Assembly (NCBI GenBank): GCA_964383765.1
Contig: CAYLHT010000004.1
Coordinates: 3,539-67,538, forward strand
Length of the DNA stretch: 64,000 nucleotides
Reading direction: 5' to 3'
Origin: an uncultured Gammaproteobacteria bacterium
Lineage (GTDB): Bacteria; Patescibacteriota; Patescibacteriia; SBBC01; CAIJZX01
Positions 1-64,000 of the stretch are shown piece after piece. The notes below the pieces were generated by a model. That model was not told the origin of the DNA, did no database searches, and saw only the letters and a list, made by a program, of their open reading frames with translations. Positions within the stretch are counted from its first letter, which is position 1. Every line of letters begins with the position of its first letter. A program made the translations under genes and the position numbers.

Positions 1-116
1 TCAATTGCGGCCTTAACCTGGTCCAGATTTGACTTGGCTAAATCCACTAGTTTAGATAGCGACATCGGCCGCGTCGCGACGAGGAGCAAACTTTCAAGTT
101 GGGAGTGGAGTTTCAT
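1..116 (-). CDS. scpB: Segregation and condensation protein B (ScpB), N-terminal fragment; the gene runs off the window edge
   Basis: Minus-strand ATG at 116..114. Translation MKLHSQLESLLLVATRPMSLSKLVDLAKSNLDQVKAAI matches the ScpB N-terminal winged-helix region. Lies downstream of scpA. Confidence 0.55.
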   Translation of the reverse strand, partial: MKLHSQLESLLLVATRPMSLSKLVDLAKSNLDQVKAAI

Positions 117-285
117 CCCGTTAGAGGTTGGTGCTTGATTGATTGCTTATCATTCATTATAGCAAAGCGAATGGTATGAGTGCTTTTATCAACCGGCCAA
201 ACTCATGCTGTATGACAAAGCTGAACATGCGGACATGGGCTGGGCACAACTAGAGTAATGATTATTCTGGACAACCTCTAACGGG
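117..285. repeat. 14-bp perfect inverted repeat (cccgttagaggttg / caacctctaacggg) bracketing a 141-nt AT-rich spacer exactly between the scpA stop and the scpB start
   Basis: Arms at 117..130 and 272..285 are exact reverse complements. They abut the scpB ATG (114-116) and the scpA stop (287-289). Confidence 0.5.
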
Positions 286-286
286 A

Positions 287-1018
287 TCATACGGAGGCAA
301 CATCCATGGTGATTGGTTGATCGGCGCTCAGCAGTGAAATATCCACATCGCCGTGTTGTTTATCTTGACTGACACTGACGCTGCGGAGTTTGACTAATTC
401 TAGCACAGCTAAGAAAGTCACGATCACGTCAGTCTTTGAATTGGCCAGCTGAAGCAGATTGTGAAAGCTGGTTTTGGGATTCTTGAGCAATCGGTCTTTA
501 ATTTGACCGATTTTTTCACGAATATTAATCGTCCGCACGATGACGGTTTGTGGCAGACGTGTCAGAGGTTCCAGTTCTTTCAGTACGCCGAACATGAGGT
601 CATGCAAATCGTTGGTGACTAAGTGTTCCGGCGGATGGAAAATCGGTTCGAGCATAGCAGAACCTTCCCGTGCCCAGACTGCTTTGTGTTTGTTCCAAAT
701 TTTCTCCACCTTTTTTGAGGCTTCCACAAACTCCCGATACATCTTGAGTTGCTTTTCGAGATCCAGGCCTGCGTCATCCGCCGGAAGTTCGTCAGTAGGA
801 ACAAGTAAACGCGATTTGATCAGTAACAGTTTGGCGGCTACCACGAGAAAATCCGCCAGTTCATCGACCGGCAACTCAGCCATGGCCTGTAAGCTCTGGA
901 TGTACTGTTCCGTGACTTTCGCTAAGGAGACTTGACTGATGTCAAGTTGCTGTTGCTCAATCAGTTGCAACAACAGGTCAAGCGGGCCGGAAAACTTTTC
1001 AACTTTGACGTCGCGCAT
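287..1018 (-). CDS. scpA: Segregation and condensation protein A (ScpA, kleisin)
   Basis: N-terminal FSGPLDLLLQLIEQQQLDI motif typical of ScpA; 243 aa. Confidence 0.8.
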   Translation of the reverse strand: MRDVKVEKFSGPLDLLLQLIEQQQLDISQVSLAKVTEQYIQSLQAMAELPVDELADFLVVAAKLLLIKSRLLVPTDELPADDAGLDLEKQLKMYREFVEASKKVEKIWNKHKAVWAREGSAMLEPIFHPPEHLVTNDLHDLMFGVLKELEPLTRLPQTVIVRTINIREKIGQIKDRLLKNPKTSFHNLLQLANSKTDVIVTFLAVLELVKLRSVSVSQDKQHGDVDISLLSADQPITMDVASV

Positions 1019-1032
1019 GAAGTCCTGCTTAT

Positions 1033-1689
1033 CTATTTGGAGAATACAATGCTATCAATTGCTTGATCTAATAAGCCTACTGATTTTGTGTTTTTTCTGG
1101 CTGACCCAAAAAAGTAAAACAATGTGTTGTCGTGTACAAATTCATAGCTCTTAATAATCATCGTGGAGGTTCGATATGATTCTAGTGGGTCTGCACCTAC
1201 CGAAACATACATACTTTGTCCAGCAATGGTATGACGTTCTACGAGGAAATATTCTCGGGCCATTACCATGGTTAAGTAGTTTACTGGATTCCGCGTCAGA
1301 GTTTCGTAGACCGCCCGGTTCGCTCCACCAACATTATTCTTGTCAGTAATCGCTAATGCAAAGTATATCGAAGGATTTTTCGTGGCCGGGTAAGAATAGG
1401 CAATCACCTGACCTCCAAGTAAAGCTGAGTCTGAGGGCTTATATTCTCTTATTTTCCCACCAACCGGTAGTCGCATTGAAAAACCGTAGGTGGGTTGTTC
1501 ATATACTTGAGATTTAACAAGTGGGGCTGAGCCGGATCGATCTGGTATCCATTGTTGAAGTGGCAAGACGTTCATAAACCAGTTCACAATAAATCCAAGA
1601 AAAACCAGCACCCCCAAAGAAACTAGACTGAGGAGAACGATACTGATTTTGTTTTTCTTTTCAAGCATTGACCACTTTGCGATCGTCAC
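1033..1689 (-). CDS. Hypothetical membrane-anchored protein (single N-terminal TM helix)
   Basis: 218-aa ORF with a hydrophobic N-terminal segment LLSLVSLGVLVFLGFIV. No recognised domain. Confidence 0.5.
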   Translation of the reverse strand: MTIAKWSMLEKKNKISIVLLSLVSLGVLVFLGFIVNWFMNVLPLQQWIPDRSGSAPLVKSQVYEQPTYGFSMRLPVGGKIREYKPSDSALLGGQVIAYSYPATKNPSIYFALAITDKNNVGGANRAVYETLTRNPVNYLTMVMAREYFLVERHTIAGQSMYVSVGADPLESYRTSTMIIKSYEFVHDNTLFYFFGSARKNTKSVGLLDQAIDSIVFSK

Positions 1690-2159
1690 TTCTTCGGCGC
1701 CTCCGAGACGTTGCCAACCATTGGCTGCTCGGTTTTCAGGTAATCTTTCACTTTCATCCGCACTGACTCAGTGAAACTCCCTGCTCCGAACAAAGCCTTT
1801 TGCGTTTTCAGTAAACCTTTATCAACTACGACCCCTAGCTTATGCAAACTCCCAAACGGCGTTAAGGCGCCGGGCTTCACTTTCATTTCTCGAACCATGT
1901 CCGATTCTTTAGCGATGGTGACTTTTTTCGCGCCCAGCAGTTTCTTCAACGCGTCGATATTCAATCGGCGATGGGCTGGCACGAGCACGAGTTTATACTC
2001 GGCATCAGCTTTCACCAGCAACGTCTTCACAATTTCATTCATTTTAATTTTCAAGGTCTGCGCTAAATCGTAGACCGTGAACACCGTTTTGTGTTCGACG
2101 ACTTCATGCTGCAATTTCATTTTTTGTAAGTAGGTTTTGACTTTGGCGGGAATGGGCAT
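1686..2159 (-). CDS. YbaK/ProX-family aminoacyl-tRNA deacylase-like protein
   Basis: 157 aa. LVPAHRRLNIDALKKLLG...LTPFGSLH resembles the YbaK/EbsC editing-domain family. Overlaps the upstream gene by 4 nt. Confidence 0.5.
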   Translation of the reverse strand: MPIPAKVKTYLQKMKLQHEVVEHKTVFTVYDLAQTLKIKMNEIVKTLLVKADAEYKLVLVPAHRRLNIDALKKLLGAKKVTIAKESDMVREMKVKPGALTPFGSLHKLGVVVDKGLLKTQKALFGAGSFTESVRMKVKDYLKTEQPMVGNVSEAPKK

Positions 2160-2200
2160 AGGTTAGCTCGTTAGCAATTTAGCTTTTTAGCGGGAGTTTT
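2160..2200 (-). promoter_or_regulatory. GCTAA-repeat motif (minus sense: CCGCTAAAAAGCTAAATTGCTAACGAGCTAACCT) ending 0-3 nt before the start codon
   Basis: The same motif architecture recurs at 40432-40488 and 42983-43010, each immediately 5' of a minus-strand ATG. Confidence 0.3.
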
Positions 2201-2472
2201 TGTTGTTGACCGAAGGTTTGCTTTGCCATCCGACGGCCGAGGGGTGTCAGACGCACTGATTCAATAAACCATTTTTCCGGCGTTCGTCGGCCGAAACCGA
2301 TCATTAAGCCTTTATCAATTAATCGTTCTAACGAACTGGTGATGCTATTCACAACCACTGCGTGCTTGGTTTTCGTCGGGTAGAACTTGGTGAACGGCTG
2401 GCGCGGAATCAGTTTTTGTTTCGATTGATAACATTCACGGAGGATATAACGCTGGAGTGCTGATAAACGCAT
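2179..2472 (-). CDS. Hypothetical small basic protein
   Basis: 97-aa ORF. Its C-terminus overlaps the GCTAA-repeat motif. No known domain. Confidence 0.35.
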   Translation of the reverse strand: MRLSALQRYILRECYQSKQKLIPRQPFTKFYPTKTKHAVVVNSITSSLERLIDKGLMIGFGRRTPEKWFIESVRLTPLGRRMAKQTFGQQQKLPLKS

Positions 2473-2480
2473 AACCAGAA

Positions 2481-3920
2481 TTACTTTTCTGTTCCCCGTT
2501 TGGAATTTGGTATTTGTGATTTGGATTTTGCTTCCGCCCTCAACTGGATATGTGCCTCCCGTAAAGTTTGAGGCGGAAGCTCACTCGGCGCGCCCATCAT
2601 CAGGTCCCGCGCATCACCGGTTTTGGGAAAGGCGATGACTTCGCGGATGTTTGGTTCATTGCGCAGTAGCATCACGATTCGATCATACCCCCAGGCAATT
2701 CCGCCGTGGGGGGGCGTGCCAAACTTGAAGGCGTTCAGCATGTGGCCAAAGTTGGCTTCAATTCGATCATCATCAAAACCCATGATTTCGAACACCGCTT
2801 TCATGGCCGCCGGTTCGTGATTGCGGATTGAGCCGCCGGCGATTTCAAAACCATTCAAGATCAAGTCGTATTGGCTGGTCAAAATCTTTTCTACATTCTT
2901 TTTTGCCATTAAGTCCGAATGGAATTCCGGTTTGGCCGCTGAAAACGGATTGTGGGTAAACGTCCAACCACCGGTGTCGGTTTTTTCGAAGAATGGAAAA
3001 TCAATCACCCAACAAAAGGCTAAATGATTCGGATCGTTTTTATCTTTGCGAAGGTCTGGTCGGTCGGTTCCGTGTTTCTTCATCGCTTCCGCATATGACA
3101 TTCTTGGGAATGGCACTTCTTGAATCTTTTTTTCCGGACAAAGCTCTTTGACCGCCGCAATTAGAATTTTTTCATTCACCGCCATCACGTCCTCGCGTTC
3201 CACAAAACTCATTTCCATGTCGAGCTGTGTGAATTCCGGCTGACGATCGCCGCGTTGGTCTTCGTCACGGAAACAGCGGGCAATTTGGAAGTAACGTTCC
3301 AAACCGGAGACCATGAGGAGTTGCTTGAACTGCTGCGGACTTTGCGGCAAGACATAAAATTTTCCAGACTGTAACCGCGAAGGAATAATGTATTCACGCG
3401 CACCTTCCGGCGTACCCTTAGTGATGTACGGTGTCTCAATTTCAGTGAAACCTTCGGCCAAGAAGGCGCGGCGAATCACGTCGTTGAAAGTTGAACGGAA
3501 TACCAGGTTGTCGTGCATGCGTTGCGACCGGAGATCGAGGTAACGATGCGTTAAGCGAACTTCTTCACTCACACCACTGGTATCATCCAGCGGGAACGGC
3601 GGGGTTTCAGCCGCGTTCAAAATTTTTAGCGCGGTCGCCTGGATTTCAACTTTTCCAGTCGGTATCTTCGGATTGACGTTCTTGGCTCCGCGTTCCACCA
3701 CCTTGCCGGCGAGTTCAATCACAAATTCATCGCGCAAGGTTTTGGCGGTTTCATAGTCCGGGTTGTCTGGTCCAAACACGACTTGCACCTGGCCGCTCCG
3801 GTCACGCAAATGAATAAAAATAATTTTGCCCATATCGCGCCGGACATGGACCCAGCCTTTCAGAATGACCGTTTGACCAACTAAAGATGGAGTTTCGGCG
3901 GCGAGAGTGCGGGAAGTCAT
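2481..3920 (-). CDS. aspS: Aspartate--tRNA ligase (AspRS) lacking the GAD insertion domain; probably non-discriminating
   Basis: Class II motif 2 FRDEDQRGDRQPEFTQLDMEMSF and motif 3 GGSIRNHEP, plus an N-terminal OB fold. 479 aa versus about 590 for E. coli. gatCA are nearby in the window. Confidence 0.8.
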   Translation of the reverse strand: MTSRTLAAETPSLVGQTVILKGWVHVRRDMGKIIFIHLRDRSGQVQVVFGPDNPDYETAKTLRDEFVIELAGKVVERGAKNVNPKIPTGKVEIQATALKILNAAETPPFPLDDTSGVSEEVRLTHRYLDLRSQRMHDNLVFRSTFNDVIRRAFLAEGFTEIETPYITKGTPEGAREYIIPSRLQSGKFYVLPQSPQQFKQLLMVSGLERYFQIARCFRDEDQRGDRQPEFTQLDMEMSFVEREDVMAVNEKILIAAVKELCPEKKIQEVPFPRMSYAEAMKKHGTDRPDLRKDKNDPNHLAFCWVIDFPFFEKTDTGGWTFTHNPFSAAKPEFHSDLMAKKNVEKILTSQYDLILNGFEIAGGSIRNHEPAAMKAVFEIMGFDDDRIEANFGHMLNAFKFGTPPHGGIAWGYDRIVMLLRNEPNIREVIAFPKTGDARDLMMGAPSELPPQTLREAHIQLRAEAKSKSQIPNSKRGTEK

Positions 3921-3969
3921 GCGTTTTTTGTCATCAGTATGCTTAGATTATAACATTTTCATTCTCATA

Positions 3970-4055
3970 TGTCATCTCGAACCCGCTGCGGGTGAGAGAT
4001 CTGCCTTGTGGTACTACAAAGTAGATTTCTCGCCCTTCTCGGGCTCGAAATGACA
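3970..4055. repeat. MITE/REP-like imperfect palindromic element, copy 1 (TGTCAT[C/T]TCGA...GAGA[G/A]ATCT...AGATTTCTCGCCC...GGGCTCGAAATGACA)
   Basis: Shares about 30-nt arms with elements at 16188-16267 and 38312-38392. Each arm contains an internal gccc-N-gggc mini-hairpin. Intergenic, 48 nt upstream of the aspS start. Confidence 0.6.
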
Positions 4056-4060
4056 GAAGG

Positions 4061-4645
4061 TTATTTTAGCTTATTTTGTTGAGTTATTCGGAAAAGCAGT
4101 ACCACCAGTCCCCCACCGAGCAAGTTGAAAAACAAGTCATGGGGCGTGTCATAAATGAACACCACACGATGCGTGCCAAACCACATATCCCCGAGCCACT
4201 CGGTCACTTCATACATCGCACCAATGAACTGGCCCGTCAAAAATCCCAACCAAGTGGCTTGGCCCCACGCGACCTTGAGTTTACCCGTCTTGCGCCAGGC
4301 TTGGTAGAAGTCGATAAAACCACCAGCCACGGCCATCCCTCCGACAGTGTGTGAAATTCGATCCCACCACCAAAAGCCAGCATACAAATGCTGAAAGTTC
4401 CCCAGCGCGTCCAGCCAGACAGCACCAAACGCCAAGAGAATGGTGATCCACGATAACTGTGCGCTACGTTTAGACAGCCAGCGATTAAACCCCAATACTA
4501 ATCCAACCGCGATCAGGTTAGTGACGGCCAGGGCAATTTGGCGTTGGGGTGTGTCATAGCTGGTGAACAACTCTAGTTTCAATAAGCCGACCTGCAGCGC
4601 GATCAGTCCGATCCACAGCCAACGACGAGTTCGAGCAGTCATCAT
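4061..4645 (-). CDS. Hypothetical polytopic membrane protein, translationally coupled to the upstream Nramp gene
   Basis: The ATG at 4645 overlaps the Nramp TGA stop (ATGA). The first 103 codons of the six-frame ORF 4061..4954 overlap the Nramp gene and are rejected. 194 aa, several hydrophobic helices. Confidence 0.5.
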   Translation of the reverse strand: MMTARTRRWLWIGLIALQVGLLKLELFTSYDTPQRQIALAVTNLIAVGLVLGFNRWLSKRSAQLSWITILLAFGAVWLDALGNFQHLYAGFWWWDRISHTVGGMAVAGGFIDFYQAWRKTGKLKVAWGQATWLGFLTGQFIGAMYEVTEWLGDMWFGTHRVVFIYDTPHDLFFNLLGGGLVVLLFRITQQNKLK

Positions 4646-5892
4646 TGGTGAAGAATCAATTGAACAATAAAGATCACGCCGGCGACTGACATCAGCCCCC
4701 AGGCCAGCCAACCGCCGAATTTCACGATCGGTCGAGTCGTGAAGTTGCCGACCACGTCGGCTCGATCGGCTAATCGCAAGATGAACCACAGCGCGATGGG
4801 TGCCAGTAACCCGTTCAATACCCCAGCCGCGATCAGGAAAGCGATCGGCGAAATTCCGGTGGCGGACATAATCGCCCCAATCCAAATCGAAATAATGATC
4901 ACAAAGTAAAACGATGGGGCCTGTTTGAAGTGCTGCGACAGTCCTTCCTTCCATCCAGCGACTTCGGCAGTCGCATAGGCGGCGGAACCGGCCAAGATCG
5001 GCACCGCCAATAAGCCGGTGCCAATGATCCCGATTCCAAATAACCAGAACGTTAAGTTGCCCGCTATCGGTCGCAAGGCTTCAGCCGCTTCTTGAGCAGT
5101 CGCGATGTTGGTGATGCCGGCTTGGTGCAACGTCGCGGCCGTCGTCACAATAATGAAGAACATGATCAGATTCGAAACGATCATGCCGGTAGCGGTGTCG
5201 AGTCGCATCGCTCGGATTAAACGGCTGATGTGCGAAGCTTGACGCGGACCGCGACTTTCATTTTCAACTTCTTCAGAGCTTTGCCAAAAAAATAAATAGG
5301 GTGAAATTGTTGTTCCCAAGATAGCCACAATTATCGCCACCACTCCGGGCTGATGAATCACACTTGGCACCAACGTCCGCCAAGCGACTTCGGCCCAATC
5401 AACTTTAATCACCAGGGCGGCGGCGACATATGTTAGTAATGCAAAGGTCAGCCACTTTAGGACATTCACATACTTGCGGTATGGCACCAGAACTTCCAGT
5501 GAAATCATCAGGCCTCCCAGCAGCGCCACATACAGAATTGTTGGCGCGGGGTGGAGCAGTTTACTGACCGCCGCCATCGCTCCCAAATCAGCACCGATGT
5601 TGATGGTGTTGACGATCAGCAGTAATAAGCTCAACCCGATAGCAACTCGTTTTGAGACATACCGTCGGATCAAGGCCGACAATCCGCGACGCGTCACCAA
5701 GCCTAGTCGGGCCGACATTTCCTGAACCGCCATCATCAGCGGCGTGGTAAAGAGTGCTAGCCAGAGCAACCCATAACCAAATTTCGCACCGGCTTGGGAA
5801 TAAATGATCACGCCCGACGGATCGTCGTCCGAGGCGCCGGTGATCACGCCGGGGCCGATGCTTTTAAAGACGTTGCGCGGTCGGAAGAACAT
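4642..5892 (-). CDS. mntH: Nramp-family divalent metal (Mn2+/Fe2+) transporter
   Basis: N-terminal GPGVITGASDDDPSGVIIYSQAGAKFGY matches the Nramp consensus. 416 aa, polytopic. Confidence 0.75.
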   Translation of the reverse strand: MFFRPRNVFKSIGPGVITGASDDDPSGVIIYSQAGAKFGYGLLWLALFTTPLMMAVQEMSARLGLVTRRGLSALIRRYVSKRVAIGLSLLLLIVNTINIGADLGAMAAVSKLLHPAPTILYVALLGGLMISLEVLVPYRKYVNVLKWLTFALLTYVAAALVIKVDWAEVAWRTLVPSVIHQPGVVAIIVAILGTTISPYLFFWQSSEEVENESRGPRQASHISRLIRAMRLDTATGMIVSNLIMFFIIVTTAATLHQAGITNIATAQEAAEALRPIAGNLTFWLFGIGIIGTGLLAVPILAGSAAYATAEVAGWKEGLSQHFKQAPSFYFVIIISIWIGAIMSATGISPIAFLIAAGVLNGLLAPIALWFILRLADRADVVGNFTTRPIVKFGGWLAWGLMSVAGVIFIVQLILHQ

Positions 5893-5895
5893 ACG

Positions 5896-8388
5896 TTAGG
5901 TCGATTGCGGATCGAATCGCCGGTAAAACCAGTGTTTCAAGAACTCAGTAATCAATAAATCAAAGACGACGATGCCCGCAATCGCCAGCACAATCCGAAA
6001 GGACAGCGGCGTGAAGTGGAAGAAATGGTTGACGGGCAGATAGGGCAGGAGCCACCCAATCGTGACCGTGACCAGGGTGTTCACGAGTAACCAGGCACTC
6101 GGCCGACTCGAGAGGAACGGAATACGCTTGGTGCGGATGACGTAGATCACCAAGACTTGTGAGGCGAGTGACTCAATAAACCAGCCGGTTTGAAACCCCG
6201 CCGCCGACAAGTGGAAGACCCAGAGTAATATGGCGAACGTCACAAAATCGAAAAATGAACTGATCGGACCGAACACCAGCATGAACCGACGGACAAAACG
6301 TAAATCCCAGGCTGTCGGTTTGGTCAAATCATTTTGATCGACCTGGTCAGTCGACAACGCTAATTGCGAGGTATCATATAAGAAATTATTTAAGAGCAAC
6401 TGGGTGGGCAACATGGGCAGGAATGGCATGAAGGCCGACGCCGCGGTCATCGAGAACATATTGCCGAAATTCGCGCTCAAGCCCATTTTGATGTATTTCA
6501 TGGTGTTGTGGAACGTCCGTCGACCCTCCAACACGCCGTCACGAATGGCATTCAGCGAGTGCCGTAGTAAAATAATGTCAGCTGTTTCCTTTGCCACGTC
6601 AACCGCATTATTGACTGAAATCCCAACGTCCGCTGCTTTCAGGGCCGGCGCGTCATTAATGCCATCGCCCAAGAAACCGACCACTTGACCGGCGTGCTGC
6701 AAGGCGGCAATGATCTGCTCTTTTTGCTCGGGGTCGATCCGGGCAAAAATCGAATTCTGCATGACCGCCTGTTGAAATTGAGCTTGATCTAAGCCATGCA
6801 GCTCTTGGCCGGTGATGCTGCCGTGGATCGGCACGTCGATCACCCGACAAATTTTCTCAGTCAACAACAGATTATCGCCGGTCAAAATTTTTATGCCGAT
6901 GCCGAGATCTTCCAAGCGGTCAATCGTTTCTTTGACGCCGGCTTTGGGTGGATCGAGCAGCGCGATGTACCCCAGGAGAATCATGTCGTGCTCGTGATCG
7001 GCTTCAAAGGATGGCTGACGCGATTGGATGATCCGCTGGGCGACGGCCAGGACTCGGTACCCATCCTGACTGAAACTGGTGTAGACCTGTTCGGCTGTTT
7101 GCCGAGCGCTGGCATCGAGTTGCACAACCTGATCACGGCTGGCATATCGCTGGCAGATGGGCACCACTGCTTCCGGAGCGCCTTTGGTGATCAGCCAACG
7201 TTGACCCTCGCGCTCGACCACCACCGACTCCCGACGGCGTTCGAAGTCGAAGGGAATTTCATCAATTTTCACCGCAGTGGCCGTACTCCACTGGCGATAG
7301 TTCCGAATCGCATCATCCAGCGGATTGCTGACGCCGCTGTGGAAGACGCTGCTCAAGCCCGCCGCGGATAAGACCTGTTCATCCTCGACCCCAAAGCAGT
7401 CGGTGTACTTGACCACGCTAATTTTATTTTCGGTCAAGGTGCCGGTCTTATCGGTACACAGAATATTCATCCGGCCAATGTTCTGAATTGCCGGCAAGCG
7501 CTTGACGATCACCGATTGTTTTGACATCCGGACGGCCCCGCGGCTGAGTGAGACGGTTAAGATGACGGGTAGGAGTTCGGGTGTTAACCCAATCGCAATC
7601 GCGATGGCAAAAATCAACGACTCGAGAATGCCGCGGTGCGCGGCCGCATTGAAGAGGAACACTAAGGTCACCATGATGACCGTCACTCGTAACAAGAAGG
7701 TGCTGAATGACCGGATGCCACGATCAAAATCAGTCGTCGGTTCAGATTTGGCCAACCGCTCCGCAATTTTTCCGTAGGCGGTTGAGCGACCGGTGGTGGT
7801 GACTTCCATCAGGCCGGTACCGGTGACCACGCTGGTGCCCATGAAAACCGCTGCCGGATTATTGCGATCGAGCGATTGGCTCGCGGCGTTAGTTGAAGCG
7901 GTCTTCGCAGCAGGCAACGACTCGCCGGTTAAGGCCGATTCATTCACATAGATGTCACGACCTTGGCGAATGAGGCCATCGGCCGGAATAACGTCGCCGG
8001 ACGATAACTGAACCACGTCGCCAGGCACAATCTCTTCCAGTGGGACATCTTGGAACTTTCCATCCCGCTGCACCGTCGCGGTCGTCACAACTTTCGCGAT
8101 TAATGTATTGACCGCTTTGGTTGACCGCGCGGTGTTCGTATAGTCGAGAATCGCCGAGAAACTGACCATCACCACTAAGATGACGGCATTCGTTCGCTCA
8201 CCAACAAAAAAAGAAATGGTCGACGCCACGATGATCACCCACAACAACGGGCTATTGAACGAGCGCAAAAATTCAACGAATGGCCGTAACGCTTGTTTGG
8301 TGACAATCGAATTCGGGCCGTATTGCTGACGTCGTTCGGCGACCACCAGGGTGGTCAGGCCAAAAGGTTGTTGATCCGTCACCATCAA
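5896..8388 (-). CDS. mgtA: P-type ATPase, MgtA-like Mg2+-importing type
   Basis: DKTGTLTEN phosphorylation motif, GDGINDAPALKAADVGISV hinge motif and TGES-like actuator motif. 830 aa. Confidence 0.75.
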   Translation of the reverse strand: MMVTDQQPFGLTTLVVAERRQQYGPNSIVTKQALRPFVEFLRSFNSPLLWVIIVASTISFFVGERTNAVILVVMVSFSAILDYTNTARSTKAVNTLIAKVVTTATVQRDGKFQDVPLEEIVPGDVVQLSSGDVIPADGLIRQGRDIYVNESALTGESLPAAKTASTNAASQSLDRNNPAAVFMGTSVVTGTGLMEVTTTGRSTAYGKIAERLAKSEPTTDFDRGIRSFSTFLLRVTVIMVTLVFLFNAAAHRGILESLIFAIAIAIGLTPELLPVILTVSLSRGAVRMSKQSVIVKRLPAIQNIGRMNILCTDKTGTLTENKISVVKYTDCFGVEDEQVLSAAGLSSVFHSGVSNPLDDAIRNYRQWSTATAVKIDEIPFDFERRRESVVVEREGQRWLITKGAPEAVVPICQRYASRDQVVQLDASARQTAEQVYTSFSQDGYRVLAVAQRIIQSRQPSFEADHEHDMILLGYIALLDPPKAGVKETIDRLEDLGIGIKILTGDNLLLTEKICRVIDVPIHGSITGQELHGLDQAQFQQAVMQNSIFARIDPEQKEQIIAALQHAGQVVGFLGDGINDAPALKAADVGISVNNAVDVAKETADIILLRHSLNAIRDGVLEGRRTFHNTMKYIKMGLSANFGNMFSMTAASAFMPFLPMLPTQLLLNNFLYDTSQLALSTDQVDQNDLTKPTAWDLRFVRRFMLVFGPISSFFDFVTFAILLWVFHLSAAGFQTGWFIESLASQVLVIYVIRTKRIPFLSSRPSAWLLVNTLVTVTIGWLLPYLPVNHFFHFTPLSFRIVLAIAGIVVFDLLITEFLKHWFYRRFDPQST

Positions 8389-8408
8389 AGTATACCAAAA
8401 AATCTCGC

Positions 8409-8693
8409 TTACGGCTTTGGCTCAATATTCAGAGGAGATGGAGGCGTTTCCAAAAAAATTTTCTTTAATTTGTTTGTGTTGCCGCAGTGCAAACACGCTA
8501 ACTGTCGCGAGGAGTGCTTCGTTGAGTTGAGTGCGCCAAATAATCCAGTTTTGCTTGGCTGAAGCAAGCCTCCCACAACTTGGTTTAGGTTCATGTACCG
8601 ATCTGGATTTACCCCATACTCATCTTCGGCAAAACGAGAATACTGTTGACAATTCGGACATTGATAGTATTTCTTTTTCGGGGTTTCCATCAA
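8409..8693 (-). CDS. Zinc-ribbon hypothetical protein
   Basis: CPNC...CLHC pairs of cysteines. 94 aa. Confidence 0.4.
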   Translation of the reverse strand: MMETPKKKYYQCPNCQQYSRFAEDEYGVNPDRYMNLNQVVGGLLQPSKTGLFGALNSTKHSSRQLACLHCGNTNKLKKIFLETPPSPLNIEPKP

Positions 8694-8716
8694 CTTCGGT
8701 ACTATTCGATTCGGTC

Positions 8717-9139
8717 TTAGCCCACAGCCCTTTTTACCAACGCCACAATTTTCTTCTCATCTGCCGAAGTGAGCTTGATCAGTGCAAAAGCCACCGGCCA
8801 CATCTGCCCAGCATCGAGCTTGGCCGCGTCCTGAAAACCAAGGGTCGAATATCGGTATTTAAATTTAGTCGCGTTTTGGAAAAAACACACAACCTTTCCA
8901 TCTTTGTTGGCATACGCTGGCATACCGTACCACGTTTTCGGGGTGAGCGAAGGTGCAGTTTTCATAATCAGTGCGTGGATGCGCTTCGCCAGACTTCGAT
9001 CAGGTTTCGGCATTTTTGAAATTTTCGCCAAGACCGCGCCTTCGCCTTCAGTATTTCCGGAGCGGCGTTCAGCCGCTTCTTCCCGCATGACCTTGAGCTC
9101 GTCGTCGGAAAAGACTTTGGTGGGTTTGGTGGGTGTCAT
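8717..9139 (-). CDS. DUF1801 (YdhG-like) domain protein
   Basis: The central [21 protein letters not shown] segment resembles the YdhG/DUF1801 family. 140 aa. Confidence 0.4.
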
Positions 9140-9154
9140 GCGAGCACTATTGTG

Positions 9155-9883
9155 TTAGTAGGTTGGACTGGAGGCGCCGTGTGCAAAGATAGAGACGAGA
9201 ATCGAAAGCAGGAGAAAGGCGCCCCCGATGCAGAAGATGACAATCCCCCAGATGCCCCACTGTCGCTGGACCTGTTTAAACTGATCGACGCTCTCCCAGC
9301 GGCCGGCTTTCCAGGCCCACTCGTTACCTTTGATCCCTAGGACAATCCACCAAACGTAACTGAGAACTGGAACGAAGCTTAAGAGAGATAACCAAACGCT
9401 ATGTGAGATTCCCCAAATCCAGGTTAAGCCGGCTGCTCCCCAGTTCCAACCCTCGATCTCAGGCGGCACCACCGACGCATCCCCTTTGCCTGACCGTTCG
9501 TCATAGTGACTATCGGGAGCAATGGTTTTTTTATTCAAGAACACGATGCCGAGAGGGACAAAGACAAAGATGCCGATCACCCCGAGGAGCGCCACGAGCC
9601 CGAGAATAAGATTGATAATTTTTATTACTGTCGTGCCGAGCGTTACCGAATCGCCACTCGGATTGGTCGTCCGCGAAATAAAAATGACAATCGCCCAAAT
9701 GAACAGTGTGGCAACCAGGGTCAGGAACGGCAACAGGATAAAAAATATTCCGAGTTTTTTATTTTTGTTCGAGACGACCATCGCAGTATTCTGCGGGGGT
9801 TTTGGAACTTCTGTAGTAGTTGATTTTTTGGTTGGGCTCATGACAATACGATACGACAGCAACCGATCAGTGTAAAGGGCCAC
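9155..9883 (-). CDS. Hypothetical integral membrane protein (Trp-rich C-terminal half). The true start may be the internal Met at 9841
   Basis: Multiple TM helices and WxW-rich segments. No clear SD at either candidate start. Confidence 0.45.
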   Translation of the reverse strand: MALYTDRLLSYRIVMSPTKKSTTTEVPKPPQNTAMVVSNKNKKLGIFFILLPFLTLVATLFIWAIVIFISRTTNPSGDSVTLGTTVIKIINLILGLVALLGVIGIFVFVPLGIVFLNKKTIAPDSHYDERSGKGDASVVPPEIEGWNWGAAGLTWIWGISHSVWLSLLSFVPVLSYVWWIVLGIKGNEWAWKAGRWESVDQFKQVQRQWGIWGIVIFCIGGAFLLLSILVSIFAHGASSPTY

Positions 9884-9989
9884 TTGCCTTTGATGGATCC
9901 CTCTTTAAGACTTGACTTTCCTATTCTTTCAGGTAAGGTCTCGTCGTTAAGCCGACATCGCGCCGTCCAACCCTTTCAAGGAGTATCCC

Positions 9990-10382
9990 ATGGCCATGGA
10001 TTGGAAGCTACGCTCGTTCTGGAACGTCTATCAGCGACTGGCGCCCTTGATTGGACCGGTGCACATCGTCCGGCTCAACCCAGCCGATGGTCGCCAGCCG
10101 GTCATGCTGTGTCAACGCCTCGGCGTTCGGCTCGTCACCCGCCAGGAATACCTGGATGCCGTCTCGTCCGGTCTGACCCACGCTCCCGGATTTCCGATCG
10201 CCGTTGCTGACCTGTTCTACGACAACTGGGGTGATACGATCCGACATGGCTACTTCGTCAACCCCTACCCGAGCCCTCGTCCCGCCTGGGCCGATGAGTA
10301 CTACAATTGGAGGCAACGTCGCGTCAGACGGCCGTTCCATCAGCTCTGGCGTTTCGCCGTCGCTCGGGTGGCCACTGTGTAG
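9990..10382 (+). CDS. Hypothetical protein in a GC-rich, foreign-looking module
   Basis: Upstream TTGACT-16-TAAGGT promoter-like element and an AGGAG SD 7 nt before the ATG. High-GC codon usage. No known domain. Confidence 0.5.
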   Translation: MAMDWKLRSFWNVYQRLAPLIGPVHIVRLNPADGRQPVMLCQRLGVRLVTRQEYLDAVSSGLTHAPGFPIAVADLFYDNWGDTIRHGYFVNPYPSPRPAWADEYYNWRQRRVRRPFHQLWRFAVARVATV

Positions 10383-10450
10383 CCATCAACCACCGCTTGG
10401 TTTCATGACCTGGCGGTGTTTTATTGCTTGCACCTTTCGTTCCGTTGAAA

Positions 10451-11431
10451 CTAGTCTACGTGGATTCGTTTACGATAATCAGCAATCATGGGAATCCGAC
10501 TGACATACCCTGGATACATATCGACATAATGCCCGCGCAGGTCTTCTGGCTTCTGCCCGCCATACCGACCGGCCAGCCGCTCGTACTCGAAGGCCGGCGT
10601 TGTGAGATCGCCGCCCCGCACCCATTTTTCGCGTAATCCGGTGGATCCAATCGGTCCATGCGCCTCGATCGCTCCGATCCAGATCCGTCCCTCGCCATCG
10701 CGGCAAAAAATGTAGGTAAATTTTTCATCGTTCGAAGGCAGAGCCTCCATCTCGACCGGTCCGTATAAGGTTGTCGACTGACGCCAACGCTGTCCGTGGG
10801 CACGCATATTTGGCATCTGATTGAGATCGGAGAGCTTGACCTTCTCCGGTTCAAGTTTTCCACCCACCCGAAAGTATTCTCCGGTTAACTCAATCGCTCG
10901 ACGGTCGACCTGATTCCGGTAGGTTTGGGATCGATCAATCGCGTGCGCCGTTCCAGCTAAAACTAAGTCTGGATGTTCAAGTTCCAGGGCTGATCGTCCG
11001 CTGATGTCTGCCAACCCAGGCTGCACTAACGTAGGAACAGTGACGCTTTCTTCACTGTACCCTTTCGAGTACCACTCCACCTTTCCATCGTGTGAGGTGT
11101 AGGTAGGTAAATAGCGCCACAGCCCGTGAGAGTTACTTAAGTAATAGCTGCGAGCGACGACGTTCCCTTGGTGTTCAATATACGCCACGACCGCCTTCCG
11201 ACCTTCATGCAATGCGTATGGATCAGACGACAGCCAACGAACGCCCTCTGACTCGGCCAATTGATGGCGCGGTTGTAAGGATAATTCGCGCAACGTGGCC
11301 TGGTCGAGCTCAACCCCATAAAACGGATCGCCGTGGATTTCGGTTCGTTTAAGAGTCTCAGCTTGCTCCGCCAGCGAAAGTTCTTGAACGGCCTCGGGTG
11401 GCAGTGATGGTTGGGGTTCACGTTCGGACAT
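10451..11431 (-). CDS. Hypothetical protein in the same GC-rich module, convergent with the previous gene
   Basis: 326-aa ORF with high GC third positions. No recognised domain. Confidence 0.5.
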   Translation of the reverse strand: MSEREPQPSLPPEAVQELSLAEQAETLKRTEIHGDPFYGVELDQATLRELSLQPRHQLAESEGVRWLSSDPYALHEGRKAVVAYIEHQGNVVARSYYLSNSHGLWRYLPTYTSHDGKVEWYSKGYSEESVTVPTLVQPGLADISGRSALELEHPDLVLAGTAHAIDRSQTYRNQVDRRAIELTGEYFRVGGKLEPEKVKLSDLNQMPNMRAHGQRWRQSTTLYGPVEMEALPSNDEKFTYIFCRDGEGRIWIGAIEAHGPIGSTGLREKWVRGGDLTTPAFEYERLAGRYGGQKPEDLRGHYVDMYPGYVSRIPMIADYRKRIHVD

Positions 11432-11549
11432 GGATCTGAGTATACACCAATTCAGAATACTACGAGCTGATCAAAGCATCAGAATGGATCCTGCCGATAA
11501 CCGTTGACTATTTGAACGCTTTTAGTTATTCTTGCTTACTGAAAAGTAT

Positions 11550-11621
11550 GGGTCCCTAACTCAATGGTAGAGTATCAGCCTTTTAAGCTGAGAGTTCTGG
11601 GTTCGAATCCCAGGGGACCCA
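11550..11621 (+). tRNA. tRNA-Lys (anticodon UUU)
   Basis: Cloverleaf: acceptor GGGTCCC/GGGACCC, D-arm ACTC/GAGT, anticodon stem TCAGC/GCTGA with loop CTTTTAA, T-arm CTGGG-TTCGAAT-CCCAG, discriminator A. CCA is not encoded. Confidence 0.85.
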
Positions 11622-11784
11622 CTAACGTCGGCGAAACCGACATTAATAATTTACTGCGTAGTCCGGGTACGGTCACAAAACTGTGCCCCTGGGACGAGAA
11701 GGGTTGAAGTGAGCTAGTCGAGCCAGGCTCGACGCAGCGAACGATCGGCGAGTTGCCGGTGGCAAGTCGCCGCAACCCAGGACA

Positions 11785-11806
11785 GAGTCCCAGGGGGGGC
11801 CACTAA
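11785..11806 (+). repeat. Partial direct repeat of the tRNA-Lys 3' end (gagtcccagggggggccactaa versus gaatcccaggggacccactaa); possible degenerate att remnant
   Basis: About 19/22 identity to tRNA positions 11600-11626, 165 nt downstream of the tRNA. Several small hairpins lie between them. Confidence 0.25.
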
Positions 11807-11859
11807 TTGAGACAACTTTTTAAGAAATCGCCGAATCTCGGCGAAGGTCTGCATAAACA

Positions 11860-12429
11860 ATGAGTTCGAAAAAGACTCAGGGCCAGGCGCCAGAACGGAG
11901 AATAATAAAGCTAAGAGCTGAGATCGAATCGATTGAGTCTTTCTTTTATGGTGCCAAAGATGGCGATAATGATGATGCTTTCTTCATGTTGAAGATAAAA
12001 CGAGACAATGTTATCAGAGGCATGATATTGGAGTTACATTTATCAATCGAAGATCTACTCAATGGCGTCATCAAAAGCCACATTCTAAGTACAAAGACTG
12101 GGAAAGAGCTGGTTGCTTCTTCAGCGGTTGACGAGTTGCTTGTTGGTGAGAGGGCGATGGGTTTTAAGCAGAAAATAATCTATCTGAAAGCTGCATCATT
12201 GATTCGGCCTCAACTTTTCAATGACTTAGATACATTAAACCGACTAAGGAATAAAGCAGGGCACAATTGGACACTAAATCGCGTTATTAGAAAAAAGATA
12301 AAGCGGAATAAGAGGAAAAGGCCATTGCTTGAATATAAGGGTCGTAATTTGTATCAACATGAAGTCATCAAGGAATTTATTGCCCACTACGGAAGGATTT
12401 ATTATCGCTTGTGGCTGAAATTCGCTTGA
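11860..12429 (+). CDS. HEPN-like domain protein (possible Abi/toxin-type RNase) in an AT-rich segment next to tRNA-Lys
   Basis: 189 aa. C-terminal RLRNKAGHN fits the HEPN Rx4-6H motif. AT-rich codon usage contrasts with the neighbours. Confidence 0.4.
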   Translation: MSSKKTQGQAPERRIIKLRAEIESIESFFYGAKDGDNDDAFFMLKIKRDNVIRGMILELHLSIEDLLNGVIKSHILSTKTGKELVASSAVDELLVGERAMGFKQKIIYLKAASLIRPQLFNDLDTLNRLRNKAGHNWTLNRVIRKKIKRNKRKRPLLEYKGRNLYQHEVIKEFIAHYGRIYYRLWLKFA

Positions 12430-12548
12430 AATCATTCAGCTTGGGTCAATCAGTCCGATACAGTGGTGGAAAGTAGAAGTCATCGGCTTCAAACAACCAA
12501 GTTCGAAGACGGATGCAAGAGGGTTCACCGTTCGGTATATCACGGGCT

Positions 12549-14144
12549 TTACGGCAACCGATAAATCGTCACGTGCGGCCCGCGACGGAGTTTCAGGTCG
12601 AGGGTGCGTAAGACTGACCAATCGCTCGCATAGAGTAATTGATTATTGTTCCAATCAGGATTTGGGTACGGCGGGAAATCAGCTGCCACCTTGGTTTGGG
12701 TGATCACGTTATCATACCCAGCCGCCACGTGTGCATACGACGAATCAGCGCCGTACCGATCAGCGGTGCGTGCGAGTGCACTTCGACTCCCAGCCGCGAT
12801 TAACACATGTTCATTGTGTTGCTGATAATATGTCGGCGGATGGAGACCGAGGGAACTTGTCGTAATGACCGTATAGCGATCACTCAAGACCGGACCATAC
12901 GGTTCGACGACTAGGGTTGAACCAGCCGGAACATTTTCCAGTACCCATTCTCGAGCTTGTTCAGCGGTGTGCGATAATTGAAATCCAACCACCGTCCGCC
13001 CTAAACGAACTGCCGGAGCAATGAAAACGAGTGCGAGCACGACGAATACGAGCGCACGTGGTTTGACTAAGTGCCAGAACCAGACTAACCCAGCGGCCAT
13101 TGGCACTGTCAGTAGTGTCGTGACCGGAATCATCCACCGATCCCAAGACTGGCTGGTCAAACTGATCGTCGCAATGTAGATCAACGCGGCGATGAATGGG
13201 ACGTCAATCCACGCGTGCCATCCTTTTTTTGTACTCCAAAGATATGACCCTAAACCTAGCAGGGCTAATCCAGTCCCAAGCTCCCAATTCAGCGCCTTGA
13301 AATAATTCATTAAATTATGCCACGGGCCAAGATCAGTATGAATGTTGTGATGCTGAATGATTTCTAAAGCTAAGTCGTGTGCGGCTCGCAGGGGTGTGAT
13401 AAATAAAAACGGTGCAGTCACAAAGATCGTAGTGAATGCAACCAAGCCGGCAACTGCCCAACGTCGCCAGATCATCCGGCCATGCCGCCACAGATGAACC
13501 CAAACGACGGGCAATCCGATCAGGAGTAATACCGAAGTAAACTTTTCGGTGATTGCCAGCCCGAAAGCAACCGCACCGACGAACCAGTCTCGACTCGATT
13601 TCGTTCCTTCTAAGATTCGAATCATGACCGAGACCGCGATGAGCAGGAATGTCGTTTGCCAAATGTCTGGCCGGATGACGTGACTGTGGTCAATCAAGTA
13701 GAAATTGAACCCGACCAGCGCGGCGGCGGTTAGACCCACGGCCGGTGAATAGCGCCGGCCGAGCTTGTACACCAATCCGACCGCCACCGTTCCCATCATG
13801 GCTGACAACAATCTGCCGAGCACAATGAACGGCGTTGGGTTTTGACGAAAGGCCTGAGCAGCCGAGAGATGGGTATGGTCAGCAATATTCATTGCTGAAT
13901 TCCAGATCCCCCATACAAAACCCGTGATGTAAATTTGCGGTTGAGCCGGCGCGCCGAACCAACCCGGATTCAATCCCCCGTTCGCAATCCGGAGCGCCGG
14001 GGTGGTGAAGAACGGCTCATCAGTAAATGACAGTCTCGGTAAACCGTACCCAATCTGCCAAATCCGCAAACCAAAACTAACGACAATAATTAGGACTAAC
14101 CACCGAGTGGCAGTTGACCAGCGTTGCGGATTGAATTGGATCAT
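12549..14144 (-). CDS. ArnT/PMT-family (GT39/GT83-like) membrane glycosyltransferase
   Basis: 531 aa, about 12 TM helices. The N-terminal RIWQIGYGLP...DEPFF region is typical of dolichyl-phosphate-mannose/ArnT-like transferases. Confidence 0.55.
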   Translation of the reverse strand: MIQFNPQRWSTATRWLVLIIVVSFGLRIWQIGYGLPRLSFTDEPFFTTPALRIANGGLNPGWFGAPAQPQIYITGFVWGIWNSAMNIADHTHLSAAQAFRQNPTPFIVLGRLLSAMMGTVAVGLVYKLGRRYSPAVGLTAAALVGFNFYLIDHSHVIRPDIWQTTFLLIAVSVMIRILEGTKSSRDWFVGAVAFGLAITEKFTSVLLLIGLPVVWVHLWRHGRMIWRRWAVAGLVAFTTIFVTAPFLFITPLRAAHDLALEIIQHHNIHTDLGPWHNLMNYFKALNWELGTGLALLGLGSYLWSTKKGWHAWIDVPFIAALIYIATISLTSQSWDRWMIPVTTLLTVPMAAGLVWFWHLVKPRALVFVVLALVFIAPAVRLGRTVVGFQLSHTAEQAREWVLENVPAGSTLVVEPYGPVLSDRYTVITTSSLGLHPPTYYQQHNEHVLIAAGSRSALARTADRYGADSSYAHVAAGYDNVITQTKVAADFPPYPNPDWNNNQLLYASDWSVLRTLDLKLRRGPHVTIYRLP

Positions 14145-14698
14145 GTCCGTGCCGGACTCGATTGCTTGGCCCGGTCAATCAATTTGTAAAAGATTTCGCG
14201 GGTGGTGACGACGTCGACTAAAGCGCGGTGGGCGCTGAGTTGCGGAACCTTGAGATAAGCCGCGACATTACCGAGTCGGTAGCTGGCCAATAAAAGATAT
14301 CGCTTGGCGATGTCGAGTGTGTCAATGGTTTGGTTTGTCAGCGCTGGCCGGCCGAGACGCTGCAAATGGGCGTTAATAAAGCCAATATCAAACGGCGCGT
14401 TATGGGCAATGATAATAGCTGGGCCGATGAAATCAACCAATTCTGGGATGACGTCATCTGCTGCCCGACCTTCAGTTTGCAAGAGTTCATCGGTAATGCC
14501 ATTCTTGGCGTGAAAGGCTACAACATCGATGGGAAGTGGGCGAGAGGGTTTGATGAGGTGCACAAATTCCCCCACGACGTCCCGACCACGGATTTTTTGG
14601 GCGCCGATTTCAATGACTTCGTGACCTTTGGCCGGTTCCAGGCCGGTGGTTTCGACGTCGAGCACCACGAATTCAGATGGTAGGCTGACTAGTGACAT
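14141..14698 (-). CDS. DEDDh 3'-5' exonuclease, DNA polymerase III epsilon-like
   Basis: Exo I VVLDVETTGL, Exo II IIIAHNAPFD and Exo III HRALVDV motifs. 185 aa. Confidence 0.75.
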   Translation of the reverse strand: MSLVSLPSEFVVLDVETTGLEPAKGHEVIEIGAQKIRGRDVVGEFVHLIKPSRPLPIDVVAFHAKNGITDELLQTEGRAADDVIPELVDFIGPAIIIAHNAPFDIGFINAHLQRLGRPALTNQTIDTLDIAKRYLLLASYRLGNVAAYLKVPQLSAHRALVDVVTTREIFYKLIDRAKQSSPART

Positions 14699-14818
14699 AG
14701 GTTAGGATGATACGTGAAAACTAGCCAGTTTTCAACGGCAATGTGGATGGTCATCGGGGAAAAGTTGGGTACAGGGGGCGTTGTCTGACCTCTGCCTTTC
14801 CAGTACACTACGTGGGCT

Positions 14819-16186
14819 ATGGCCGACGCGATGACCGAACTGAAAACCCCGCCCCAAGCCTTGGAAGCTGAGCAGGCGGCGTTGGGGTCGTTACTCATCG
14901 ATAAAGACGCAATCGTCCGGATTGCCGACTTGGTCAGTCCGGAAGACTTTTACAGCGATAAGCACCGTTTGGTGTTTGACGCCATGTTAACGCTCTATCA
15001 AAAACACGAACCGATTGACATCGTTTCGCTCTCAACGGTCCTGCAAGAACGCGGTCAATTAGACACTATCGGCGGACGGAGTTTCCTCGTGTCGTTGTCC
15101 AACGCGGTCCCAACCGCCGCCAATGTCATTCAATACGCAAAAATAATCCAGAAGAAATCGACCTTACGCCGGTTGTTGTCGGCGGCCACCAGCATGGTTC
15201 AACTCGGTCACCAGGAAACCGAAGATGTCAGCACGCTCCTCGATCAAGCCGAGCAATCACTGTTCAGCGTTTCCCAGCGCTACCTCAAGCAAAACTTCAT
15301 CAACATTCGTGACATTCTCGATGAAGCCTTTGACCGAATTGATAAACTCCATCACGAGGGCGGCGGGTTGCGCGGCATCCCAACTGGCTTCACCCAGCTT
15401 GACAACATTCTCGGCGGATTACAAAAATCCGATTTGATTGTGTTGGCGGCGCGGCCGAGCGTTGGGAAAACCTCGTTAGCGCTTGATATTGCCCGCCACG
15501 TTGGCATTACCAGCAAGCTACCGGTCGGTGTTTTCAGCTTAGAAATGTCGAAAGAACAACTGGTCGATCGCTTGTTGTCATCGCAAGCTGACGTTGAGCT
15601 TTGGAAAATGCGCACTGGCCGCTTGAAAGATGACGAAGACTTTCAACGGATAGGTCATGCCATGGGTTTGCTGGCCGAAGCGCCGATCTACATCGATGAC
15701 AGCGCCACCTCGAATATTCTGGAAATCCGCACCAAGGCCCGACGATTACAAGCTGAGCATAAAGGCTTAGGACTAATCGTGATCGATTACCTCCAGTTGA
15801 TGGAAAGCCGTTCCGGAGAAAACCGAACCCAGGAAATCTCGGAAATTACGCGCGGTTTAAAATCGATTGCGCGCGAGCTGAATGTACCAGTCTTAGCACT
15901 TTCACAGTTGTCCCGTGCAGTTGAAGCCGAACGCCCACCAATTCCAAAACTTGCCCACCTTCGCGAATCCGGTTCGATTGAGCAGGATGCGGACGTGGTG
16001 CTCTTCATTTACCGCCCGGCGGTCTACGATCCAGACATCGAAGCCGAGAAAAAGAATTTGGCGGAAATCTTTGTGGCCAAGCACCGCAACGGCCCGACTG
16101 GTAGAGTCAGACTCTCATTCATCGAACGCCGCGCCTCCTTTGACAATCGTGAGGAACGGATGGATGAGTCGCAGTTTGGATCGTAG
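14819..16186 (+). CDS. dnaB: Replicative DNA helicase DnaB
   Basis: Walker A ARPSVGKTS, LPVGVFSLEMSKEQL, and a RecA-like C-terminal domain. 455 aa. Confidence 0.85.
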   Translation: MADAMTELKTPPQALEAEQAALGSLLIDKDAIVRIADLVSPEDFYSDKHRLVFDAMLTLYQKHEPIDIVSLSTVLQERGQLDTIGGRSFLVSLSNAVPTAANVIQYAKIIQKKSTLRRLLSAATSMVQLGHQETEDVSTLLDQAEQSLFSVSQRYLKQNFINIRDILDEAFDRIDKLHHEGGGLRGIPTGFTQLDNILGGLQKSDLIVLAARPSVGKTSLALDIARHVGITSKLPVGVFSLEMSKEQLVDRLLSSQADVELWKMRTGRLKDDEDFQRIGHAMGLLAEAPIYIDDSATSNILEIRTKARRLQAEHKGLGLIVIDYLQLMESRSGENRTQEISEITRGLKSIARELNVPVLALSQLSRAVEAERPPIPKLAHLRESGSIEQDADVVLFIYRPAVYDPDIEAEKKNLAEIFVAKHRNGPTGRVRLSFIERRASFDNREERMDESQFGS

Positions 16187-16187
16187 T

Positions 16188-16267
16188 TGTCATTTCGAGC
16201 GAAGCGAGAAATCTACTTTGTGCAGTTCGTCCGGCTAGATTTCTCGCCCGTTGGGCTCGAAATGACA
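16188..16267. repeat. MITE/REP-like imperfect palindromic element, copy 2
   Basis: ttgtcatttcgagcgaagcgagaaatcta ... tagatttctcgcccgttgggctcgaaatgaca. The right arm is nearly identical to copy 1. Sits between the dnaB stop and the ybaB start. Confidence 0.6.
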
Positions 16268-16268
16268 A

Positions 16269-16595
16269 ATGGTGCTATACTCTAGATCTATGGCAATGTT
16301 TTCGAAGTTAAAGCAGTACAAAGACCTGCGTGATCAAGCCAAGACCATGCAGAATGCCTTGGCGGACGAAACCGTCTACGCCGACGCGAATGGCGGCAAG
16401 GTCCAAATTGTGATGGACGGCAATCAGCACATCAACGGCGTCCAGATTGATCCCGAGTATCTCAAGTCTGAGAAAAAACAGTCGCTGGAAAAAGATTTGC
16501 GGTCGGCCTTTAACGATGCGGTCAAAAAATCTCAAATGGCCATGGCCAAGAAGGCCAAGGAAATGGGTAATCTGAATTTGCCCGGGTTGTCCTAA
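16269..16595 (+). CDS. ybaB: Nucleoid-associated protein YbaB/EbfC
   Basis: MFSKLKQYKDLRDQAKTMQNALADETV...NGVQIDPEYL matches the YbaB family. A TATACT -10-like box at 16276-16281 suggests the true start may be the internal Met at 16290. Confidence 0.75.
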   Translation: MVLYSRSMAMFSKLKQYKDLRDQAKTMQNALADETVYADANGGKVQIVMDGNQHINGVQIDPEYLKSEKKQSLEKDLRSAFNDAVKKSQMAMAKKAKEMGNLNLPGLS

Positions 16596-16597
16596 CC

Positions 16598-17197
16598 ATG
16601 CCGCAGTATCCGCCGGCGATTGACCGGCTGTTAAAAGCACTCACGAGTTTGCCAGGTGTCGGTCCTAAAACTGCCGAACGGTATGTATTTTCATTACTTC
16701 GCCAATCGCCTCAACGTTTACATGAACTAGCCGAGTCGGTCGAACACCTGCGCGATTCGATTGTGGCGTGCCAACGATGTCATAACTTCGACCAACAATC
16801 CCCCTGCCAGTACTGCCAAGACTCGAAGCGTGACCAACACACGATTTGTGTCGTGACTGATGCACCGGACGTGATTGCCATTGAGCACAGCGGCGTGTAT
16901 CACGGGCTGTATCACGTCCTCGGTGGTACTGTCAGTCCAATGGAAGGCCGCGGACCGGAACAATTGTTCATCAAGGATTTACTGGATCGCATCCCTAAAG
17001 AAGAGGTTACCGAAGTGATTCTGGCAGTCAATCCGGACATTGAGGGTGAAACCACGGCGCTCTACCTGAAAAAAGCCTTAAAAGAATCTGGGGTCAAAGT
17101 CACGCAACTCGCCCGCGGTATTCCAACTGGTGGGGACGTGACGTATTTAGATGAAACAACATTGGCCGAGGCGATTAGTCACCGGCAGGCGGCGTAA
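16598..17197 (+). CDS. recR: Recombination protein RecR
   Basis: HhH motif LPGVGPKTAERY, C4 zinc finger CQRCHN...CQYC and a Toprim domain. 199 aa. Confidence 0.85.
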   Translation: MPQYPPAIDRLLKALTSLPGVGPKTAERYVFSLLRQSPQRLHELAESVEHLRDSIVACQRCHNFDQQSPCQYCQDSKRDQHTICVVTDAPDVIAIEHSGVYHGLYHVLGGTVSPMEGRGPEQLFIKDLLDRIPKEEVTEVILAVNPDIEGETTALYLKKALKESGVKVTQLARGIPTGGDVTYLDETTLAEAISHRQAA

Positions 17198-17203
17198 AAC
17201 TCC

Positions 17204-18556
17204 CTAGTCCGCGAAGAATGGATACACTGTTCGGCCGCCATCAATTTCTTTTATGGTCGACAATTTTTTTGACGTCGTGTTGTACGCATTAAATATCACT
17301 TTCATCGTTACATTATCTCTTGGAACCGGGTACCGGATTGAAGTTTCAAAAACAAAAATACTTCCATTCGATGGGAAAGCGGGGTATTGATCCCATTGTA
17401 GAGAAGACGTATTGGGGTCGAATTTCGGTTCCTCAAAAAACTTGGTCGCTGTTCCTGTAGTAACATCGATTACGTAACCGCTATGAGAAAAGCTGAGAAC
17501 CAGTTGACTGTTATTATTAAACCATTCGAGGTTATAGATATAGCCAAGTACGTTTTCCGGCGATGCATCCTTAACATCACTTAATGTAAGTGTCAGGCTA
17601 GGGGTTGTGATATTCGGTAGATCAAAGATGTGTATTTTTAAGGGGGAGCTGTCTGGTACCGGAATAGCCATTTTTTTGCCGTCCGATGAAAAGGCTGGTC
17701 CCGAGTTGTTGCCATAATCCGCTGATTTAACCTTTGATCCGTCCTGTTGGGAGATGCGGGTAACTGGGCTCGCGCTTCCAATCCCTTCGCCGGCCCGATG
17801 GGTGTACAAAAAGCCGTTCTCTTGATCCCACAGATCATAGAAAGTATCCAGATTAGATGGCCCCAGTATGATTTGGTCGGTTAAAAAAGTATAGGTATAA
17901 TATTTGCTTGATACTGGATTCGGACCGGCGAACTCACTTTTATAGGCTTCCGAGTTTTTATCGAACTTGGCATACTGCACAATGACCTGGTGCAAGTCAG
18001 AGGAGTAGACATACGGACCGACCACTTCATAGACGGTTTCGCCGGTCAGTGGGTTCGGGAGGCTCGTGGATTGGATGGTGTTTTTTTCTCGATCCCACAG
18101 CCAAATTTTTCCATTGCCCTGTAACCAAGCCAAACGATATTGATCAAAGGTCAACCGAGTGTACCCAGCAGGGGTCGTTTCTGGATTTGAAGCTTTACCA
18201 TCATAGGTAATCGTTTGCAGCGTGTTGATAGTCTCGCTCCCGGTTGCTTGGGTGGAGTAGAAAATTCGTCCTGACCCGAGTGGCTGTTGATTGATTCTGC
18301 TGATGCTGGTGTTGGTAACCACTGGGACATTTTCATTTTGAAAGAATTCGCACGGATTCTCGACGGTCCCGCCTAAACACGGTGCATTATTATTTTTATT
18401 GTGAGTCGGGAAAAGTTCATCGATCGACGCGGGTTGAACTGAGTCTGGGGACCACGGCCATTTCAATCCCGGTGTCACCGCCCAGTACACAAGCACAATA
18501 AACCCAGCAATGGCCAAGGCCATCACAGCGATCGGGAGAATATTGCCTTTGCGCAT
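17204..18556 (-). CDS. Hypothetical secreted/membrane-anchored protein, possibly beta-propeller-like
   Basis: N-terminal TM helix, then a 420-aa region rich in Ser/Thr/Gly with repeated WD-like segments. No confident domain. Confidence 0.4.
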   Translation of the reverse strand: MRKGNILPIAVMALAIAGFIVLVYWAVTPGLKWPWSPDSVQPASIDELFPTHNKNNNAPCLGGTVENPCEFFQNENVPVVTNTSISRINQQPLGSGRIFYSTQATGSETINTLQTITYDGKASNPETTPAGYTRLTFDQYRLAWLQGNGKIWLWDREKNTIQSTSLPNPLTGETVYEVVGPYVYSSDLHQVIVQYAKFDKNSEAYKSEFAGPNPVSSKYYTYTFLTDQIILGPSNLDTFYDLWDQENGFLYTHRAGEGIGSASPVTRISQQDGSKVKSADYGNNSGPAFSSDGKKMAIPVPDSSPLKIHIFDLPNITTPSLTLTLSDVKDASPENVLGYIYNLEWFNNNSQLVLSFSHSGYVIDVTTGTATKFFEEPKFDPNTSSLQWDQYPAFPSNGSIFVFETSIRYPVPRDNVTMKVIFNAYNTTSKKLSTIKEIDGGRTVYPFFAD

Positions 18557-18580
18557 TGGTTTTACCTATACACAGTCTAT

Positions 18581-18604
18581 CACAAAACTCCCCTGGCGGG
18601 GAGA
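18581..18604 (-). terminator. Rho-independent terminator downstream of rplU
   Basis: Minus-strand hairpin CTCCCCGCCAGGGGAG followed by TTTTGTGAT. Confidence 0.5.
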
Positions 18605-18608
18605 TTGG

Positions 18609-18923
18609 TTAGGCTGAGATCTTCTCGATTTTGACGGTCGTGAAGTCCTGTCGATGGCCAAAGGTCCGGCGGTAGCGAACCTTATTATGGAACTTCACGC
18701 CGGTGACTTTTGAGTCGCGACCATGCGTAACGACTTTGGCGGTAACTTTCGCGCCGGCAACCAAAGGTTGGCCGACAGTCGTCTCTTTGTCTGAGGTGAG
18801 CAAGACATCGGTGAAATCCACGGTTTTGCCCGGTTCCGTCTTCAGTTTCTCAACCTGAAGCGTTTGACCAGGGCTAACGCGGTACTGTTTCCCGCCAGTG
18901 CGGATGATAGCGAACATAAGCAA
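18609..18923 (-). CDS. rplU: 50S ribosomal protein L21
   Basis: MFAIIRTGGKQYRV... is the canonical L21 N-terminus. Confidence 0.85.
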   Translation of the reverse strand: MLMFAIIRTGGKQYRVSPGQTLQVEKLKTEPGKTVDFTDVLLTSDKETTVGQPLVAGAKVTAKVVTHGRDSKVTGVKFHNKVRYRRTFGHRQDFTTVKIEKISA

Positions 18924-18958
18924 GAAGTATTTGTAGCGTGAGCAGTATAGCGGAGGGC

Positions 18959-19465
18959 TTATTGTCTGTCAATCTCGACTGGATTGCCGATCGAGAGGTG
19001 CTGGGCAGCAATAAACCCGGCATTCACCTCGAGCACCGCGCTGGCCGGGGTTTTCGGTTGGTAAATACGCAAGTCAGTTATCGCTTGCCCCGCCGCCGGG
19101 GGTTGGACATTGGCCGTCAAATCAACAATCTGACCTTGGTCAATCCAAATGAAATCCAGTGGGATGAGCATGTCCTTCATCCAAAACTGGTACTCGCCTG
19201 GGTGATCGTAGAGCCAGAGCATACCGCTGCCCGCGGCTAAGCCCGTCCGCCCTCCCAAGCCCTTCGCTTGTAGTTCGGGGCTGAGCCGTACTTCAGCCGT
19301 GATGGTGGTATCAGAAAATTTTACTTTGGCTTGACCATAACCAGACGCGCCTGAAGATGGACCGAGGTGTCGTTGGCCAAGATAGGCTTTGATGTCTGGC
19401 CAGGCGCTCACAACCACGACGACAATAGCCAGAATGAAAGCAATTCCATACCAATTACCTTTCAT
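18959..19465 (-). CDS. DUF192 (COG1430) family protein
   Basis: MLIPLDFIWIDQGQIV motif typical of DUF192. N-terminal TM helix. 168 aa. Confidence 0.55.
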   Translation of the reverse strand: MKGNWYGIAFILAIVVVVVSAWPDIKAYLGQRHLGPSSGASGYGQAKVKFSDTTITAEVRLSPELQAKGLGGRTGLAAGSGMLWLYDHPGEYQFWMKDMLIPLDFIWIDQGQIVDLTANVQPPAAGQAITDLRIYQPKTPASAVLEVNAGFIAAQHLSIGNPVEIDRQ

Positions 19466-20573
19466 GGTGACTGCGTTGAATCCGAAGTGAGACCCATATG
19501 ACTAATGCTATCATTAGGACCAGTAACATGGCCAGCACATAGACCTTGGATTTGCCGCTCACAAATAACGTTGAGAGGCCAAAGACCAGGGTGACCAAGT
19601 ACAGTAAGCTCACCGTTTGTCGAGTTGATAAGCCGGCATCTAGCAAGCGGAAATGTAAGTGACTCCGATCAGCCGTCTCGAGTGGTGAAGTATGGCGACG
19701 AACGCGCTGGAAAATCACCCACAGCAAATCGAGAATGGGCAGCCCGAGAATGAGGAGTGCAGTGGCAATTTTTCCACCAGACACGATCGAAAGTATCCCT
19801 AAGCTGAATCCAATAAAGAGCGAGCCGCTTTCGCCTAGGAAGATCTTAGCTGGATGCCAATTCCAAACCAGAAATCCGAGACAGGCACCGGCGAGTGCCA
19901 AGGCCATGATGGCCACGCCAGGTTGATTGACCTCAGGTCGAAGTGTCAGTAAAAAAATGACGACTGCCCCAATCGCGCCGAACCCACTTACTAAACCATC
20001 CAGACCATCCAGGATTTTCGTCGTGTACATAGCGCCCAGCAACCAGACCAAGGTGAACAGATCGGCCCACAAGGTCAGGTGGTAGTTGATCCCATGCCAG
20101 GTGAAGACTGACCATTGCGCTCGATCAAGATACAAGACCCCACCAAAAGGGTTAGTGATAAATTTCACCCCGACTCCGGCCGCCACCATCACCAAAGCAG
20201 CGATGACCGCCCAAACCAGTTGTCGACGCGGACTTAAGTTGAATCGGTCATCGAGCGAACCAATAACTGCAATCACCAGACTGGCGATGAGTACTCCCCA
20301 CAGGGCTTTCGTCGTAACATCGCTTGTGTCATGTTGGTGAGGGACCAGCCACCACCACATTGCGTTCGCCACGATCAGAATCGCTAGGCCACCCAGCAGC
20401 GGTGTTGGTCGGCGGTGGCGCTTACGCAGCGGCGCGCTGGTCGGGTCATCCATTGCCCCCCAACGCTGTGCCCACCACCCAATCACCGGCGTTAAGACTA
20501 CCGTCGCCACAAAACTAACAATCAACGCCAGGAGTTGATGATTAGTCACGGTGGTGCTGCAGATAGGACTCAA
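19455..20573 (-). CDS. Glycosyltransferase family 4 phospho-sugar transferase (MraY/WecA-like)
   Basis: Polytopic, with DDxxN-like SLDDRFNLS and GLDGL motifs. 372 aa. Confidence 0.6.
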   Translation of the reverse strand: MSPICSTTVTNHQLLALIVSFVATVVLTPVIGWWAQRWGAMDDPTSAPLRKRHRRPTPLLGGLAILIVANAMWWWLVPHQHDTSDVTTKALWGVLIASLVIAVIGSLDDRFNLSPRRQLVWAVIAALVMVAAGVGVKFITNPFGGVLYLDRAQWSVFTWHGINYHLTLWADLFTLVWLLGAMYTTKILDGLDGLVSGFGAIGAVVIFLLTLRPEVNQPGVAIMALALAGACLGFLVWNWHPAKIFLGESGSLFIGFSLGILSIVSGGKIATALLILGLPILDLLWVIFQRVRRHTSPLETADRSHLHFRLLDAGLSTRQTVSLLYLVTLVFGLSTLFVSGKSKVYVLAMLLVLMIALVIWVSLRIQRSHHER

Positions 20574-20946
20574 CTAAGAGCTGAGCTACGCGGCTATCCT
20601 CCTCTCCGCGTTTCATCTTTTGGCCGACGTGTTCCCGTTGGACAGCCTGAGTCGAAAAACGTTCGTCCTGTTTCACGATCGGGACAGACAGTCCACTTGA
20701 GACAGCCATAAGGAATTCATCAACAATCTTCACTTGTGGTCCAGCTGATCCGTCCGTATTCAGCGGCCAGCCAGCTATAATCGTTGTAATTTTGTCGTGC
20801 TGAATGATGCGCTCGAGCAGTGACTTGGCATCAGACCATGAATTGATCAACCAAGCCGGCCGCGTAAATGCAAAACCAGTGTCAGTATCCCCGACCGCCA
20901 CGCCGATTTTCTTGGTGCCGACATCAAGCCCCAAAATCTTACTCAT
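20542..20946 (-). CDS. ruvX: Holliday junction resolvase-like protein RuvX/YqgF
   Basis: KILGLDVGTKKIGVAVGD is the RuvX N-terminus. Start chosen at the internal Met (ATG 20946..20944), overlapping the map stop. The six-frame ORF's 5' extension is rejected. Confidence 0.7.
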   Translation of the reverse strand: MSKILGLDVGTKKIGVAVGDTDTGFAFTRPAWLINSWSDAKSLLERIIQHDKITTIIAGWPLNTDGSAGPQVKIVDEFLMAVSSGLSVPIVKQDERFSTQAVQREHVGQKMKRGEEDSRVAQLLVESYLQHHRD

Positions 20947-21688
20947 GGGTGATGATCTCCGCACCGTCTTTTGAAACGAGGACGGTGTGTTCGAAATGAG
21001 CCGCCAGACTGCCATCGCGGGTGACGACGGTCCAGCCGTCAGCTTCAACATCAACCTCGGGCCGGCCGGCCGTCACCATTGGCTCAATCGCCAGGACCAT
21101 GCCGATTTGGATTTTCGGCCCCCGGCCGGCCGGCCCGACGTTAAATATCGTGGGCGGTTCGTGGACAGCCTTGCCCACGCCGTGGCCAGTGAGCTGGGTG
21201 ACAATTCCAAATCCAAATGGCTTGAGATAGTCTTCGATAGCCGCGCCGATATCGCCAATGTGGTGTCCAGGTTTAACTGCTTTCAGCCCCGCGGTTAAAG
21301 ATTCACGCGTCGCGTCTACTAACTTTTGGGCCGCGCTATCAATCTGCCCAACTGCAACCGTCACTGCGTGATCACTAAACAGACCCTGGTAGTTCACCCC
21401 GATATCAAGGCCAACAATATCGCCGGTCTTGAGTTGACGTTGTGGAGATGGCAAGCCGTGCACGACCTCGTTGTTGATTGACGTGCACAGACTGGCGGGA
21501 AACCCATTAAAACCCAAAAAGGACGGTTCCGCGCCGGCTTGCCGAATGTAGCTTTCCGCAATTTCATCCAGCGCTTTCGTGCTCACGCCTGGTTTAACCG
21601 CTCGCACGACTGTCTGAAGCGCTTGGGCGGCAATCTGCCCACTCCGACGCAATTTGGCTATGTCGTTTTCAGTCGTGAGGGTAGCCAT
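20939..21688 (-). CDS. map: Methionine aminopeptidase type I
   Basis: Metal-binding residues in conserved context (HGVGKAVHE, FTIEP-like IEPMV). 249 aa. Confidence 0.85.
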   Translation of the reverse strand: MATLTTENDIAKLRRSGQIAAQALQTVVRAVKPGVSTKALDEIAESYIRQAGAEPSFLGFNGFPASLCTSINNEVVHGLPSPQRQLKTGDIVGLDIGVNYQGLFSDHAVTVAVGQIDSAAQKLVDATRESLTAGLKAVKPGHHIGDIGAAIEDYLKPFGFGIVTQLTGHGVGKAVHEPPTIFNVGPAGRGPKIQIGMVLAIEPMVTAGRPEVDVEADGWTVVTRDGSLAAHFEHTVLVSKDGAEIITHE

Positions 21689-22335
21689 GAGTGCCGCGCC
21701 AGTTCTTTTTTGATGTGCTGATACACAATATGAATGCTTGGCTGGGCATCGATGTGAATAATCGGGACTTTACCATGAATCCACGTTAACATCGGCTCTG
21801 TTTCTTGTCGGGTCCAACGCAAACGTTTTCGAATCGCATGCGGAGTATCATCGTCACGCTGACGCAGCTTCAGACCGTCGTGATCACAAAACCCACGTCG
21901 TTTTTTCGGTGGATCGTGACGAATGTGGTAAACGTGCCCCCGCGGGCACACGCGACGGCCAGACAAACGGTGAATGGCTTTTTCGTCAGTTAATTCGAGT
22001 TGGATGATGATAAACGGCTTGGCGTAACGCATGAATGGCAGGACCTGCCCCATTCGTCGCGGGTACCCATCCACAATCCAACCGTGGCGAGCGTCAGGCT
22101 GGGATAAACGTTTCTTGACCACCGCGTTTGTGTTTCGGTCGGGTATCAAGCTCCCAGAATTCATGGTTGAGGTAATCCGCTTACCCAGCGGTGTGCCTTC
22201 TGCCATTTCACGCCGAAGTTCATCCCCAGCCGAGACGTGGGGAATATGAAAATAGCGCGATAGCAAGGCTGACTGTGTACCTTTGCCTGACCCTTGGGGT
22301 CCAAGCACAACAATATGTGGGGCCTGTTTCTTCAC
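21658..22335 (-). CDS. adk: Adenylate kinase with Zn-binding lid
   Basis: P-loop GPQGSGKGTQ, and a lid CPRGHVYH...CDHDG. Confidence 0.8.
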   Translation of the reverse strand: MKKQAPHIVVLGPQGSGKGTQSALLSRYFHIPHVSAGDELRREMAEGTPLGKRITSTMNSGSLIPDRNTNAVVKKRLSQPDARHGWIVDGYPRRMGQVLPFMRYAKPFIIIQLELTDEKAIHRLSGRRVCPRGHVYHIRHDPPKKRRGFCDHDGLKLRQRDDDTPHAIRKRLRWTRQETEPMLTWIHGKVPIIHIDAQPSIHIVYQHIKKELARHSWLPSRLKTT

Positions 22336-22367
22336 CGGCTCAGTATATCACAGAGGATTCAAACACC

Positions 22368-23645
22368 TTAGAAACCTTCGTAATCTCGTACAATCAACTG
22401 GGATTCGATTTGTTTGACGGTTTCGATCACCACGCTGACCACGATCAGCAATGACGTCCCACCAACCACTAACGTCGTGATGTTGGTGAAGCGCTGGACC
22501 AAGTTAGGCAGAATTGCAATCGCGCCCAAGAAAAGTGCTCCGGCCAGGATGATGCGATTCGTAACATACGACAAATATTCAGCTGTTTGTCGCCCGGGTC
22601 GAATACCCGGAATGAATCCACCTTGTTTTTGTAAGTTTTCAGAAACTTGGTTGGGTTGGAAGACAACGGCCGTATAGAAATACGTGAAGGCCACCACCAG
22701 TAAGAAATACAGCGAGTCATACAACCAGCCACCTTGGTGGAAAATCGTCGTTACTTGGGTAGCCAAGTGCTGCAGCCATGTAACTTTTGAACCAACAAAG
22801 AATTGCGCGACCAAAGATGGCATCAAGACCAATGAAATTGCAAAGATGATCGGAATCACGCCGGCCTGGTTAACACGCAATGGCAAAAACGTGTCAGCCC
22901 CGCCCACGATTTGGGTCCCACGTACGCGCCGAGCATAGTTGACCGGAACTTTCCGAACCGCTTCAGTCACGAACACGACGCCGGCCACCGTCACAATTCC
23001 TAGCGCGACGAAGACGATCATTTCTAAAAGTTTTGAGCTATCAAAAACAGCAATCGAACGTTGGACCTGGGCTGGCAAACGGGCCACGATCCCAGCAAAG
23101 ATCATCAGTGAAATGCCGTTGCCAATTTTCTTTTCAGAAATCAACTCACCCAACCACATTAAGAAAATCGTTCCAGCCGTGATGGTAATAATCGCGGTCA
23201 CAAATTGAAAGGTGGTTAGGTTTGGCAAAATACTGCCACTCGCCCGCCGGATCAAGGTGATCGTGCCGTACCCTTGGAGGGCGGCTAACGGCACCGTCAG
23301 ATATCTCGTCCACTGGTTGATTTTTTCTTGACCGCGTTCTCCTTCCTTCGAAAGCTTTTCTAGGGACGGGACGATCATTGTCAACAATTGGAAAATAATC
23401 GAGGCGGTGATGTAAGGGCCAACCGCTAACATCACGACTGAGAACGTATCATAACTGCCGCCGGAAAAGACGTTGAGTAATCCCAAAAACTGGTTGGTTT
23501 GGAAGAAATTCTTGAGTGCAACCAGATTGACGCCTGGAATCGGAATGTGGGCGGTCAGTCGGAAAATAAACAACAACCCGAGCACGAACAGGATTTTATT
23601 GCGGACTTCTTTAATTTTCCAAACCAGGGCGAGTTTTTGCCACAT
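22368..23645 (-). CDS. secY: Preprotein translocase SecY
   Basis: 425 aa, 10 TM helices. Positioned after rplO as in the spc operon. Confidence 0.85.
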   Translation of the reverse strand: MWQKLALVWKIKEVRNKILFVLGLLFIFRLTAHIPIPGVNLVALKNFFQTNQFLGLLNVFSGGSYDTFSVVMLAVGPYITASIIFQLLTMIVPSLEKLSKEGERGQEKINQWTRYLTVPLAALQGYGTITLIRRASGSILPNLTTFQFVTAIITITAGTIFLMWLGELISEKKIGNGISLMIFAGIVARLPAQVQRSIAVFDSSKLLEMIVFVALGIVTVAGVVFVTEAVRKVPVNYARRVRGTQIVGGADTFLPLRVNQAGVIPIIFAISLVLMPSLVAQFFVGSKVTWLQHLATQVTTIFHQGGWLYDSLYFLLVVAFTYFYTAVVFQPNQVSENLQKQGGFIPGIRPGRQTAEYLSYVTNRIILAGALFLGAIAILPNLVQRFTNITTLVVGGTSLLIVVSVVIETVKQIESQLIVRDYEGF

Positions 23646-23647
23646 GG

Positions 23648-24127
23648 CTATTTGGATTTGGGTTGCTTGGTTTCCGTTGGTTTGGGAGTCAGAACCACCG
23701 CTTGCCCGCCAGCCTTAGTAATCGCGGCGGCGGCGCCGGCCGAAAATTTATTGGCTTTAACAGTTAGTTTCTTCTTGAAGTCGGCTTGGCCAATGACTTT
23801 GTAACCATAGACCGGATTGCCGATCATGCCAAGGTGGTGCAAACGATCGGCCGTGACTTGTTGGCCATCGCTAAATGCTGAATTGAGTTGCAGCAAGGTC
23901 ACGACCCCCATCCGTGGTCGTAAGCTCAAGAAACCACGATTCTTTGGCGTGCGTTCAATCAGGTGTTTCAGACCGCGACGAGTCAACTTATTGCGACCGC
24001 CCGTGCGGGCCCGTTGACCTTTGGTACCCCGGCCAGCCGTCGTGCCTTTACCGGAAGCGTTACCACGGCCCACGCGTTTATAGCGATGCCGGGACTGCGA
24101 GGGTTTCAGTGTGTGTAACTCGATCAT
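23648..24127 (-). CDS. rplO: 50S ribosomal protein L15
   Basis: Gly/Arg-rich N-terminus RGNASGKGTTAGRGTKGQ. Operon position. Confidence 0.85.
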   Translation of the reverse strand: MIELHTLKPSQSRHRYKRVGRGNASGKGTTAGRGTKGQRARTGGRNKLTRRGLKHLIERTPKNRGFLSLRPRMGVVTLLQLNSAFSDGQQVTADRLHHLGMIGNPVYGYKVIGQADFKKKLTVKANKFSAGAAAAITKAGGQAVVLTPKPTETKQPKSK

Positions 24128-24128
24128 A

Positions 24129-24650
24129 CTATTTTCCTCGCTCAGCCGCGGCTTGTTCGCGAGTCTTCAAGCGTTGTAAGGCCAGCATCACGGCGTAGAC
24201 ATTGTTGATCTTGTTGGATGATCCGAGAATCTTACCGACAACGTTCTTGACGCCAGCCAATTCCATCATCAAACGCACCGGACCGCCGGCGATAACGCCG
24301 CTACCTTTTGGAGCGGGTTTGAGCAGAATTTTGGCAGCGCCGTGTTTGACCAGAATCGGGTGCGGAATGGTTTCGTTCACCATTGGGACCGTAATCATCT
24401 TCTTCTTGGCGGCGGTTACGGCTTTCTGGATCGCGCCGGAGACATCGTTGCCTTTGGCAATGCCAATTCCTAAGCGACCTTTCTGGTCGCCAATCGCAAT
24501 CGTGGCGCGGAAGCGCATGCGTTTACCGCCGGCCACCACGCGCGTCACGCGGGCCAGGTCAATGGTCTTCTGTTCGAACTCGCGTGGTTCGCGCGGTCCG
24601 GATCGGCGGCGTCGGCCGCCGCCACGTTGTTGGGCTGAAGGAAGTGCCAT
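24129..24650 (-). CDS. rpsE: 30S ribosomal protein S5
   Basis: S5 dsRBD and C-terminal domain (VVAGGKRMRFRA..., GSGVIAGG). Followed directly by L15; there is no L30 gene. Confidence 0.85.
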   Translation of the reverse strand: MALPSAQQRGGGRRRRSGPREPREFEQKTIDLARVTRVVAGGKRMRFRATIAIGDQKGRLGIGIAKGNDVSGAIQKAVTAAKKKMITVPMVNETIPHPILVKHGAAKILLKPAPKGSGVIAGGPVRLMMELAGVKNVVGKILGSSNKINNVYAVMLALQRLKTREQAAAERGK

Positions 24651-24654
24651 ACGT

Positions 24655-25011
24655 TTAGAAAGTTAATCCGGCTTGACGCGCGGCCTCGGCTAAGGCTTTG
24701 ACTCGGCCGTGGTAACGATGACCGCCGCGATCGAACACGACTGAGGAAATCTTCTGGGCTTTGGCTTTGGTCGCCAATTCGGTGCCGACGGCCGCAGCCA
24801 ATTCGGACTTTTTGCCTTTGGTCTTGAGTGTCAGATCTGAAACGCTGATTAAAGTTTTGCTAGCCATATCATCAATCAACTGAGCGCTGATATGTTTCAG
24901 ACTACGAAACACTGCCAGACGTGGTCGTTCAGCTGTGCCGCTCACGTTGGCCCGAATCCGGGCGTGGCGGAAACGTCGGGCGGTGTGTTTGGAGGTAGTG
25001 CGAAGTGACAT
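24655..25011 (-). CDS. rplR: 50S ribosomal protein L18
   Basis: [18 protein letters not shown]..., and C-terminal [17 protein letters not shown]. Confidence 0.85.
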
Positions 25012-25014
25012 AGA

Positions 25015-25566
25015 TTATTTGGCGCCAGCGGCTTTCACAACTTTACCGGCTTTACGGCGAATGACTTCATCGGAGTACTTAATACCTTTGCCTTTGTAGG
25101 GTTCGGGTTCTTTGAAACGACGAATTTTGGCGGCGGTCTCACCTACGAGTTGTTTATCAATCCCGGACACGGTCATCGTATTCTTTTCCACGGTCACGGT
25201 CACACCCTCTGGTACCATGAATTCAATCGGGTGGGAGAACCCCAGGTTAAGCGTCAGTTTTTGTCCGCTAACCGCCGCTTTGAAGCCAACACCGTTGATT
25301 TCGAGTTTAACTTGGAAGCCGGTGGTCACGCCGGTCACCGCATTCGCGATTAACATTCGCCACAGCCCCCACAGCGCCCGGTCATCTTGGTGGTCTGGGT
25401 GTTTGACGCTGATCGTCAGCTGGTTGTCAGCTTGAGCAATCTGAATATGCCGGTGCAGCACTAAATTGAGGCTACCTTTTGGTCCTTTCACTTCAGCCGT
25501 TTGGCCGTTGACGGTGACCGTCACGCCGGCTGGGACTGGAATCGGAAGTTTACCAATACGTGACAT
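25015..25566 (-). CDS. rplF: 50S ribosomal protein L6
   Basis: MSRIGKLPIPVPAGV... is the canonical L6 N-terminus. Confidence 0.85.
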   Translation of the reverse strand: MSRIGKLPIPVPAGVTVTVNGQTAEVKGPKGSLNLVLHRHIQIAQADNQLTISVKHPDHQDDRALWGLWRMLIANAVTGVTTGFQVKLEINGVGFKAAVSGQKLTLNLGFSHPIEFMVPEGVTVTVEKNTMTVSGIDKQLVGETAAKIRRFKEPEPYKGKGIKYSDEVIRRKAGKVVKAAGAK

Positions 25567-25571
25567 AAAGT

Positions 25572-25955
25572 TTAGGAAATTTCACACAAGACTTCGCCGC
25601 CGAGTTTGGCGTGACGGGCCTCATCGGCGGTCATCAAACCTTTGGGGGTGGAGATAATCGCCATGCCCAGGCCGCCTTTGACGCGCGGCAACTGATCACG
25701 TTTGACGTACACCCGGCGACCAGGCGTTGAGATCCGGCGCAAGTGTTCCATCACCGGTTGGTTATTGTTGAATTTCAACAGCAACTTGAGCGAGCGGTTC
25801 TGATCGAGACTGGCTAAACCGATAATCCAGCCTTCGCGTTCGAGCAATTGCGCCATGGCGTACTTCAACTTTGAGTACGGCAGCACCACCTCGCGCTGGC
25901 CGGCGAGTTGCGCGTTGCGGATACGAGTCAGGAAATCGGCGATCGGGTCAGTCAT
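25572..25955 (-). CDS. rpsH: 30S ribosomal protein S8
   Basis: MTDPIADFLTRIRNA... is the canonical S8 N-terminus. Confidence 0.85.
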   Translation of the reverse strand: MTDPIADFLTRIRNAQLAGQREVVLPYSKLKYAMAQLLEREGWIIGLASLDQNRSLKLLLKFNNNQPVMEHLRRISTPGRRVYVKRDQLPRVKGGLGMAIISTPKGLMTADEARHAKLGGEVLCEIS

Positions 25956-25959
25956 AGGA

Positions 25960-26145
25960 TTACCAAGAAGCTTTGATCACGCCCGGGATATCGCCCTTAT
26001 TGGCGAGTTCGCGGAAGCAGATGCGGCAGAGTTGAAAATCACGTAAGTAGCCACGCCGCCGACCACAGCGCCAACAGCGTCGAACAATTCGCGAAGAATA
26101 TTTCGGAGCGCGAGCGGATTTTGCAATTTGTGCGGCAGTAGCCAT
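25960..26145 (-). CDS. rpsZ: 30S ribosomal protein S14, zinc-binding type Z
   Basis: 61 aa with [20 protein letters not shown] (C4 zinc motif). Confidence 0.85.
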
Positions 26146-26148
26146 AGG

Positions 26149-26700
26149 TTAGCGGGTGGATGAACTAAATGGAAAACCAAGTTGAGTCAGAAGCGCTTTA
26201 CCCAGCGGGGCGGATTTCGCTGAGGTCACGATTGAAATTTCTAATCCGTGAATGTGTTCGACTTCATCACTGCGAATTTCCGGGAAGACGACGTTTTCTC
26301 GCAAGCCGACGGTCAACACGCCAGACTTTCCAAACCCTTTCGGATCAATCCCGTGAAAATCACGGACGCGCGGCAGCGTAATATTGATGAACTTATCCAG
26401 GAATTCCCACATCCGGGCGCCACGTAAGGTGACTTTCGCGCCGATCACCAACCCAGCTCGAATTTTGAAAGCGGCAATTGATTTTTTAGCCGCAGTGGTG
26501 ACAGGTTTCTGACCACTAATTCGTGTTAAGGTCGAGAGCGCGGTTTCTTGGTGCTTCGGATCTTTCAAATGCTTGCCAAATCCAACGTTGAGGACTATTT
26601 TCGAAATTGTGGGCACGGCCATAGCGTTCGCCAGCTGGAACTCTTTTTGGAGCGCCGGCACTACGTCCTTGCGATAGCGTTCGAGTAAACGAGGGGTCAT
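26149..26700 (-). CDS. rplE: 50S ribosomal protein L5
   Basis: Start taken at the internal MTPRLLERYRKDVVP (ATG 26700..26698), adjacent to the L24 stop. The six-frame extension to 26751 overlaps rplX. Confidence 0.8.
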   Translation of the reverse strand: MTPRLLERYRKDVVPALQKEFQLANAMAVPTISKIVLNVGFGKHLKDPKHQETALSTLTRISGQKPVTTAAKKSIAAFKIRAGLVIGAKVTLRGARMWEFLDKFINITLPRVRDFHGIDPKGFGKSGVLTVGLRENVVFPEIRSDEVEHIHGLEISIVTSAKSAPLGKALLTQLGFPFSSSTR

Positions 26701-26701
26701 A

Positions 26702-27019
26702 TTAGCTGAGAGATTCTTTCGTCCGAACAGCGCGGCGGGTCCGCTTGCCATTGACGTTCATTGATCCGACTCGCGTTGGTTGGTTGGATTTCGGGTCGAT
26801 CAACATGACATTCGACAGATGCACCGGAGCATTGTACTGAACGCGTTGACCTTGATCGCCGGTTTTGCGAGCCCGGACGTTCTTGGTGGCTGAGTTGATC
26901 CCATCGACCACTACTTTCCATTCGGACGGCAAGACCTGCAGGACTTTCCCCTTTTTGCCTTTGTCCTTGCCGGTCAGGATCAGGACCTGGTCGCCAGTTT
27001 TAATCTTTGGTCGCGACAT
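26702..27019 (-). CDS. rplX: 50S ribosomal protein L24
   Basis: [28 protein letters not shown] motif. Confidence 0.85.
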
Positions 27020-27020
27020 A

Positions 27021-27392
27021 TTACAGTACTTCCGGCGCTAAGGAAATAATCTTGGTGAAGCCTTTGGCTTTGAGTTCACGGGCGACCGGTCCGAAGATAC
27101 GGGTGCCTTTCGGTTCTTTTGACTTCGGGTCGACGATCACGCCGGCATTGTCAGAGAAACGGATGTAACTGCCATCAGCCCGGCGGTATTCTTTACGCTG
27201 GCGGATGATCACCATGTGGACCACGTCACCTTTTTTGACGGCGGCGTGCGGTGTAGCTTCTTTGACTGAGCCGGTCACGATGTCACCCAGCTGGCCGTAG
27301 CGCTTTTTGTAGCCGCCCCACACCCGGAAGACCGCCACGCGCCGAGCGCCGGTGTTGTCAGCTGGAGTCAGAATAGTACGGAGTTGAACCAT
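27021..27392 (-). CDS. rplN: 50S ribosomal protein L14
   Basis: [19 protein letters not shown]... is the canonical L14 N-terminus. Confidence 0.85.
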
Positions 27393-27394
27393 AG

Positions 27395-27649
27395 TTAGGA
27401 GAGTTTGCGAATCACGCGCCAGCGCTTCGTCTTCGAGAGCGGCCGCGTTTCTTCAATCACCACGCGATCACCCGTTTGGTACTGCTTGGTTTCATCATGC
27501 GCTGCTAAACGACGCGAGACACCAAATTGTTTGCCGTATTTCGGATGCGTCAGGACCCGGTCAATTCGAACCACCACAGTCTTGGCCATTTTATCGGACA
27601 CGACGGTACCATTCAGTTGACGGCGGCGGGCAGTTGTGGAATTCGACAT
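27395..27649 (-). CDS. rpsQ: 30S ribosomal protein S17
   Basis: [23 protein letters not shown]-fold signature. Confidence 0.85.
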
Positions 27650-27653
27650 ACGT

Positions 27654-27866
27654 TTAGGCAGACTTCGGTGATTGAGGCTTCGATTTGAGCTGTTGAATTT
27701 TGGTCATGATGCGCGCGATTTCGTGTTTAGCCTGACGGAGTTGGCGGACATTTTTCTGCTGACCTTGGCTGACACTGAACCGGAGCGTGCGCAGGTGTTC
27801 ACGGCTGGTCGCGAGCAAGCGTTCCAGTTCCGGCTGACCTTTGCGATTGATTTCGTTCCAGTCCAT
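27654..27866 (-). CDS. rpmC: 50S ribosomal protein L29
   Basis: 70 aa. ELERLLATSREHLRTLRF is L29-like. Confidence 0.8.
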   Translation of the reverse strand: MDWNEINRKGQPELERLLATSREHLRTLRFSVSQGQQKNVRQLRQAKHEIARIMTKIQQLKSKPQSPKSA

Positions 27867-27875
27867 AGTCAGGCG

Positions 27876-28289
27876 CTATGCTCCCTCACGTTGAATAAAC
27901 TTGGTTTTGACCGGCAGTTTGTAGGCGGCTAGTTGCATAGCTTCACGCGCGACCTCTTCTTTGACGCCGTCCATTTCGAATAACATGGTGCCAGGTTTCA
28001 CGACGGCCACGAAGTGATCAACTGCGCCTTTGCCGCCCCCCATCCGGATTTCGTTACCTTTGATGGTCACGGGTTTATCAGGGAAAATACGGATCCAGAT
28101 TTTGCCACCGCGTTGCACGAAGCGGGTCATAGCACGGCGAGCGGCTTCGATCTGGCGCGCCGTCACCCAACGTGCCTCGGCCGATTTCAAGCCATAGGTC
28201 CCGAAGGCCAAGCTAATCTTGTCCGTGGCTTTACCGCGGACGCGGCCGCGGTGCCATTTACGATGTTTGACCTTCTTGGGGAGTAACAT
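27876..28289 (-). CDS. rplP: 50S ribosomal protein L16
   Basis: [21 protein letters not shown] is the canonical L16 N-terminus. Confidence 0.85.
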
Positions 28290-28291
28290 AC

Positions 28292-28942
28292 TTACTTAGG
28301 TTGATCCTTAAACACTTCACCTTTGTAAATCCAGACTTTGATGCCGATCTTGCCGTAGGTCGTCTGAGCTTCGCCGCGAGCATAATCAATGTCAGCGCGC
28401 AGGGTTTGGAGTGGGAGACTGCCGCTGGCCAACATTTCCGTGCGGGCAATGTCGGCGCCGTTCAAACGACCGGCGACCATGACTTTCACGCCCTGGGCGC
28501 CGCCTTGGCTAACTTGGTCAATCGCCTGCTTAAGGACGCGGCGGAATGGAATACGTTTGGACAGTTGTTCAGCCATGTTCCCAACCATCACCTGCGCTGA
28601 TAATTCAGGCTTGTGAACTTCTTGGACGTTGAGCTTGACGTTGTACTTGCCCTGCCCCATCAGTAAGCGGCGTAAACCTTGGCGTAAGGATTCAATCCCC
28701 TGTCCGCCGCGGCCGATGACCACGCCGGGTTTTGAGGTATGAATCGTGACGGTCAAATTCTGGAGTGAGCGTTCAATATCAATCGCGGCCATACCGGCAT
28801 TCACCAGTTTCGTTTTCAAAAACTTGCGGATCATGATGTCTTGCTTCAGTAAGGCCGGAAAATTGCGCGCCGAAAACCATTTGGCATTCCAATTGCTGGT
28901 CACGCCGAGACGGAAACTCTTGGGATGAACTTTCTGACCCAT
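28292..28942 (-). CDS. rpsC: 30S ribosomal protein S3
   Basis: [14 protein letters not shown]..., with KH domain. Confidence 0.85.
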
Positions 28943-28943
28943 A

Positions 28944-29450
28944 TTATTCCTTTCCTTGGCGGCGAGTGGTTGAATCTTTAGCGCTGTGCACTTCAGCCGG
29001 AGTTGTGCTTGTTGGTTTCACGGCCTTGGTGGAAGTTTTTGGTTCAGCCGGAGCACCTTTGACGTCGTTCAGTTTCATCGGTTCTGATTCTTTCGGCTTG
29101 ACACCAGCTTTCGGTGGCGTCTGATCTTCTAAAATAATCGTGATGTGACTTGAACGCTTGAGAATTTCAGCGGCGCGGCCGAAGGCGCGAGGTTGGTACC
29201 GCTTCAAGCTCGGGCCTTCATTGGCGACGATCGATTTAATCCGCAATCCTTTGCGATCGAGTTTGAAATTGTGCTCGGCGTTGGCGATGGCTGAGTTCAA
29301 AAGTTTCAAAACTGGTTGAGCCGCGCCTTTGGGCAAGATTGTTAGTTGGTCAACGGCGCGATCAACCGGCAAGCCGCGCACCAAATCCACCACCAACCGC
29401 ACTTTGCGTGGGGCGACTCGGAGGTGACGAAGGTGAGCGCGGACTTCCAT
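28944..29450 (-). CDS. rplV: 50S ribosomal protein L22 with a roughly 55-aa low-complexity C-terminal extension
   Basis: MEVRAHLRHLRVAPRKVRLVVDLVRG core. The C-terminal tail is rich in K/P/T/A. Confidence 0.85.
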   Translation of the reverse strand: MEVRAHLRHLRVAPRKVRLVVDLVRGLPVDRAVDQLTILPKGAAQPVLKLLNSAIANAEHNFKLDRKGLRIKSIVANEGPSLKRYQPRAFGRAAEILKRSSHITIILEDQTPPKAGVKPKESEPMKLNDVKGAPAEPKTSTKAVKPTSTTPAEVHSAKDSTTRRQGKE

Positions 29451-29452
29451 AC

Positions 29453-29806
29453 TTATTTTTTCTCAGCGGCTGGTTTAGCCGGCGCTGCGGTCGCAGCCGC
29501 CGTTTGCGCTTGAGCGGTTTCAGCTTGCTTCATTTCCAATTCTTTCTGCATCCGACCGCCGTGACGCACGAATTTGCGGGTCGGTGAGAATTCTCCCAAG
29601 CGATGACCAACCATGTTTTCAACCACCAGTACCGAGATATGGTTCTTACCGTTGTGCACACCAAAGGTGAAGCCGACCATTGCTGGCGTAATCACCGAGT
29701 CACGTGACCAGGTTTTAATAATGGTTTTGTCACCAATTTTCAACTTGGACACCTTGGTCAGGAGTTTCGGATCAGTGAACGGACCTTTTTTAAGTGAGCG
29801 GCTCAT
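29453..29806 (-). CDS. rpsS: 30S ribosomal protein S19 with an Ala-rich C-terminal extension
   Basis: [19 protein letters not shown]..., with tail [20 protein letters not shown]. Confidence 0.85.
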
Positions 29807-29809
29807 AGG

Positions 29810-30646
29810 TTAGCGTGGTCGACGAGAAATAATCCAACGATTTGAATACTTTTTGCGACGGCGGGTTTTGACGCCCAGAGCGTGCTTACCCCATGGGGTT
29901 TTCGGATACGGCATACCAATCGGGTTATGGCCTTCACCGCCGCCATGCGGGTGATCGACCGGGTTCATGGCTTTCCCACGGACCGACGGACGACGGCCTT
30001 TCCAGCGCATCCGGCCGGCTTTGCCCCAGCGGATGTTGCCATGGTCGACGTTGCTGAGTTGACCGATTGAAGCCATGGCGATTTTCGGGACTTTACGGAT
30101 TTCACCGGACGGCATTTTCAGTAAAGCGTCATCACCTTCAACGGACATGATCAGCGCGGCCGCGCCAGCTGAGCGGACAATCGCGCCGCCTTTGCCAGGG
30201 ATCAATTCAATATTGTGGACTGGAACGCCAGTTGGGATGTATTGCAGCTGGGTGCGATTGCCAGGTTGAACATCAACTTTGTTGGGTGACACCACGAGTG
30301 ACTGACCAATTTGCACGCCCAGCGGGGCCAATACTAAACTCTTCATGTGATCCGGATATTCAATCAAGGCCACGTGGGCGGAACGATTCGGATCGTACTG
30401 CACGCCGAGAACTTTGGCTGGCTGGTTGTGGCGTTGCTGTTGGAAATCAACCTGACGATAGAACCGCTTATTGCCGCCGCCGCGATGTCGGACCGTAATT
30501 TTGCCCTGGCTGTTTCGGCCGGCCGTGGTTTTGATCGTCTGCAGCAAACGCTTTGGCGCAGTTTGTTCGCCACTCAACTCAGCATAATCGTTGACCGATG
30601 AGTGGCGACGACCTGGGCTAGTGGGTTGGTAAATGCGAAGTGGCAT
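29810..30646 (-). CDS. rplB: 50S ribosomal protein L2
   Basis: 278 aa. Conserved GGGEGHNPIGMPYPKTPWGK near the C-terminus. Confidence 0.85.
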   Translation of the reverse strand: MPLRIYQPTSPGRRHSSVNDYAELSGEQTAPKRLLQTIKTTAGRNSQGKITVRHRGGGNKRFYRQVDFQQQRHNQPAKVLGVQYDPNRSAHVALIEYPDHMKSLVLAPLGVQIGQSLVVSPNKVDVQPGNRTQLQYIPTGVPVHNIELIPGKGGAIVRSAGAAALIMSVEGDDALLKMPSGEIRKVPKIAMASIGQLSNVDHGNIRWGKAGRMRWKGRRPSVRGKAMNPVDHPHGGGEGHNPIGMPYPKTPWGKHALGVKTRRRKKYSNRWIISRRPR

Positions 30647-30649
30647 AGA

Positions 30650-31114
30650 TTATTTAGCAGGGTCGATGGTTTTGCCTTCAGGTAAGGTCACCACGGCTTT
30701 GCGACGGCCAGCTGTGCGGCCGACTGATCGGCCGTAGCGCACCCATTTGCCTGGCAGATTCACGATGTTGACGCTGACTGGTCGAACGCCGTAGACATGT
30801 TGGACCGCGTGGCGAACGTCAACTTTGGTGGCTTGGTCGTGGATCATGAATGAATATTGCGATTGAGCTTGTTGGCGCGTGGTCTTTTCGGTCACGACTG
30901 GACGTAGGAGTACGCGGTTGGCTTGATGCGTTGATTCGCGAACTTGGGCTGATTTAGTAGTTTCAGTTTTAGCCACAGGTTTTTTGTCATCTTTCCCAGC
31001 CGGAACATTCGCGAAAGATTTTTGCTTGGCATCGTCAGCACTCACCTTGCCACCTTTCGGTTTGCTCGGCGTTTGTTTGCCTTTACGGCTGGTGAAGCGA
31101 TCGAAGAAGCCCAT
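30650..31114 (-). CDS. rplW: 50S ribosomal protein L23 with a roughly 55-aa basic N-terminal extension
   Basis: Core RVLLRPVVTEKTTR...KVDVRHAVQHVYGV. The N-terminal extension is K/G-rich. Confidence 0.8.
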   Translation of the reverse strand: MGFFDRFTSRKGKQTPSKPKGGKVSADDAKQKSFANVPAGKDDKKPVAKTETTKSAQVRESTHQANRVLLRPVVTEKTTRQQAQSQYSFMIHDQATKVDVRHAVQHVYGVRPVSVNIVNLPGKWVRYGRSVGRTAGRRKAVVTLPEGKTIDPAK

Positions 31115-31115
31115 A

Positions 31116-31745
31116 TTACTTGGCGTAGGTTTTGGAGATCACTGGGAGAGCGTCTTGCAAAACAACTAGTTGCTGGTGACGCAAGACGTCGTAGACATTC
31201 AGACTGTCGGCTCGAATGAAACTGACACCAGGAATGTTACGCCCAGATTTGATCAGAGCGTGGTTAGTCGCCGGCATCACAATCAAGTTGGTCTTGTGGT
31301 GCGGGACGGCGTTCAAGACTTTGTTGAATTCTTTGGTCTTGGGCTGGGTCAATTCGATTTTATCGACGACGGACATCCGGTCGCTCTGGGCTTTGTCACT
31401 CAGGGTCATCAGTAAGGCTTGGCGCTTGGATTGGACGTTCATCTTAATTTCAAAATTGCGATTCTTGCGCGGACCGAAGATGACGCCGCCGCCTTTCCAC
31501 TGTGGAGAGCGAATCGAACCGTGCCGGGCACGACCAGTACCTTTTTGGCGCCATGGTTTCTTACCGCCGCCACGGACTTCAGCCTTGGTCTTGGTATGGG
31601 CCAACACCGGTCGGCGACCAGCCAGAATCGTGGTGACGGCTTGCTCAATCAATCCGCGATTCGGTTTTAAGCCGAAAACTTTGGCGTCGAGCTCAACGTT
31701 GCCAATCGCTTGCCCGGTTTGATTATAAAGTTTCGCGGACGACAT
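31116..31745 (-). CDS. rplD: 50S ribosomal protein L4
   Basis: GGGKKPWRQKGTGRARHGSIRSPQWKGGG signature. Confidence 0.85.
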   Translation of the reverse strand: MSSAKLYNQTGQAIGNVELDAKVFGLKPNRGLIEQAVTTILAGRRPVLAHTKTKAEVRGGGKKPWRQKGTGRARHGSIRSPQWKGGGVIFGPRKNRNFEIKMNVQSKRQALLMTLSDKAQSDRMSVVDKIELTQPKTKEFNKVLNAVPHHKTNLIVMPATNHALIKSGRNIPGVSFIRADSLNVYDVLRHQQLVVLQDALPVISKTYAK

Positions 31746-31746
31746 A

Positions 31747-32352
31747 TTACTTCGAGATGATTGTCACGAAACCGTTAAAGGGGCCAGGAACGGCACCTTT
31801 CAACCACAGTTCATGTCCTTCGGCGTTGACTTTGACCACTTCCAGATTCTTGACCGTGACTTTCGCGTTCCCCATCCGACCGGCCATCCGCGTGCCTTTC
31901 ATGACGTGCTGCGGGAAGGTGGCGCCGATCGAACCGGGAGCGCGCAAGTTATCTTTGTGACCATGCGAGGCCGGACCGCCTTTGAAATGGTGGCGCTTGA
32001 CGACGCCGGCGTAGCCGCGGCCTTTTGAGGTGCCCGTGACTTGCACAACGTCACCCGGTTGGAATTGGGTGACGTCAATCTTGTCGCCTTTACTCTTGCC
32101 GTCCGCATTGCGAATTTCACGCACGCGCGTAAAGCTGCCGAGCTCTTTCCATTCTTCCCGCTGAGCCTTGGCCAGCCGCGAGGCTTTGCGCTTGCCTTGA
32201 CCCAGTTGTAGGGCGGTGTAGCCGCCCGCGTCGGCCGTCCGGACGCCGGTCACGACGTTCGGTTCAGCTTTGACCACGGTCACCGGTACGACGCGCCCGT
32301 CGTCGGCGAAGACCTGGGTCATCTGCTTTTTTTGGCCGAGGATGAATTTCAC
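31747..32352 (-). CDS. rplC: 50S ribosomal protein L3
   Basis: GQKKQMTQVFADDGRVVPVTVV..., and FQPGDVVQVTGTSKGRGYAGVVKRHHF. Confidence 0.85.
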   Translation of the reverse strand: MKFILGQKKQMTQVFADDGRVVPVTVVKAEPNVVTGVRTADAGGYTALQLGQGKRKASRLAKAQREEWKELGSFTRVREIRNADGKSKGDKIDVTQFQPGDVVQVTGTSKGRGYAGVVKRHHFKGGPASHGHKDNLRAPGSIGATFPQHVMKGTRMAGRMGNAKVTVKNLEVVKVNAEGHELWLKGAVPGPFNGFVTIISK

Positions 32353-32402
32353 AAATGAGAAGTTAGAGATTGGAAGTTAGGGGTTGGAGGTGGGAAATTG
32401 GA

Positions 32403-32442
32403 GAAGGTACGAAACACCGCTTGGGCCGTCATTAGGCACCGC
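32403..32442 (-). promoter_or_regulatory. Strong 11-bp stem-loop (aacaccgcttg / caagcggtgtt) in the unusually long (about 190 nt) rpsJ-rplC spacer, followed on the mRNA strand by a pyrimidine-rich tract
   Basis: Perfect 11-bp stem with an 18-nt loop. The spacer is noncoding, unlike the tight S10-L3 junction typical of bacteria. Confidence 0.35.
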
Positions 32443-32540
32443 AAGCGGTGTTCATGATGGCGACCGTTGTCCGGGGATTACGACAGCGAGTACTGGTCTT
32501 GTCATCCCTGGAACTAATCGTCGGATGGATTGTGTAATGA

Positions 32541-32888
32541 TTAGGACTTGATCTCGATATCGACGCCGGCTGGCAAGGTCAGTGAGGTCAGTGCGTCCAC
32601 CGTTTTGGGCGTCGGGTCGACGATGTCGACTAAGCGCTTGTGAGTTCGCATTTCGTATTGCTCACGTGAATTCTTGTGAGCAAACGAGCTGCGAATGACG
32701 GTGTACTTGCTGCGCTCGGTTGGGAGCGGAACTGGACCTTTGATACTGGCGCCAGTTCTCAGGGCCGTTTCAATAATCGTTTTGGTTGATTGATCGATGA
32801 TCTTGTGATCATAGGCCCGAATCTTGATGCGGAGGCGCTGGTGCTGTTCTTCCTCGGTTGAGGTTTTCGGTTGCGGTGCGTCGGGCAT
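32541..32888 (-). CDS. rpsJ: 30S ribosomal protein S10 (possibly with a short N-terminal extension)
   Basis: [23 protein letters not shown]...KGPVPLPTE matches the S10 core. Confidence 0.85.
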
Positions 32889-32915
32889 GGGAAGGAGCGG
32901 CTGAGTTATGAGAGA

Positions 32916-34103
<1,188 letters not shown>

Positions 34104-34163
34104 TGGGGCTCAATCCTACGGGGTTAAACAATTGCTTGGAAACTAAACGAAAACGCAGGTCGG

Positions 34164-34192
34164 AGTATATCAGGATGGCCGCTAAATGGCAA
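34164..34192 (-). promoter_or_regulatory. Sigma70-like promoter for tuf (-35 TTGCCA, 17-nt spacer, -10 TATACT on the minus strand)
   Basis: Read on the minus strand: TTGCCA-tttagcggccatcctga-TATACT, about 60 nt upstream of the tuf ATG. Confidence 0.35.
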
Positions 34193-34210
34193 GGTAGACA
34201 TGATTCGAAC

Positions 34211-34253
34211 CTAATCTTAGAAAATGGAAATTGATTTTTTTACCTAAGATTAG
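34211..34253. repeat. 10-bp perfect inverted repeat (ctaatcttag ... ctaagattag) with a 23-nt AT-rich spacer, just upstream of the tuf promoter
   Basis: Exact reverse-complement arms at 34211-34220 and 34244-34253. Confidence 0.4.
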
Positions 34254-34704
34254 CCAAAAAGTAGCATTTTCAAGAACATAATTAGGGGCCCAATTGTCTT
34301 TCGACGTTCGGGCCCCATGCTGCGGACGACTCTTCGAGAAACCTCGACAGTTTTGGCTGGTGTGACCCAACCGGACCGTACGTGATTTTGCCTAGTGGCA
34401 ACTGTTTCCGACTGATCGGATAGGCGTTTGGCTTTTGAGGGCCTCAGACCTTTCACCCGTTCGGCCGGATCAGCCTTGCTTGTTTCCACCTCATGGTGGC
34501 CGGCGTTAGGTCTCCCCAACACTGACCTTCCCTGTGCGGGTCGCCCGTCCCCTTGCGGGATCGTGGCCTCTCGCCAGATGGATTTAGCTACGAAGGACTT
34601 CCGCTGCGTGAAAAGAAGGATACTGTGGCCATCAAATCACCGCAACCCCGCCTATCAACGACCTACCCCCAGGTTTTTCCCCGGAGTTGTTCACAGGTTA
34701 TTCA

Positions 34705-34734
34705 GAAAAAAGCCGCTGAAATGGATCGGCGGCT
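34705..34734 (-). terminator. Rho-independent terminator downstream of the GNAT gene
   Basis: Minus-strand AGCCGC-cgatccatttc-AGCGGCT followed by TTTTTTCTG. Confidence 0.6.
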
Positions 34735-34746
34735 AGAGACAAGAGT

Positions 34747-35322
34747 TTAGAGTTTTCCAGTACGACGGTACTTTTTCCACTTGGGCTCCCACCACTCGCG
34801 GAAAATACACAGGAGGATTTCGTCGTAGTAGCGCCCGCGCCGATAGAACTGCTTTCGGCGGCGACCCTCAACTCGATACCCGCACTTCTGGTTGTAAGCC
34901 GCGCTCCGCCCGTTGAAGGCGAAGCAGGCGGAACAGATTTTGCGGAGATTGAGTGTGTTGAAGGCGTAGCCGAGCAACGCCATCTTCGCGTCTTGGCCGA
35001 AGCCTTTCCCCCAGTAGGCTTTATCGCCAAAGGCCGCGCCGGTCGTCGCCACTCGACTGACCCAGTCGATCCGATGCAAGCCCATCAATCCAATCGGGGT
35101 GCCGTCTTTCGTTTCAACCATCAACACAACATCGTTGGGACGCTTGTCTAGTCCTTCTACCCAGGCGATTTCTGCCCCTTCGGTGAACGGCATAACGGCT
35201 GTCAGAAATAGTCGTACCTCTGGATCATTCATCCACCGTACCAACAGCGGCACATCCGTCTTATTGACCGGACGCAACACAGTCTTTCGTCCACGTAGGA
35301 ACACTACTCGATTCTTTTCCAT
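34747..35322 (-). CDS. GNAT-family N-acetyltransferase (RimJ/RimL-like), inserted between fusA and tuf
   Basis: GNAT fold with motif A around WGKGFGQDAKMALLGYAF. Start chosen at MEKNRVVFLRG (ATG 35322..35320), which has an AAGGAG SD 7 nt upstream. The longer six-frame ORF (to 35481) is rejected. Confidence 0.65.
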   Translation of the reverse strand: MEKNRVVFLRGRKTVLRPVNKTDVPLLVRWMNDPEVRLFLTAVMPFTEGAEIAWVEGLDKRPNDVVLMVETKDGTPIGLMGLHRIDWVSRVATTGAAFGDKAYWGKGFGQDAKMALLGYAFNTLNLRKICSACFAFNGRSAAYNQKCGYRVEGRRRKQFYRRGRYYDEILLCIFREWWEPKWKKYRRTGKL

Positions 35323-35569
35323 CTCCATTCTCCTTTTGACAAGGTACACATCCAAAACACCCGGTCGCAGGTTGCGCCGGGGCGGGTAGTGAACGTTATG
35401 AAAATGCTTTACTTTCGCATCCAATCCACCACCAGCCCGGGCGCAACGGTCGCGCAGCCCGAGTGTTTGATATCCAGCCAATATTGGCGGGTAGTGGTGA
35501 ACATAGTTTCAGCACCTTACTAAATCATCAGACCAAAGTCAAGAATGGCTGAAAAAATCTGCCTGGGTT

Positions 35570-36217
35570 TTACTGTAAGTGAGAAACGTCATTCAAATGA
35601 ATAACGCTTGCCCGACCGGTCGGATGAACATCCAGAATAGTCACGCTCGTATTGCCGAGCAGAAAATTTTGCCCGCCGATGTCAGCTCCGTCTTCGACCG
35701 CCGCTTCGAGTAACGTGAATAAAAGCACGCCATGACTGACCACCACGAGTGTTTCATCTAAATGTTTTGCCTTGGCGATATTGAACCACTTGATTGCTCG
35801 GGTCTTCACGTCATCAATCGATTCGCCTCCTGGAATCCTTTTCTTACGATCGATTTTCTTTTGCGTATTACCAATATCATCGTCTGGATGAATCGGCTTC
35901 CCGGTCATCTCGCCGGCGTTCCGTTCGCGGAGCAGGAGATCATAGACCAATTTCACCTTGGGATGATGAGACACAATTTCTTTGGCGGTAAAGTTCGCGC
36001 GCTGGAGATCGCTCGAATACACAATGTCAATTTTCTGTTTTGCCAAACGTTCTCCTACTCGTCTAGCTTGTTGTCGCCCGTTGTCATTCAACGGCACATC
36101 GCTCTGGCCAATGTGCGTATTGGTTCGATTGTGATCCGTTTCGCCGTGCCGAACGAGAATGAGTTTCATAGTGCTATCATAACACACCACCGATTCTACA
36201 ACCGATGGTGCGCTCAA
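35570..36217 (-). CDS. Histidine phosphatase superfamily protein (phosphoglycerate mutase-like)
   Basis: N-terminal LILVRHGETDHN catalytic RHG motif. 215 aa. Confidence 0.7.
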   Translation of the reverse strand: MSAPSVVESVVCYDSTMKLILVRHGETDHNRTNTHIGQSDVPLNDNGRQQARRVGERLAKQKIDIVYSSDLQRANFTAKEIVSHHPKVKLVYDLLLRERNAGEMTGKPIHPDDDIGNTQKKIDRKKRIPGGESIDDVKTRAIKWFNIAKAKHLDETLVVVSHGVLLFTLLEAAVEDGADIGGQNFLLGNTSVTILDVHPTGRASVIHLNDVSHLQ

Positions 36218-36225
36218 GTAGAATA

Positions 36226-38301
36226 CTATTTCGCCTTTTCGCCAACTATCTCCTGTGCCACGTTCCGCGGCACTTCGGCGTAGTGCGAGAATTCCATGGA
36301 GTAGGACGCGCGACCTTGGGTCATCGAGCGCAAACTCGTAGCGTAGCCGAACATTTCGCCCAGCGGCACTTCCGCGTCAATCACTTTCGCTTGACCGCGG
36401 TCAGTCATTTCTTTGATGGTCGCGCGTTTGGCGTTCAAGTCGCCGATCACGTCACCCATGAACTGTTCCGGCGTAATGGCTTCGACTTTCATGATTGGTT
36501 CGAGCAGGACTGGCTTGGCTTTACGGCAGGCTTCCTTGAAGCCCATCGAGCCGGCGATTTTGAAGGCGGCTTCGGATGAGTCAACGTCGTGGTAACTGCC
36601 ATCATAGACCGCGGCTTTGATGTCGACCATCGGATAGCCGGCCACCACGCCGCTATCCATGGCTTCCTTAATCCCTTTGTTGATTGGCGTGATGAACTCT
36701 TTCGGAATTGAGCCGCCTTTGACTTCGTCGATGAACTCATAACCTTTGCCGGCTTCATTCGGTTCCACGCGGATCCAGCAGTGACCGTACTGCCCGCGAC
36801 CACCGGACTGTTTGATGTACTTGCCTTCACCTTCGGCAGTTTGGGTGATGGTTTCACGGTAGGCGACGCGCGGCTTACCGACGTTTGCTTCAACTTTGAA
36901 TTCGCGTTTCATCCGGTCGACAATGATGTCGAGGTGGAGTTCGCCCATGCCGGAAATAATCGTCTGCGCGGTTTCTTCATCACTACGAACCCGGAAGGTC
37001 GGATCTTCTTCTGCCAAGCGGGACAAGGCAATGCCCATCTTCTCTTGATCCTGTTTGGTCTTGGGTTCGATCGCGATATCAATCACCGGTTCAGGGAAGA
37101 CGATGTTCTCGAGTTTGATCGGATGATCAGGATCGCAGAGTGAGTCACCGGTGACCGTGCCTTTCAAACCGACAGCCGCCGCGATTTCTCCGGCATAGAC
37201 ATGATCAACATCTTCGCGGGAATTGGCGTGTAGACGCACAATCCGGCCGATGCGCTCTCTGTCCCCGGTGGTGGTGTTGAGCACATAGCTCCCGGCCGCT
37301 AGATTACCAGCATAGACACGGAAGAAGGCGAGTTTGCCGACGAATGGATCGGTAGCAATCTTAAAAGCCAGGGCGGTGAACGGTGCATCGTCACTGGTTG
37401 GACGTTCAATCTCGGCTTCCGTTTTCGGATCCGTGCCTTTGACCGGCGGAATGTCGAGCGGTGAGGGCAGGAAATCATTGACCGCATCGAGTAAAAATTG
37501 CACGCCTTTGTTCTTCAAGGCTGAGCCGCACAGGATTGGAACCAGAGTATTGCTGATGACAGCTTTGCGGAGAGCAGCTTTTAATTCCGGCACGCCCGGC
37601 TCTGTTCCACCCAGATACTGTTCAAGTAACTTGTCGTCGGTTTCACAAATGGCTTCCACGAGTTTGTGGCGGTATTCCTCAACTTTGTCTTTCATGTCGG
37701 CCGGGACGTCAACCTGCTCGAACTCTTTTCCCATTTCGTCTTTGTAGATTTCGGCTTTGCGGTCGAACAAATCGATAATGCCTTGGAAGGTGTCGGCCGC
37801 GCCAATTGGCAACAGGGTAGGGTAGGCTCGCGTCGTCAATCGGTCGTGAATTGATTTCACTTCATTGTAAAAATCCGCACCCATCCGGTCCATTTTGTTG
37901 ATGAAACAAATCCGCGGCACGTTGTACTTTTCCGCTTGGTGCCAAACTGTTTCGGATTGCGGTTCAACGCCGGCGACACCATCGAAGACAACGACGCCGC
38001 CATCGAGAACACGAAGTGAGCGTTGGACTTCCACGGTAAAGTCAATGTGCCCCGGGGTGTCGATCAGGTTAATCCGGTGATCTTTCCAGAAACAAGTCGT
38101 GGCGGCAGCAGTGATAGTAATCCCACGTTCTTTTTCCTGCTCCATCCAGTCCATTTCAGCTGCGCCTTCGTGGACTTCACCAATTTTGTGCTTCTTGCCA
38201 GTGTAAACCAAAATCCGCTCGGGGTCCGTGGTTTTTCCAGCATTGATGTGGGCGTTGATTCCGATGTTCCGAGTTTGTTCGAGAGAGTATTCGCGGGGCA
38301 T
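36226..38301 (-). CDS. fusA: Elongation factor G
   Basis: AHINAGKTT and [22 protein letters not shown]-domain motifs. 691 aa. Confidence 0.9.
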
Positions 38302-38311
38302 AGGGGTTGAA

Positions 38312-38392
38312 TGTCATTTCGACGAGCCTACGAGGAGAAATCTATGTTGTGGAATTCGCAATACAGATTTCTCGCTGTTGCTCGAAATGACA
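38312..38392. repeat. MITE/REP-like imperfect palindromic element, copy 3
   Basis: atgtcatttcgacgagcctacgaggagaaatcta ... cagatttctcgctgttgctcgaaatgaca. Begins 10 nt upstream of the fusA start codon. Confidence 0.55.
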
Positions 38393-38399
38393 GTGTATA

Positions 38400-39272
38400 T
38401 TATTTCTTGACTAAATCAATAAGTTCTTGCAAAGTTTTCTGGGTCGTCGGGCCAGTCTCCTTATCCATGCTGGCGGTCAGGATTTTTTTGGTCTGATGAA
38501 GGTACCAGGCACCGGGTTCCTGGGTGTTCAGGGTTTGATATATTTCTGACAGATCGACCGTGCTATTCGGCTGCCCCCGGAAATCACCGAAGGCTTTGGT
38601 CGGGTCAGTCTGCACTCGGAGGACAAAGCCATGATGGTAGGCTTCAACATCACTGCCGCGGAAGGTGGAGTGGAGGCCAACGGCTTTTCCCCATTTCGTT
38701 TGAAACTCAATGCGTTGGTCCCATTCAGCCAGAAATCGTGCGCGTTGGTTGAGCTGTTCAACCAAGCCGTCAATCAGCTGTAATCCAAATCGCATCATCA
38801 CGTTATCGGGGTCCTGCAGTTTCTGTTTCTTCGCCGCCCAAATATTTTTTTGAACCGCCCACACCCCTCGCAAGATCGATGGGATCGAGAAGCTGCTGGC
38901 ATGCGCATCGTTCAACTCCCATTGCGCGGTGTCCTCTTTGTGAGCAAAATCCACTAACCACTCGAGCGCTTTATCTTCAAATCGGTCATTCGGGATCAAG
39001 CCGCGGTGAAGTAAATCTTCGTACACTAATTTCGTCGCAGATTGACCAGCTTTCATTCCGTGTTCATCGTATTTGCCACGTCCAATCCCGAGCGGCACCA
39101 TATTTTTTCCGGGTGGCATTGTCCCACCGGTTGGCGTATTGGCCACAAAGTAAAAATCGCAATCAGCGAAAGTCGGATCAAAGGTTCGCAACAACCAGCT
39201 CGCGACGACTTCGTCGAGGTGGGGACGACGATGCGTGACGATGGTGATCATGAGAGATGGGTTTTTCTCCAA
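38400..39272 (-). CDS. UPF0160/MYG1-like metal-dependent hydrolase family protein, inserted between rpsG and fusA
   Basis: N-terminal ITIVTHRRPHLDEVVASWLL resembles the MYG1 signature (I-x-TH-x3-H-x-DE...A-x2-LL). 290 aa. Confidence 0.4.
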   Translation of the reverse strand: MEKNPSLMITIVTHRRPHLDEVVASWLLRTFDPTFADCDFYFVANTPTGGTMPPGKNMVPLGIGRGKYDEHGMKAGQSATKLVYEDLLHRGLIPNDRFEDKALEWLVDFAHKEDTAQWELNDAHASSFSIPSILRGVWAVQKNIWAAKKQKLQDPDNVMMRFGLQLIDGLVEQLNQRARFLAEWDQRIEFQTKWGKAVGLHSTFRGSDVEAYHHGFVLRVQTDPTKAFGDFRGQPNSTVDLSEIYQTLNTQEPGAWYLHQTKKILTASMDKETGPTTQKTLQELIDLVKK

Positions 39273-39961
39273 TCACTGGTCGCCTTCAGCATGCGTGAAT
39301 GGAGGTCGATCAGCATATTCCGAACTTGTTCGCTGATGGCTTCTAATTCTTTCAGGGCCGGCGACGGGACATTGTCGAGGCTGGACGATTGAATGAAGTT
39401 CAGTGCGTCCGGTGTCTCCGTTTGAATCAACTGCTCCGCTTGGTTGGCCAGCTGTCCAACCTGCGATTCTGCCGCTCCGATAATATCATCCATCGGTTGC
39501 GGAAACTCCTCGGCCGCCTCGCCGATGGCATCATTCGCCATGGTTCGAATGTCCTGGTTCAAACCTTGGATTTGAGTGACCAGTTTACGAATATTCGCTT
39601 CCGAAATTTCTCGTTCCCGACGGATGGCCGACTCAACGACATCGTTGATATGCCGACCGGCAGTTTCGCTGGTGACCGTATCGGCCGCGACCAATGGATG
39701 TTCTTGGTTGAGCTGTTGGCGCAGTGAATCTAATTTGGCCTGATCTGGGTGGTCTTTTTTCAGCTCGACTGATAATTCATCAATCAATCGGTCAACCGGA
39801 CTTTCCGGATCACCGGCGATATGCTCAGCGTGTTCGTCCATGACGTTCTTGGCTTGCTGAAAAGTGAGCTCACGACCAAGATGGCCCCGCAGTTGCCGAA
39901 CTTCCTGTTCATCGATATGACTGTCCTGGGGACGGCCGGTTTCTCCTTCGCTCTCACCCAT
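39248..39961 (-). CDS. Hypothetical acidic, coiled-coil-like protein
   Basis: 237 aa, rich in E/Q/D with heptad-like segments. No known domain. Sits between rpsG and the MYG1-like gene. Confidence 0.4.
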   Translation of the reverse strand: MGESEGETGRPQDSHIDEQEVRQLRGHLGRELTFQQAKNVMDEHAEHIAGDPESPVDRLIDELSVELKKDHPDQAKLDSLRQQLNQEHPLVAADTVTSETAGRHINDVVESAIRREREISEANIRKLVTQIQGLNQDIRTMANDAIGEAAEEFPQPMDDIIGAAESQVGQLANQAEQLIQTETPDALNFIQSSSLDNVPSPALKELEAISEQVRNMLIDLHSRMLKATSDWRKTHLS

Positions 39962-39966
39962 ATTCG

Positions 39967-40431
39967 TTAGGCGAAGTGGGCGAAGGCGCGGTTGGCTTCC
40001 GCCATCCGATGGACGTCCTGTTTCTTCTTGATAGCGTCGCCTTGGTTGGTGGCCGCAGCCATTAATTCTTCGGCGAGCTTGTCAGCCATCGGTCGGCCTT
40101 TTTTGCTACGGGCAGCGTCGAGAATCCAGCGGAAGGCTAGGGCTTGTCGGCGCTTGGGTGCGACTTCAATCGGGACTTGGTAGTTTGAGCCGCCGACGCG
40201 TCGGGATTTGACTTCCACGATTGGCGAAACGTTTTTGATCGCCGATTCAAAAACTTCAAGTGGCTTCTGCTTGGATTTGTCGGCGATAACATCGAAAGCC
40301 GAGTAGACAACTTTGCGCGCCACGGTTTTCTTGCCGCGGGTCATGACCACATTAATAAATTTGCTCAAGACCACCGATTGGTGTTTCGGGTCGGCCGGGA
40401 TATTTCGAATCGGAGCTGGTTTGCCTCGCAT
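39967..40431 (-). CDS. rpsG: 30S ribosomal protein S7
   Basis: [20 protein letters not shown]...QVPIEV matches the S7 core. Confidence 0.85.
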
Positions 40432-40488
40432 TGAATTAGCTCGTTAGCGTTTTAGCGGATTAGCGGTTTAGTTTCTTGGCGGTTTGGT
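40432..40488 (-). promoter_or_regulatory. GCTAA-repeat motif in the rpsL-rpsG intercistronic region (minus sense: ACCGCTAATCCGCTAAAACGCTAACGAGCTAATTCA-ATG)
   Basis: Four tandem (C)GCTAA units ending 3 nt before the rpsG ATG. There is no canonical SD. The same architecture recurs at 2160-2200 and 42983-43010. Confidence 0.35.
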
Positions 40489-40905
40489 CTATTTTGGTTT
40501 TTTTGCGCCGTAAATCGAGCGACCTTGTTTGCGATCGGACACGCCCTGCGTATCGTACACGCCGCGGACGATATGATACCGCACGCCCGGCAAGTCTTTC
40601 ACCCGGCCGCCGCGGATCAACACGATTGAGTGTTCTTGCAGGTTGTGGCCAATGCCCGGAATGTAGGCCGTTACTTCTTGGCCGTTCGATAGGCGCACAC
40701 GCGCAATCTTCCGCAGGGCGGAGTTCGGCTTTTTGGGAGTCGTGGTCGTGACTTTAACGCACACGCCGCGCTTAAATGGGCTGCCTTTCGGCAAATAGGT
40801 ACGTTGCCGGTGCACCGCATTCATAATAGTTTCCAGGGCCGGGGTTTTCGACTTCGGCTTTTGGAGTTGGCGCCCTTGGCGGACGAGTTGATTAATTGTT
40901 GGCAT
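40489..40905 (-). CDS. rpsL: 30S ribosomal protein S12
   Basis: [13 protein letters not shown]...[10 protein letters not shown] is canonical S12. Confidence 0.9.
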
Positions 40906-41037
40906 TAACGGGAAAAGTCTACTGAATGTTAGCGCTCAGGTCAAGCCCGAGCGGGGTCAAGAAAAGTCGCTTGAGAAAGCGACAAACGATAAGCAACCTG
41001 CTCAGACTCTACCATTCCGTCGTCAGACTGTCAAATC

Positions 41038-41664
41038 CTACAGCAATGAACCGAGACCCAGTACTCGCAGCACGAGCTTTACCCCGCCGAAAATATAGCT
41101 GTTCAACAATCCCCCGCCGAAATAACTCATCGCGACCAGCGCTAATAATAGGAACATACCGTACCGTTGCAGAAATTGCGTTAACGGATGTTGCGGCCCG
41201 GCGATGGCGGTCAAAATGTGTGAACCATCTAATGGACTGATTGGAATGAGGTTGAAAACGGCCAGACTAGCATTCACGATTACCAATGCTTGTAAGAAAA
41301 TCACCAGCAGGTTCGTCGTCGGCAGATGTGGGCCGACGAGGAGTAATGTGTATCCGCCGAGCGCTACGAGTACAATATTTGAAATCGGGCCGGCAATCGC
41401 CACTAGGCTCGAACCCCAACGTCGGAAGCGTAAGTTGTAAGGATTGAACGGGGCCGGTTTACCCCAACCAATCCTGGCCACCAGGATCATTAAGCTTCCG
41501 ATCGGATCAAGATGTTTGAGTGGATTGAGCGTTAACCGTCCTAGCATCTTTCCGGTTTGATCTCCCTGCAAATAAGCAGACAAGACGTGAGCAAATTCAT
41601 GAACGCCAATCGACAAGAACAACGCCAGATAGGCGGCGATGGCGGTCAGGACGTCAGCATTCAT
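41038..41664 (-). CDS. M50-family (site-2 protease-like) membrane zinc metalloprotease
   Basis: HEFAH (HExxH) in a TM helix, and NLIPISPLDG second motif. 208 aa. Confidence 0.7.
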   Translation of the reverse strand: MNADVLTAIAAYLALFLSIGVHEFAHVLSAYLQGDQTGKMLGRLTLNPLKHLDPIGSLMILVARIGWGKPAPFNPYNLRFRRWGSSLVAIAGPISNIVLVALGGYTLLLVGPHLPTTNLLVIFLQALVIVNASLAVFNLIPISPLDGSHILTAIAGPQHPLTQFLQRYGMFLLLALVAMSYFGGGLLNSYIFGGVKLVLRVLGLGSLL

Positions 41665-41756
41665 ATCTAGGAATTCAGGCCTTGATTCAAAGATGGGCTT
41701 GTGCTAGAGTAGCACAGCTTCATAATTCTTCGTAGTCATCCAACAATTTCACCGTT

Positions 41757-41948
41757 ATGGCTCGCATCTGCGCCGTCTGTGGTCGGGGAGCGATGAATAG
41801 CTTCTCCCGTAGCCACTCCAATATCGCCACCAAGAAAAAGCAGCATCTCAATCTGCAGACCTTGTTCAAAGATGGTCGGCGGGTGGTCGCGTGCGCTTCG
41901 TGTATTCGTACCGAAACGAAACGTTTGACGTCGACTGCGACCGCTTAG
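41757..41948 (+). CDS. rpmB: 50S ribosomal protein L28
   Basis: MARICAVCGRGAMNSFSRSHSNIATKKKQHLNLQT matches the L28 N-terminal region. Confidence 0.8.
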   Translation: MARICAVCGRGAMNSFSRSHSNIATKKKQHLNLQTLFKDGRRVVACASCIRTETKRLTSTATA

Positions 41949-42982
41949 CGGTTCAGCAGTCGCCATTCGAGGAAGAGCAACACGAACCAGCCCACCAACT
42001 GGATGTACCAGAGAATTTGTTGAATTTGTTCAGCCCGCTGTTCGTTCGTGACGCTGAAATGGTCGGCCGCCATGGTCGACATGCCTTCCAAACTCTCGAG
42101 CACTTGCCGGATACTCTGACGCCAACGGTCGAGATGGAGTTTTTTGCTGGCGAGTGAGTAGAGTCGACCGGCGTACCAGTCGCCGATAAGTTGGATATCG
42201 CGCTCGGCGTGTTCAAACTCAATTACTGACTGGGCTCGCAAGCGCATCAATTCCGACATCATCGTGCGGACCTCACGCCGGCTAATATTTGGCACCCGTC
42301 GAAGTAGAGAACTCATGGCGTCCAAGCGTTCGTCCAATTGCTGATCGAGGTGTCGTAACCGCAACAAATTCACATTCGCGACTTGAAGTACGTCTATGGT
42401 GTCTTGCCAGTCGCCATTGGTATCAAAAATGAACGCTCCATCCCAATCGACGATAGTCAAATCATGATGGGCGTACTGTAAACTCGATTCCTCTATCGTT
42501 TTGTGAATTTCCGGTTGGCTGAGTTCAACATTCTCGCTCTTGACCAGGGCGGCAATTCGATTGGCTTGGATTAAAAAGTCGCGCGGGTTCCCGCGATAAT
42601 TCTGAATACAGTATAACGTGTACTCTTCTCGGAATTCCGGCTCAACGGCTTGTTTCAGCAGTAACCGCGCCGCGGTTTCAACCACCTCGTCTTTGAAGCC
42701 AAGGGTAGCTTGGCTAAACACATCTGACACGGTCGTCTGAGCTTCAACCAAGATATTTTCCGGTGGAACAGCTTTGACCGTCAACTCAACTTTCTGACCC
42801 TTGACCGTGGCCGTTTGTTTTTTTAAGACTTTGTACTGCGGGAGGTGACTCGCATAGGTTGGAAAACTCCGGACTGCCTTGATGGTTGAAGCGCCGCGGG
42901 CTGAGACATCACCTTGACTTTGGCCGATCACAAAGGCAATCAGGGTGGCGGGAACTGGTCCTGAATTTTTCCCTCCCGGCAT
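41945..42982 (-). CDS. Hypothetical protein with a C-terminal TM helix
   Basis: 345 aa. No recognised domain. The start codon is immediately preceded by the GCTAA-repeat motif. Confidence 0.45.
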   Translation of the reverse strand: MPGGKNSGPVPATLIAFVIGQSQGDVSARGASTIKAVRSFPTYASHLPQYKVLKKQTATVKGQKVELTVKAVPPENILVEAQTTVSDVFSQATLGFKDEVVETAARLLLKQAVEPEFREEYTLYCIQNYRGNPRDFLIQANRIAALVKSENVELSQPEIHKTIEESSLQYAHHDLTIVDWDGAFIFDTNGDWQDTIDVLQVANVNLLRLRHLDQQLDERLDAMSSLLRRVPNISRREVRTMMSELMRLRAQSVIEFEHAERDIQLIGDWYAGRLYSLASKKLHLDRWRQSIRQVLESLEGMSTMAADHFSVTNEQRAEQIQQILWYIQLVGWFVLLFLEWRLLNR

Positions 42983-43010
42983 GATTAGCTCGCTAGCTCG
43001 TTAGCTGGTT
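42983..43010 (-). promoter_or_regulatory. GCTAA-repeat motif copy (minus sense: CCAGCTAACGAGCTAGCGAGCTAATC-ATG). It overlaps the last 10 codons of the upstream zinc-ribbon gene
   Basis: Shares CTAACGAGCTA with the other two copies. Positioned directly 5' of the ATG at 42982. Confidence 0.3.
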
Positions 43011-43224
43011 GAGCAGGTAGTGGTTCCCACATTTCTTCGCCTTCGAGATACTCTTCGTGCTCGCCGTTCGGCGTGCCGCTCAAACACGATAAGCATTCGC
43101 CGAAGGTCTCACCGGCTTTGTAGTCGTGTTGGTAACCGCACGGCACACACACATAGCGCCCGGCTTTGGGAACAGGATCACCTTTACTGAACGGTTTTTC
43201 CATCAAGGCTTGGCTATCGGCCAT
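42985..43224 (-). CDS. Small zinc-ribbon protein
   Basis: CVPCGY...CLSC four-Cys arrangement. 79 aa. Confidence 0.45.
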   Translation of the reverse strand: MADSQALMEKPFSKGDPVPKAGRYVCVPCGYQHDYKAGETFGECLSCLSGTPNGEHEEYLEGEEMWEPLPAQPANELAS

Positions 43225-43233
43225 GCCGAGAGT

Positions 43234-43899
43234 TTACACCAAAATTTTGACGGGTGCTAGTCGCGGTCCGGGAATCGTATGCCGGTCGGCAACTTTGGAG
43301 GCGGCAAACGATTCGGGTTTGGTTTTCGCGGCATACCCATGCGCCACGATCATACCGACCAGCTCCTGAATCATTTCCCGGGTTGGTCCAAGTTCACCCA
43401 CATCAACATGAATTTCGATGTTGTGCTTCAACCACGGCTTGAGTTCCGGCATGGCTTCGAGTTTTTGAGCGGCCGCGATTGACGTTAACGCCTCGGCGTA
43501 CATTCGATCACGCAACGTCACGAGACGTCCGGTCAGTTGGCGTTGCCAGAAGTAAATACCACCATTACCAACGCGGTGGAGCACAATTGCGGTGACTAAA
43601 TAGACGCGGCCGTCAGCGCTGGGTAATGAATCGGTCCCGACAATTAAACGGTAGTCGTGGTCAGCACTGGCCACCACAAAATCCCGGATGCGGCTGACAA
43701 TCTGGCTCGGTTTCAGCTGTCCGAAGGTGGGACTGTGATATGTCTCTGGCGCTGGCACGCGATGGTGACTCCTTGTTCCTCCTGAACTGTGAAACCTCTC
43801 AAGCCAGGGTTTCACGAATCGACCGTAGTATATACCACTCTGGGCGACTATGCAACCCGCGCCGGAATGGCCAATTTCGACTGCCGGAATTCGGGCCAA
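43234..43899 (-). CDS. DUF458/YkuK-like (RNase H-like fold) family protein
   Basis: RLIVGTDSLPSADGRVYLVTAIVLHRVGNGGIYFW resembles the YkuK family core. The 5' end overlaps tgt by about 50 nt, so the start is uncertain. Confidence 0.4.
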   Translation of the reverse strand: MARIPAVEIGHSGAGCIVAQSGIYYGRFVKPWLERFHSSGGTRSHHRVPAPETYHSPTFGQLKPSQIVSRIRDFVVASADHDYRLIVGTDSLPSADGRVYLVTAIVLHRVGNGGIYFWQRQLTGRLVTLRDRMYAEALTSIAAAQKLEAMPELKPWLKHNIEIHVDVGELGPTREMIQELVGMIVAHGYAAKTKPESFAASKVADRHTIPGPRLAPVKILV

Positions 43900-45029
43900 C
43901 GTTTTTCAGTAATCGCCTGGCGAATATCAGACATCAATCGAACCATCATCCGCACATTATGAATCGACAACGCCCGACTCCCCTGTCGGTCGCGAGCTTT
44001 GCACCAGGCTTTAATCTGATTCGCGCTCAGGGTTGTGCAGGACGTACAATCACAACTGTTAACCAATGGGCCGTCAGTTTGACGTCGAGCCACGCCGGTG
44101 ATGTCTTCATACTTCGTGCCGGTTAAGGCACTCTGGTGCCGGGCGCGGCGGATCGGTTCGACACAGTCGAACAGATCGGCGCCAGCCTCAACGCAGTCGA
44201 GAATATCATTCACCCAGCCGATGCCGAGAACGTGGCGAGGTTTTCCTTCGGGCAGGAACGGCGCCGCGGCGCGCAGCGCCGCCGCCGCTCCACCCGCGTC
44301 GTAGGACCCACCAATGGCAAAACCGCCGAAGGGTAGCTGGCCAATTAACTCGGCACTGGCTTTTCGCAAATGTTCAAACGGACCACCTTGGACGATGCCG
44401 AGCAACAGTTGGTCAGATCGGTGATGAGATTCAAGACAGAGTTTAGCCCAGGAATGCGTTCGTTCCAAGGCTTGACGGTTGTAGGTTTCATTGTGTTGAG
44501 GTGACGTCGGTTCATCAAACGCAAAGGCGATATCAGCTCCGAGAAGTTGTTGCAATCGCATTGATTCTTGGGGCGTCAGACGAATACTCTGCTCACCATC
44601 CGTAAATGTCACGCCGTCGTTATCGATCATGACCTTACTTTCGCCCAGCGGTCGTGGGTCTGCGGCGTTAATCCCACCCTGTTTTTTCATAGAGCCGTGC
44701 ACGCGGGACCAACCGTAACTGAAGACTTGAAAACCGCCGGAATCGGTAGCCAGCGCTTTGTTCCAGCCCATCCATTGGTGTAGTCCACCGGCTTCAGCTA
44801 TTTTTTCAGCTCCGATTTGGCGTGAAAGGTGGTACGTATTGCACATGATCACGTCGACATCAGCATCGATGGCATCGGTTAATTCCATACCGTGAAATAC
44901 ACCGCGCGTCGCAACGGGCATGAAATTCGGGGTGGGGATGTCGCCGTGGGGTGTATGCAGAATACCGACGCGAACCGAGTGCGGTTGGTACCCATGAGTA
45001 ATCTCAAATGTAGACATGGCACACATCAT
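43848..45029 (-). CDS. tgt: Queuine tRNA-ribosyltransferase
   Basis: Conserved MPVATRG near the N-terminus, C-terminal zinc site CDCTSC...H, and substrate-binding regions. The start is probably the third Met (MSTFEITHGY). Confidence 0.85.
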   Translation of the reverse strand: MMCAMSTFEITHGYQPHSVRVGILHTPHGDIPTPNFMPVATRGVFHGMELTDAIDADVDVIMCNTYHLSRQIGAEKIAEAGGLHQWMGWNKALATDSGGFQVFSYGWSRVHGSMKKQGGINAADPRPLGESKVMIDNDGVTFTDGEQSIRLTPQESMRLQQLLGADIAFAFDEPTSPQHNETYNRQALERTHSWAKLCLESHHRSDQLLLGIVQGGPFEHLRKASAELIGQLPFGGFAIGGSYDAGGAAAALRAAAPFLPEGKPRHVLGIGWVNDILDCVEAGADLFDCVEPIRRARHQSALTGTKYEDITGVARRQTDGPLVNSCDCTSCTTLSANQIKAWCKARDRQGSRALSIHNVRMMVRLMSDIRQAITEKRWPEFRQSKLAIPARVA

Positions 45030-45142
45030 GTCACATCACGCGACTCATATCAATCCTTGACATTCGGGTTTTTCTAGCGTACAACACTGTCTACTTGTTC
45101 CGCGTGGCGTCGTCGAACCCAAGTGTGCCAAGGAGGCCTCCC

Positions 45143-45367
45143 GTGGTCGCGTCCCGTGCCAGACGAATCAAACAGTTCACCGGATTCACTGTTCCCGAAC
45201 TCGCCCGCCTGCAGAAGTTGTCCGCCCCCTGTCAACATCCGACCGAGTCGGAATTGCGCCGGGATGTGGTCGAGCTCCATCAGAGCGGCACCATGTCAGA
45301 CCGTCTCCGGCGCGCCAAGTCCTGCGGCCAGTGCTATGTACTGACCAACCGACTGCTTCGCTCCTAG
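45143..45367 (+). CDS. Small (74 aa) high-GC hypothetical protein with a possible helix-turn-helix; GTG start
   Basis: Perfect AAGGAGG SD 6 nt upstream of the in-frame GTG at 45143. Upstream TTGACA -35-like hexamer and a downstream intrinsic terminator. GC-rich codon usage unlike the neighbours. Confidence 0.45.
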   Translation: MVASRARRIKQFTGFTVPELARLQKLSAPCQHPTESELRRDVVELHQSGTMSDRLRRAKSCGQCYVLTNRLLRS

Positions 45368-45395
45368 CTCGCCTCCGGGCGAGTTTTCTTTTTCG
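45368..45395 (+). terminator. Rho-independent terminator after the small high-GC gene
   Basis: CTCGCC-tccg-GGCGAG followed by TTTTCTTTTT. Confidence 0.6.
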
Positions 45396-45432
45396 ATCGT
45401 AATCCGAACGTTGAAATGATACCAGTCAGGTT

Positions 45433-45831
45433 CTACCACCCAAATGTGGTTTTTATGGCTTGCCAATAGTATTCACGCCAACCCTGGGCGATATCCTTGG
45501 CTTTATTGGCCGGCACGTCGGTTTGGGTAAACATGTACTTCGTGCCCTTTGCCGCTTTGACCAATTGGAGTTTCAGCGTCGAAAAATGACCGGCCGGCCA
45601 ATCATCGGCCCGCCAGCTTTGGACAATCTTTTTGCCCGGCTCAAGTTCGATGTTCTTACCGGTCGCCCAGCCATCAAAGGTAGTAAAGGTTCCGCCGACT
45701 TTGGGACTGACCACTGCTCCTTGTCCAGTAAAGGCGGCATGTTGGTCGCTAGTCATCCAAGCATCGTAGATCTGCTGGGGGGTGGCTTTGAACATGCCGC
45801 CTTGTTTAATGGTCACGTTTTTCTTGGACAT
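45433..45831 (-). CDS. SRPBCC superfamily protein (AHSA1/activator of Hsp90 ATPase-like domain)
   Basis: 132 aa. TPQQIYDAWMTSDQHAAF...GGTFTTFDGW is typical of the AHSA1/START-like fold. Confidence 0.5.
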   Translation of the reverse strand: MSKKNVTIKQGGMFKATPQQIYDAWMTSDQHAAFTGQGAVVSPKVGGTFTTFDGWATGKNIELEPGKKIVQSWRADDWPAGHFSTLKLQLVKAAKGTKYMFTQTDVPANKAKDIAQGWREYYWQAIKTTFGW

Positions 45832-46097
45832 AGTTTAAGTCTGATCTAATTCGGACGGCTTGACAAGCTCCGTCGACGGTCCTGGTCAAGAGTGCTAAGC
45901 TACGTGAGGTTCGGAAATGGAGGGATGATGCCGAAACCAAAATCACGGACCACGCCGGTTCGTGCCACACGGCGATCGGCCCAACGGAACGGCACGTTTG
46001 CACCGCCGTTGCCTGACGGTCTACCGCCGGAGTCATGGCTGGTCTACAACCGAACGGTTGGCCATGTCCAACCCCGCCAGCCAGTCCGGCGTCGCTC

Positions 46098-46128
46098 ACC
46101 TCGAGTTCGTTGAACCCGAGGTTTTTTC
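46098..46128 (+). terminator. Plus-strand intrinsic terminator, convergent with the DEAD-box gene stop
   Basis: ACCTCG-agttcgttgaacc-CGAGGT followed by TTTTTTC. Implies a plus-strand transcript at about 45.85-46.12 kb (small basic ORF 45892..46113, or an sRNA). Confidence 0.45.
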
Positions 46129-47367
46129 TTACCGGTGACTAGATTGATGGGATCGAGAATGTCGATGCTGACGCCGTCGGAATTGGCGGCCTAAGCGGCC
46201 ATGCTGCGGGGCTTGAAATGGTACACGCTCGTGAACGGTCAGCGGTGCGCGGCGCGGCGGTAATGTTGGTAAAGGTTTAACCGGTAAACTTGCTCGAATC
46301 AGCCGTTCAATATCTTTCAAGTCACGCCGTTGGTCGGGTTGGGCAAAAGAAATGGCCAGGCCGCTGCGTCCAGCCCGACCCGTTCGGCCAATTCGATGGA
46401 CGTAATCTTCGGCTTGACTTGGCAAATCAAAATTAATAACGAGCTCAATTCCAGTCACGTCAATGCCGCGAGCGGCAATGTCCGTGGCCACCAGGACTCG
46501 GTAGCGACCCGCACGAAACCCATCCAGGGCTTCGCGGCGTTGAGCCAGACTCCGATTGGAATGAATATCGGCGGACGTGTGACCCATTTGCTTGACTTGA
46601 CGTGCGAGTTTCTTAGCGGCGAACTTAGTGCGAGTAAAGACTAAGACGGAACCACGATGTTCGGACAGTAGTTGGTCGAGGAGTTGAACCTTTTGGTCTT
46701 TCGCGACGATGTAGATTTCCTGTTGGACGGTTTCGGCGGCGGTCCCGGCCCGCGCGACTTCAATGTGGACGGGAATGTGCATGTGCGTGCGGGCAATCCG
46801 TAAAATATCCTGAGGCATCGTGGCCGAAAAGAGTAACGTCTGACGTTGCTTCGGGACGGATTTCAAAATTCGATTGAGTTGCGGCGCAAACCCCATATCG
46901 AGCATCCGGTCAGCTTCGTCTAACACCAGAATTTGTACATCGCCGAGTTTAAGGGTGCCTTGATCAAGGTGATCAATCAACCGACCGGGCGTGGCAATAA
47001 TAATGTGTGGTTTTCGTTGGAGTGATTGGTTTTGGATATGCATCGACGCGCCACCAATCAAGACCGCAGTCCGTAAATTGACCCGCCGGCCAATTTGTTG
47101 AATGGCGGCATCAACTTGCAAGGCTAATTCTCGAGTGGGCAAAATTACCAAACCGCGACCTTGAACTTGGGCCAGACGTTGCAACATCGGAATTCCAAAC
47201 GCTAAGGTTTTGCCGGTGCCGGTTTGCGCCACGCCAATCATATCCTGGCCGGCAATCGCGACCGGGATCGATTGGGCTTGAATCGGCGTTGGTACCTTAA
47301 ACCCGAGCTGCCCAATGATGTCGAGCAGCCGCGGGGCAATTCCTAAACCAGTGAAGTCATTCGTCAT
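46129..47367 (-). CDS. DEAD-box ATP-dependent RNA helicase
   Basis: Q motif, Walker A AQTGTGKT, DEAD (VLDEADRM), SAT, and HRIGRTGRAG motif VI. 412 aa. Confidence 0.85.
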   Translation of the reverse strand: MTNDFTGLGIAPRLLDIIGQLGFKVPTPIQAQSIPVAIAGQDMIGVAQTGTGKTLAFGIPMLQRLAQVQGRGLVILPTRELALQVDAAIQQIGRRVNLRTAVLIGGASMHIQNQSLQRKPHIIIATPGRLIDHLDQGTLKLGDVQILVLDEADRMLDMGFAPQLNRILKSVPKQRQTLLFSATMPQDILRIARTHMHIPVHIEVARAGTAAETVQQEIYIVAKDQKVQLLDQLLSEHRGSVLVFTRTKFAAKKLARQVKQMGHTSADIHSNRSLAQRREALDGFRAGRYRVLVATDIAARGIDVTGIELVINFDLPSQAEDYVHRIGRTGRAGRSGLAISFAQPDQRRDLKDIERLIRASLPVKPLPTLPPRRAPLTVHERVPFQAPQHGRLGRQFRRRQHRHSRSHQSSHR

Positions 47368-48254
47368 ACTAACTTATCTAACCACTGTCCAATCAATTTG
47401 ACCAGCTGCTTTTGGTGACGGTGAAATCCGTGACTAGCGCCGGGGATCACAGCGCCGGTGAAATGACGGCTAGATGTTGATCGATGTCTAAAAAAATCAA
47501 CAACGTTTTTCGCCGGCTGATCAAGAAAATTATCTTTCCCGCCGAAAACGACGAAAATTGGTTTAGAAATTTTATCGAGAGCAGCCCAGCGTCGCTTGGG
47601 ATCGTACCACGGAAAAGTGTCTTCCGATGCTCCGGGCGTGTAGAGACTGACAAATCGCTGAGCTGATAAAAAACCATCCCAGTGCATATGGATAATATGA
47701 TCGGGCTGATGTTTGGTGATTTTGGTTGCTTGCTTCAAAGTGTTTTCAAGTTTCCTCCGACCCATATCTTTACGTTGCGCCACAATATCGCTGACTGGGC
47801 CGGCCAGAAAAACTCCGATGAGCCCTGGAAATTTTCGACGAGAGAGAAAATAGACAACCTTGTTTGCACCAGTTGAATGCCCTGCCAGAATCATTTTCTT
47901 ATAGCCACGACCTCGAGCCAGTTTGATAACTGCCTCAACGTCCCGAACTGACTCATTGAAACGTTCGAACGCCGCGCCCTGCATGTGTCGTTCTCCCCAA
48001 TCGGCGATGTGATGCCCACGTGTGTTGAACTTAAAATACCCAATTCCTCGCTTGGTACAGGCTGCACTTAGCTGTCGCATCAATTCTTGTCCGGAATCAA
48101 AACTCGACGTTAATCCGTGCACCCAAATCAAGGCCGCTTTCTTTCGACCTCGTGGTTCAACCACAACACCAGCTAAATCAAGTCCGTCAGTCGTTGTGAC
48201 ATGCGTCAGATTGACGGGCACCAGCGGAAAAAGTTTTGGGCGACGGGTCGGCAT
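47364..48254 (-). CDS. Alpha/beta hydrolase fold protein
   Basis: GHSTG nucleophile elbow (GxSxG). 296 aa. Confidence 0.6.
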   Translation of the reverse strand: MPTRRPKLFPLVPVNLTHVTTTDGLDLAGVVVEPRGRKKAALIWVHGLTSSFDSGQELMRQLSAACTKRGIGYFKFNTRGHHIADWGERHMQGAAFERFNESVRDVEAVIKLARGRGYKKMILAGHSTGANKVVYFLSRRKFPGLIGVFLAGPVSDIVAQRKDMGRRKLENTLKQATKITKHQPDHIIHMHWDGFLSAQRFVSLYTPGASEDTFPWYDPKRRWAALDKISKPIFVVFGGKDNFLDQPAKNVVDFFRHRSTSSRHFTGAVIPGASHGFHRHQKQLVKLIGQWLDKLV

Positions 48255-48368
48255 ATCAGTAGTGTATCAGAGACTTGACAAAGATGTCCTTTTCTGTCAA
48301 CGTGGTCCCATTACTGAAACACGCCGAACTGCTGTCTTGTTGTTGTTTGACAACCAAGGAGAGCATCC

Positions 48369-49112
48369 ATGCCCTCGCCTATTCGTGGGTCAACCAAAGA
48401 GTGCTTGGCGCACTACTTTGCTCAGCTGCCGCCGACCAGTCAACGGTCCGGGGTGCGCGCGCGAACGCCGCTGATCCAGTATTGCGGCTGCATCCGGCGG
48501 ACCGTTGCCGATTGGCAAACCGGTCCCCTGCCAGTCGGTGTCTACTTGATCAAGCTTCGCTTTTTTTTGGCGAGCCAAGGATACACCGTCACCGAGTTGG
48601 AGAGTTTGCACCCGTTGGTCCGTTCGCTCGGCTTGATCCTGGCCGAGGGGCGAGCCACGCTCGAGGAATTGCGTCTGGCGCTGGGGTATTCGGACCAGCA
48701 AGAAGTCTTGACGATTCTTCGAGGTAAGCAGAAGCCATACCACCTGGAACAGCGTCTGCAACCACTGGTCGACCGTTACCGAGCGGAACCGAAACCCCCG
48801 GCGACCGGAGTGAAACCGGCCAATGGTGGCGCCGTTCGGGCCACCCCACCCTCAATTCCGGGCGTGAATGGAAGTCAGAAGGGTCTCGTCATCAAGACGC
48901 TCGGCGCCATGATCAAGGCCATGCTACCGCTTGCGAAAGCGGTTGAAGCCAGCCCATTCACCGTCGCCGATCGTGATGCGCTGCATGAGTTGCTGCCCGA
49001 GAACGAGATGTTCCATCTGATCTACTCCCTCAAGCGGCTCACCAGTGAGACCGCTCGACGGGACATCCCACCTGAAGCGCAATCCCACCAAGGAGGAGAC
49101 CGTGGGCGATAA
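48369..49112 (+). CDS. Hypothetical protein, first gene of the high-GC three-gene island
   Basis: AAGGAG SD 7 nt upstream of the ATG. High-GC codon usage. No recognised domain. Overlaps the next gene by 11 nt. Confidence 0.55.
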   Translation: MPSPIRGSTKECLAHYFAQLPPTSQRSGVRARTPLIQYCGCIRRTVADWQTGPLPVGVYLIKLRFFLASQGYTVTELESLHPLVRSLGLILAEGRATLEELRLALGYSDQQEVLTILRGKQKPYHLEQRLQPLVDRYRAEPKPPATGVKPANGGAVRATPPSIPGVNGSQKGLVIKTLGAMIKAMLPLAKAVEASPFTVADRDALHELLPENEMFHLIYSLKRLTSETARRDIPPEAQSHQGGDRGR

Positions 49113-50817
49113 CGAGCTCAAAGGCGTCAGCCAGTTCGGCTTTCACATGGGTAACACCATGGCCAGCATCGCGGCCGAGTATCCGCTCCTGCACGACGTC
49201 ATCAAGGAGTGTGTCCAGAATGCACTGGACGAGGACGCTCGACAGATCACGATCGTCGTCAACCTGCGCACGCGGCGGGCGGCGGTGCGTGACGATGGGA
49301 ACGGCTGCAACCAGTCCAAGTTCGACGCGGCGCTGCTCCAGATCAATCAGTCGTCCAAGCTCAAGAAGCGGTTGAAGCTCGGCCGTTTCGGCAAGGGTTT
49401 GATCTCGCCGTTCGGCAAGGGCAAGTACTTCACGTTCACGTCGTGCCCCAAGGGCCGCAACCGCGACTACATCGAGTGGATGTTCGACACCGATGAGATT
49501 ACGCATCAGGCGCGGACCAACACCATTCCGTTCCGGAAGCGCACCGAGCTGATTCGCGGCCTGGAAGGCATCCCGCCCAAGGGGTGTGCTCTCCGGTGGT
49601 GGTCGACCGAAGTGGCGATCGAAGAGATCACCGAAGACCGGGTCATCAGCAAGGTCAACGGTGAGAGCCTCGTGTTCGACATCCTCAAGACCTTCGGCCT
49701 GGCGATGCGGTTGAAGCAGACCGAGATCCAGATCAAGGTGATCAACGAGGATGGTCGGGACTTCGAGCGGACGTTCACCGCCGACGAGCCCACCGGCCAG
49801 CCTCTGCCGGTGGTGGAGTTGGCGGACAAGGACGCCGGCATGGTCACCTTCCGACTGGCCGTCGCTCGGAAAACCGAGCAGGGTCGGCGCGGCGTGGTCT
49901 CGGTCGGCGAGACCGATGACCTCTACCGTTTCCGATTCTCGAATCTGCGGATGCAGGCGAACGAGTGGTTGCCCAAGGAGGCCTTCGACGCGCTGACGTC
50001 CGGGTTCTTCGAGGGTGAGATCACGGCCACTGGGGTCGAGCTGCAAGCCTCGCGCAAGAGCTTCAAGCCCGGCAACGCGGTGGTCGGGTTCTGCGCGGCG
50101 CTCGAGGAGTGGTACAAGAAGCACGGCGACGCGATCTTCACGGACTTGCGCGAAGAGCGTAAGGACGAGGAGTTCGTGGATTCGGCCCAGCGTTGCTTCA
50201 GTGTGCTGAAGGGTATGCTGGGGCTGCCGCAGTTCCGACACCTGAATGAGGTGTTGGATGCGGCCAAGTTGGGAACCATCGGTCCTGGGCACAGTCGCAA
50301 GGGTAAGCACATCATCGGTCAGCAACCGGTCGGGGCCTACGCTCACAGTTCCGAGCACCGGGCCGCGCCGGGTGAGTCGACGCGGGAGCGGGGGGAGCCG
50401 CGGCATGATCTGCCCAAGCATCACCCCTTCTCAGTCCTGAGCGAGAGTGGGCGCAAGCGGTCGATCGTTTCTGATGACAGTCTCGGCCTGCAGATCGTGG
50501 CCGTCGAACTGGACCAGGAGACGTTCTGGGAATACGACCCAACCTGCGGGCTGCTGAGCATCAACCATCTCTACGGCGCCTGGCGCCAGGTGGAGAAGGA
50601 TGCGCGGATGCGAGATCGTCTGATGCTGTTCGCCGCGGTCCAGGCGCTCTCGCTGCATTCCATGCCGGATGATTACCAGACGACCCAGCGCCTGGTGCTC
50701 AACGCCATGGTCGACCCGTATACGTTCACCCTCGTCAACGCCGAAGCCCTGTCGGGGCGGCGACGCGGACGGAGTGAACCGAAGCGGGCGGTGGCCCAGA
50801 TCAAGCGTAAGGCTTGA
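49102..50817 (+). CDS. GHKL-superfamily ATPase, MORC/Hsp90/MutL-like (HATPase_c_3-type)
   Basis: In-frame GTG start with an AAGGAGG SD 6 nt upstream. Bergerat motifs: N-box ECVQNALDED, G1 DDGNG, G2 GRFGKGLISPFGKG. About 571 aa from the GTG. An intrinsic terminator follows. Confidence 0.65.
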   Translation: MGDNELKGVSQFGFHMGNTMASIAAEYPLLHDVIKECVQNALDEDARQITIVVNLRTRRAAVRDDGNGCNQSKFDAALLQINQSSKLKKRLKLGRFGKGLISPFGKGKYFTFTSCPKGRNRDYIEWMFDTDEITHQARTNTIPFRKRTELIRGLEGIPPKGCALRWWSTEVAIEEITEDRVISKVNGESLVFDILKTFGLAMRLKQTEIQIKVINEDGRDFERTFTADEPTGQPLPVVELADKDAGMVTFRLAVARKTEQGRRGVVSVGETDDLYRFRFSNLRMQANEWLPKEAFDALTSGFFEGEITATGVELQASRKSFKPGNAVVGFCAALEEWYKKHGDAIFTDLREERKDEEFVDSAQRCFSVLKGMLGLPQFRHLNEVLDAAKLGTIGPGHSRKGKHIIGQQPVGAYAHSSEHRAAPGESTRERGEPRHDLPKHHPFSVLSESGRKRSIVSDDSLGLQIVAVELDQETFWEYDPTCGLLSINHLYGAWRQVEKDARMRDRLMLFAAVQALSLHSMPDDYQTTQRLVLNAMVDPYTFTLVNAEALSGRRRGRSEPKRAVAQIKRKA

Positions 50818-50839
50818 TCGCGAGCTACGTTCGAACCTT

Positions 50840-50872
50840 CCCCCGAGGTGTTTCTCGCCTCGGGGGGTTTTT
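50840..50872 (+). terminator. Rho-independent terminator after the GHKL ATPase gene
   Basis: CCCCCGAGG-tgtttctcg-CCTCGGGGG followed by GTTTTTCTTATT. Confidence 0.7.
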
Positions 50873-51251
50873 CTTATTCGGATTCTTGACACGGGCGGTA
50901 AGCTGTGATAAGTCTGTGGCGCAGTCATCGCTCGTTGTCAAACCCTCAACCCACAGGAGGTGGTCTTCAACGACCCGTAAGAAAGCGACACCCCCGGAGG
51001 GACCTGGGATTCGAGCCACCATTGCGGCAGTTCACCCAGAGTACCTGGTCCTCTACCCTGAGGACCGCTCACTCCTCCCGGCCGGCGAGAACATCACCTG
51101 TTCCCGTCGCAACTGGCGAGGACGACGCCCACCGGAGAAAGGGCAGGTCGTCATGCTGTCCGAAATCCTCCGGTACGCTAAAGGCTGGCGAACGCGATCC
51201 GCGCGTCCCGTCACCTTGGCAGACACAAGACCCAAGACGAAAGGGTAACTC

Positions 51252-52073
51252 ATGGCTCCGAAAGCCAAAACCGCCGTGCTGTCGTTCAAGCAGATCACCG
51301 TTCCGTTCTTCGTTCGCCGCGGACTCGACCAGTCCCGGGTGGACTACTTCGTCAACCTGTACCGGTCCGGCGGAGACGTCGAACCGATCCTGGTCAACCG
51401 GAAGGGCGAGCTGATCGAGGGCCGGCATCGCCTCAAGGCCCAGGAGGTGCTCAAGCGCAACAAGGTGACGTGCATGGTCACCGATATCACCGACCGGGCC
51501 AAGATGATCGAGCTCGCGATGCAAGCCAATTCCGGCGGCGCCAAGCCGATGTCGGAAGAGGACTACATCTACAGCGCGACGCATCTGCTCGAGCTGAACC
51601 GGCCCTACCGACAGGTGGTCAAGAGCCTGATCGGCATGGGCTTGCCCGACCAGTACGCCCGTCGGCTGGTGTCGAACGCCAGGGCCAACATCGGCAAGGC
51701 CAAGATGCGGGCGGCCGCCGAGGACGTGGTCGATCGCGATGTGCCGATCGCCGAGGCTGCCAAGAAGCACGGGGTGGAGGTGACCAGCCTGCGGTCGTCG
51801 CTCCGCAGCCGGGGTCGGGCAGCCACCAAGACCGATCGCCCGGCGACGATCAACTCCCTGCTCAGCAAGCGGTTCAAGGCGTTGTCGAGCAGTAATGGTC
51901 GCCTGCTCCAGGGCCTGTTCCGGTCCTACGAGGACGGCGACGTCAGCGAGAAGACGATCAAGGCCGCCCTGACGAAGATGAAGGAGCTGCACGTCAAGCT
52001 GGGCGTGGTCATCGATGACCACGAGAACCGCTTCGCGAAGCTGTCCGGTCGCCGGATGCGGCGGTCGGCCTAG
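51252..52073 (+). CDS. ParB/Srx/DGQHR-fold domain protein (ParB-like N-terminal domain)
   Basis: ILVNRKGELIEGRHRLKAQEV matches the ParB/sulfiredoxin GxxRxxA-type core (EGRHR). 273 aa. A downstream terminator follows. Confidence 0.55.
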   Translation: MAPKAKTAVLSFKQITVPFFVRRGLDQSRVDYFVNLYRSGGDVEPILVNRKGELIEGRHRLKAQEVLKRNKVTCMVTDITDRAKMIELAMQANSGGAKPMSEEDYIYSATHLLELNRPYRQVVKSLIGMGLPDQYARRLVSNARANIGKAKMRAAAEDVVDRDVPIAEAAKKHGVEVTSLRSSLRSRGRAATKTDRPATINSLLSKRFKALSSSNGRLLQGLFRSYEDGDVSEKTIKAALTKMKELHVKLGVVIDDHENRFAKLSGRRMRRSA

Positions 52074-52084
52074 CAGTGCAACAC

Positions 52085-52117
52085 CCCCCCGATGGAAACG
52101 TCGGGGATTTTTATTTT
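52085..52117 (+). terminator. Rho-independent terminator after the ParB-like gene
   Basis: CCCCGA-tggaaacg-TCGGGG followed by ATTTTTATTTT. Confidence 0.6.
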
Positions 52118-52545
52118 ACTGGAGTCAGCGCGACTGCTACCTGACGCACCCAACTATACAAATGCTGACTTGTTGCGCCGAGACCGGTGATTTGAACGTC
52201 AACAATTCCATCATCAGTCGTGCTCGGGACTCCGGCGACTTCAACTGATTCATTCGCCGCTAGAACTTCAAGCCGCTGCGGTCCATCAGTGTTTCGATAA
52301 AATTCTAACACCACAATTTCTCGCCGCTGCCCGCGATGAAGCCAAGAAAACTTTATATCCATTTCGGTCAAGGTATCCGGACCGAGGTTACGAAGTTCGA
52401 CCCGAATGTTCTCACCCCGCTGAATCTTCGACACCACAACATTCGGTCCCTGCTGTTGCTCATTCCGACGTTGATACCGATAGAAGAGCCACTGACCGAT
52501 CAGACCCAGTCCGGCACCGAAGATTAAGAGTCCGAGGTCACGCAT
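52111..52545 (-). CDS. Hypothetical protein with an N-terminal TM helix
   Basis: 144-aa ORF. No known domain. Confidence 0.4.
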   Translation of the reverse strand: MRDLGLLIFGAGLGLIGQWLFYRYQRRNEQQQGPNVVVSKIQRGENIRVELRNLGPDTLTEMDIKFSWLHRGQRREIVVLEFYRNTDGPQRLEVLAANESVEVAGVPSTTDDGIVDVQITGLGATSQHLYSWVRQVAVALTPVK

Positions 52546-52655
52546 AAGAAAAGTATAGCATGTTCTTCTTCACAGCCTGTCCACCAGGGCAGCTAGTGTT
52601 TGTCATTGATCACTTGTATACTGACCACCTGAATCGTTATCAGTCGTGAAAGGAG

Positions 52656-52859
52656 GTGATCGACATGGACGATATGCAAGAGATGATGGATCATCTCAAG
52701 TCGCACATGACGTATCCGGCAACCAAACAGGATATCTGGAATGCCTGCAATACGATGTCACACGTCCCAGAAGAACACCGTAAGATGTTCATGGACAAGG
52801 TCCCGGACGGCACGTATAACAGCGCAGAGGAAGTCATGCAAGCGGCCGGGATGATGTAA
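52656..52859 (+). CDS. DUF2795-like small protein
   Basis: 67 aa. YPATKQDIWNA resembles the DUF2795 signature. Strong AAGGAGGTGA SD. Confidence 0.4.
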   Translation: MIDMDDMQEMMDHLKSHMTYPATKQDIWNACNTMSHVPEEHRKMFMDKVPDGTYNSAEEVMQAAGMM

Positions 52860-52945
52860 GGTGTTGATGTCAAACCACCCCCGTAGATTCGGGGGTGGTG
52901 TTGTGTGTTGAATTGCTTATTCCGGACGGGTCGAACCTTTAGCCG

Positions 52946-55900
52946 CTAGCCAAATATCTGCCTAGCATGTTCGACGTCATCAACCCCCACCGACCAATCT
53001 AACCAGACCACCCGTAAATCGTTGACTGGGGCAGGCGGGGTCGTGTCAGGGGAGATAACGGGGTTGTTCACAATCATCACGACGGTCGGGGAAAAGGCGG
53101 AGTTCCCGGCGTTGTCGCGGGCAAGGGCGGTCAGGTCATAGGTACCGTTGGGAACTGAGTTGCTATCCCAGGAGTATACTAACTGTCCCGACCCAAGAAT
53201 TTTTTGTGAGATGGGTTCACCATTCAGGAAAAATTGAGTGTCTTTCACCCCGCTCGTGCCGAAATCGAAGACCGAGATTCTGAAAGAGACGATGCCGCTT
53301 ACTTGCGTTCGGTCGGTCGGAGAGTAAATGGTTGCAATCGGAGGATCGGTATCAATATTCCCGACATTGTTCACGGTTACAGAAATTGCACTCGAGGTAG
53401 TCGTGTTTGTACCATCGGTAGCGGAGGCGGTCAGCGTGTGTGTTCCATTTGAAAATGGGGTCGTATCCCAGTACTGAACATACGGGGAAGCGGTCAAGGT
53501 TGAGCCTAGTGGCTGGCCATCGACGTACACTTGGACCCCGGTCACGAGGCTATTATCGGCGGCGGTCAATCCGACAGCAACGGTGCCGCCGACGGTTGAG
53601 CCATTCGTCGGGGTAGTGATGCTGATCGTCGGCGGCTCTGTGTCGCCATTCGGATCAACCAAAACTCCATCCGAGGATTGGGTTGGGCCAATATTGCCAG
53701 CTGCATCAACGGTTCGAACGGAAACGTAATAGTGCCGACCCGACGTCAGGGTCAAGTTGTTCAAACTCACTCGCGTATCGATCAAGGCTTGAAAGGACTG
53801 GACGTCAGTTCCGCCCGGTGTCGTCCCGATCGCATACTGATACGTCACGCCAGACGCATCATTGACGACTTGCCAGTTCGCGGACAGGTTGGTCAGACTG
53901 TTTTGGACATCAATATCAGCTCCAGTCCCATCGTTCACAAATCCGGTCGCCGGGGGCGAAGTATCATCGACCAACACGCCACTCGACGTCGCCCGCGGAC
54001 CAGCCACCCCATTCAGACCGACCGAACGAACGGAAAAATAGTAGTGCTGACCCTCCACCAGGGCTAAGCCAGTCCGACTGGCATAGATGTTTTTTCCGAC
54101 GTCAGTATACCCCACCACATTCGTCGCGCCGGCCGTCGTACCGATGGCGTATTGGTAATGATCAAGCGTCGCCAGGTCCGGCGAATCACACCAGAAAGCG
54201 GTTAAGACTGATGGCGAATTGGTGGCCGAGTTTTCCGCGCCCCCGACCACGCCATCCAGCACACAATCCGGCGGCAAGGGGCGGCTGCCGGTCGTCAGCG
54301 GACCGGCCGGAGCTGGAGGAGTTGTATCGATAGTGACGCCGTCGGACCAGGTCATATAACTTGCGTTGCCGGCTATATCGATTGCCTGCACTCCAATCAA
54401 ATAGGTCGTCCCGGGTGTCATGGTTAAACCGGTTTGTGAAAACGACGTCTGAAGTCCGTTATCAGTTAGCGGGATGAGGTTGATGCCATCCGGCGTATCA
54501 ACTTCATATTTGTATTTAGCCACCCCAGTGCCATCATCAGTCACCGCATCCCAATTCCCCGCCAGCGAAGTCGTATCAGTTTGAACATCAATATCTTGGC
54601 CGGGTCCATCGTTGACGATGGCCGGGGCCAGCGGCGGGATGGTATCAAAATTCGGCGACGTCACGGTCACGCTCAGGCTGGTCGGCGTGGTTGAGTTGAC
54701 CGTGATGGTTGATCCATTCTTCGGATCAGTCAAGGACTGTCCCGGTTTCAACACCGAATCGACTTGAGTATTCGTCGGTTGTGGCGAAGCATCCAGTAAG
54801 TACGTATAGATGCCATTCGTGTCTAGAATCAGTGCTCCACCGAAGACCGCAGATAACCGGGGATCGCTCGCTGAGAACATCTGCCCATCAGTATTCAGAG
54901 TCACCCCGTCGGCCTGATACGGTTGCCGATATTCAACCGTGGTGTATTCGTTTTGGTCACGCTGAATTCGTAACAGTTTGGTTCCTGCTCCGGCTTGGTC
55001 GACTGGAGTGAGGGTCACGGTCTGACCCGGAGCATGGTTGTTGATGGTGATTGATTGGCCAGGAATCCAACCGGCCAAGTCTTTGCGTTCAGCACTAAAA
55101 TGTCCTTGGTCATAAATCTCATAAAACGGATCATAAATTTGCCCGCCCATCACATCGTAGGGATTTCCGTACTCGACATTCTGGCAAGTTGAATCGTAAA
55201 ACGTTGTGCCGGCCGGACACGATGTCCAACTCGCATGCCCACCGCCAACCAGGGTATGCCCAAGTTCGTGGTTCCAGATGTACTGAATTCGTTGTGAAGT
55301 TTTTGGCAGTTTCACCCAGATCGTATACATCGGAATCGTGCCTTCGTTAGTCGTGTAGTTGATTTGCCACGGCCAAGCCAACCCATCCCAGGCGCAAGAT
55401 TGATCCGTGGTTTCGTCCGGGTAGGCCTTGTACGGAACCAGGATGGCCAGGGTTTGATTTGCCAGTTGGCTGAAGTCGACATCAGGGTCAGCTTGGGTCA
55501 CCAACTGCTGGGCAAATTGCATGTAGGGGCAGGTATTACCCCGCGCCACCGGCACCTCGTACCAATCCCGATTGGTAAACTGCCATTGGTACTGCCCATA
55601 GGAATTGTCCGCGTAATAAGAATTGACGGTATTGGAAATTGTTTGCAGCGTTGAAAAATTTGGGGACCGAACGTCCGTGTTGTTGAAGTCGCCCATCAGC
55701 GTCAAGACTTTGGCGTGGCTTGCGGCTAGTGTTTGGGGCGAAGAAATGACGGATGTGATCGTTGGAGCTGAGGAAGGGCTGGTCTCAGTTTTTACGAGAA
55801 AGGCATCGTCTAGGGTGTAGCCATCAACTTGAAAGGTTGCTCCTGGTGTGATCACTGTCTTCGACCCTTCGACCCCATACACAGTGTATGTTTGATTCCG

Positions 55901-56455
55901 AGTTCGTAATAACAATTCATTCATTCCAGGCTGCTTGTCATCAACCAGATCTCCGTGCAGAGCGTGGATCTGTCCTTGGACTTTGGCTGCCTGCTCAACA
56001 CAGCCTCGACTAACGGCGGCTAATTTTCTCTCCTGGGCCGACCCGAACACCAATTTCTGGGCCGCTACCGGATCGCTCGACATCAAATCCCGCAGCGCTT
56101 GTTTCCGAGCTTGAGCGGCGTGTTGCAGCGCTCCGCGTTTGAATATTTTTCCGGCCCCAGCGGTTTCATAATCCGCGCGAGCCTCGAGAACTTGCTGGTT
56201 GAGGGTTTGTACTTGGCTCTCAGATAACGAGCGGGACGAGTTTGTCGAGCTGACCGATGAACATGTGACTGCGGTCAGATCTGGCACCACCGAAAAGGCC
56301 ATCCCGATAACCCCCAATCCGATGCCGAGAGAAAGCAAAATCACGGCCACTTCGGTTTTCTCGAGAACCGGAACCTGGATGGCTGTTTCGATTGTGGGTC
56401 GTTTCTGTTTGGCCATGATTTTCATTCCACGAGGTGGATTTTTTTCTCCGACCAA
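52946..56455 (-). CDS. Large (1169 aa) secreted/surface protein with an HExxH zinc-metalloprotease motif and tandem Ig/FN3-like repeats; TTG start
   Basis: N-terminal TM/signal anchor. WNHELGHTLVGGGH (HExxH) lies around residue 400. Two repeated about 100-aa modules (VNDGPGQDIDVQTDTTSLAGNW... and VNDGTGADIDVQNSLTNLSANW...). C-terminal tandem ~100-aa Ig-like repeats (TDPPIATIYSPTD..., TEPPTISITTPTN...). Confidence 0.6.
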   Translation of the reverse strand: MVGEKNPPRGMKIMAKQKRPTIETAIQVPVLEKTEVAVILLSLGIGLGVIGMAFSVVPDLTAVTCSSVSSTNSSRSLSESQVQTLNQQVLEARADYETAGAGKIFKRGALQHAAQARKQALRDLMSSDPVAAQKLVFGSAQERKLAAVSRGCVEQAAKVQGQIHALHGDLVDDKQPGMNELLLRTRNQTYTVYGVEGSKTVITPGATFQVDGYTLDDAFLVKTETSPSSAPTITSVISSPQTLAASHAKVLTLMGDFNNTDVRSPNFSTLQTISNTVNSYYADNSYGQYQWQFTNRDWYEVPVARGNTCPYMQFAQQLVTQADPDVDFSQLANQTLAILVPYKAYPDETTDQSCAWDGLAWPWQINYTTNEGTIPMYTIWVKLPKTSQRIQYIWNHELGHTLVGGGHASWTSCPAGTTFYDSTCQNVEYGNPYDVMGGQIYDPFYEIYDQGHFSAERKDLAGWIPGQSITINNHAPGQTVTLTPVDQAGAGTKLLRIQRDQNEYTTVEYRQPYQADGVTLNTDGQMFSASDPRLSAVFGGALILDTNGIYTYLLDASPQPTNTQVDSVLKPGQSLTDPKNGSTITVNSTTPTSLSVTVTSPNFDTIPPLAPAIVNDGPGQDIDVQTDTTSLAGNWDAVTDDGTGVAKYKYEVDTPDGINLIPLTDNGLQTSFSQTGLTMTPGTTYLIGVQAIDIAGNASYMTWSDGVTIDTTPPAPAGPLTTGSRPLPPDCVLDGVVGGAENSATNSPSVLTAFWCDSPDLATLDHYQYAIGTTAGATNVVGYTDVGKNIYASRTGLALVEGQHYYFSVRSVGLNGVAGPRATSSGVLVDDTSPPATGFVNDGTGADIDVQNSLTNLSANWQVVNDASGVTYQYAIGTTPGGTDVQSFQALIDTRVSLNNLTLTSGRHYYVSVRTVDAAGNIGPTQSSDGVLVDPNGDTEPPTISITTPTNGSTVGGTVAVGLTAADNSLVTGVQVYVDGQPLGSTLTASPYVQYWDTTPFSNGTHTLTASATDGTNTTTSSAISVTVNNVGNIDTDPPIATIYSPTDRTQVSGIVSFRISVFDFGTSGVKDTQFFLNGEPISQKILGSGQLVYSWDSNSVPNGTYDLTALARDNAGNSAFSPTVVMIVNNPVISPDTTPPAPVNDLRVVWLDWSVGVDDVEHARQIFG

Positions 56456-56611
56456 TCTTTATTGGGTTAGTCTATAGTGTACCACGACTACGGAGATCAC
56501 ATGAATTCGGTGTCGTCTTGGTCAGAACAGAATCATGGGGTCATCCCCGGGCTGGGATGATGCAAGAAAAAATCACCACCGACTCACCTGAGGCATAGTG
56601 GGTTGAAATAC

Positions 56612-56641
56612 TTGTCAACCCGACCGCTTATCAATTATGAT
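56612..56641 (+). promoter_or_regulatory. Sigma70-like promoter for tRNA-Pro (-35 TTGTCA, 18-nt spacer, -10 TATGAT)
   Basis: The -10 box ends 7 nt before the tRNA 5' end. Confidence 0.3.
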
Positions 56642-56648
56642 TGTCGTC

Positions 56649-56724
56649 CGGGGTATGGCGCAGTTGGTAGCGCGCATGCATGGGGTGCATGAGGCCGTGG
56701 GTTCGAGTCCCGCTACCCCGACCA
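56649..56724 (+). tRNA. tRNA-Pro (anticodon GGG), CCA encoded
   Basis: Acceptor CGGGGTA/TACCCCG, D-arm GCGC-AGTTGGTA-GCGC, anticodon stem CATGC/GCATG with loop ATGGGGT, T-arm GTGGG-TTCGAGT-CCCGC, discriminator A, then CCA. Confidence 0.8.
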
Positions 56725-56727
56725 CAG

Positions 56728-57090
56728 CTACTGATACTGTTTATCTTTGCCCCCTAGGTACAGATTAGTGTGCTTTGATTTGACGTCTTTGACCGGGAAG
56801 CGGGATTCATTCTTTTTAATCACGTTATCTATTGCCCGATCAATGTCGATATCCGAGCCGTTGGCTAACAGCGCGAGAAACCAGTAAATATCTCCGATGT
56901 TATCCTCTATTTCCTGTGCATGTTCTCGCATAACTTTTTCAAGCACTGCTGGATCCTGTTCCCACTTCACCACATTTCGAATTTCACCAATTTCTTCAAC
57001 AATGCCCAGCAGCAGATCTTTTGGATTGTGGAATTGTTTCCAATCTCGAGCTTGGGCAAAATTTTGAATCCGCTGTTGAAAGGTATTCAT
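56728..57090 (-). CDS. MazG-like nucleotide pyrophosphohydrolase domain protein
   Basis: EEIGEI and EDNIGDIYWFLALLA motifs typical of MazG-like all-alpha NTP pyrophosphatases. 120 aa. Confidence 0.55.
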   Translation of the reverse strand: MNTFQQRIQNFAQARDWKQFHNPKDLLLGIVEEIGEIRNVVKWEQDPAVLEKVMREHAQEIEDNIGDIYWFLALLANGSDIDIDRAIDNVIKKNESRFPVKDVKSKHTNLYLGGKDKQYQ

Positions 57091-57491
57091 AGTTTAGAAA
57101 AGAATTATTGAATTCAATATTTCGTCCTGGGCTCGCCTGTTCCTTCGAAACATGGCTCGCCCGCTTAGGCCGAACGCGCATGAAGCATCCTTCGACTTCG
57201 CTCAGGAGAGCGTTCATGCGCTACTCCGTCCGGCCTAAACCCCCAGCTCACCGCGTCCTTTACGATCGTAAGCGGGCTTGATTCCCAACGCCGAACTTGG
57301 CGAGGGACTGCTGCGGAACGATTCCGGCACTCACGTGAAGCACCCGAGCGTTGAGAAGCAGTGTGTTGGCCGCTGGGTCAGTTAGAGTCGGATCCCACGG
57401 GACCCGGCGATTCAACCGCCCAAGGACAGTGTATAGAACAACGATGAGACTGGGGACGCCCTGAGGATACAAAATTTTGTCTTTTTCCGCA

Positions 57492-57517
57492 AGAAAAAGC
57501 CGCCGTGTTACTGGCGG
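57492..57517 (-). terminator. Possible intrinsic terminator at the end of the membrane protein gene
   Basis: Minus-strand CCGCC-agtaacac-GGCGG followed by CTTTTTCTTG. The hairpin overlaps the stop codon. Confidence 0.3.
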
Positions 57518-58083
57518 AAGGTCCTGATGTAGGTCCAGATCATTTTCACCAAAGTGCGTTTCGAGTGATCGAGGGTGCTAATGACCGCTAGATCGTCGCC
57601 GAGAACGTCCTGACGTTCGTAGCGAGTCACCATCCGCTTGACGACTGCCCGAAAGTTGAGGTAATAGGCCGGGGACAACATACCCGCCATGATCACGAGG
57701 TGGTGGAGAAGGTACAAGCTGACCAATCCCACCAGCATGAAGATCAGACCAAGAGACCAAGCCGGAGTATTCGGCATCCAGTGTTGGATTTGGGACGCGA
57801 GCAGTTTCGGCAGGACCAGCACGATCACGATCAAGCTGCCGTTGAAACTCAGGTGATCGAGCCGCTTATCCAAGACTTCAAGGTCCGTTACATCATCCAG
57901 GAGTTTGACCAGTCGTTCCCGCTCTTCATACGACCGATCTTCTTGGTCGATTGAGAAGGCGAGGCTGAGGTCACGGACGATGGTGTACGTCATCCACCAT
58001 GGTGGCGGCCACCGCTTGTTACGATATTCAAGCACGAAGTAACTGACGTGTTTCGGAAACCGGTACGGTTGCGGCATGATCAC
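57508..58083 (-). CDS. Hypothetical integral membrane protein
   Basis: 191 aa, 3-4 hydrophobic helices. No domain recognised. Confidence 0.4.
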   Translation of the reverse strand: MIMPQPYRFPKHVSYFVLEYRNKRWPPPWWMTYTIVRDLSLAFSIDQEDRSYEERERLVKLLDDVTDLEVLDKRLDHLSFNGSLIVIVLVLPKLLASQIQHWMPNTPAWSLGLIFMLVGLVSLYLLHHLVIMAGMLSPAYYLNFRAVVKRMVTRYERQDVLGDDLAVISTLDHSKRTLVKMIWTYIRTFRQ

Positions 58084-58188
58084 CTCCCTAGGGTCAAGGT
58101 GCGACGGTCGGTCAGACCTTATCTACTTTTTCCACTCAGGTCAAGACAGAAAGAACGCCCATGGTTAACCCAAGGACGTCCGCTCAAA

Positions 58189-58407
58189 CTAGTGCCCCAG
58201 CTGGGGCAGAAGGTGCGCCGCACCACTCAGTACAATCCCCAGTCCGAAGACCAAGGGAAGTAATGCGAGTGGTCCGAACCGACGTCCGGAAAATGCGACG
58301 AGCACGAGCACGCCTCCGATGACCATCATCCCATACGACTGGGTGAACGCCAGAATTGGCGCGAGGTAGGAAGCCGTTTCTATCGTGACTGGGCCGATAT
58401 GCAGCAT
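58189..58407 (-). CDS. Small hypothetical membrane protein
   Basis: 72 aa, two hydrophobic helices. Confidence 0.3.
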   Translation of the reverse strand: MLHIGPVTIETASYLAPILAFTQSYGMMVIGGVLVLVAFSGRRFGPLALLPLVFGLGIVLSGAAHLLPQLGH

Positions 58408-58490
58408 AGGTCCTTGGATTAGGACTGGCTAAGTATTGGTGATGTGAAGGTGCTACTCCGAAACGAAAAGGAAAGGACTCTACCTCTACC

Positions 58491-58516
58491 TGAAAAATCC
58501 GTCAAGGCTCTGACGG
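58491..58516 (-). terminator. Intrinsic terminator downstream of 58533..59339
   Basis: Minus-strand CCGTCA-gagcct-TGACGG followed by ATTTTTCAGG. Confidence 0.45.
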
Positions 58517-58532
58517 TGGAAAACTAAAGAAT

Positions 58533-59339
58533 TTAGCGGCCAGCAGCGTTTTCGGCTTGGATATCGGCTGGCGTGCCTGGTTGGTAGGTATCGATGTGTT
58601 TCAACCAATTCATCACGACCTGTTCGACATCATTATCGGTCGCTGCAAATGGCAATTTGATGAGCATGCCGACGTTCGCGTTTGAGATGAGCATCGAGAT
58701 GCTCCAGCTTTTCGTAGCGAATCTATCGGCCTCAGTCCCCTTCAAGTCATCCCACGATTTGGTCACAACATTGTCTACTCCGAGCTTGGAAAAAGAACTG
58801 TACTGCGTATTCCGATTGTACCCGGCGAAATTTTGATTGGCTGGTTCACGAAAAATTTTCGCGATGCTTTCAGTCGAGGCGTAGTCATGGGCCGCCGCCG
58901 ATGTATCCACAAAGGTATGGAAGGAGAAACTCGCGTCGGCCCACGCCGAGTTCGGCGACGAATCAAAGTTACTCATGGTCGGTGAGTTGTAGACTTGGGT
59001 TGAATCCTTGTCCTCGGAGGTGACCGAAAAATTCTTGCTGTAGCCTCCCTGATCAAGGTTCTTGTCAATTGAGTATGGCCCATACACCGCCGGCAAGTCC
59101 GTCGGTTGAAAATCAAGTTGTTCCAGTTTACCTTGGAATTTTCCGGGGTCACCAGCCGGCGGGACGTTAACATTACCAATCACTGCCCCGTTTACCAGAC
59201 TTAATCGGTTGGCATTCGTGGTCCGTTGTTGAGCGTCCCGAATGGCGTTCGGTAAATCAATCAGCTGCCAAATGATAATGGCAGTCACAACGACCGCGAA
59301 CCCGATGCCGATCAGGAGCCCTTTTTGTTTTTGTTCCAT
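58533..59339 (-). CDS. Hypothetical secreted protein with an N-terminal signal anchor
   Basis: 268 aa. N-terminal TM helix, then a Ser/Asn/Thr-rich region. No known domain. Confidence 0.4.
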   Translation of the reverse strand: MEQKQKGLLIGIGFAVVVTAIIIWQLIDLPNAIRDAQQRTTNANRLSLVNGAVIGNVNVPPAGDPGKFQGKLEQLDFQPTDLPAVYGPYSIDKNLDQGGYSKNFSVTSEDKDSTQVYNSPTMSNFDSSPNSAWADASFSFHTFVDTSAAAHDYASTESIAKIFREPANQNFAGYNRNTQYSSFSKLGVDNVVTKSWDDLKGTEADRFATKSWSISMLISNANVGMLIKLPFAATDNDVEQVVMNWLKHIDTYQPGTPADIQAENAAGR

Positions 59340-59351
59340 TAGTGACGCCCG

Positions 59352-59945
59352 TTAGCCGAACATCACATCCTCATCCGCCCGTTTGTAATCGTGAATTTCT
59401 TTGGATGTGAACCAGAGTTCAATTTCGTAGGCCGCTTCTGCCACATTTCCAGAGGCATGCACGAGATTATGGACCGCCCGCTTTTGTTGGTTAGCGAGAG
59501 CTGGGGAGTCGATGGAGTGGTCACCCCGGATACTGCCTGGATCGGCAAACGATGGCAACGTATTTCCCGTAATCATGCGAACGTTATCGACGCTGTGAAT
59601 ACCTTCCAAGACCATCGCCACCACCGGGCCCGAAGTCAGAAAATCACGGTTCCATTCGTTAATCATCCGACCAATTTCGGTTGGATCTTTCGTGCCGAGG
59701 ATTTGAATGGCGTCCAAACCATATTTCTCATAGGTCTTCAGCGACTTTTCGCCCATGGCGGTCAACAATTCTGTCCGGCTGTCGGGATAGTGTTTGGCGA
59801 CATGCTGCTTCGTGACCCAAACCATTTTCATAGCCACGATTTTCAGGCCGGCCTTTTCAAAGCGGTGGGTGATTTCGCCGACCAGTCCGCGCTTGACGCC
59901 GTCGGGTTTAACCAAAACTAGTGTGCGTTCAATGAGGTGGTTCAT
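59352..59945 (-). CDS. ndk: Nucleoside diphosphate kinase (long form with insertions)
   Basis: TLVLVKPDGVKRGLVGEI N-terminus and NLVHASGNVAEAAYEI active-site His region. 197 aa. Confidence 0.7.
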   Translation of the reverse strand: MNHLIERTLVLVKPDGVKRGLVGEITHRFEKAGLKIVAMKMVWVTKQHVAKHYPDSRTELLTAMGEKSLKTYEKYGLDAIQILGTKDPTEIGRMINEWNRDFLTSGPVVAMVLEGIHSVDNVRMITGNTLPSFADPGSIRGDHSIDSPALANQQKRAVHNLVHASGNVAEAAYEIELWFTSKEIHDYKRADEDVMFG

Positions 59946-60331
59946 ATTTTTTGTCCTAAGACTTGACGAACTTTCACCACGACTTCCGCGGGGGTGTGGT
60001 TGGCTTTCACAAAGTAATCAACCGCACCAAGTTGTTTCCCCTTCTTGACGTCTTCGTCTTGGCCGAGGTTGGTCAGGAGAATGACTGGGATATTTTTGGT
60101 GCTGGCGTTGTCCTTCAGCATCTTCAGGGCGGCGAAACCATCGAGCTTCGGCATAATCACATCCAACAGAATGATGTCTGGAATAAAGGTCTTGGCTAGA
60201 TCGACGCCGGCTTGGCCGTCGTAGGCTTTCTGCGCGTCAAAACCTTCCATCACGAACTTCGTCGTGTACATGTCTGCCAGCATTTTTTCATCCTCCACCA
60301 GCAGCAGTTTAACTTTCTTGTCGGTAGGCAT
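59942..60331 (-). CDS. Stand-alone response-regulator receiver (REC) domain protein
   Basis: LLLVEDE...DIILLDVIMPKLDGF...K, CheY-like with no output domain. Overlaps the ndk start by 4 nt. Confidence 0.7.
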   Translation of the reverse strand: MPTDKKVKLLLVEDEKMLADMYTTKFVMEGFDAQKAYDGQAGVDLAKTFIPDIILLDVIMPKLDGFAALKMLKDNASTKNIPVILLTNLGQDEDVKKGKQLGAVDYFVKANHTPAEVVVKVRQVLGQKI

Positions 60332-60371
60332 CTGAGTTCAGGCTAGCACATTTTCACCTGTTTCGCAACTT

Positions 60372-61859
60372 TCACTTTATTTCTGGGCGGCGGGTGTGCC
60401 AATCCGTTATTTGTTGGTAGGCGTAGCCGGCGCGGAACATGGTGGCTTCGTCCCACTCATTCGCCATCAGTTGAATCCCAACCGGTAACCCATCAACAAA
60501 TCCACCCGGTAATGACATGGCCGGAATGTTAGCTAAATTTGCGGGGACCGTCAGCAAATCCGCTAAGTACATCGTTAGTGGATCCTGGGTTTTTACGCCC
60601 AGGGCGAAAGGGAGGATCGGCGAAGTCGGTGTGAGCAGGATATCGACGTGCTTAAAGGCTTGCGCAAATTCACTACGCAATAAAGCGCGGACTTGAGTGG
60701 CTTGATGATAGTAGGCGTCAGTGTAGCCGGCCGATAACGCAAAGGTGCCGGTCAGGATGCGGCGTTTCACCTCGGTACCAAAACCTTGGGCGCGGGTGTG
60801 GTGATAAATGTCATTCAAACTCCGGCCGTCACGGACCGAGAGTGGGTAGCGGATACCGTCATAGCGTGCCAGGTTAGAACTGGCTTCGGCGGGTTGGATA
60901 ATGTAGTAGGTGGCCAAAGCCTCAGGTGCGTGTGGAATGGAAACCTGACCAATCTTGGCGCCTAGTCCTTCAAATGCTTTGGCCGCCGTCTGCACAACCT
61001 CAGCCACCTTTGGATCGACGCCAGGACCAAAAAACTCTTTGGGGAGTCCGATCTTCAACCCGGCCACGGATTGGGTGATTGATCCGCTCACATTGCCGAC
61101 CTCGCGGTCACTGGTAGTCAGATCATTCTCGTCCTGGCCGGCGATGGTTTGATAGACACTCGCGGCGTCTTCGACCGTTCGAGCAAACGGACCAATTTGA
61201 TCGAGTGATGAGGACAGAGCGAATAAACCATAGCGCGAGACTCGGCCATAGGTTGGCTTCATGCCGACGACGTTGCAAAAGCTGGCAGGTTGGCGGATTG
61301 ATCCGCCGGTGTCAGAACCGAGTGCGATCGTCGCCAGATCGGCCCCCACGGCCGCCGCCGAACCACCCGACGACCCACCCGCGACTAATTCATGATTCCA
61401 AGGATTCCGCGTCGTTTGAAAGGCTGAGTTCTCGGTGGAGGAGCCCATGGCGAACTCATCCAAATTTGTTTTGCCGACCACAATTGCGCCGGCGGTTTGC
61501 AAGCGTTCAACCGCAGTCGCCGTGAATACCGCTTTGTAGTGTTCAAGAATTTTTGAAGCCGCGGTTGTGATTTCTCCATCCAGACTCAGGTTGTCCTTAA
61601 TTGCGACGATTGCTCCTTCCAATGGCCGAGGTGATTCCCCATTGGCCAGGCGTTGATCAATCTGAGCCGCTTCAGTTTCGGCGGCTGATCGGGTACGCAA
61701 AAATGCACTCAGCTGCCGGTCGTGTTTGGCAATCTTGACGAGTGATCCCCGGACGAGTTCGACGGCGGAAAACGTTTTGTCGACTAGGCCTTTCTGGATT
61801 TGCCCGAGTGTCAGAGAGTCCAGTCCCATGGTTATGAAAAGACGCCGGTTACCCGCCAC
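60372..61859 (-). CDS. gatA: Glutamyl-tRNA(Gln)/aspartyl-tRNA(Asn) amidotransferase subunit A
   Basis: Amidase signature GGSSGGSAAAVGA. 495 aa. Confidence 0.85.
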   Translation of the reverse strand: MAGNRRLFITMGLDSLTLGQIQKGLVDKTFSAVELVRGSLVKIAKHDRQLSAFLRTRSAAETEAAQIDQRLANGESPRPLEGAIVAIKDNLSLDGEITTAASKILEHYKAVFTATAVERLQTAGAIVVGKTNLDEFAMGSSTENSAFQTTRNPWNHELVAGGSSGGSAAAVGADLATIALGSDTGGSIRQPASFCNVVGMKPTYGRVSRYGLFALSSSLDQIGPFARTVEDAASVYQTIAGQDENDLTTSDREVGNVSGSITQSVAGLKIGLPKEFFGPGVDPKVAEVVQTAAKAFEGLGAKIGQVSIPHAPEALATYYIIQPAEASSNLARYDGIRYPLSVRDGRSLNDIYHHTRAQGFGTEVKRRILTGTFALSAGYTDAYYHQATQVRALLRSEFAQAFKHVDILLTPTSPILPFALGVKTQDPLTMYLADLLTVPANLANIPAMSLPGGFVDGLPVGIQLMANEWDEATMFRAGYAYQQITDWHTRRPEIK

Positions 61860-62110
61860 CAGTGCTCCAAGCGATCAGGTGCCTGGGCCAGGATGGCTTC
61901 AACGCTTGGGCTTGGCTGAACGACATCATCGCGATTAGGCTTGCTCGCCGGCCGATCCGTATGTTGGTCGGAAGTTTTGACCTGCGCGAGTTGACCGACG
62001 TATGCGATGATCTTTGGAAGCTGTTCGGTCAAATGACGTGCTTCGTCCGCAGTCACGTCGATCCGTGCCAACTGTGCGAGTGTTTTGACCCGAGATGAAT
62101 CCTGGCTCAT
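61832..62110 (-). CDS. gatC: Amidotransferase subunit C
   Basis: VKTLAQLARIDVTADEARHL...QLAQV is typical of GatC. 92 aa. Overlaps the gatA start. Confidence 0.75.
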   Translation of the reverse strand: MSQDSSRVKTLAQLARIDVTADEARHLTEQLPKIIAYVGQLAQVKTSDQHTDRPASKPNRDDVVQPSPSVEAILAQAPDRLEHWWRVTGVFS

Positions 62111-62116
62111 AGCTAT

Positions 62117-62145
62117 AGTCTACGCAGCTTTGTCGTGATTGACAA
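62117..62145 (-). promoter_or_regulatory. Sigma70-like promoter for gatCA (-35 TTGTCA, 17-nt spacer, -10 TAGACT), implying a very short or leaderless 5' UTR
   Basis: Read on the minus strand: TTGTCA-atcacgacaaagctgcg-TAGACT, then ATAGCT-ATG. Confidence 0.35.
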
Positions 62146-62375
62146 GCATTCGGGGTTCACTCTCTGCGGGTCAGGTCATTGATCATTCCCGCACTCTCCT
62201 GATGCCTATGATGAGACAAGGCTTGGGGTTCGGCCGCGCTGCGAGCACAGCTGAGCCTCAGTCATCGTGCGGGATTTTCTATCCGCCTCGGGAATCGCAT
62301 GCGGGCGATGCCAACAGAGAGAATGGGCGGATATCCCGACGCAGGAGGGATATACATTATTAGTTTCGTTGGGTC

Positions 62376-64000
62376 TCATTTCTTGAGCAGTGCTGCGAAT
62401 GCTTTTTCGTCCAAAATTTTTACCCCGAGCGATTTCGCCTTGTCAGCCTTCGAACCCGGTTCGGCGCCGACCACCACGTAACTCGTTTTTTGGCTGACCG
62501 CTGAGACAGCCTTCCCCCCGGCTTGGCGAATCGCGTCTTCGGCTTCTTCTCGGCTCATCGACTCAAGCGTCCCGGTCACCACGACACTTTTGCCCTGGAG
62601 AGGGCCGCCGGTTGAACCTTGAATTTTCGTCGCAGTCACAAAGTTAGCTAAGCGTCGGACAGCCTGACGGTGTTGCCGATCCTCGACGTAGTCAGCAATG
62701 CTCGCGGCCACGACCGCTCCAATATCTGGCACGGCGGAGAGTTGATCAACCTGAGCTTCTAGAAATTTTTCTAATGTTCCAAAATGTTGAGCCAGGGTTC
62801 GAGCGGTTTCTTCGCCGACGTGACGGATGCCTAATCCAAAAATAAACCGGTCGAGCGGCACGCGGCGACGCGCTTGAATCGCTTCAATCAGCTTGACAGA
62901 TTTTTTTTCGGCGAAGAGCGGCAGGCCGATCAACTGTTCGGTCTTCAGCCTGAAGAAGTCTGAGGGTTCATGCACCAGGTTTTCATCGACCAGCGTGTCA
63001 ATCGTGCTTGGTCCTAATCCATCAATGTCGAAGGCGTGACGAGAAACAAAATGATACAAATGTTCGCGTTGACGGGCCGGGCAATGCCGGTTGGGGCAAT
63101 AGGTAATGGCCTCACCCGATTTTTTTGTGACCGCGTGACGACAGACCGGGCAGACCTTCGGCATTGACCAGGCTTTGGCTGATGTCGGTCGTAAACGCTG
63201 AATCACTTCAACCACTTCCGGAATTATGTCGCCGGCTTTCTGGATAATGACCGTGTCGCCGATACGCACATCCAAGCGCGCAATTTCCTCGGCGTTGTGG
63301 AGCGTCGCGCGGCTGACCGTTGTGCCGGCGACTTGCACCGGTTTGAGATGAGCCACCGGTGTCAATGCGCCGGTCCGGCCGACTTGGACCACGATATCTT
63401 CGACCACGGTCGTGGCTTGTTCCGCCGAAAATTTCCAGGCCACGGCTGCCCGCGGCGATTTTCCAATCAAACCCAAGTCCTGATAGAGTTGGCGTGAATT
63501 CAGTTTGACCACGACGCCGTCAATCCAAAATGGTAACTGCTCACGTCGGGCATGAATCTGGGTATGGAACTTGGCCACCGCTGCCAGCGACGCACAGACC
63601 GCGGCCCGGGGATTCACCGGAAGACCAAGTTTTTTGAGGAGCTCATAGCTGCCGGATAATGACGCTTGTCCTAGATCCGTCACCAATTCCCAAGCGAAAA
63701 AGTGCAGGGTCCGGCCGGCCGTCACTTTCGGATCGAGTTGTCGGATACTGCCGGCCGAGACATTGCGGGGGTTGGCGTAGGTGGGTTGGCCGGCTTTGAT
63801 CTGACGTCGATTCAGGGCCTCAAAATCTTTTTTAAACATCACGACCTCGCCCCGAATTTCAACCGTCCCAGAAGTCACTATCTTCTTCGCGTCAGTGGAG
63901 AGATCCTGAGTGCGCAGGCGCAGTGGAATCGCTTCAATCGTCTTGATGTTTTGGGTCACGTCTTCCCCGACTTGACCGTCGCCCCGCGTCGCGGCTTGAA
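62376..64000 (-). CDS. ligA: NAD-dependent DNA ligase LigA, 5'-truncated by the window edge
   Basis: EIRGEVVM adenylation-domain segment, C4 zinc finger CPVC...C...C, HhH repeats, and C-terminal BRCT KSVVVTGTLESMSREEAEDAIRQAGGK. The N-terminal ~150 aa, including the KxDG motif, lie beyond 64000. Confidence 0.8.
   Translation of the reverse strand, partial: QAATRGDGQVGEDVTQNIKTIEAIPLRLRTQDLSTDAKKIVTSGTVEIRGEVVMFKKDFEALNRRQIKAGQPTYANPRNVSAGSIRQLDPKVTAGRTLHFFAWELVTDLGQASLSGSYELLKKLGLPVNPRAAVCASLAAVAKFHTQIHARREQLPFWIDGVVVKLNSRQLYQDLGLIGKSPRAAVAWKFSAEQATTVVEDIVVQVGRTGALTPVAHLKPVQVAGTTVSRATLHNAEEIARLDVRIGDTVIIQKAGDIIPEVVEVIQRLRPTSAKAWSMPKVCPVCRHAVTKKSGEAITYCPNRHCPARQREHLYHFVSRHAFDIDGLGPSTIDTLVDENLVHEPSDFFRLKTEQLIGLPLFAEKKSVKLIEAIQARRRVPLDRFIFGLGIRHVGEETARTLAQHFGTLEKFLEAQVDQLSAVPDIGAVVAASIADYVEDRQHRQAVRRLANFVTATKIQGSTGGPLQGKSVVVTGTLESMSREEAEDAIRQAGGKAVSAVSQKTSYVVVGAEPGSKADKAKSLGVKILDEKAFAALLKK

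Follow-up and report, generated by a model that had tools for sequence, protein, structure and literature searches.

Intergenic palindromes of a Kerfeldbacteria contig as probable inverted dimers of a TGTC-tagged REP hairpin

Background

The question raised by this locus is what kind of element is formed by three palindromes of 80–86 nt found in intergenic spacers of a 64-kb stretch of DNA (the window, by which the whole stretch analysed is meant) from a member of the Patescibacteria (Kerfeldbacteria). A sequence-only reading had assigned them to a MITE or REP-like family of a type rarely described in reduced genomes. The rarity claim does not hold, as the CGTC/TGTC-tagged REP superfamily was described in 2013 by Di Nocera et al. 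(BMC Genomics; PMC3733652) as families CGTC-1 to -4, with the Rickettsia repeats RPE-4 and RPE-6 and repeats of Wolbachia among its members. These elements carry a tag (CGTC, TGTC or CCTC allowed) that is unpaired at the 5' end and a stem opening with AT; dimers predominate, and no transposase is associated (PMC3733652). A partner protein for hairpins of the Ssn type was reported by Chenal et al. (Nat Commun 2025; PMC11893778). SsnA, a 94-aa GIY-YIG nuclease, binds and cuts the NTS (CGTCATTCCCGCGMAVGCGGGAATCYRG) and dRS3 Ssn-related motifs (SRMs) only as single-stranded DNA (ssDNA) and does not bind RNA; cutting requires GTC, and binding requires the C after the palindrome (PMC11893778).

Methods

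Copies outside the window were sought with the pattern TGTCATYTCGA-N45-75-TCGARATGACA. The published SRM pattern, HGTCWYN(0-2)YYVSBRHN(0-5)WNVSBRGN(0-2)RNCYNB (PMC11893778), was run on the arms of the elements and on canonical NTS with the same implementation. For a reverse test, 80 metagenome loci were picked solely for the presence of a GIY-YIG gene of ~95 aa. ssDNA folds of isolated arms were not counted as support for the hairpin reading.

Results

Three palindromes were located by sequence and alignment at the positions given by the sequence-only reading and with the architecture described there (Table 1). In the three-copy alignment the outer blocks (TGTCAT(T/C)TCGA ... TCGAAATGACA) and the inner blocks (GAGA(A/G)ATCT ... 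AGATTTCTC) were invariant, and the variable parts were the mini-hairpins and the spacer between them. Searching the window for GCTCGAAATGACA with at most two mismatches returned six matches, which were the six arm ends (4/6 exact), and no further copy was found in the window by mismatch-tolerant and generalised-arm searches. All six arms retained the tag, the two halves of the stem and the 3' C. Copies 1 and 2 have nearly identical right arms, as had been noted, the sole difference being in the small loop (TTCTC vs GTT). Within copy 1 the C/G-compensated type (ATCTC/GAGAT) is found in the left arm and the T/A type in the right; arm A folded as DNA into lower and upper stems of 5 bp each, with a 2x2 GA loop between them. 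The insert of copy 3 arm A contains a second potential tandem G·A.

Table 1. Elements and arms in the 64-kb window.
Feature	Position	Strand	Sequence layout or gene context
Copy 1, inverted dimer, 86 nt	3970..4055	.	between membrane-protein ORF stop and aspS start
Copy 1 arm A	3970..4002	+	TGTC ATCTC GA ACCCGCTGCGGGT GA GAGAT CT; exact match to the generalised arm
Copy 1 arm B	4023..4055	-	TGTC ATTTC GA GCCCGAGAAGGGC GA GAAAT CT
Copy 2, inverted dimer, 80 nt	16188..16267	.	3' of dnaB, upstream of ybaB
Copy 2 arm A	16188..16214	+	TGTC ATTTC GA GCGAAGC GA GAAAT CT; canonical 7-mer insert, GAA triloop
Copy 2 arm B	16237..16267	-	TGTC ATTTC GA GCCCAACGGGC GA GAAAT CT
Copy 3, inverted dimer, 81 nt	38312..38392	.	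between 290-aa ORF and fusA
Copy 3 arm A	38312..38343	+	TGTC ATTTC GA CGAG-CCTA-CGAG GA GAAAT CT
Copy 3 arm B	38365..38392	-	TGTC ATTTC GA GCAACAGC GA GAAAT CT

The repeated unit is a hairpin of 27–33 nt, 5'-TGTC-ATYTC-GA-(small stem-loop)-GA-GARAT-CT, in which the predicted parts are a (T)GTC tag, a 5-bp ATYTC/GARAT stem, an internal 2x2 loop of G·A/A·G, a variable upper stem-loop and a conserved C. The upper stem-loop is short and variable, most commonly of the form N-C-GNA-G-N'. The outer T/C position covaried with the inner A/G position in 261/268 arms, and arms of different type were combined in 25 of the 34 dimers having at least one C-type arm. Around the GNA loop the closing pair of the 7-mer insert also covaried (C-G 68, G-C 24, A-T 18), and other fully compensated stem triplets co-occurred (TCC, CCC, CCT and TCT), to which the loci selected for GIY-YIG genes added stem types ATC, GTC, GCT and ATT. 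Singlets, dimers and arrays of the arm were all found. The conserved, covarying unit is the arm, not the long hairpin, and the observation that each arm has its own mini-hairpin, already made by the sequence-only reading, proved central to the structure. Each window locus is likely an inverted dimer, with the tags outermost, in which the unit is a TGTC-tagged REP hairpin.

Palindromic folding was confirmed for each whole element by fold z-scores of -5.5 to -8.8 on either strand; as RNA, each copy formed a hairpin on both strands, with energies of -32 to -49 kcal/mol. Energetically, the whole dimer favours one long hairpin over separate arms. Isolated arms folded weakly with nearest-neighbour DNA parameters (-1.5 to -7.2 kcal/mol), the z-score being non-significant in 3/6, and the minimum-energy fold of copy 3 arm A with these parameters lacked the proposed hairpin.

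Matches to the architecture came from 8 viral contigs and from genomes, where more than 119 loci carried it; hosts among the matches listed include Bacteroidota, Chloroflexota, Desulfobacterota, Proteobacteria, Nitrospirota, Ignavibacteria, Saccharibacteria and others. Comparing the window with these pattern loci by BLAST gave no match to the source genome. The family of palindromes extends beyond the window, and this recurrence, together with the fold z-scores, places the likeness of the three copies beyond chance. Intergenic positions were occupied by 110 of 120 classifiable copies. Searches of the literature by raw element sequence returned primers only. At the gathering threshold Rfam gave tRNAs only, and at E up to 10 only weak generic miRNA-hairpin matches were added, so that the elements do not appear to belong to a known conserved leader RNA.

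The REP-like, palindromic and intergenic part of the sequence-only reading stands on these data; the MITE part does not. Descent as a MITE from a DDE transposon whose ends read TGT...ACA, with an insertion sequence mobilising it in trans, would be in keeping with the size of 80–90 nt and with terminal inverted repeats that open 5'-TGTCA as in several DDE elements. It is largely refuted and scarcely credible: no target-site duplication beyond chance was seen in 134 copies (flank match of 0 nt in 98, 1 nt in 24 and 2 nt in 11), lone single arms exist, an element often combines arms of two types, with compensation maintained within each arm, no transposase-derived terminal repeats were found, and no transposase gene recurs nearby. 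Transposases were absent from the 25 commonest Pfam families of 150 neighbour genes and did not recur in ORF clustering of 127 loci, where the sole recurring gene was a small GIY-YIG. A system of the REPIN/RAYT type, in which a doublet of REPs is moved by a REP-associated tyrosine transposase of the HUH (Y1) type, present as a single-copy gene elsewhere in the genome, has more in common with the elements. Like REPINs (Bertels & Rainey 2011; PMC3116915) and E. coli REP/BIME elements, they consist of two inverted REP hairpins around a spacer; like REPINs, they occur as singlets, doublets and clusters, are intergenic and lack target-site duplications; and as with RAYTs, the partner nuclease gene is itself flanked by repeats. 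A RAYT would also be easily missed in loci of 8 kb because RAYTs are single-copy. The tag is nevertheless TGTC and not GTAG, the strong and specific neighbour is a GIY-YIG nuclease gene instead of a Y1 (HUH) transposase gene, no tyrosine-transposase family appeared in the neighbour and clustering surveys above, and no tyrosine transposase gene of the CGTC-positive species is flanked by CGTC repeats (PMC3733652). We consider such a mobiliser very improbable.

In the reverse test, at least one arm was present in 63/80 loci, within 300 nt of the GIY-YIG gene in 61/80 and on both sides of it in 47/80. Arm density was 5.05 per kb within 300 nt of the gene vs 0.19 per kb beyond 1 kb (27-fold). Among the 343 arms of these loci, GA/GA was present in 306 and T preceded GTC in 81%; the count observed exceeded a Markov control ~95-fold. 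The associated GIY-YIG proteins matched PF01541 only in Pfam, and no name more specific than UPF0213-like was obtained from NCBIfam, PADLOC or PDB; they shared 40–44% identity (E 1e-24 to 1e-28) with GIY-YIG ORFs that have canonical GTCATTCCCGCGAAAGCGGGAATC on their flanks. Arms of the variant cluster to either side of small GIY-YIG genes that are homologous to the NTS-flanked ones. Literature searches combining GIY-YIG with REP and GIY-YIG with YhbQ gave no matches. The small GIY-YIG of the relative L129 was rejected, being a different, KSGSG-type protein without hairpins.

With the CGTC superfamily the elements share the tag (TGTC in 6/6 window arms), a short tail, and the prevalence of inverted dimers that are intergenic, 3' of ORFs and free of flanking transposases; dimer spacers of 20–100 nt and placement between co-directional or convergent ORFs are also common to both. 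The superfamily stem has 8–9 positions opening A-T, T-A; the arms have AT...AT and nine stem positions, but positions 6–7 are G·A/A·G and not Watson-Crick. Hairpins with more than one stem mismatch were dropped from the CGTC survey unless they were dimer partners (PMC3733652), and the two-mismatch G·A variant may therefore be under-sampled there. That survey listed five phyla, from which Patescibacteria, the host phylum here, are absent.

As in SRMs, a (C/T)GTC tag lies immediately 5' of an AT-initial hairpin and a conserved C follows the palindrome. All six window arms read GTC-AT...AT-C, matching the positions to which cutting and binding were assigned (PMC11893778). Also shared are intergenic copies in the tens to hundreds and the flanking of small single-domain GIY-YIG genes, for which the figure of 61/80 loci compares with 71% in PMC11893778. 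NTS differs in having Watson-Crick pairs at stem positions 6–7, where the variant has a conserved 2x2 G·A/A·G loop, and in its lower stem (ATTCC/GGAAT in NTS, ATTTC/GAAAT here); unlike NTS, the variant has an upper stem-loop of varying length. The published SRM pattern matched 0/6 window arms and 0/272 arms overall, and canonical NTS was matched by the same implementation. The Ssn system of Neisseria has SsnA; in the window from this Patescibacteria host none is visible.

The strict intergenic position claimed for all three copies was borne out by the flanking stops and starts. From copy 1 it is 49 nt to the aspS ATG downstream (3920, minus strand) and 5 nt to the stop (4061–4063, minus strand) of the membrane-protein ORF upstream. 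Copy 2 begins 1 nt past the dnaB stop (16184–16186) and ends before ybaB (ATG 16269 or 16291), and copy 3 lies 10 nt upstream of the fusA ATG (38301, minus strand) and 7 nt past the stop of a conserved 290-aa ORF (38400–39272, minus strand). No SD-like sequence was found in the 10 nt between copy 3 and the fusA ATG (TTCAACCCCT), in agreement with the earlier remark that fusA lacks one. In the direction of transcription no T-run indicative of an intrinsic terminator follows any copy, and copy 1 is not overlapped by a terminator-like site. Since each of the three copies has an intercistronic position in a co-directional gene pair, they are probably also transcribed; for the same reason it is possible, as judged from gene position, that they affect expression of fusA, aspS or ybaB. 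As mRNA, each copy could form one long hairpin, which may act secondarily on the stability of the message or on how well the downstream gene is translated.

The elements could function mainly as RNA, in the form of intercistronic mRNA hairpins that, like E. coli REPs, either shield the message upstream of them against 3' exonucleases or act on aspS, ybaB and fusA by attenuating or occluding their translation. Their placement 1–7 nt past a stop codon, the strength of the RNA hairpins on either strand, the position of copies in other genomes nearer to the upstream stop than to the downstream start, and the short distance from the hairpin foot to the fusA ATG all favour this. Against it, GNA triloops and tandem G·A pairs count among the classic motifs of DNA mini-hairpins, and covariation favours the arm over the long hairpin. 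RNA is moreover unbound by SsnA (PMC11893778), and no Rfam family was matched. In two close Kerfeldbacteria relatives (three contigs; loci L332, L335 and L336) the distance from the upstream stop to the fusA ATG is only 4–6 nt, vs 98 nt here; a gap of that size suffices between the same genes, and the hairpin is therefore dispensable for operon function. An RNA role as the explanation is unlikely; it is compatible, as a side effect, with recognition of the hairpins by Ssn nucleases.

The dnaB-ybaB spacer was without the element in the one relative that is directly comparable. From the comparison of sequences at the fusA site, copy 3 is an insertion in this Kerfeldbacteria lineage. The clean contrast with the empty sites amounts to a dated insertion event and could help to explain how such repeats spread.

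Discussion

We favour, with a probability of about 0.75, the reading that the elements are members of the CGTC/TGTC-tagged REP superfamily and a variant of the Ssn-related motif that is recognised in ssDNA by GIY-YIG nucleases of the Ssn type. The single-stranded states meant are incoming transforming DNA, the lagging-strand template and rolling-circle intermediates. When single-stranded, either strand of a dimer would carry a single sense hairpin, towards its 5' side. A cognate Ssn nuclease is predicted to bind this hairpin together with the 3' C and to cleave the DNA just outside the element, a few nucleotides away from the GTC tag on its 5' side. Such cutting would fragment or restrict ssDNA, and possibly drives spread of the repeat. 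The window contains neither a GIY-YIG nor an ssn gene, and action of a nuclease on the hairpins in the source organism is therefore inferred; in ~135 kb of the relatives' loci the sole GIY-YIG was the unrelated KSGSG-type protein of L129, so that a cognate nuclease in this organism is putative.

Since the repeat superfamily and its nuclease partner have both been published, the element itself is not a discovery. What is added is a hitherto undescribed sequence variant with the G·A loop, and Patescibacteria as a host phylum, by which the family extends into organisms with small genomes. The variant (tandem G·A loop, ATTTC stem, TGTC tag) evades the published SRM pattern, though it is abundant across many phyla. 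As it is missed by that pattern yet tightly linked to GIY-YIG genes, present counts of Ssn systems and SRMs are likely underestimates. Together with its GIY-YIG partner, the variant constitutes a further enzyme/hairpin specificity pair for the ssDNA-tool uses proposed for Ssn.

A more far-reaching idea, which we hold only tentatively and think rather doubtful, is that the TGTC hairpin with the G·A loop makes up, together with a clade of ~95-aa GIY-YIG nucleases of its own, a distinct, horizontally spreading Ssn/SRM subsystem, missed by current SRM searches, that has recently invaded this Patescibacteria lineage. If so, the insertions at dnaB, fusA and aspS would be traces of an active, GIY-YIG-driven mobile element, for which we lean on the empty fusA site and the element-free dnaB-ybaB spacer in close relatives. 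This would represent transposition by nuclease plus hairpin, a mode yet to be demonstrated, and it would place a control on ssDNA uptake in organisms that are thought to rely on scavenged DNA.

Palindromic elements and their neighboring genes

Each window element consists of two inverted copies of a TGTC-tagged REP hairpin, which belongs to the CGTC-REP/SRM (Ssn-related motif) superfamily. An arm denotes a single hairpin unit of the tagged variant (TGTCATTTCGA hairpins), and a dimer two inverted arms around a spacer. The positions of the three palindromes in the sequence-only reading were exact, and its REP-like assignment was upheld. Three-way alignment of the window copies gave four invariant blocks, TGTCAT(T/C)TCGA, GAGA(A/G)ATCT, AGATTTCTC and TCGAAATGACA, with variable mini-hairpins and a ~22-24-nt spacer between them. 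The 13-mer GCTCGAAATGACA, at up to 2 mismatches, matched only the six arm ends in the 64-kb window, and no fourth copy was found there with this 13-mer and the arm pattern. All six arms were intact. Folding of each copy as RNA, as that reading had proposed, produced one long hairpin per element on both strands in all three (-32 to -49 kcal/mol), with whole-element z-scores of -5.5 to -8.8 on either strand. TTGTG occupied an identical spacer position in 3/3 window copies versus 5/129 copies elsewhere; apart from it, the window copies were no closer to one another than to copies from other phyla.

Neighboring genes were confirmed by Pfam (Table). Co-directional gene pairs flank all three copies; the preceding gene stops 5, 1 and 7 nt before the element, and the next start follows after 49, 1-23 and 10 nt (copies 1, 2 and 3, respectively).

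Table. Elements, neighboring genes and orthologues of the gene between rpsG and fusA.
Feature	Sequence	Positions	Strand	Basis
Copy 1	window	3970-4055		direct reading of window; 86 nt
Copy 2	window	16188-16267		direct reading of window; 80 nt
Copy 3	window	38312-38392		direct reading of window; 81 nt
aspS	window	2481-3920	minus	Pfam
Nramp gene	window			Pfam
dnaB	window	14819-16186		Pfam
ybaB, recR	window			Pfam
fusA	window	36226-38301	minus	Pfam and N-terminus read
rpsG-fusA intervening gene, orthologue	L332	9136-9996
rpsG-fusA intervening gene, orthologue	L335	9092-9994
rpsG-fusA intervening gene, orthologue	L336	1030-1932

A sigma-70-like promoter facing aspS (11/12) was observed at window 3947-3975, minus strand, consisting of ATGACA, a 17-nt spacer and TG-n-TATAAT; ATGACA is the outer end of copy 1, which may supply the -35 box. 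Between rpsG and fusA, window 38400-39272 (minus) encodes a conserved protein of 275-300 aa without a Pfam domain, an unusual extra gene within the str operon of the Kerfeldbacteria clade. Elsewhere in the window, a GC-rich island at about 48300-52100 (59-63% GC vs about 52% elsewhere) encodes a 590-aa HATPase_c_3 protein (49045-50817, plus) and has long ORFs on both strands, several of its ORFs giving no Pfam or PADLOC match; it is probably foreign DNA.

Anatomy of the hairpin unit

Among 136 unique dimers, the outer T/C was compensated by the inner A/G of its own arm in 261/268 arms, and 25 of the 34 dimers having a C-type arm mixed arm types, window copy 1 among them. Since compensation is intra-arm while dimers mix types, the conserved pairing lies within the arm (ATYTC with GARAT) and not between arms. 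The arm halves are separated by GA, an insert and GA. In 118/268 arms the insert is a 7-mer with a covarying closing pair (C-G 68, G-C 24, A-T 18), a second pair C-G and a GNA loop. Arm compensation and insert covariation together give the unit 5'-(T)GTC ATYTC GA N-C-GNA-G-N' GA GARAT C(T). In DNA mini-hairpins, tandem sheared G·A pairs and C-GNA-G triloops are classic motifs of unusual stability. A second tandem G·A could form in longer inserts, for example CGAG-N3/4-CGAG in arm A of copy 3. Further stem triplets (TCC, CCC, CCT and TCT) were fully compensated. By DNA nearest-neighbor folding 5/6 window arms folded as drawn, weakly, and this was not counted as support. Units occurred as single arms, dimers and tandem arrays. 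In L083 (2244-4019) and L188, tandem dimer arrays with 8-nt spacing (BIME-like) and long arrays alternating two arm types beside a GIY-YIG gene were seen.

Distribution and alternative readings

Further copies outside the window, expected if the elements form a family, were recovered by searching with TGTCATYTCGA-N45-75-TCGARATGACA, which matched 8 IMG/VR contigs and more than 119 loci of a species-representative genome collection; the inner blocks were the same in nearly every match. The matches listed included Bacteroidota isolates (Pontibacter, Mucilaginibacter, Flavobacterium) as well as Chloroflexota, Desulfobacterota, Proteobacteria, Nitrospira, Ignavibacteria, a Bifidobacterium and a Saccharibacteria MAG. 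Typical dimers on two contigs of a Bathyarchaeota MAG (L054, 3206-3288; L069, 1184-1255) are either genuinely archaeal or the result of contamination during binning. Around dimers in contigs classed as viral (L002-L007; L212-L331), a ~140-aa ORF was common to four, and two neighboring ORFs matched Phage_Mu_Gp37.

Of 120 classifiable copies 110 were intergenic (63 between co-directional, 29 between convergent and 18 between divergent genes), and copies lay nearer to the upstream stop. The adjoining genes were unrelated housekeeping genes; ORF clustering gave no protein family beside copies in more than 9/127 loci. The single small recurrent neighbor was a ~95-aa GIY-YIG ORF, adjacent in L020 (1625-1912), L083 (1849-2166) and L104 and also present in L056.

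Four other readings each failed at least one defining test. The proposal of a MITE, here of the DDE type, was rejected: inspection of 134 copies for target-site duplications, as had been suggested, yielded none and no conserved flank, and no transposase family was among the 25 commonest Pfam families of 150 neighboring genes. Against a REPIN driven by a RAYT, the tag is TGTC rather than GTAG, and no tyrosine transposase recurred in the ORF clustering of 127 loci or among the same 25 Pfam families. For a leader RNA, no Rfam family matched the elements, permissive thresholds included, and the terminator reading was discarded, no T-run being present after any copy in the direction of transcription.

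Host lineage and empty sites

DnaB and EF-G of the window fall in Patescibacteria, among Candidatus Kerfeldbacteria, and NCBI proteins of 100% identity exist. The fetched relatives (L128-L131 and L332-L336; DnaB or EF-G 86-90% identical) contained zero arms in these loci. From the TAA of the 286-300-aa gene to the fusA start there are 4 nt in L332 and 6 nt in both L335 and L336 (one EF-G protein, two contigs), and the called pre-fusA gap of a more rearranged relative, L333, is 26 nt; the window junction measures 7 + 81 + 10 nt. Because the orthologous junctions are empty, the fusA-site element is an insertion in the window's lineage. The dnaB-ybaB element is absent from the only directly syntenic relative, L128.

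That dnaB-ybaB spacer of L128 (4792-4914; DnaB 90% identical) has no TGTC element and holds a different ~70-nt palindrome, GTCACTTCCCCC...GGGGGGAAGTTAC; the spacer seems to attract palindromes. In L129, a small KSGSG-type GIY-YIG ORF (about 6924-7330, minus) directly follows a tRNA gene whose 3' end is duplicated behind the ORF, an arrangement that looks like integration into the tRNA gene; no TGTC hairpins were found near it.

Relation to known hairpins and Ssn-like nucleases

Di Nocera et al. 2013 (PMC3733652) defined a "CGTC-tagged" REP superfamily, its tag often TGTC, with a stem of 8-9 bp that begins AT and a short tail; members are mostly inverted dimers and occur in five phyla, including Neisseria dRS3 and Rickettsia RPE-4/6, and that survey dropped any hairpin whose stem had more than one mismatch, unless it was a dimer partner. 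According to Chenal et al. 2025 (PMC11893778), genes for the 94-aa protein SsnA, which has a single GIY-YIG domain, are flanked by NTS, the Neisseria version (CGTCATTCCCGCGMAVGCGGGAATCYRG), and by related SRM hairpins. In that report SsnA binds the hairpin solely as single-stranded DNA in one orientation; cleavage falls a few nucleotides upstream of the tag and depends critically on GTC, and binding depends critically on the C that follows the palindrome. SsnA lowers transformation of N. meningitidis by NTS-containing DNA, and the NTS-ssnA-NTS layout is insertion-sequence-like (PMC11893778). The window arms share the tag, AT start and 3' C with these hairpins, yet the published SRM regex matched 0/272 arms of the G·A-loop variant, whereas canonical NTS matched the same implementation.

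In a reverse test, 80 metagenome loci were selected solely for encoding a relative of the small GIY-YIG. At least one exact generalized arm was present in 63/80, an arm within 300 nt of the gene in 61/80 and arms on both sides in 47/80. Arm density was 5.05/kb within 300 nt of the gene, 0.72/kb at 301-1000 nt and 0.19/kb beyond. GA/GA occupied stem positions 6-7 in 306/343 arms of these loci, and the count was ~95 times that of Markov-resampled sequence. ATC, GTC, GCT and ATT stem types were also present there. The canonical NTS pattern matched more than 120 viral contigs; in six of the 120 loci listed, GIY-YIG ORFs were flanked by GTCATTCCCGCGAAAGCGGGAATC and were 40-44% identical over full length to the variant-linked GIY-YIGs. 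The latter gave PF01541 only in Pfam, with UPF0213 BH0048 as PDB match. No Ssn-like GIY-YIG gene was found in the 64-kb window.

The elements represent a G·A-loop variant, missed by the published SRM pattern, that was inserted at least at the fusA junction in a Kerfeldbacteria lineage. Most likely, the hairpin is the structure that an Ssn-type GIY-YIG nuclease recognizes in ssDNA, a role that we infer for the window organism. A dimer would present one sense hairpin per strand, and cutting would take place immediately beyond the end of the element. Their intercistronic position makes transcription of the copies probable and a side effect on mRNA possible; the copies are dispensable for operon function, as relatives do without them. 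Hairpins of this kind have been described before; what is new is the sequence variant and the host phylum.

Follow-up and report, generated by a model that had tools for sequence, protein, structure and literature searches.

Genomic islands, prophages and ICEs with tyrosine integrases are bounded by attL and attR sites that are direct repeats of a tRNA 3′ end, and for tRNA-targeting tyrosine integrases the att core is usually a direct repeat beginning in the T-loop. CIMEs (cis-mobilisable elements) are att-flanked derivatives of integrative elements without an integrase; as a rule they are what is left of a particular ICE or IME and are kilobases long. In MITEs the terminal inverted repeats are fixed, target duplications measure 2–10 bp and sites are loosely defined, and some carry terminators or promoters. 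Casposons are Cas1-dependent, exceed 6 kb and contain cas1, polB and terminal inverted repeats. Béguin et al. (2016, PMC5137440) describe casposons as targeting tRNA 3′ ends with a long duplication of 14–15 bp.

Here we compare with these systems a tRNA-Lys(UUU) locus in a window of 64,000 nt, which is the whole stretch of DNA analysed. Comparative data place the window sequence in a Patescibacterium, and an independent assembly (L001) has the identical sequence. Both ARAGORN and Rfam (73 bits) bore out the tRNA-Lys(UUU) call of the original prediction. The features of the locus are as follows.

9990–10382, plus strand: p130, an orphan ORF of high GC content that does not belong to the element
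10451–11431, minus strand: p326, a member of a conserved Patescibacteria protein family, divergent from tRNA-Lys, not part of the element
11504–11532, plus strand: sigma-70-like promoter of tRNA-Lys (TTGACT, 17-nt spacer, TATTCT), a pattern match only, from a consensus scan
11550–11622, plus strand: tRNA-Lys(UUU) gene, CCA not encoded (ARAGORN; Rfam RF00005, 73.3 bits)
11605–11625, plus strand: proximal copy, GAATCCCAGGGGACCCACTAA (alignment and sequence)
11627–11641, plus strand: hairpin right after tRNA-Lys, GTCGG-CGAAA-CCGAC (predicted fold)
11684–11800, plus strand: structured core of 117 nt, a closing helix around a 6-bp helix and two hairpins
11686–11695, plus strand: inverted copy (IR), CCCCTGGGAC, the 5′ strand of the closing helix of the core
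11701–11778, plus strand: inner helix GGGTTG/CAACCC (11701–06 with 11773–78), enclosing hairpins 11717–11733 and 11746–11772
11785–11806, plus strand: distal degenerate copy of the tRNA-Lys 3′ end, GAGTCCCAGGGGGGGCCACTAA (18/22, one gap)
11828–11844, no strand assigned: 7-bp hairpin TCGCCGA-ATC-TCGGCGA, past the element and ahead of the HEPN start codon (fold and consensus scan)
11860–12429, plus strand: AT-rich HEPN-like gene (HEPN189) of 189 aa, outside the repeats

The proximal copy spans the 3′ part of the T-loop, the 3′ strands of the T-stem and the acceptor stem and 3 nt of flank. Between it and the distal copy lie approximately 160 nt of non-coding, hairpin-rich DNA with no ORF. The inverted copy includes CCCCTGGGA, the reverse complement of tRNA-Lys TCCCAGGGG, and bases 11787–11796 of the distal copy form the 3′ strand of the same closing helix. 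The hairpin at 11627–11641 is the counterpart of the 'T1' hairpin found 3′ of the tRNA in every member of the family described below, and its position matches the hairpins of loci L006, L049, L057 and L076. Folding bore out the hairpin-rich noncoding stretch predicted 3′ of tRNA-Lys: the spacer (11623–11860) is strongly structured on both strands (z = −5.0), with 0 of 200 shuffles folding equally well, and the core reaches −66 kcal/mol (z = −6.2), its minimum-energy structure making up 38% of the ensemble. The hairpin at 11828–11844 is terminator-like on the minus strand.

The 22-nt repeat was originally counted as 19 matches in 22, and that count did not hold: alignment of 11785–11806 with 11605–11625 gave 18 matches, 3 mismatches and 1 gap over 22 columns. 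Because the repeat contains a gap, an ungapped search for the tRNA 3′ end with up to 3 mismatches missed it and returned the tRNA itself only. Taken alone, the repeat is marginal, with a probability of approximately 0.004 in the 225-nt spacer, 0.03 in 1 kb and 0.08 in 5 kb, and the window has a better-scoring match to the tRNA-Lys 3′ end (16/18) at 57388–57405, 46 kb off. The 5-kb value and the distant match would both suit a chance repeat in a spacer whose hairpins are just terminators or regulatory structures ahead of the HEPN gene. We consider this account extremely improbable, given the fold of the core and the comparative data.

A covariance model (R1) built from window positions 11684–11800 matched positions 1768–1905 of L006, a distant relative, with 29.7 bits (E = 0.004 over 1.2 Mb); this homologue was found by the covariance model only, blastn of the spacer against 80 dnaB-anchored loci having returned nothing. 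The match begins 44 nt past the tRNA-Lys of that genome on the same strand, and the L006 element terminates in a perfect 22-nt copy of the 3′ end of its own tRNA-Lys, a tRNA that differs in sequence from the tRNA-Lys of the window. Relative to tRNA-Lys, the distal copies lie at nearly the same offset, +162–184 in the window and +166–188 in L006. Between the two elements, 97% of cells were paired and 17 of 40 pairs had changed on both sides, as against 2–5 in shifted-register controls; core helices 2–4 were 96–100% paired with 12 compensatory pairs, these counts resting on two sequences and on an alignment fitted to the structure of the model itself. The window and L006 have the motifs GAGUGAG, CGAACGA and AGGACA in common, the core junction motifs GAAGTGAG, GCAGCGAACGA and AGGACA being conserved. 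Helices thus appear to be kept by compensatory changes while the junction sequence is conserved, which is the mark of a conserved structured RNA. Together with the family census below, the L006 homologue and the compensatory pairs effectively refute the chance reading, and it is these comparative data, rather than its match statistic, that show the window repeat to be real.

The covarying helices and conserved junction motifs are also what a resident small RNA gene would have, one that is linked to the tRNA, is not mobile and is transcribed after or with it. Its closing helix and 3′ tail would mimic the neighbouring tRNA at its T-stem and acceptor 3′ end, and would therefore be handled by the tRNA 3′-processing machinery or another tRNA-binding factor, with gene conversion or selection maintaining identity to that tRNA. 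Several further features fit. In 7 of 9 elements the sense strand folds more stably than its antisense; in AT-rich genomes every distal copy is followed by its own terminator hairpin, like a tRNA gene; and the inverted segment is directly preceded by an AT-rich, −10-like stretch, read from the sequence. The window also has a 5′ strand, GUGCCCCUGGG, that looks like the acceptor and T-stem 5′ strands of tRNA-Lys joined together, in that order; the resulting stem would be minihelix-like and 12 bp long. We regard such a gene as a real possibility, although not a likely one.

Among the tRNA genes of the fetched Patescibacteria loci, 13 of 84 (10 independent) have a downstream copy of their own 3′ end 40–215 nt away, at 140–215 nt in full-length elements, in a census of 1.77 Mb of fragmentary contigs picked for other reasons. 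These 13, which comprise Lys, Glu, Leu, Trp, Val, Gln and Gly tRNAs, gave local-alignment scores of 27–46; upstream control regions never scored above 21, and the regions 0.6–12 kb downstream yielded 2 weak matches only. The layout is common to the family: after the tRNA come a hairpin, then the T-loop and T-stem in inverted copy, then a GC-rich core of several hairpins and last a distal copy of the tRNA 3′ end. The duplicated tRNA segment is the last 17–23 nt, and the inverted copy is target-specific in all members (ACTTGAA for Leu; AATCGAA for Glu, Trp and Val). All copies obtained by the repeat scan or by covariance models lie directly behind a tRNA gene. One pair of related contigs, L089 and L104, has the core behind tRNA-Val and no distal copy. 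Model R2, built from both Lys elements, retrieved the Glu elements of L057 and L080. For 7 of 9 elements the fold had a z of −3.3 to −6.1, the second Trp copy of L085 (−2.85) and the Val element of L105 (−1.88) being weaker. RNAalifold of three Glu elements gave 8 compensatory pairs from an alignment too poor for a clean consensus. The core fold is conserved through compensatory changes.

Comparison of related loci argues for insertion; the tRNA-Glu genes with and without an element, the place of the native flank, the near-identical cores at different tRNAs, the decay of outer and distal copies and the lack of an Rfam match speak against a resident gene. Near-identical tRNA-Glu genes have the element in L049, L057, L076 and L080 and lack it in L054, L071 and L073, and most relatives have no element at tRNA-Lys. 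The native tRNA flank sits after the distal copy and not after the tRNA: the 3′ flank of tRNA-Val in L089 is homologous to the L105 flank past the distal copy (91.5% over 47 nt). The first hairpin moves with the element (L049 and L076 differ there at 2 of 53 nt), and the terminator after the distal copy does not travel with it. On one contig, near-identical cores stand at different tRNAs, the Leu and Trp elements sharing a core that is 96.6% identical over 58 nt with tRNA-specific ends in each. The tRNA-Trp is followed by a tandem pair, and L085, a fragmentary contig, has three copies within 2 kb. The greater degeneracy of the outer tandem copy, like that of the distal copy in the window, argues against selection on that 3′ end. 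Searches of Rfam 15 with the spacer and the elements, at the gathering score and at E values up to 10, found the tRNA itself and no other family. The element family thus exists, occurs in only some of the related genomes, forms tandem copies and matches the target tRNA at both ends.

On balance, we think it somewhat probable that 11623–11806 (approximately 180 nt) is an old, partly decayed copy of a miniature, gene-less candidate insertion element that targets tRNA genes in Patescibacteria. The target segment would be the tRNA gene from the T-loop to the 3′ end; insertion would keep the tRNA intact, with the proximal copy, and leave a second 3′-end copy downstream as the distal copy. The core may work as a folded single strand, either RNA in sense to the tRNA or single-stranded DNA, and the inverted segment may serve target recognition or build the recombination site. 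Mobility would rely on an enzyme provided in trans. Several points weigh against this account. Neither inside nor beside any copy did a transposase, an integrase or another candidate enzyme turn up. A simple target-site duplication leaves the target-specific inverted segment unexplained, and the classical integrase model fails to explain how one core gains ends for different tRNAs. The strong conservation of structure across two deeply diverged genomes suits a selfish element no better than an RNA gene under selection. Last, the window's own distal copy is degenerate and marginal by itself.

The original prediction had taken the partial duplicate for the scar of DNA inserted in the tRNA gene, in a decayed or remnant island without an integrase. 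Comparative data agree with the first part, and a Pfam scan of 27 ORFs, of which 25 lie between 287 and 23645 and two at 56728–58083, showed no integrase or recombinase domain. On the best reading the element is not a decayed gene island: the repeats bracket only the approximately 160-nt non-coding stretch of a recurrent small-element family. A classical remnant would have been a prophage or integrative island at tRNA-Lys with attL and attR, from which an internal deletion took the integrase and cargo and left arms of approximately 160 nt, the flanking atypical genes being leftover cargo. The direct repeat of the tRNA 3′ end, starting in the T-loop, fits this history, as do the extreme GC contents of HEPN189 (lowest in the window) and of the GC-rich orphan p130. 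It is nevertheless improbable. Independent random deletions would not have given elements of one small size and one architecture, with homologous cores and a conserved fold, at many tRNAs across many genomes. No third copy of the tRNA-Lys 3′ end exists beyond the HEPN gene, nor was a further one found up to 12 kb away or anywhere in the window, and two specific Glu-element junction sequences had 0 matches in 2.9 million viral contigs. A viral scan with the 15-nt inverted segment alone was uninformative because this segment matches any tRNA-Glu-like T-arm.

Relatives with a compact arrangement of P-type ATPase, tRNA-Lys and dnaB, which suit a remnant, do make the flanking genes lineage-specific; at 60–67% DnaB identity this is ordinary gene turnover and not island evidence. 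Both p130 and p326 lie 5′ of the tRNA, the wrong side, and were therefore not placed by integration at its 3′ end. The HEPN gene lies beyond the distal copy; all three genes are outside the repeats and are not part of the element. The convergent pair had been called GC-rich, which is true of p130 (GC 0.618, z = +2.1); p326 is average (0.542, z = +0.3). Neither has a recognisable Pfam, NCBIfam or PADLOC domain, as predicted. p130 has a coding-like GC pattern across codon positions and no homologues among 5.8 billion proteins; a Shine–Dalgarno-like AAGGAG 7 nt before its ATG, a promoter-like TTGACT/TAAGGT and a hairpin with T-run past its stop were read from the sequence and not listed by the consensus scan. 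The p326 family occurs in many chromosomal contexts, and p326 had no phage or plasmid matches. p326 has no recognisable domain or fold match, which speaks neither for nor against a role for it in an IS110-type system. A tie between p326 and tRNA genes was kept only as a weak lead: a tRNA adjoins in 4 of the first 5 contexts and is missing from most of 66 further loci.

HEPN189 was correctly described as an AT-rich HEPN-like gene: its GC of 0.396 is the lowest of 73 window ORFs (z = −3.1), and it has an RNxxxH motif. Across its family of 56 homologues, R130 never varies, and conservation of N131, H135 and W137 reaches at least 90% (RNxxxH; Rx4H-type). Profile matches to Csm6, HepT and HepS are weak (Csm6 E = 0.04 in a PDB profile search); no Pfam HEPN family reaches threshold, and Pfam HepT-like and DUF4145 each match only 2 family members (E ~0.004–0.008). 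The protein is an all-helical bundle with best Foldseek matches to MtlR and YggD (MtlR probability 0.98 but TM 0.40–0.46) and weaker ones to HepT. Its Rx4H-type motif, helical bundle and weak Csm6, HepT, HepS and MtlR matches are the likenesses to the HEPN superfamily. In 3 of 7 contexts the homologue stands immediately 3′ of a tRNA, in one case adjoining an MmeI restriction system, which would suit island cargo; no att repeats were found around the homologues in L161 and L082, HEPN189 has no phage or plasmid matches, and the homologue contexts revealed no conserved partner of the MNT-antitoxin kind or any other. The gene may be co-transcribed with tRNA-Lys because no plus-strand terminator lies between them. 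The spacer as an RNA partner of HEPN was rejected: the upstream regions of homologues (L082, L083, L155–L162) share no structure or sequence and fold at z ~ −1.3.

A bolder form of the insertion account, which we put forward as a doubtful candidate, is a self-targeting mobile unit whose address is programmable. Its guide could be the segment that complements the T-loop and T-stem, as RNA or as a folded single DNA strand that would rebuild the double-stranded target beside the first hairpin. A trans-supplied recombinase would then insert the element into the tRNA gene matched by the guide; with the tRNA 3′ end duplicated, the host tRNA would survive. If true, bridge-RNA or attC-type recombination would have a gene-less counterpart addressed to tRNAs, which appears widespread in Patescibacteria, and if the inverted segment is the guide, this would be a new natural system of addressed DNA insertion. 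Should the elements instead be RNA genes, their products would form a new class of tRNA 3′-end mimics. The combination of a conserved folded core and target-matched ends raises the question of how the target is read, and by which enzyme, in very small genomes. Approximately 1 in 8 of the sampled Patescibacteria tRNA genes has an element, with no Rfam family and no description of such elements found in the literature searched. At the least, many of the 'tRNA fragments' and long structured spacers of these reduced genomes are accounted for by the elements, which should be considered in tRNA annotation and island delimitation.

Set against the described systems, the elements resemble tRNA-targeting integrative elements in leaving the tRNA intact with a second 3′-end copy downstream, in a duplication that starts in the T-loop, in tandem accretion with decay of older outer copies and, for the family at tRNA-Glu, in an empty site in relatives. 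They differ in having only approximately 100–215 nt between the direct repeats, with neither an integrase nor kilobase-scale cargo, in their conserved co-varying multi-hairpin core and extra inverted T-loop/T-stem copy, and in bringing the same core to different tRNAs with ends matched to each. Like CIMEs, they place attL-like and attR-like repeats around DNA without a recombination module and presumably use a trans-supplied enzyme; unlike CIMEs, compared here by description, they have no known parent element and are uniform in size and structure across tRNAs and genomes. They are small, non-coding and folded like bacterial MITEs (for example Correia, RUP, RPE) and may share their multi-copy nature, whereas their duplication is 17–23 nt of a tRNA gene and their inverted segment varies with the target. 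The targeted 3′ end of a tRNA gene and the unusually long duplication recall casposons, but here there is no cas1, polB or terminal inverted repeat, and no ORF in the element. Among tRNA-like RNAs (Y RNA YrlA, minihelix mimics), the likeness lies in a 3′ end identical to the T-stem and acceptor 3′ strand of a tRNA, with a closing helix reminiscent of the acceptor/T-stem stack; the element differs in having no Rfam match, in an acceptor 3′ strand that is unpaired in most members and in having no T-loop, since the core replaces it. No DEDD/Tnp recombinase was among the Pfam matches of the scanned ORFs, and no IntI or Xer-type site was identified. Even so, a structured non-coding segment of approximately 120–180 nt with a target-complementary stretch is shared with the IS110 bridge RNA, the integron attC site and the folded attP of CTX phage, and a hairpin that the inverted segment might form with the proximal copy would reproduce the double-stranded target. 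The likeness is one of logic only.

The repeat downstream of tRNA-Lys(UUU) marks an insertion at the 3′ end of the tRNA gene. What was inserted is non-coding DNA, a small and conserved folded element whose family is common behind Patescibacteria tRNA genes. The original prediction, which proposed a remnant island here, was largely correct in what it observed; its interpretation stood as regards an insertion at the tRNA 3′ end and was mistaken about the DNA inserted. The features of the region are as follows.

9990–10382, plus strand: p130, orphan ORF, GC 0.618
10451–11431, minus strand: p326, GC 0.542 (ordinary)
11504–11532: sigma-70-like promoter (consensus scan)
11550–11622, plus strand: tRNA-Lys(UUU) (ARAGORN, Rfam)
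11686–95 with 11787–96: 10-bp closing helix, CCCCUGGGAC with GUCCCAGGGG (predicted fold)
Within 11684–11800: inner 6-bp helix and two hairpins (predicted fold)
11860–12429, plus strand: HEPN189, 189 aa, GC 0.396

The convergent pair 5′ of the tRNA had been called GC-rich, which holds for p130 (ranked fifth by GC among the 73 ORFs of the window) but not for p326; the HEPN-like gene on the 3′ side is AT-rich as described, its GC being the minimum among the 73 (z = −3.1). Neither the pair, as had been claimed, nor HEPN189 matched Pfam, NCBIfam or PADLOC, and the reported lack of an integrase was borne out by the ORFs scanned (287–23645), which contained no recombinase domain. The neighbours in that interval are housekeeping genes, encoding ScpA, a class II aminoacyl-tRNA synthetase, Nramp, a P-type ATPase, a DnaQ-like exonuclease, DnaB, RecR, L21, SecY, Adk and Map.

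The repeat is present at 11785–11806 (GAGTCCCAGGGGGGGCCACTAA), although alignment to 11605–11625 (GAATCCCAGGGGACCCACTAA), comprising the tRNA-Lys 3′ end and 3 nt of flank, gave 18 matches, three mismatches and one gap rather than the 19/22 reported. In dinucleotide-preserving shuffles the match reached p = 0.004 within the 225-nt spacer, 0.03 within 1 kb and 0.08 within 5 kb, and a stronger match to the tRNA-Lys 3′ end (16/18) occurred at 57388–57405. By itself, this evidence does not suffice to call the repeat real. That stronger match, TCGGATCCCACGGGACCC, lies in a 415-nt GC-rich stretch devoid of ORFs (57092–57507), approximately 370 nt after tRNA-Pro(GGG) and between a MazG-like gene (56728–57090, minus strand) and an unannotated ORF (57508–58083, minus strand). 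Folding of the stretch is strong on the minus strand (z = −4.8) and weak on the plus strand (z = −1.9), and an Rfam search reaching E = 10 gave no match. The stretch also includes CCCAAGGACAG, which resembles the Lys-element junction CCCAGGACAG; a larger relative of the element is one possibility, an unknown RNA another.

The 238-nt spacer between tRNA-Lys and HEPN189, described originally as hairpin-rich and non-coding, indeed folded far better than its shuffles on both strands (z = −5.0). Within it, the 117 nt at 11684–11800 adopted one dominant predicted fold (−66 kcal/mol, z = −6.2, 38% of the ensemble). Because the closing helix pairs 11686–95 with 11787–96, the distal copy of the tRNA 3′ end is the 3′ strand of that helix, and its partner strand is the reverse complement of the tRNA T-stem and acceptor junction.

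A covariance model built from 11684–11800 (R1) and searched against 1.2 Mb of related loci returned a single significant match, at 1768–1905 of locus L006 (29.7 bits, E = 0.004), beginning 44 nt downstream of that locus's own tRNA-Lys(UUU) on the same strand. The L006 element terminates in CGATCCCTCCTGCTCCCACCAT, a perfect 22-nt copy of its own tRNA-Lys 3′ end. It is precisely in this 3′ region that the two tRNAs differ (TCCCAGGGGACCCAC in the window, TCCCTCCTGCTCCCACCA in L006), and in both cases the distal copy resembles its own tRNA. Spacing from the tRNA is nearly equal in the two: the inverted segment (the reverse complement of the T-loop and T-stem) lies at +63–72 in the window and +50–59 in L006, and the distal copy at +162–184 and +166–188, respectively. 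On the model, 97% of cells were paired and 17 of 40 pairs had changed on both sides, against 2–5 when the pairing register was slid, a count that comes from two sequences only and from an alignment fitted to the model's own structure. The single-stranded junctions GAGUGAG, GCAG-CGAACGA and CCCAGGACA were conserved between the two.

To look beyond Lys, the last 22 nt of each tRNA plus 4 nt of flank were sought up to 600 nt downstream in all fetched loci (1.77 Mb, 84 assessable tRNAs). Thirteen tRNAs, 10 of them independent, scored 27–46, against a maximum of 21 in upstream control regions. Between 0.6 and 12 kb downstream only two weak matches were found, so the phenomenon is local and not the signature of a large island.

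Clearest distal copies of tRNA 3′ ends (matches/length)
L085 Leu(CAA): 23/23
L006 Lys: 22/22
L105, L107 Val(GAC): 22/22
L146 Gln: 22/22
L049 Glu(CUC): 19/20
L057, L076 Glu(CUC): 17/17
L085 Trp: 16/16
L059 Lys: 19/22
L130–L132 Gly: 21/26

The common layout starts with the tRNA and a hairpin (a canonical terminator in the AT-rich genomes). There follow an 8–15-nt reverse complement of the T-loop and T-stem 3′ strand, which varies with the target (ACTTGAA for Leu; AATCGAA for Glu, Trp and Val), and a GC-rich core made up of two or three hairpins with many GNRA-like GCGA, GAGA and GAAA loops. The distal copy, running from inside the T-loop to 0–5 nt beyond the tRNA end, and a second terminator complete the layout. 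Seven of nine elements folded at z = −3.3 to −6.1, the weaker ones being L085_Trp2 (−2.85) and L105_Val (−1.88), and in seven of nine the sense strand was more stable than the antisense. A model from the two Lys elements (R2) recovered the Glu elements of L057 (E = 0.02) and L080 (E = 0.1), the tRNA of the latter having been missed by ARAGORN because it is cut by the contig end. No Rfam family matched any member, and we found no description of the family in Rfam or the literature searched. Short versions that lack the core follow tRNA-Gln in L146 (4495–4569) and tRNA-Gly in L130–L132 (847–918), with the 3′-end copy 35–60 nt downstream, perfect for Gln (22/22) and degenerate for Gly (21/26); the Gly copy resembles a mini tRNA of acceptor stem and T-arm alone. 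These could be excision footprints or the family's starting material.

The strong structural conservation of the element would also fit a resident RNA gene linked to the tRNA, a reading we regard as unlikely, if well short of negligible. Several observations speak for insertion. Behind near-identical tRNA-Glu(CUC) genes, the element is present in L049, L057, L076 and L080, and a plain terminator in L054, L071 and L073. The flank directly after tRNA-Val in L089 is homologous to the flank after the distal copy in L105 (91.5% over 47 nt, tRNA 3′ end included), which indicates that the native 3′ flank goes with the distal copy. The first hairpin is conserved with the element (two differences in 53 nt between L049 and L076), and the terminator 3′ of the distal copy is unrelated from genome to genome. 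The Leu and Trp elements of L085 have a common core (96.6% identity over 58 nt), and the inverted and direct ends of each fit its own tRNA; tRNA-Trp carries two elements in tandem, with the outer distal copy more degenerate (TTCCATCCCACCGCA versus TTCCATCCCCCGCA), and L080 shows the beginning of a second, decayed unit. Against this background, the 18/22 distal copy in the window has the look of an old insertion of the same kind. One arrangement stands apart: L089 (tRNA-Val at 3014–3090) and the near-identical L104 have the inverted segment and a partial Val-type core (92% identical to L105 over 49 nt) downstream of the native flank, with no distal copy, and look rearranged or permuted relative to L105.

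The protein-coding genes around the tRNA were also followed. p130 is a true orphan, since it had no homologue among 5.8 billion proteins. It has a Shine–Dalgarno-like AAGGAG and a coding-like GC pattern across codon positions; the promoter attributed to it is a promoter-like hexamer pair that, like the hairpin and T-run after its stop, was read by eye and did not appear in the consensus scan. p326 belongs to a conserved Patescibacteria protein family without a Pfam domain (21 database homologues, 66 metagenome loci), whose conserved core spans approximately 290 aa; many homologues have N-terminal extensions of 100–250 aa, and some a C-terminal one. The AlphaFold model of p326 is confident and beta-rich (pLDDT 88, pTM 0.87), and Foldseek found no similar chain in the PDB (all TM-scores < 0.2). 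The genomic contexts of the gene vary; in L084 it lies downstream of a T4SS-pilin-like gene cluster. p326 adjoins an element-bearing tRNA in three lineages (the window, L085 and the L105/L107/L089/L104 group), which is only a lead because most p326 loci have no nearby tRNA.

HEPN189 is not enclosed by the element's repeats. Clustering at 50% gives it 139 relatives, and the family mostly occurs as a solitary gene. Matches of HEPN189 to HEPN proteins are weak; R130 is invariant in the family, N131, H135 and W137 are nearly so, and the predicted structure is a helical bundle modelled with confidence (pLDDT 94). In three of seven independent contexts the gene stands directly 3′ of a same-strand tRNA: Lys in the window, Leu(CAA) in L082 and Met in L161 (P ~ 0.001 by a rough binomial with our own estimate of a base rate of ~3%). 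The consensus scan found no plus-strand terminator between tRNA-Lys and HEPN189, so the two may be co-transcribed. The L161 homologue lies beside an MmeI restriction–modification system, and in L082 a 122-aa ORF overlaps the start of the homologue. A motif, AGTAGGGTCCTRTG, matching at 13/14 nt, occurs upstream of the homologues in L155 (70–83) and L161 (226–239), both only ~40% identical to HEPN189, and is absent from the window; either a regulatory site or coincidence could account for it. Neither p326 nor HEPN189 matched the phage and plasmid collections. Junctions of the Glu elements were likewise absent from the viral contigs searched.

The closest DnaB relatives (60–67% identity) belong to Patescibacteria MAGs (Falkowbacteria, Uhrbacteria, Magasanikbacteria and Moranbacteria); many dnaB-locus MAG records bear the title 'uncultured Gammaproteobacteria' or 'Bdellovibrionales', and their DnaB clusters with Patescibacteria. 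A conserved linkage joins tRNA-Lys(UUU) to dnaB: the tRNA lies 111–2350 nt upstream in 23 of 80 dnaB-anchored loci. In these loci (L002–L081) the order is often tRNA-Glu, tRNA-Lys, tRNA-Thr, dnaB, with the tRNA in either orientation. A P-type ATPase is directly 5′ of tRNA-Lys in L012, L019, L026 and L060 (and immediately upstream of dnaB in L003, a short contig with no tRNA called), and p130, p326, HEPN189 and a PMT_2 glycosyltransferase are all absent from the dnaB-anchored loci. The window has 3.2 kb of extra genes on either side of tRNA-Lys, which is ordinary gene turnover at such evolutionary distance. An independent assembly (L001, Logan SRR12313479) was identical over p326, the tRNA and the spacer. 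Elsewhere in the window, two long ORFs (49045–50817, plus strand; 51069–52022, minus strand) have very odd codon-position composition (GC3 0.84, z = +3.5; GC1 0.86) and may reflect a wrong frame or strand, or a foreign region.

Compared by eye, the intact T-arm usually offers the inverted segment better pairing (9–15 nt) than the distal copy does (6–10 nt), the window being an exception (9 versus 10 nt). This pairing suggests that the inverted segment might serve as a guide for target recognition or as part of a target-rebuilding hairpin. In the latter case, the proximal copy, first hairpin and inverted segment would form a hairpin that rebuilds the double-stranded target. Target duplication at a staggered cut would account for ends that fit any tRNA, but not for the inverted segment that is specific to each target. 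A classical integrase whose attP carries the tRNA 3′ end would account for the geometry, but not for one core with different ends.

Follow-up and report, generated by a model that had tools for sequence, protein, structure and literature searches.

HEPN domains are four-helix up-down bundles, frequently with inserts between helices 2 and 3, in which helix 2 carries a conserved acidic residue and the sequence motif lies where helix 3 ends and the loop towards helix 4 begins (PMC3710099). In the catalytic members, the R-x4-6-H motifs of two protomers build a composite site that works independently of metal and leaves 2',3'-cyclic phosphate ends (PMC3710099). In Csx1, a beta-hairpin directly follows the HEPN motif, and a "DUF4145-like" assemblage of HEPN domains groups MtlR with DUF4145 (PMC3710099).

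Several HEPN proteins are known from abortive infection (Abi). HepS ("HEPN Solo") is a 212-aa anticodon nuclease encoded by the Gifsy-1 prophage (PDB 9oij), which forms an auto-inhibited tetramer; once phage tail-tip proteins have activated it, it cleaves tRNAs in the anticodon loop (PMC13043305). RAZR (PD-T7-4) joins a zinc finger to a DUF4145-type HEPN domain, and this RNase becomes active when it assembles on ring proteins of phages (PMC13017515). The lactococcal AbiD and AbiF (Abi_2) are single-gene Abi systems with a C-terminal R-x4-H HEPN motif. HepT, in turn, is a small HEPN RNase with R-x4-H from type II/VII toxin-antitoxin systems, which are defined by the MNT partner, MntA.

A lone gene with such a motif is found next to a tRNA gene in the window (the whole 64,000-nucleotide stretch of DNA analysed, from a Patescibacteria bacterium). 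The features of this locus are the following:

11550..11622, + strand: tRNA-Lys(ttt), found by ARAGORN and scoring 73.3 bits with the Rfam tRNA model; context only
11623..11859, + strand: spacer or leader from the tRNA to the ORF, unusually structured by its folding energy, in which part of the tRNA 3' end is repeated
11860..12429, + strand: ORF of the single-domain HEPN-like protein P0001, one predicted HEPN domain with inserts (ORF, family and AlphaFold2 model)
12016..12051, + strand: conserved R53-x6-H60-x3-E64 stretch in the long helix 37-76, predicted HEPN helix 2
12106..12192, + strand: insert of two helices that separates core helices 2 and 3 in the model (residues 83-95 and 102-111)
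12238..12270, + strand: predicted catalytic motif N127-R-L-R130-N131-K-A-G-H135-N-W137, conserved, at the end of helix 117-135, predicted HEPN helix 3
12274..12354, + strand: Lys/Arg-rich beta-hairpin insert in the model, residues ~139-165, RVIRKKIKRNKRKRPLLEYKGRNL, with strands at 142-163 and pLDDT >95
12358..12423, + strand: C-terminal helix 167-188 in the model, predicted HEPN helix 4, with conserved F173, Y177 and Y181

The segment 11860-12429 is a real gene, which starts with ATG, codes for 189 aa and belongs to a previously unnamed family of ~190-aa proteins. An earlier note on this DNA had been right about its position, its length and the motif NRLRNKAGHNW, which spans residues 127-137 (nt 12238-12270). 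The codons of R130 (12247-12249) and H135 (12262-12264) give the spacing R-x4-H, with N131 directly after R130. The gene is also as AT-rich and as unlike its neighbours as had been said: its GC content of 0.396 falls well below the mean of the window, 0.529 +/- 0.038 over 570-nt windows (z = -3.4), and the 0.24% of 570-nt windows that are as low all overlap the ORF, which makes it the lowest-GC part of the 64 kb.

A word-indexed search finds only two relatives of the 189-aa protein. HMMER, run exhaustively over 1.84 billion cluster representatives, finds 139 at E <= 1e-3, counted at 50% identity clustering, of which 64 lie at E <= 1e-10; most of these relatives are 175-205 aa long and align end to end. 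A profile search extends the family to at least 210 clusters at 90% identity, all labelled "hypothetical protein" and with no precomputed Pfam domain, and members in some clusters are annotated from Terriglobales and Limnocylindrales MAGs. The homologues keep the arginine and the histidine on which the earlier proposal turned. The alignment of the hits to the family HMM has R130 in 116/116 sequences, N131 in 112/116 and H135 in 112/115, flanked by W137 (108/115) and N127 (111/119). The same alignment reveals conserved columns in helix 2, namely R53 (126/129), H60 (106/131) and E64 (122/131, plus 8 with D). Between two 79%-identical homologues, the dN/dS ratio is 0.24. It could be argued that the ORF is spurious or the motif a chance match, given that R-x4-6-H is short and that the same 189-aa protein contains two further chance R-x(4-6)-H matches. 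Against this stand full-length homologues in more than 100 clusters with an invariant motif column, the dN/dS value and a structural model with a pLDDT of 93. Family conservation and dN/dS together exclude a chance ORF or motif with a certainty close to complete.

On its own, the query has no meaningful match in Pfam, NCBIfam, PADLOC or the PDB. Pfam DUF4145 (PF13643) does not match it even at E <= 10, and its sole PDB matches, to ribosomal protein S2 (E ~0.07), are judged to be chance. The relatives do connect to recognised HEPN families. Among 62 full-length members scanned against Pfam, weak matches are found to DUF4145 (9 members), Abi_2 (9), HepT-like (4), Swt1 (3) and Cthe_2314 (3), and further ones to AbiU2, AbiV and pEK499_p136; the families with the largest numbers of matching members are HEPN families. 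One member, P0063, scores 24.9 bits with DUF4145 (E = 2e-5), more than the 23.1 bits that Pfam sets as the gathering score of this model. At E <= 0.01, three of 111 members reach DUF4145 and three reach HepT-like, so the family stands outside the current models and is tied to them through a few bridging members. In the PDB, the family profile finds the HEPN domain of Csm6 (E = 0.035), HepS (0.59) and HepT (6m6u and 5yep, ~0.65), and all matches to HEPN RNases align on the L-N-x-x-R-N-x3-H helix. A few members have sub-threshold PADLOC matches to AbiD, Csm6, CARF-HEPN and Cas13b.

A broader profile finds E. coli MtlR (E = 0.41). Comparison of the family with this protein by hhalign gives P = 8e-4 and a probability of 25% with a single-sequence template, pairing residues 88-136 with MtlR 74-123 and placing RNKAGH over REELNH. 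Another match, of the C-terminus of the PadR-type activator AphA to the N-terminal helix (E ~0.3), is probably an effect of helical or coiled-coil composition. Two properties expected of a HEPN protein are thus found at the sequence level: R130, x3-H135 and, at the position that N, D or H takes in HEPN motifs, the polar N131 are kept across the family, and there is a profile-level tie to recognised HEPN families through P0063 and DUF4145, the weak Pfam matches and the MtlR alignment.

The third property is the position of the motif in the predicted fold. With the 62-sequence alignment, AlphaFold2 returns a model of pLDDT 93.4 and pTM 0.85 (a single-sequence run gives pLDDT 40). Its helices, at residues 9-30, 37-76, 83-95, 102-111, 117-135 and 167-188, together with short strands within 142-163, can be matched in order to the HEPN elements: helix 1 (9-30), helix 2 (37-76), an insert (83-111), helix 3 (117-135), the hairpin insert and helix 4 (167-188). 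In the predicted model, helix 117-135 ends at H135 and is followed by a loop and hairpin and then by helix 167-188, so that helix order and motif position are HEPN-like. The note's view of the motif as the end of the helical core does not fit this model, where the beta-hairpin insert (~139-165) and the last helix lie beyond it. E64 is a candidate for the acidic residue of helix 2 in HEPN domains; four residues after it stands N, T or S, where the HEPN norm is E-x3-[KR]. The hairpin has conserved residues of its own (K153, P155, L157, Y159, G161 and L164) and this basic element could possibly bind RNA or serve in regulation.

The best Foldseek match in the PDB is MtlR (6kcr_C; probability 0.99, E = 0.18, TM 0.39-0.45, below significance), followed by another MtlR (3brj), YggD and several HepT/HEPN toxins. 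In BFVD, a protein from an Agrobacterium phage ranks first (probability 0.99, E = 0.22). Since MtlR and DUF4145 share the "DUF4145-like" assemblage, sequence and structure agree on the same corner of the HEPN superfamily. The HEPN call is supported by the near-invariant R-N-x3-H, by the matches to HEPN families and by the place of the motif at the end of helix 3 in the model, and the protein very probably has a HEPN fold. The best reading is an unnamed HEPN family with an intact R-N-x3-H site, closest to the DUF4145/MtlR-like clade.

With the DUF4145/MtlR/YggD assemblage (PMC3710099), the family shares a predicted alpha-helical HEPN domain that has R-N-x3-H at the end of helix 3. One family member passes the gathering score of DUF4145, and MtlR, which leads the PDB fold matches, is also matched weakly by profile over the same region. 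Fusions of DUF4145 to REase domains are known, an association echoed by one homologue that adjoins an Mrr-type nuclease (locus L008). However, the query and 108 of 111 members remain unmatched by DUF4145 at E <= 0.01, so the family is a neighbour of DUF4145 as this model is now defined. The invariant R53, the H60/E64 signature, the basic beta-hairpin and the tryptophan two residues after the histidine are the family's own. In contrast to DUF4145 proteins, its members are always stand-alone and of ~190 aa, with no REase, helicase or zinc-ribbon fusion.

With HepS, the family shares a single HEPN domain of similar size (212 vs 189 aa), the R-x4-H spacing and the absence of a partner or inhibitor; HepS is often found on prophages (PMC13043305), whereas the present host is a Patescibacteria bacterium without a recognisable prophage. 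The weak match of the family profile to HepS (E = 0.59) lies on the motif helix, but sequence similarity is not significant and 9oij is outside the best 50 Foldseek matches. Tetramer, tail-tip trigger and tRNA cleavage are demonstrated for HepS; for the present family they would be predictions. RAZR is likewise a single-gene, divergent DUF4145-type HEPN protein with R and H, both essential there, and no antitoxin (PMC13017515). It has its own N-terminal zinc finger, an R-x7-H spacing (R146/H154) and a 24-mer ring (PMC13017515), whereas in the present family R-x4-H is strict and the zinc finger is missing, and the PADLOC model for RAZR/PD-T7-4 is unmatched.

The likeness to AbiD/AbiF consists of weak matches below the curated thresholds, to Abi_2 in 9/62 members (best E = 0.015) and to the PADLOC AbiD model in 4/62 (best E = 0.006). 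Abi_2 proteins are larger, and no homologue of the present family occurs on the plasmids searched. HepT is similar in its small size and its R-x4-H, with 6m6u and 5yep as weak matches (E ~0.65) and HepT-like matches in 4/62 members, but the MNT partner that defines HepT/MntA is missing here and in all 11 contexts. The protein is best filed in an unnamed HEPN-superfamily family near DUF4145/MtlR, which by analogy would resemble HepS, RAZR and AbiD/F in function and is a member of none of them.

The surroundings of the gene in the window are housekeeping genes and not a defence island. Its neighbours code for a 326-aa protein without a family match, a PMT_2 glycosyltransferase, an RNase_T-type exonuclease, DnaB, YbaB and RecR, and upstream lie genes for a DUF1801 protein, a membrane protein and a P-type ATPase. 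Pfam scans of the adjacent ORFs show no nucleotidyltransferase, antitoxin-like, integrase, terminase or defence genes. The earlier statement that no MNT or antitoxin partner is evident is thus confirmed, and it extends to 10 further contexts, where an adjacent MNT gene is equally absent. Across 11 independent family contexts there is no common ORF of >=30 aa, the independent loci have no upstream sequence or structure in common, and the short ORFs beside homologues contain no antitoxin-type or NTase Pfam domains. The DnaB of the window is at most 67% identical to those of Falkowbacteria, Uhrbacteria, Magasanikbacteria and Moranbacteria MAGs, which places the host among the Patescibacteria (CPR), at some distance from any species representative, and none of 80 related Patescibacteria DnaB loci (0/80) has a homologue of the gene. 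Only one of the 80 (L020) is partially syntenic, with the exonuclease beside DnaB; there, a tRNA-Lys(ttt) in the opposite orientation adjoins the exonuclease, and both the HEPN gene and the glycosyltransferase are absent. A single-protein search of GTDB species representatives found no relatives.

Elsewhere, the homologues are found in a variety of settings. The L004 homologue stands first in a prophage-like block that also encodes a large terminase, a DUF3631 protein and an integrase, and it lies beside a truncated sigma-factor ORF. In L008, the Mrr-type nuclease is encoded 196 nt upstream on the same strand, and IS transposases lie near the homologues of L009-11. Of the 11 contexts, the window, L096 and L098 consist of ordinary chromosomal genes. 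The last two, both on long contigs, encode the 79%-identical proteins; their DNA similarity begins 65 nt ahead of the start codon and reaches 3 nt beyond the stop codon, with nothing else in common within 10 kb on either side. The GC content of the gene is below that of its flanks in 10/11 loci, in hosts that range from ~35% to 66% GC. PHROG 5483, a group of phage proteins of unknown function, is matched by 29/62 members, and an "abortive infection" PHROG by 3. Searches with tblastn gave no match among 50,697 phage records or in the plasmid collection, and the query matches none of the PADLOC defence models (0 families). The limits of the L096/L098 similarity, the GC content, the PHROG matches and the varied contexts point to an accessory gene that has no partner and moves independently, and the best explanation is a sporadically distributed, horizontally moving accessory cassette.

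The tRNA-Lys(ttt) lies 237 nt before the ORF start on the same strand. Folded as 11623-11862, the ~240-nt spacer between them is unusually structured, with a minimum free energy of -97.4 kcal/mol against -72.2 +/- 4.3 kcal/mol for shuffled sequences (z = -5.9), and contains a partial copy of the tRNA-Lys 3' end at 11785-11808, 52 nt upstream of the ORF. The spacer (11623-11859) has no Rfam match and no second copy within the 64-kb window. Upstream of eight homologue loci, no comparable structure (z -1.6 to +0.7) and no common sequence is found. An island targeting tRNA-Lys was considered but found no support: the Pfam scan of adjacent ORFs shows no integrase among the window neighbours, and no further repeat of the tRNA 3' end that could serve as a distal att was found in the window, the copy at 11785-11808 preceding the ORF. 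The gene does adjoin tRNA-Lys, as the earlier note observed; the tRNA-associated hotspot that it saw there is not established, being weakly backed by a single homologue ~700 nt after a tRNA-Leu (L001), with no tRNA near the remaining nine independent homologue loci checked.

Known HEPN catalysis and the near-invariant R130, N131, H135 and helix-2 residues suggest an endoribonuclease, and by this analogy the protein is probably a catalytic RNase. Motif conservation does not prove catalysis, since some MtlR proteins with R-x4-H act as regulators. In the mechanism proposed, a dimer or higher oligomer would pair two R130/N131/H135 motifs, aided by R53 and E64. Cleavage of its RNA target, whether tRNA, rRNA or mRNA, would need no metal ions and would produce 2',3'-cyclic phosphate ends. 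With no antitoxin or partner, the protein must be silent by default, and it might be kept inactive by its own conformation until a foreign trigger, for example a phage protein, switches the nuclease on, as in HepS and RAZR. Purely as conjecture, R53, the H60/E64 signature, the Lys/Arg-rich hairpin 139-165 and W137 may be named as candidates for substrate binding or trigger sensing. We infer the Abi or toxin role from analogy with related families and from the mobile-element contexts of some homologues. The balance tilts slightly towards a stand-alone HEPN RNase of conflict or defence; a role specifically in defence or Abi, argued by analogy, is a little short of an even chance.

The most serious rival, although an unlikely one, is a regulator or RNA-binding protein: an MtlR-like factor without catalysis, or else a nuclease for the routine processing of RNA. 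MtlR gives the best match in structure and a weak one in sequence, some MtlR proteins with R-x4-H are repressors (PMC3710099), the genes around the window gene and those of L096 and L098 are ordinary, and the family is abundant in soil lineages, to judge from the Terriglobales and Limnocylindrales annotations. However, a dedicated regulator would be expected in a conserved neighbourhood or operon, and there is none: 79%-identical proteins are encoded in unrelated loci, the gene is missing from 80/80 related Patescibacteria DnaB loci, and its GC content is atypical in 10/11 loci. Furthermore, R-N-x3-H and the helix-2 acid are nearly always kept here; some of the MtlR family, by contrast, no longer have the motif (PMC3710099). 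Improbable is a toxin whose antitoxin has escaped recognition, either as a very small protein or as an RNA, for example from the ~240-nt leader. Many HEPN proteins are toxins (PMC3710099), the window spacer folds far better than shuffled sequences, several homologues have 5' intergenic regions of 470-660 nt, and short ORFs abut some of them (122 aa in L001, 120 aa in L015 and 77 aa in L009). These ORFs are unrelated to each other and lack antitoxin-like Pfam domains, however, and the independent loci share no ORF of 30 aa or more. An RNA antitoxin from the leader is difficult to reconcile with the eight other upstream regions, which are not unusually structured and are unrelated in sequence, with the lack of an Rfam match for the window spacer, and with L096 and L098, which keep only 65 nt of leader.

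Improbable to a slightly greater degree is an RNase that serves a mobile element in superinfection exclusion, host shut-off or competition between elements, and that was orphaned here after decay of the element. The homologue inside the terminase/DUF3631/integrase block of L004, the matches to PHROG 5483, the Agrobacterium phage protein as best BFVD fold and the partial tRNA-Lys 3' end upstream of the ORF would all suit such an origin, but integrase, terminase and a second att copy are absent near the window gene, and the 50,697 phage records contain no match. This alternative overlaps the explanation preferred here, the stand-alone HEPN RNase of conflict or defence, since HepS itself is encoded by a prophage. 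The preferred explanation also has a bolder and rather unlikely form, in which a minimal, self-mobile "solo HEPN" cassette of ~640 bp (the gene and ~65 nt of leader) would hop among unrelated sites and across phyla (Patescibacteria, Acidobacteriota and Chloroflexota), and a single 190-aa domain would both sense and kill. A built-in trigger sensor would then consist of R53/H60/E64 together with the basic beta-hairpin and, in this window, the structured tRNA-linked leader RNA might join in control. If true, the self-mobile cassette would belong to the small set of innate-immunity effectors predicted for the ultra-small CPR bacteria.

Either reading, nuclease or regulator, extends known biology and overturns nothing, and another solo HEPN protein would not surprise a specialist; the CPR genome, the invisibility to defence models and the gene-sized unit of transfer make it mildly notable. 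Should the protein be an MtlR-like regulator instead, the non-catalytic side of the HEPN superfamily would be widened. If the conflict RNase is real, it would represent a widely spread family of partner-less HEPN nucleases missed by the Pfam, NCBIfam and PADLOC models, and defence-gene catalogues would gain one more model. With its strictly conserved additional residues and a basic hairpin beside the predicted active site, it would also be a compact case for how a lone HEPN domain is silenced and switched, alongside HepS and RAZR. Patescibacteria have tiny genomes and few recognised defence systems, and among them this gene would be a rare candidate for immunity or conflict.

The genomic neighborhood of the HEPN-like gene can be compared with that of L020, which is the only related Patescibacteria locus keeping the RNase_T exonuclease beside DnaB (L020 1949-4130). 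Here, tRNA-Lys(ttt) directly adjoins the exonuclease, but its orientation is opposite to that of the tRNA in the window, and this locus lacks both the HEPN-like gene and the PMT_2 glycosyltransferase; therefore, the tRNA-to-exonuclease interval is variable in the Patescibacteria lineage of the window. In the window, the tRNA is flanked on its far side by a further gene for an uncharacterized, possibly lineage-specific protein, for which Pfam gave no match and the 80 related DnaB loci gave no homologue:

Window 10451-11431, minus strand: 326-aa ORF, separated from the HEPN-like gene by tRNA-Lys

The interval between the tRNA and the HEPN-like gene holds a short repeat, located 52 nt ahead of the ORF start:

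Window 11785-11808, plus strand: incomplete direct repeat of the 3' end of tRNA-Lys (GAGTCCCAGGGGGGGCCACTAA, compared with GAATCCCAGGGGACCCACTAA at 11605-11625)

This repeat could be an old att remnant, but its position is between the tRNA and the gene, and a search of the window for further copies returned none. The whole spacer from tRNA-Lys to the ORF (11623-11862, plus strand) is predicted to fold into nested GC-rich hairpins with a minimum free energy of -97.4 kcal/mol, versus -72.2 +/- 4.3 kcal/mol in shuffled sequence (z = -5.9), and the predicted fold includes a long-range pairing of 10 bp between 11686-11695 and 11787-11796. The spacer has no match in Rfam and occurs only once in the window, and the upstream regions of eight homologous genes contain nothing equivalent.

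The window has two further GC dips (~17200-17600 and ~950-1520, both ~0.41-0.42), which are milder than that of the HEPN-like ORF.

Regarding the protein itself, the part of the family profile around the N-terminal helix (residues 9-55, window 11884-12024) matched AphA weakly in two profile searches (E ~0.3). The matched part of this PadR-type activator (PDB 1yg2) corresponds to its C-terminal helices, and the match is probably an effect of helical composition.

Some homologues of the gene are found in mobile or nuclease contexts. In L004, an integrated block starts with the homologue and continues with a large terminase, a 154-aa HTH-like protein, a DUF3631 protein, and an integrase:

L004 6881-16582: integrated phage- or satellite-like block, ~9 kb

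Adjoining this block is a 152-aa ORF with sigma-70 region 2 only, possibly a sigma-factor gene that the insertion truncated. In L008 (2336-3817), from a low-GC genome (35%), the homologue lies close to the ribosomal protein genes L10/L12 and 196 nt downstream of an Mrr_cat restriction-endonuclease-type gene on the same strand, a pairing that recalls known associations of DUF4145 with restriction endonucleases.

Two other loci carrying homologues were compared with each other:

L096 9935-10576: homologue region compared
L098 9937-10576: homologue region compared

The two proteins are 79% identical, and the DNA similarity (83%) is limited to a stretch that begins ~65 nt ahead of the start codon and ends 3 nt beyond the stop. 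The flanking 10 kb on either side show no relationship between the loci, and the comparison suggests a unit of transfer of the size of the gene, lacking any obvious repeats or recombinase.
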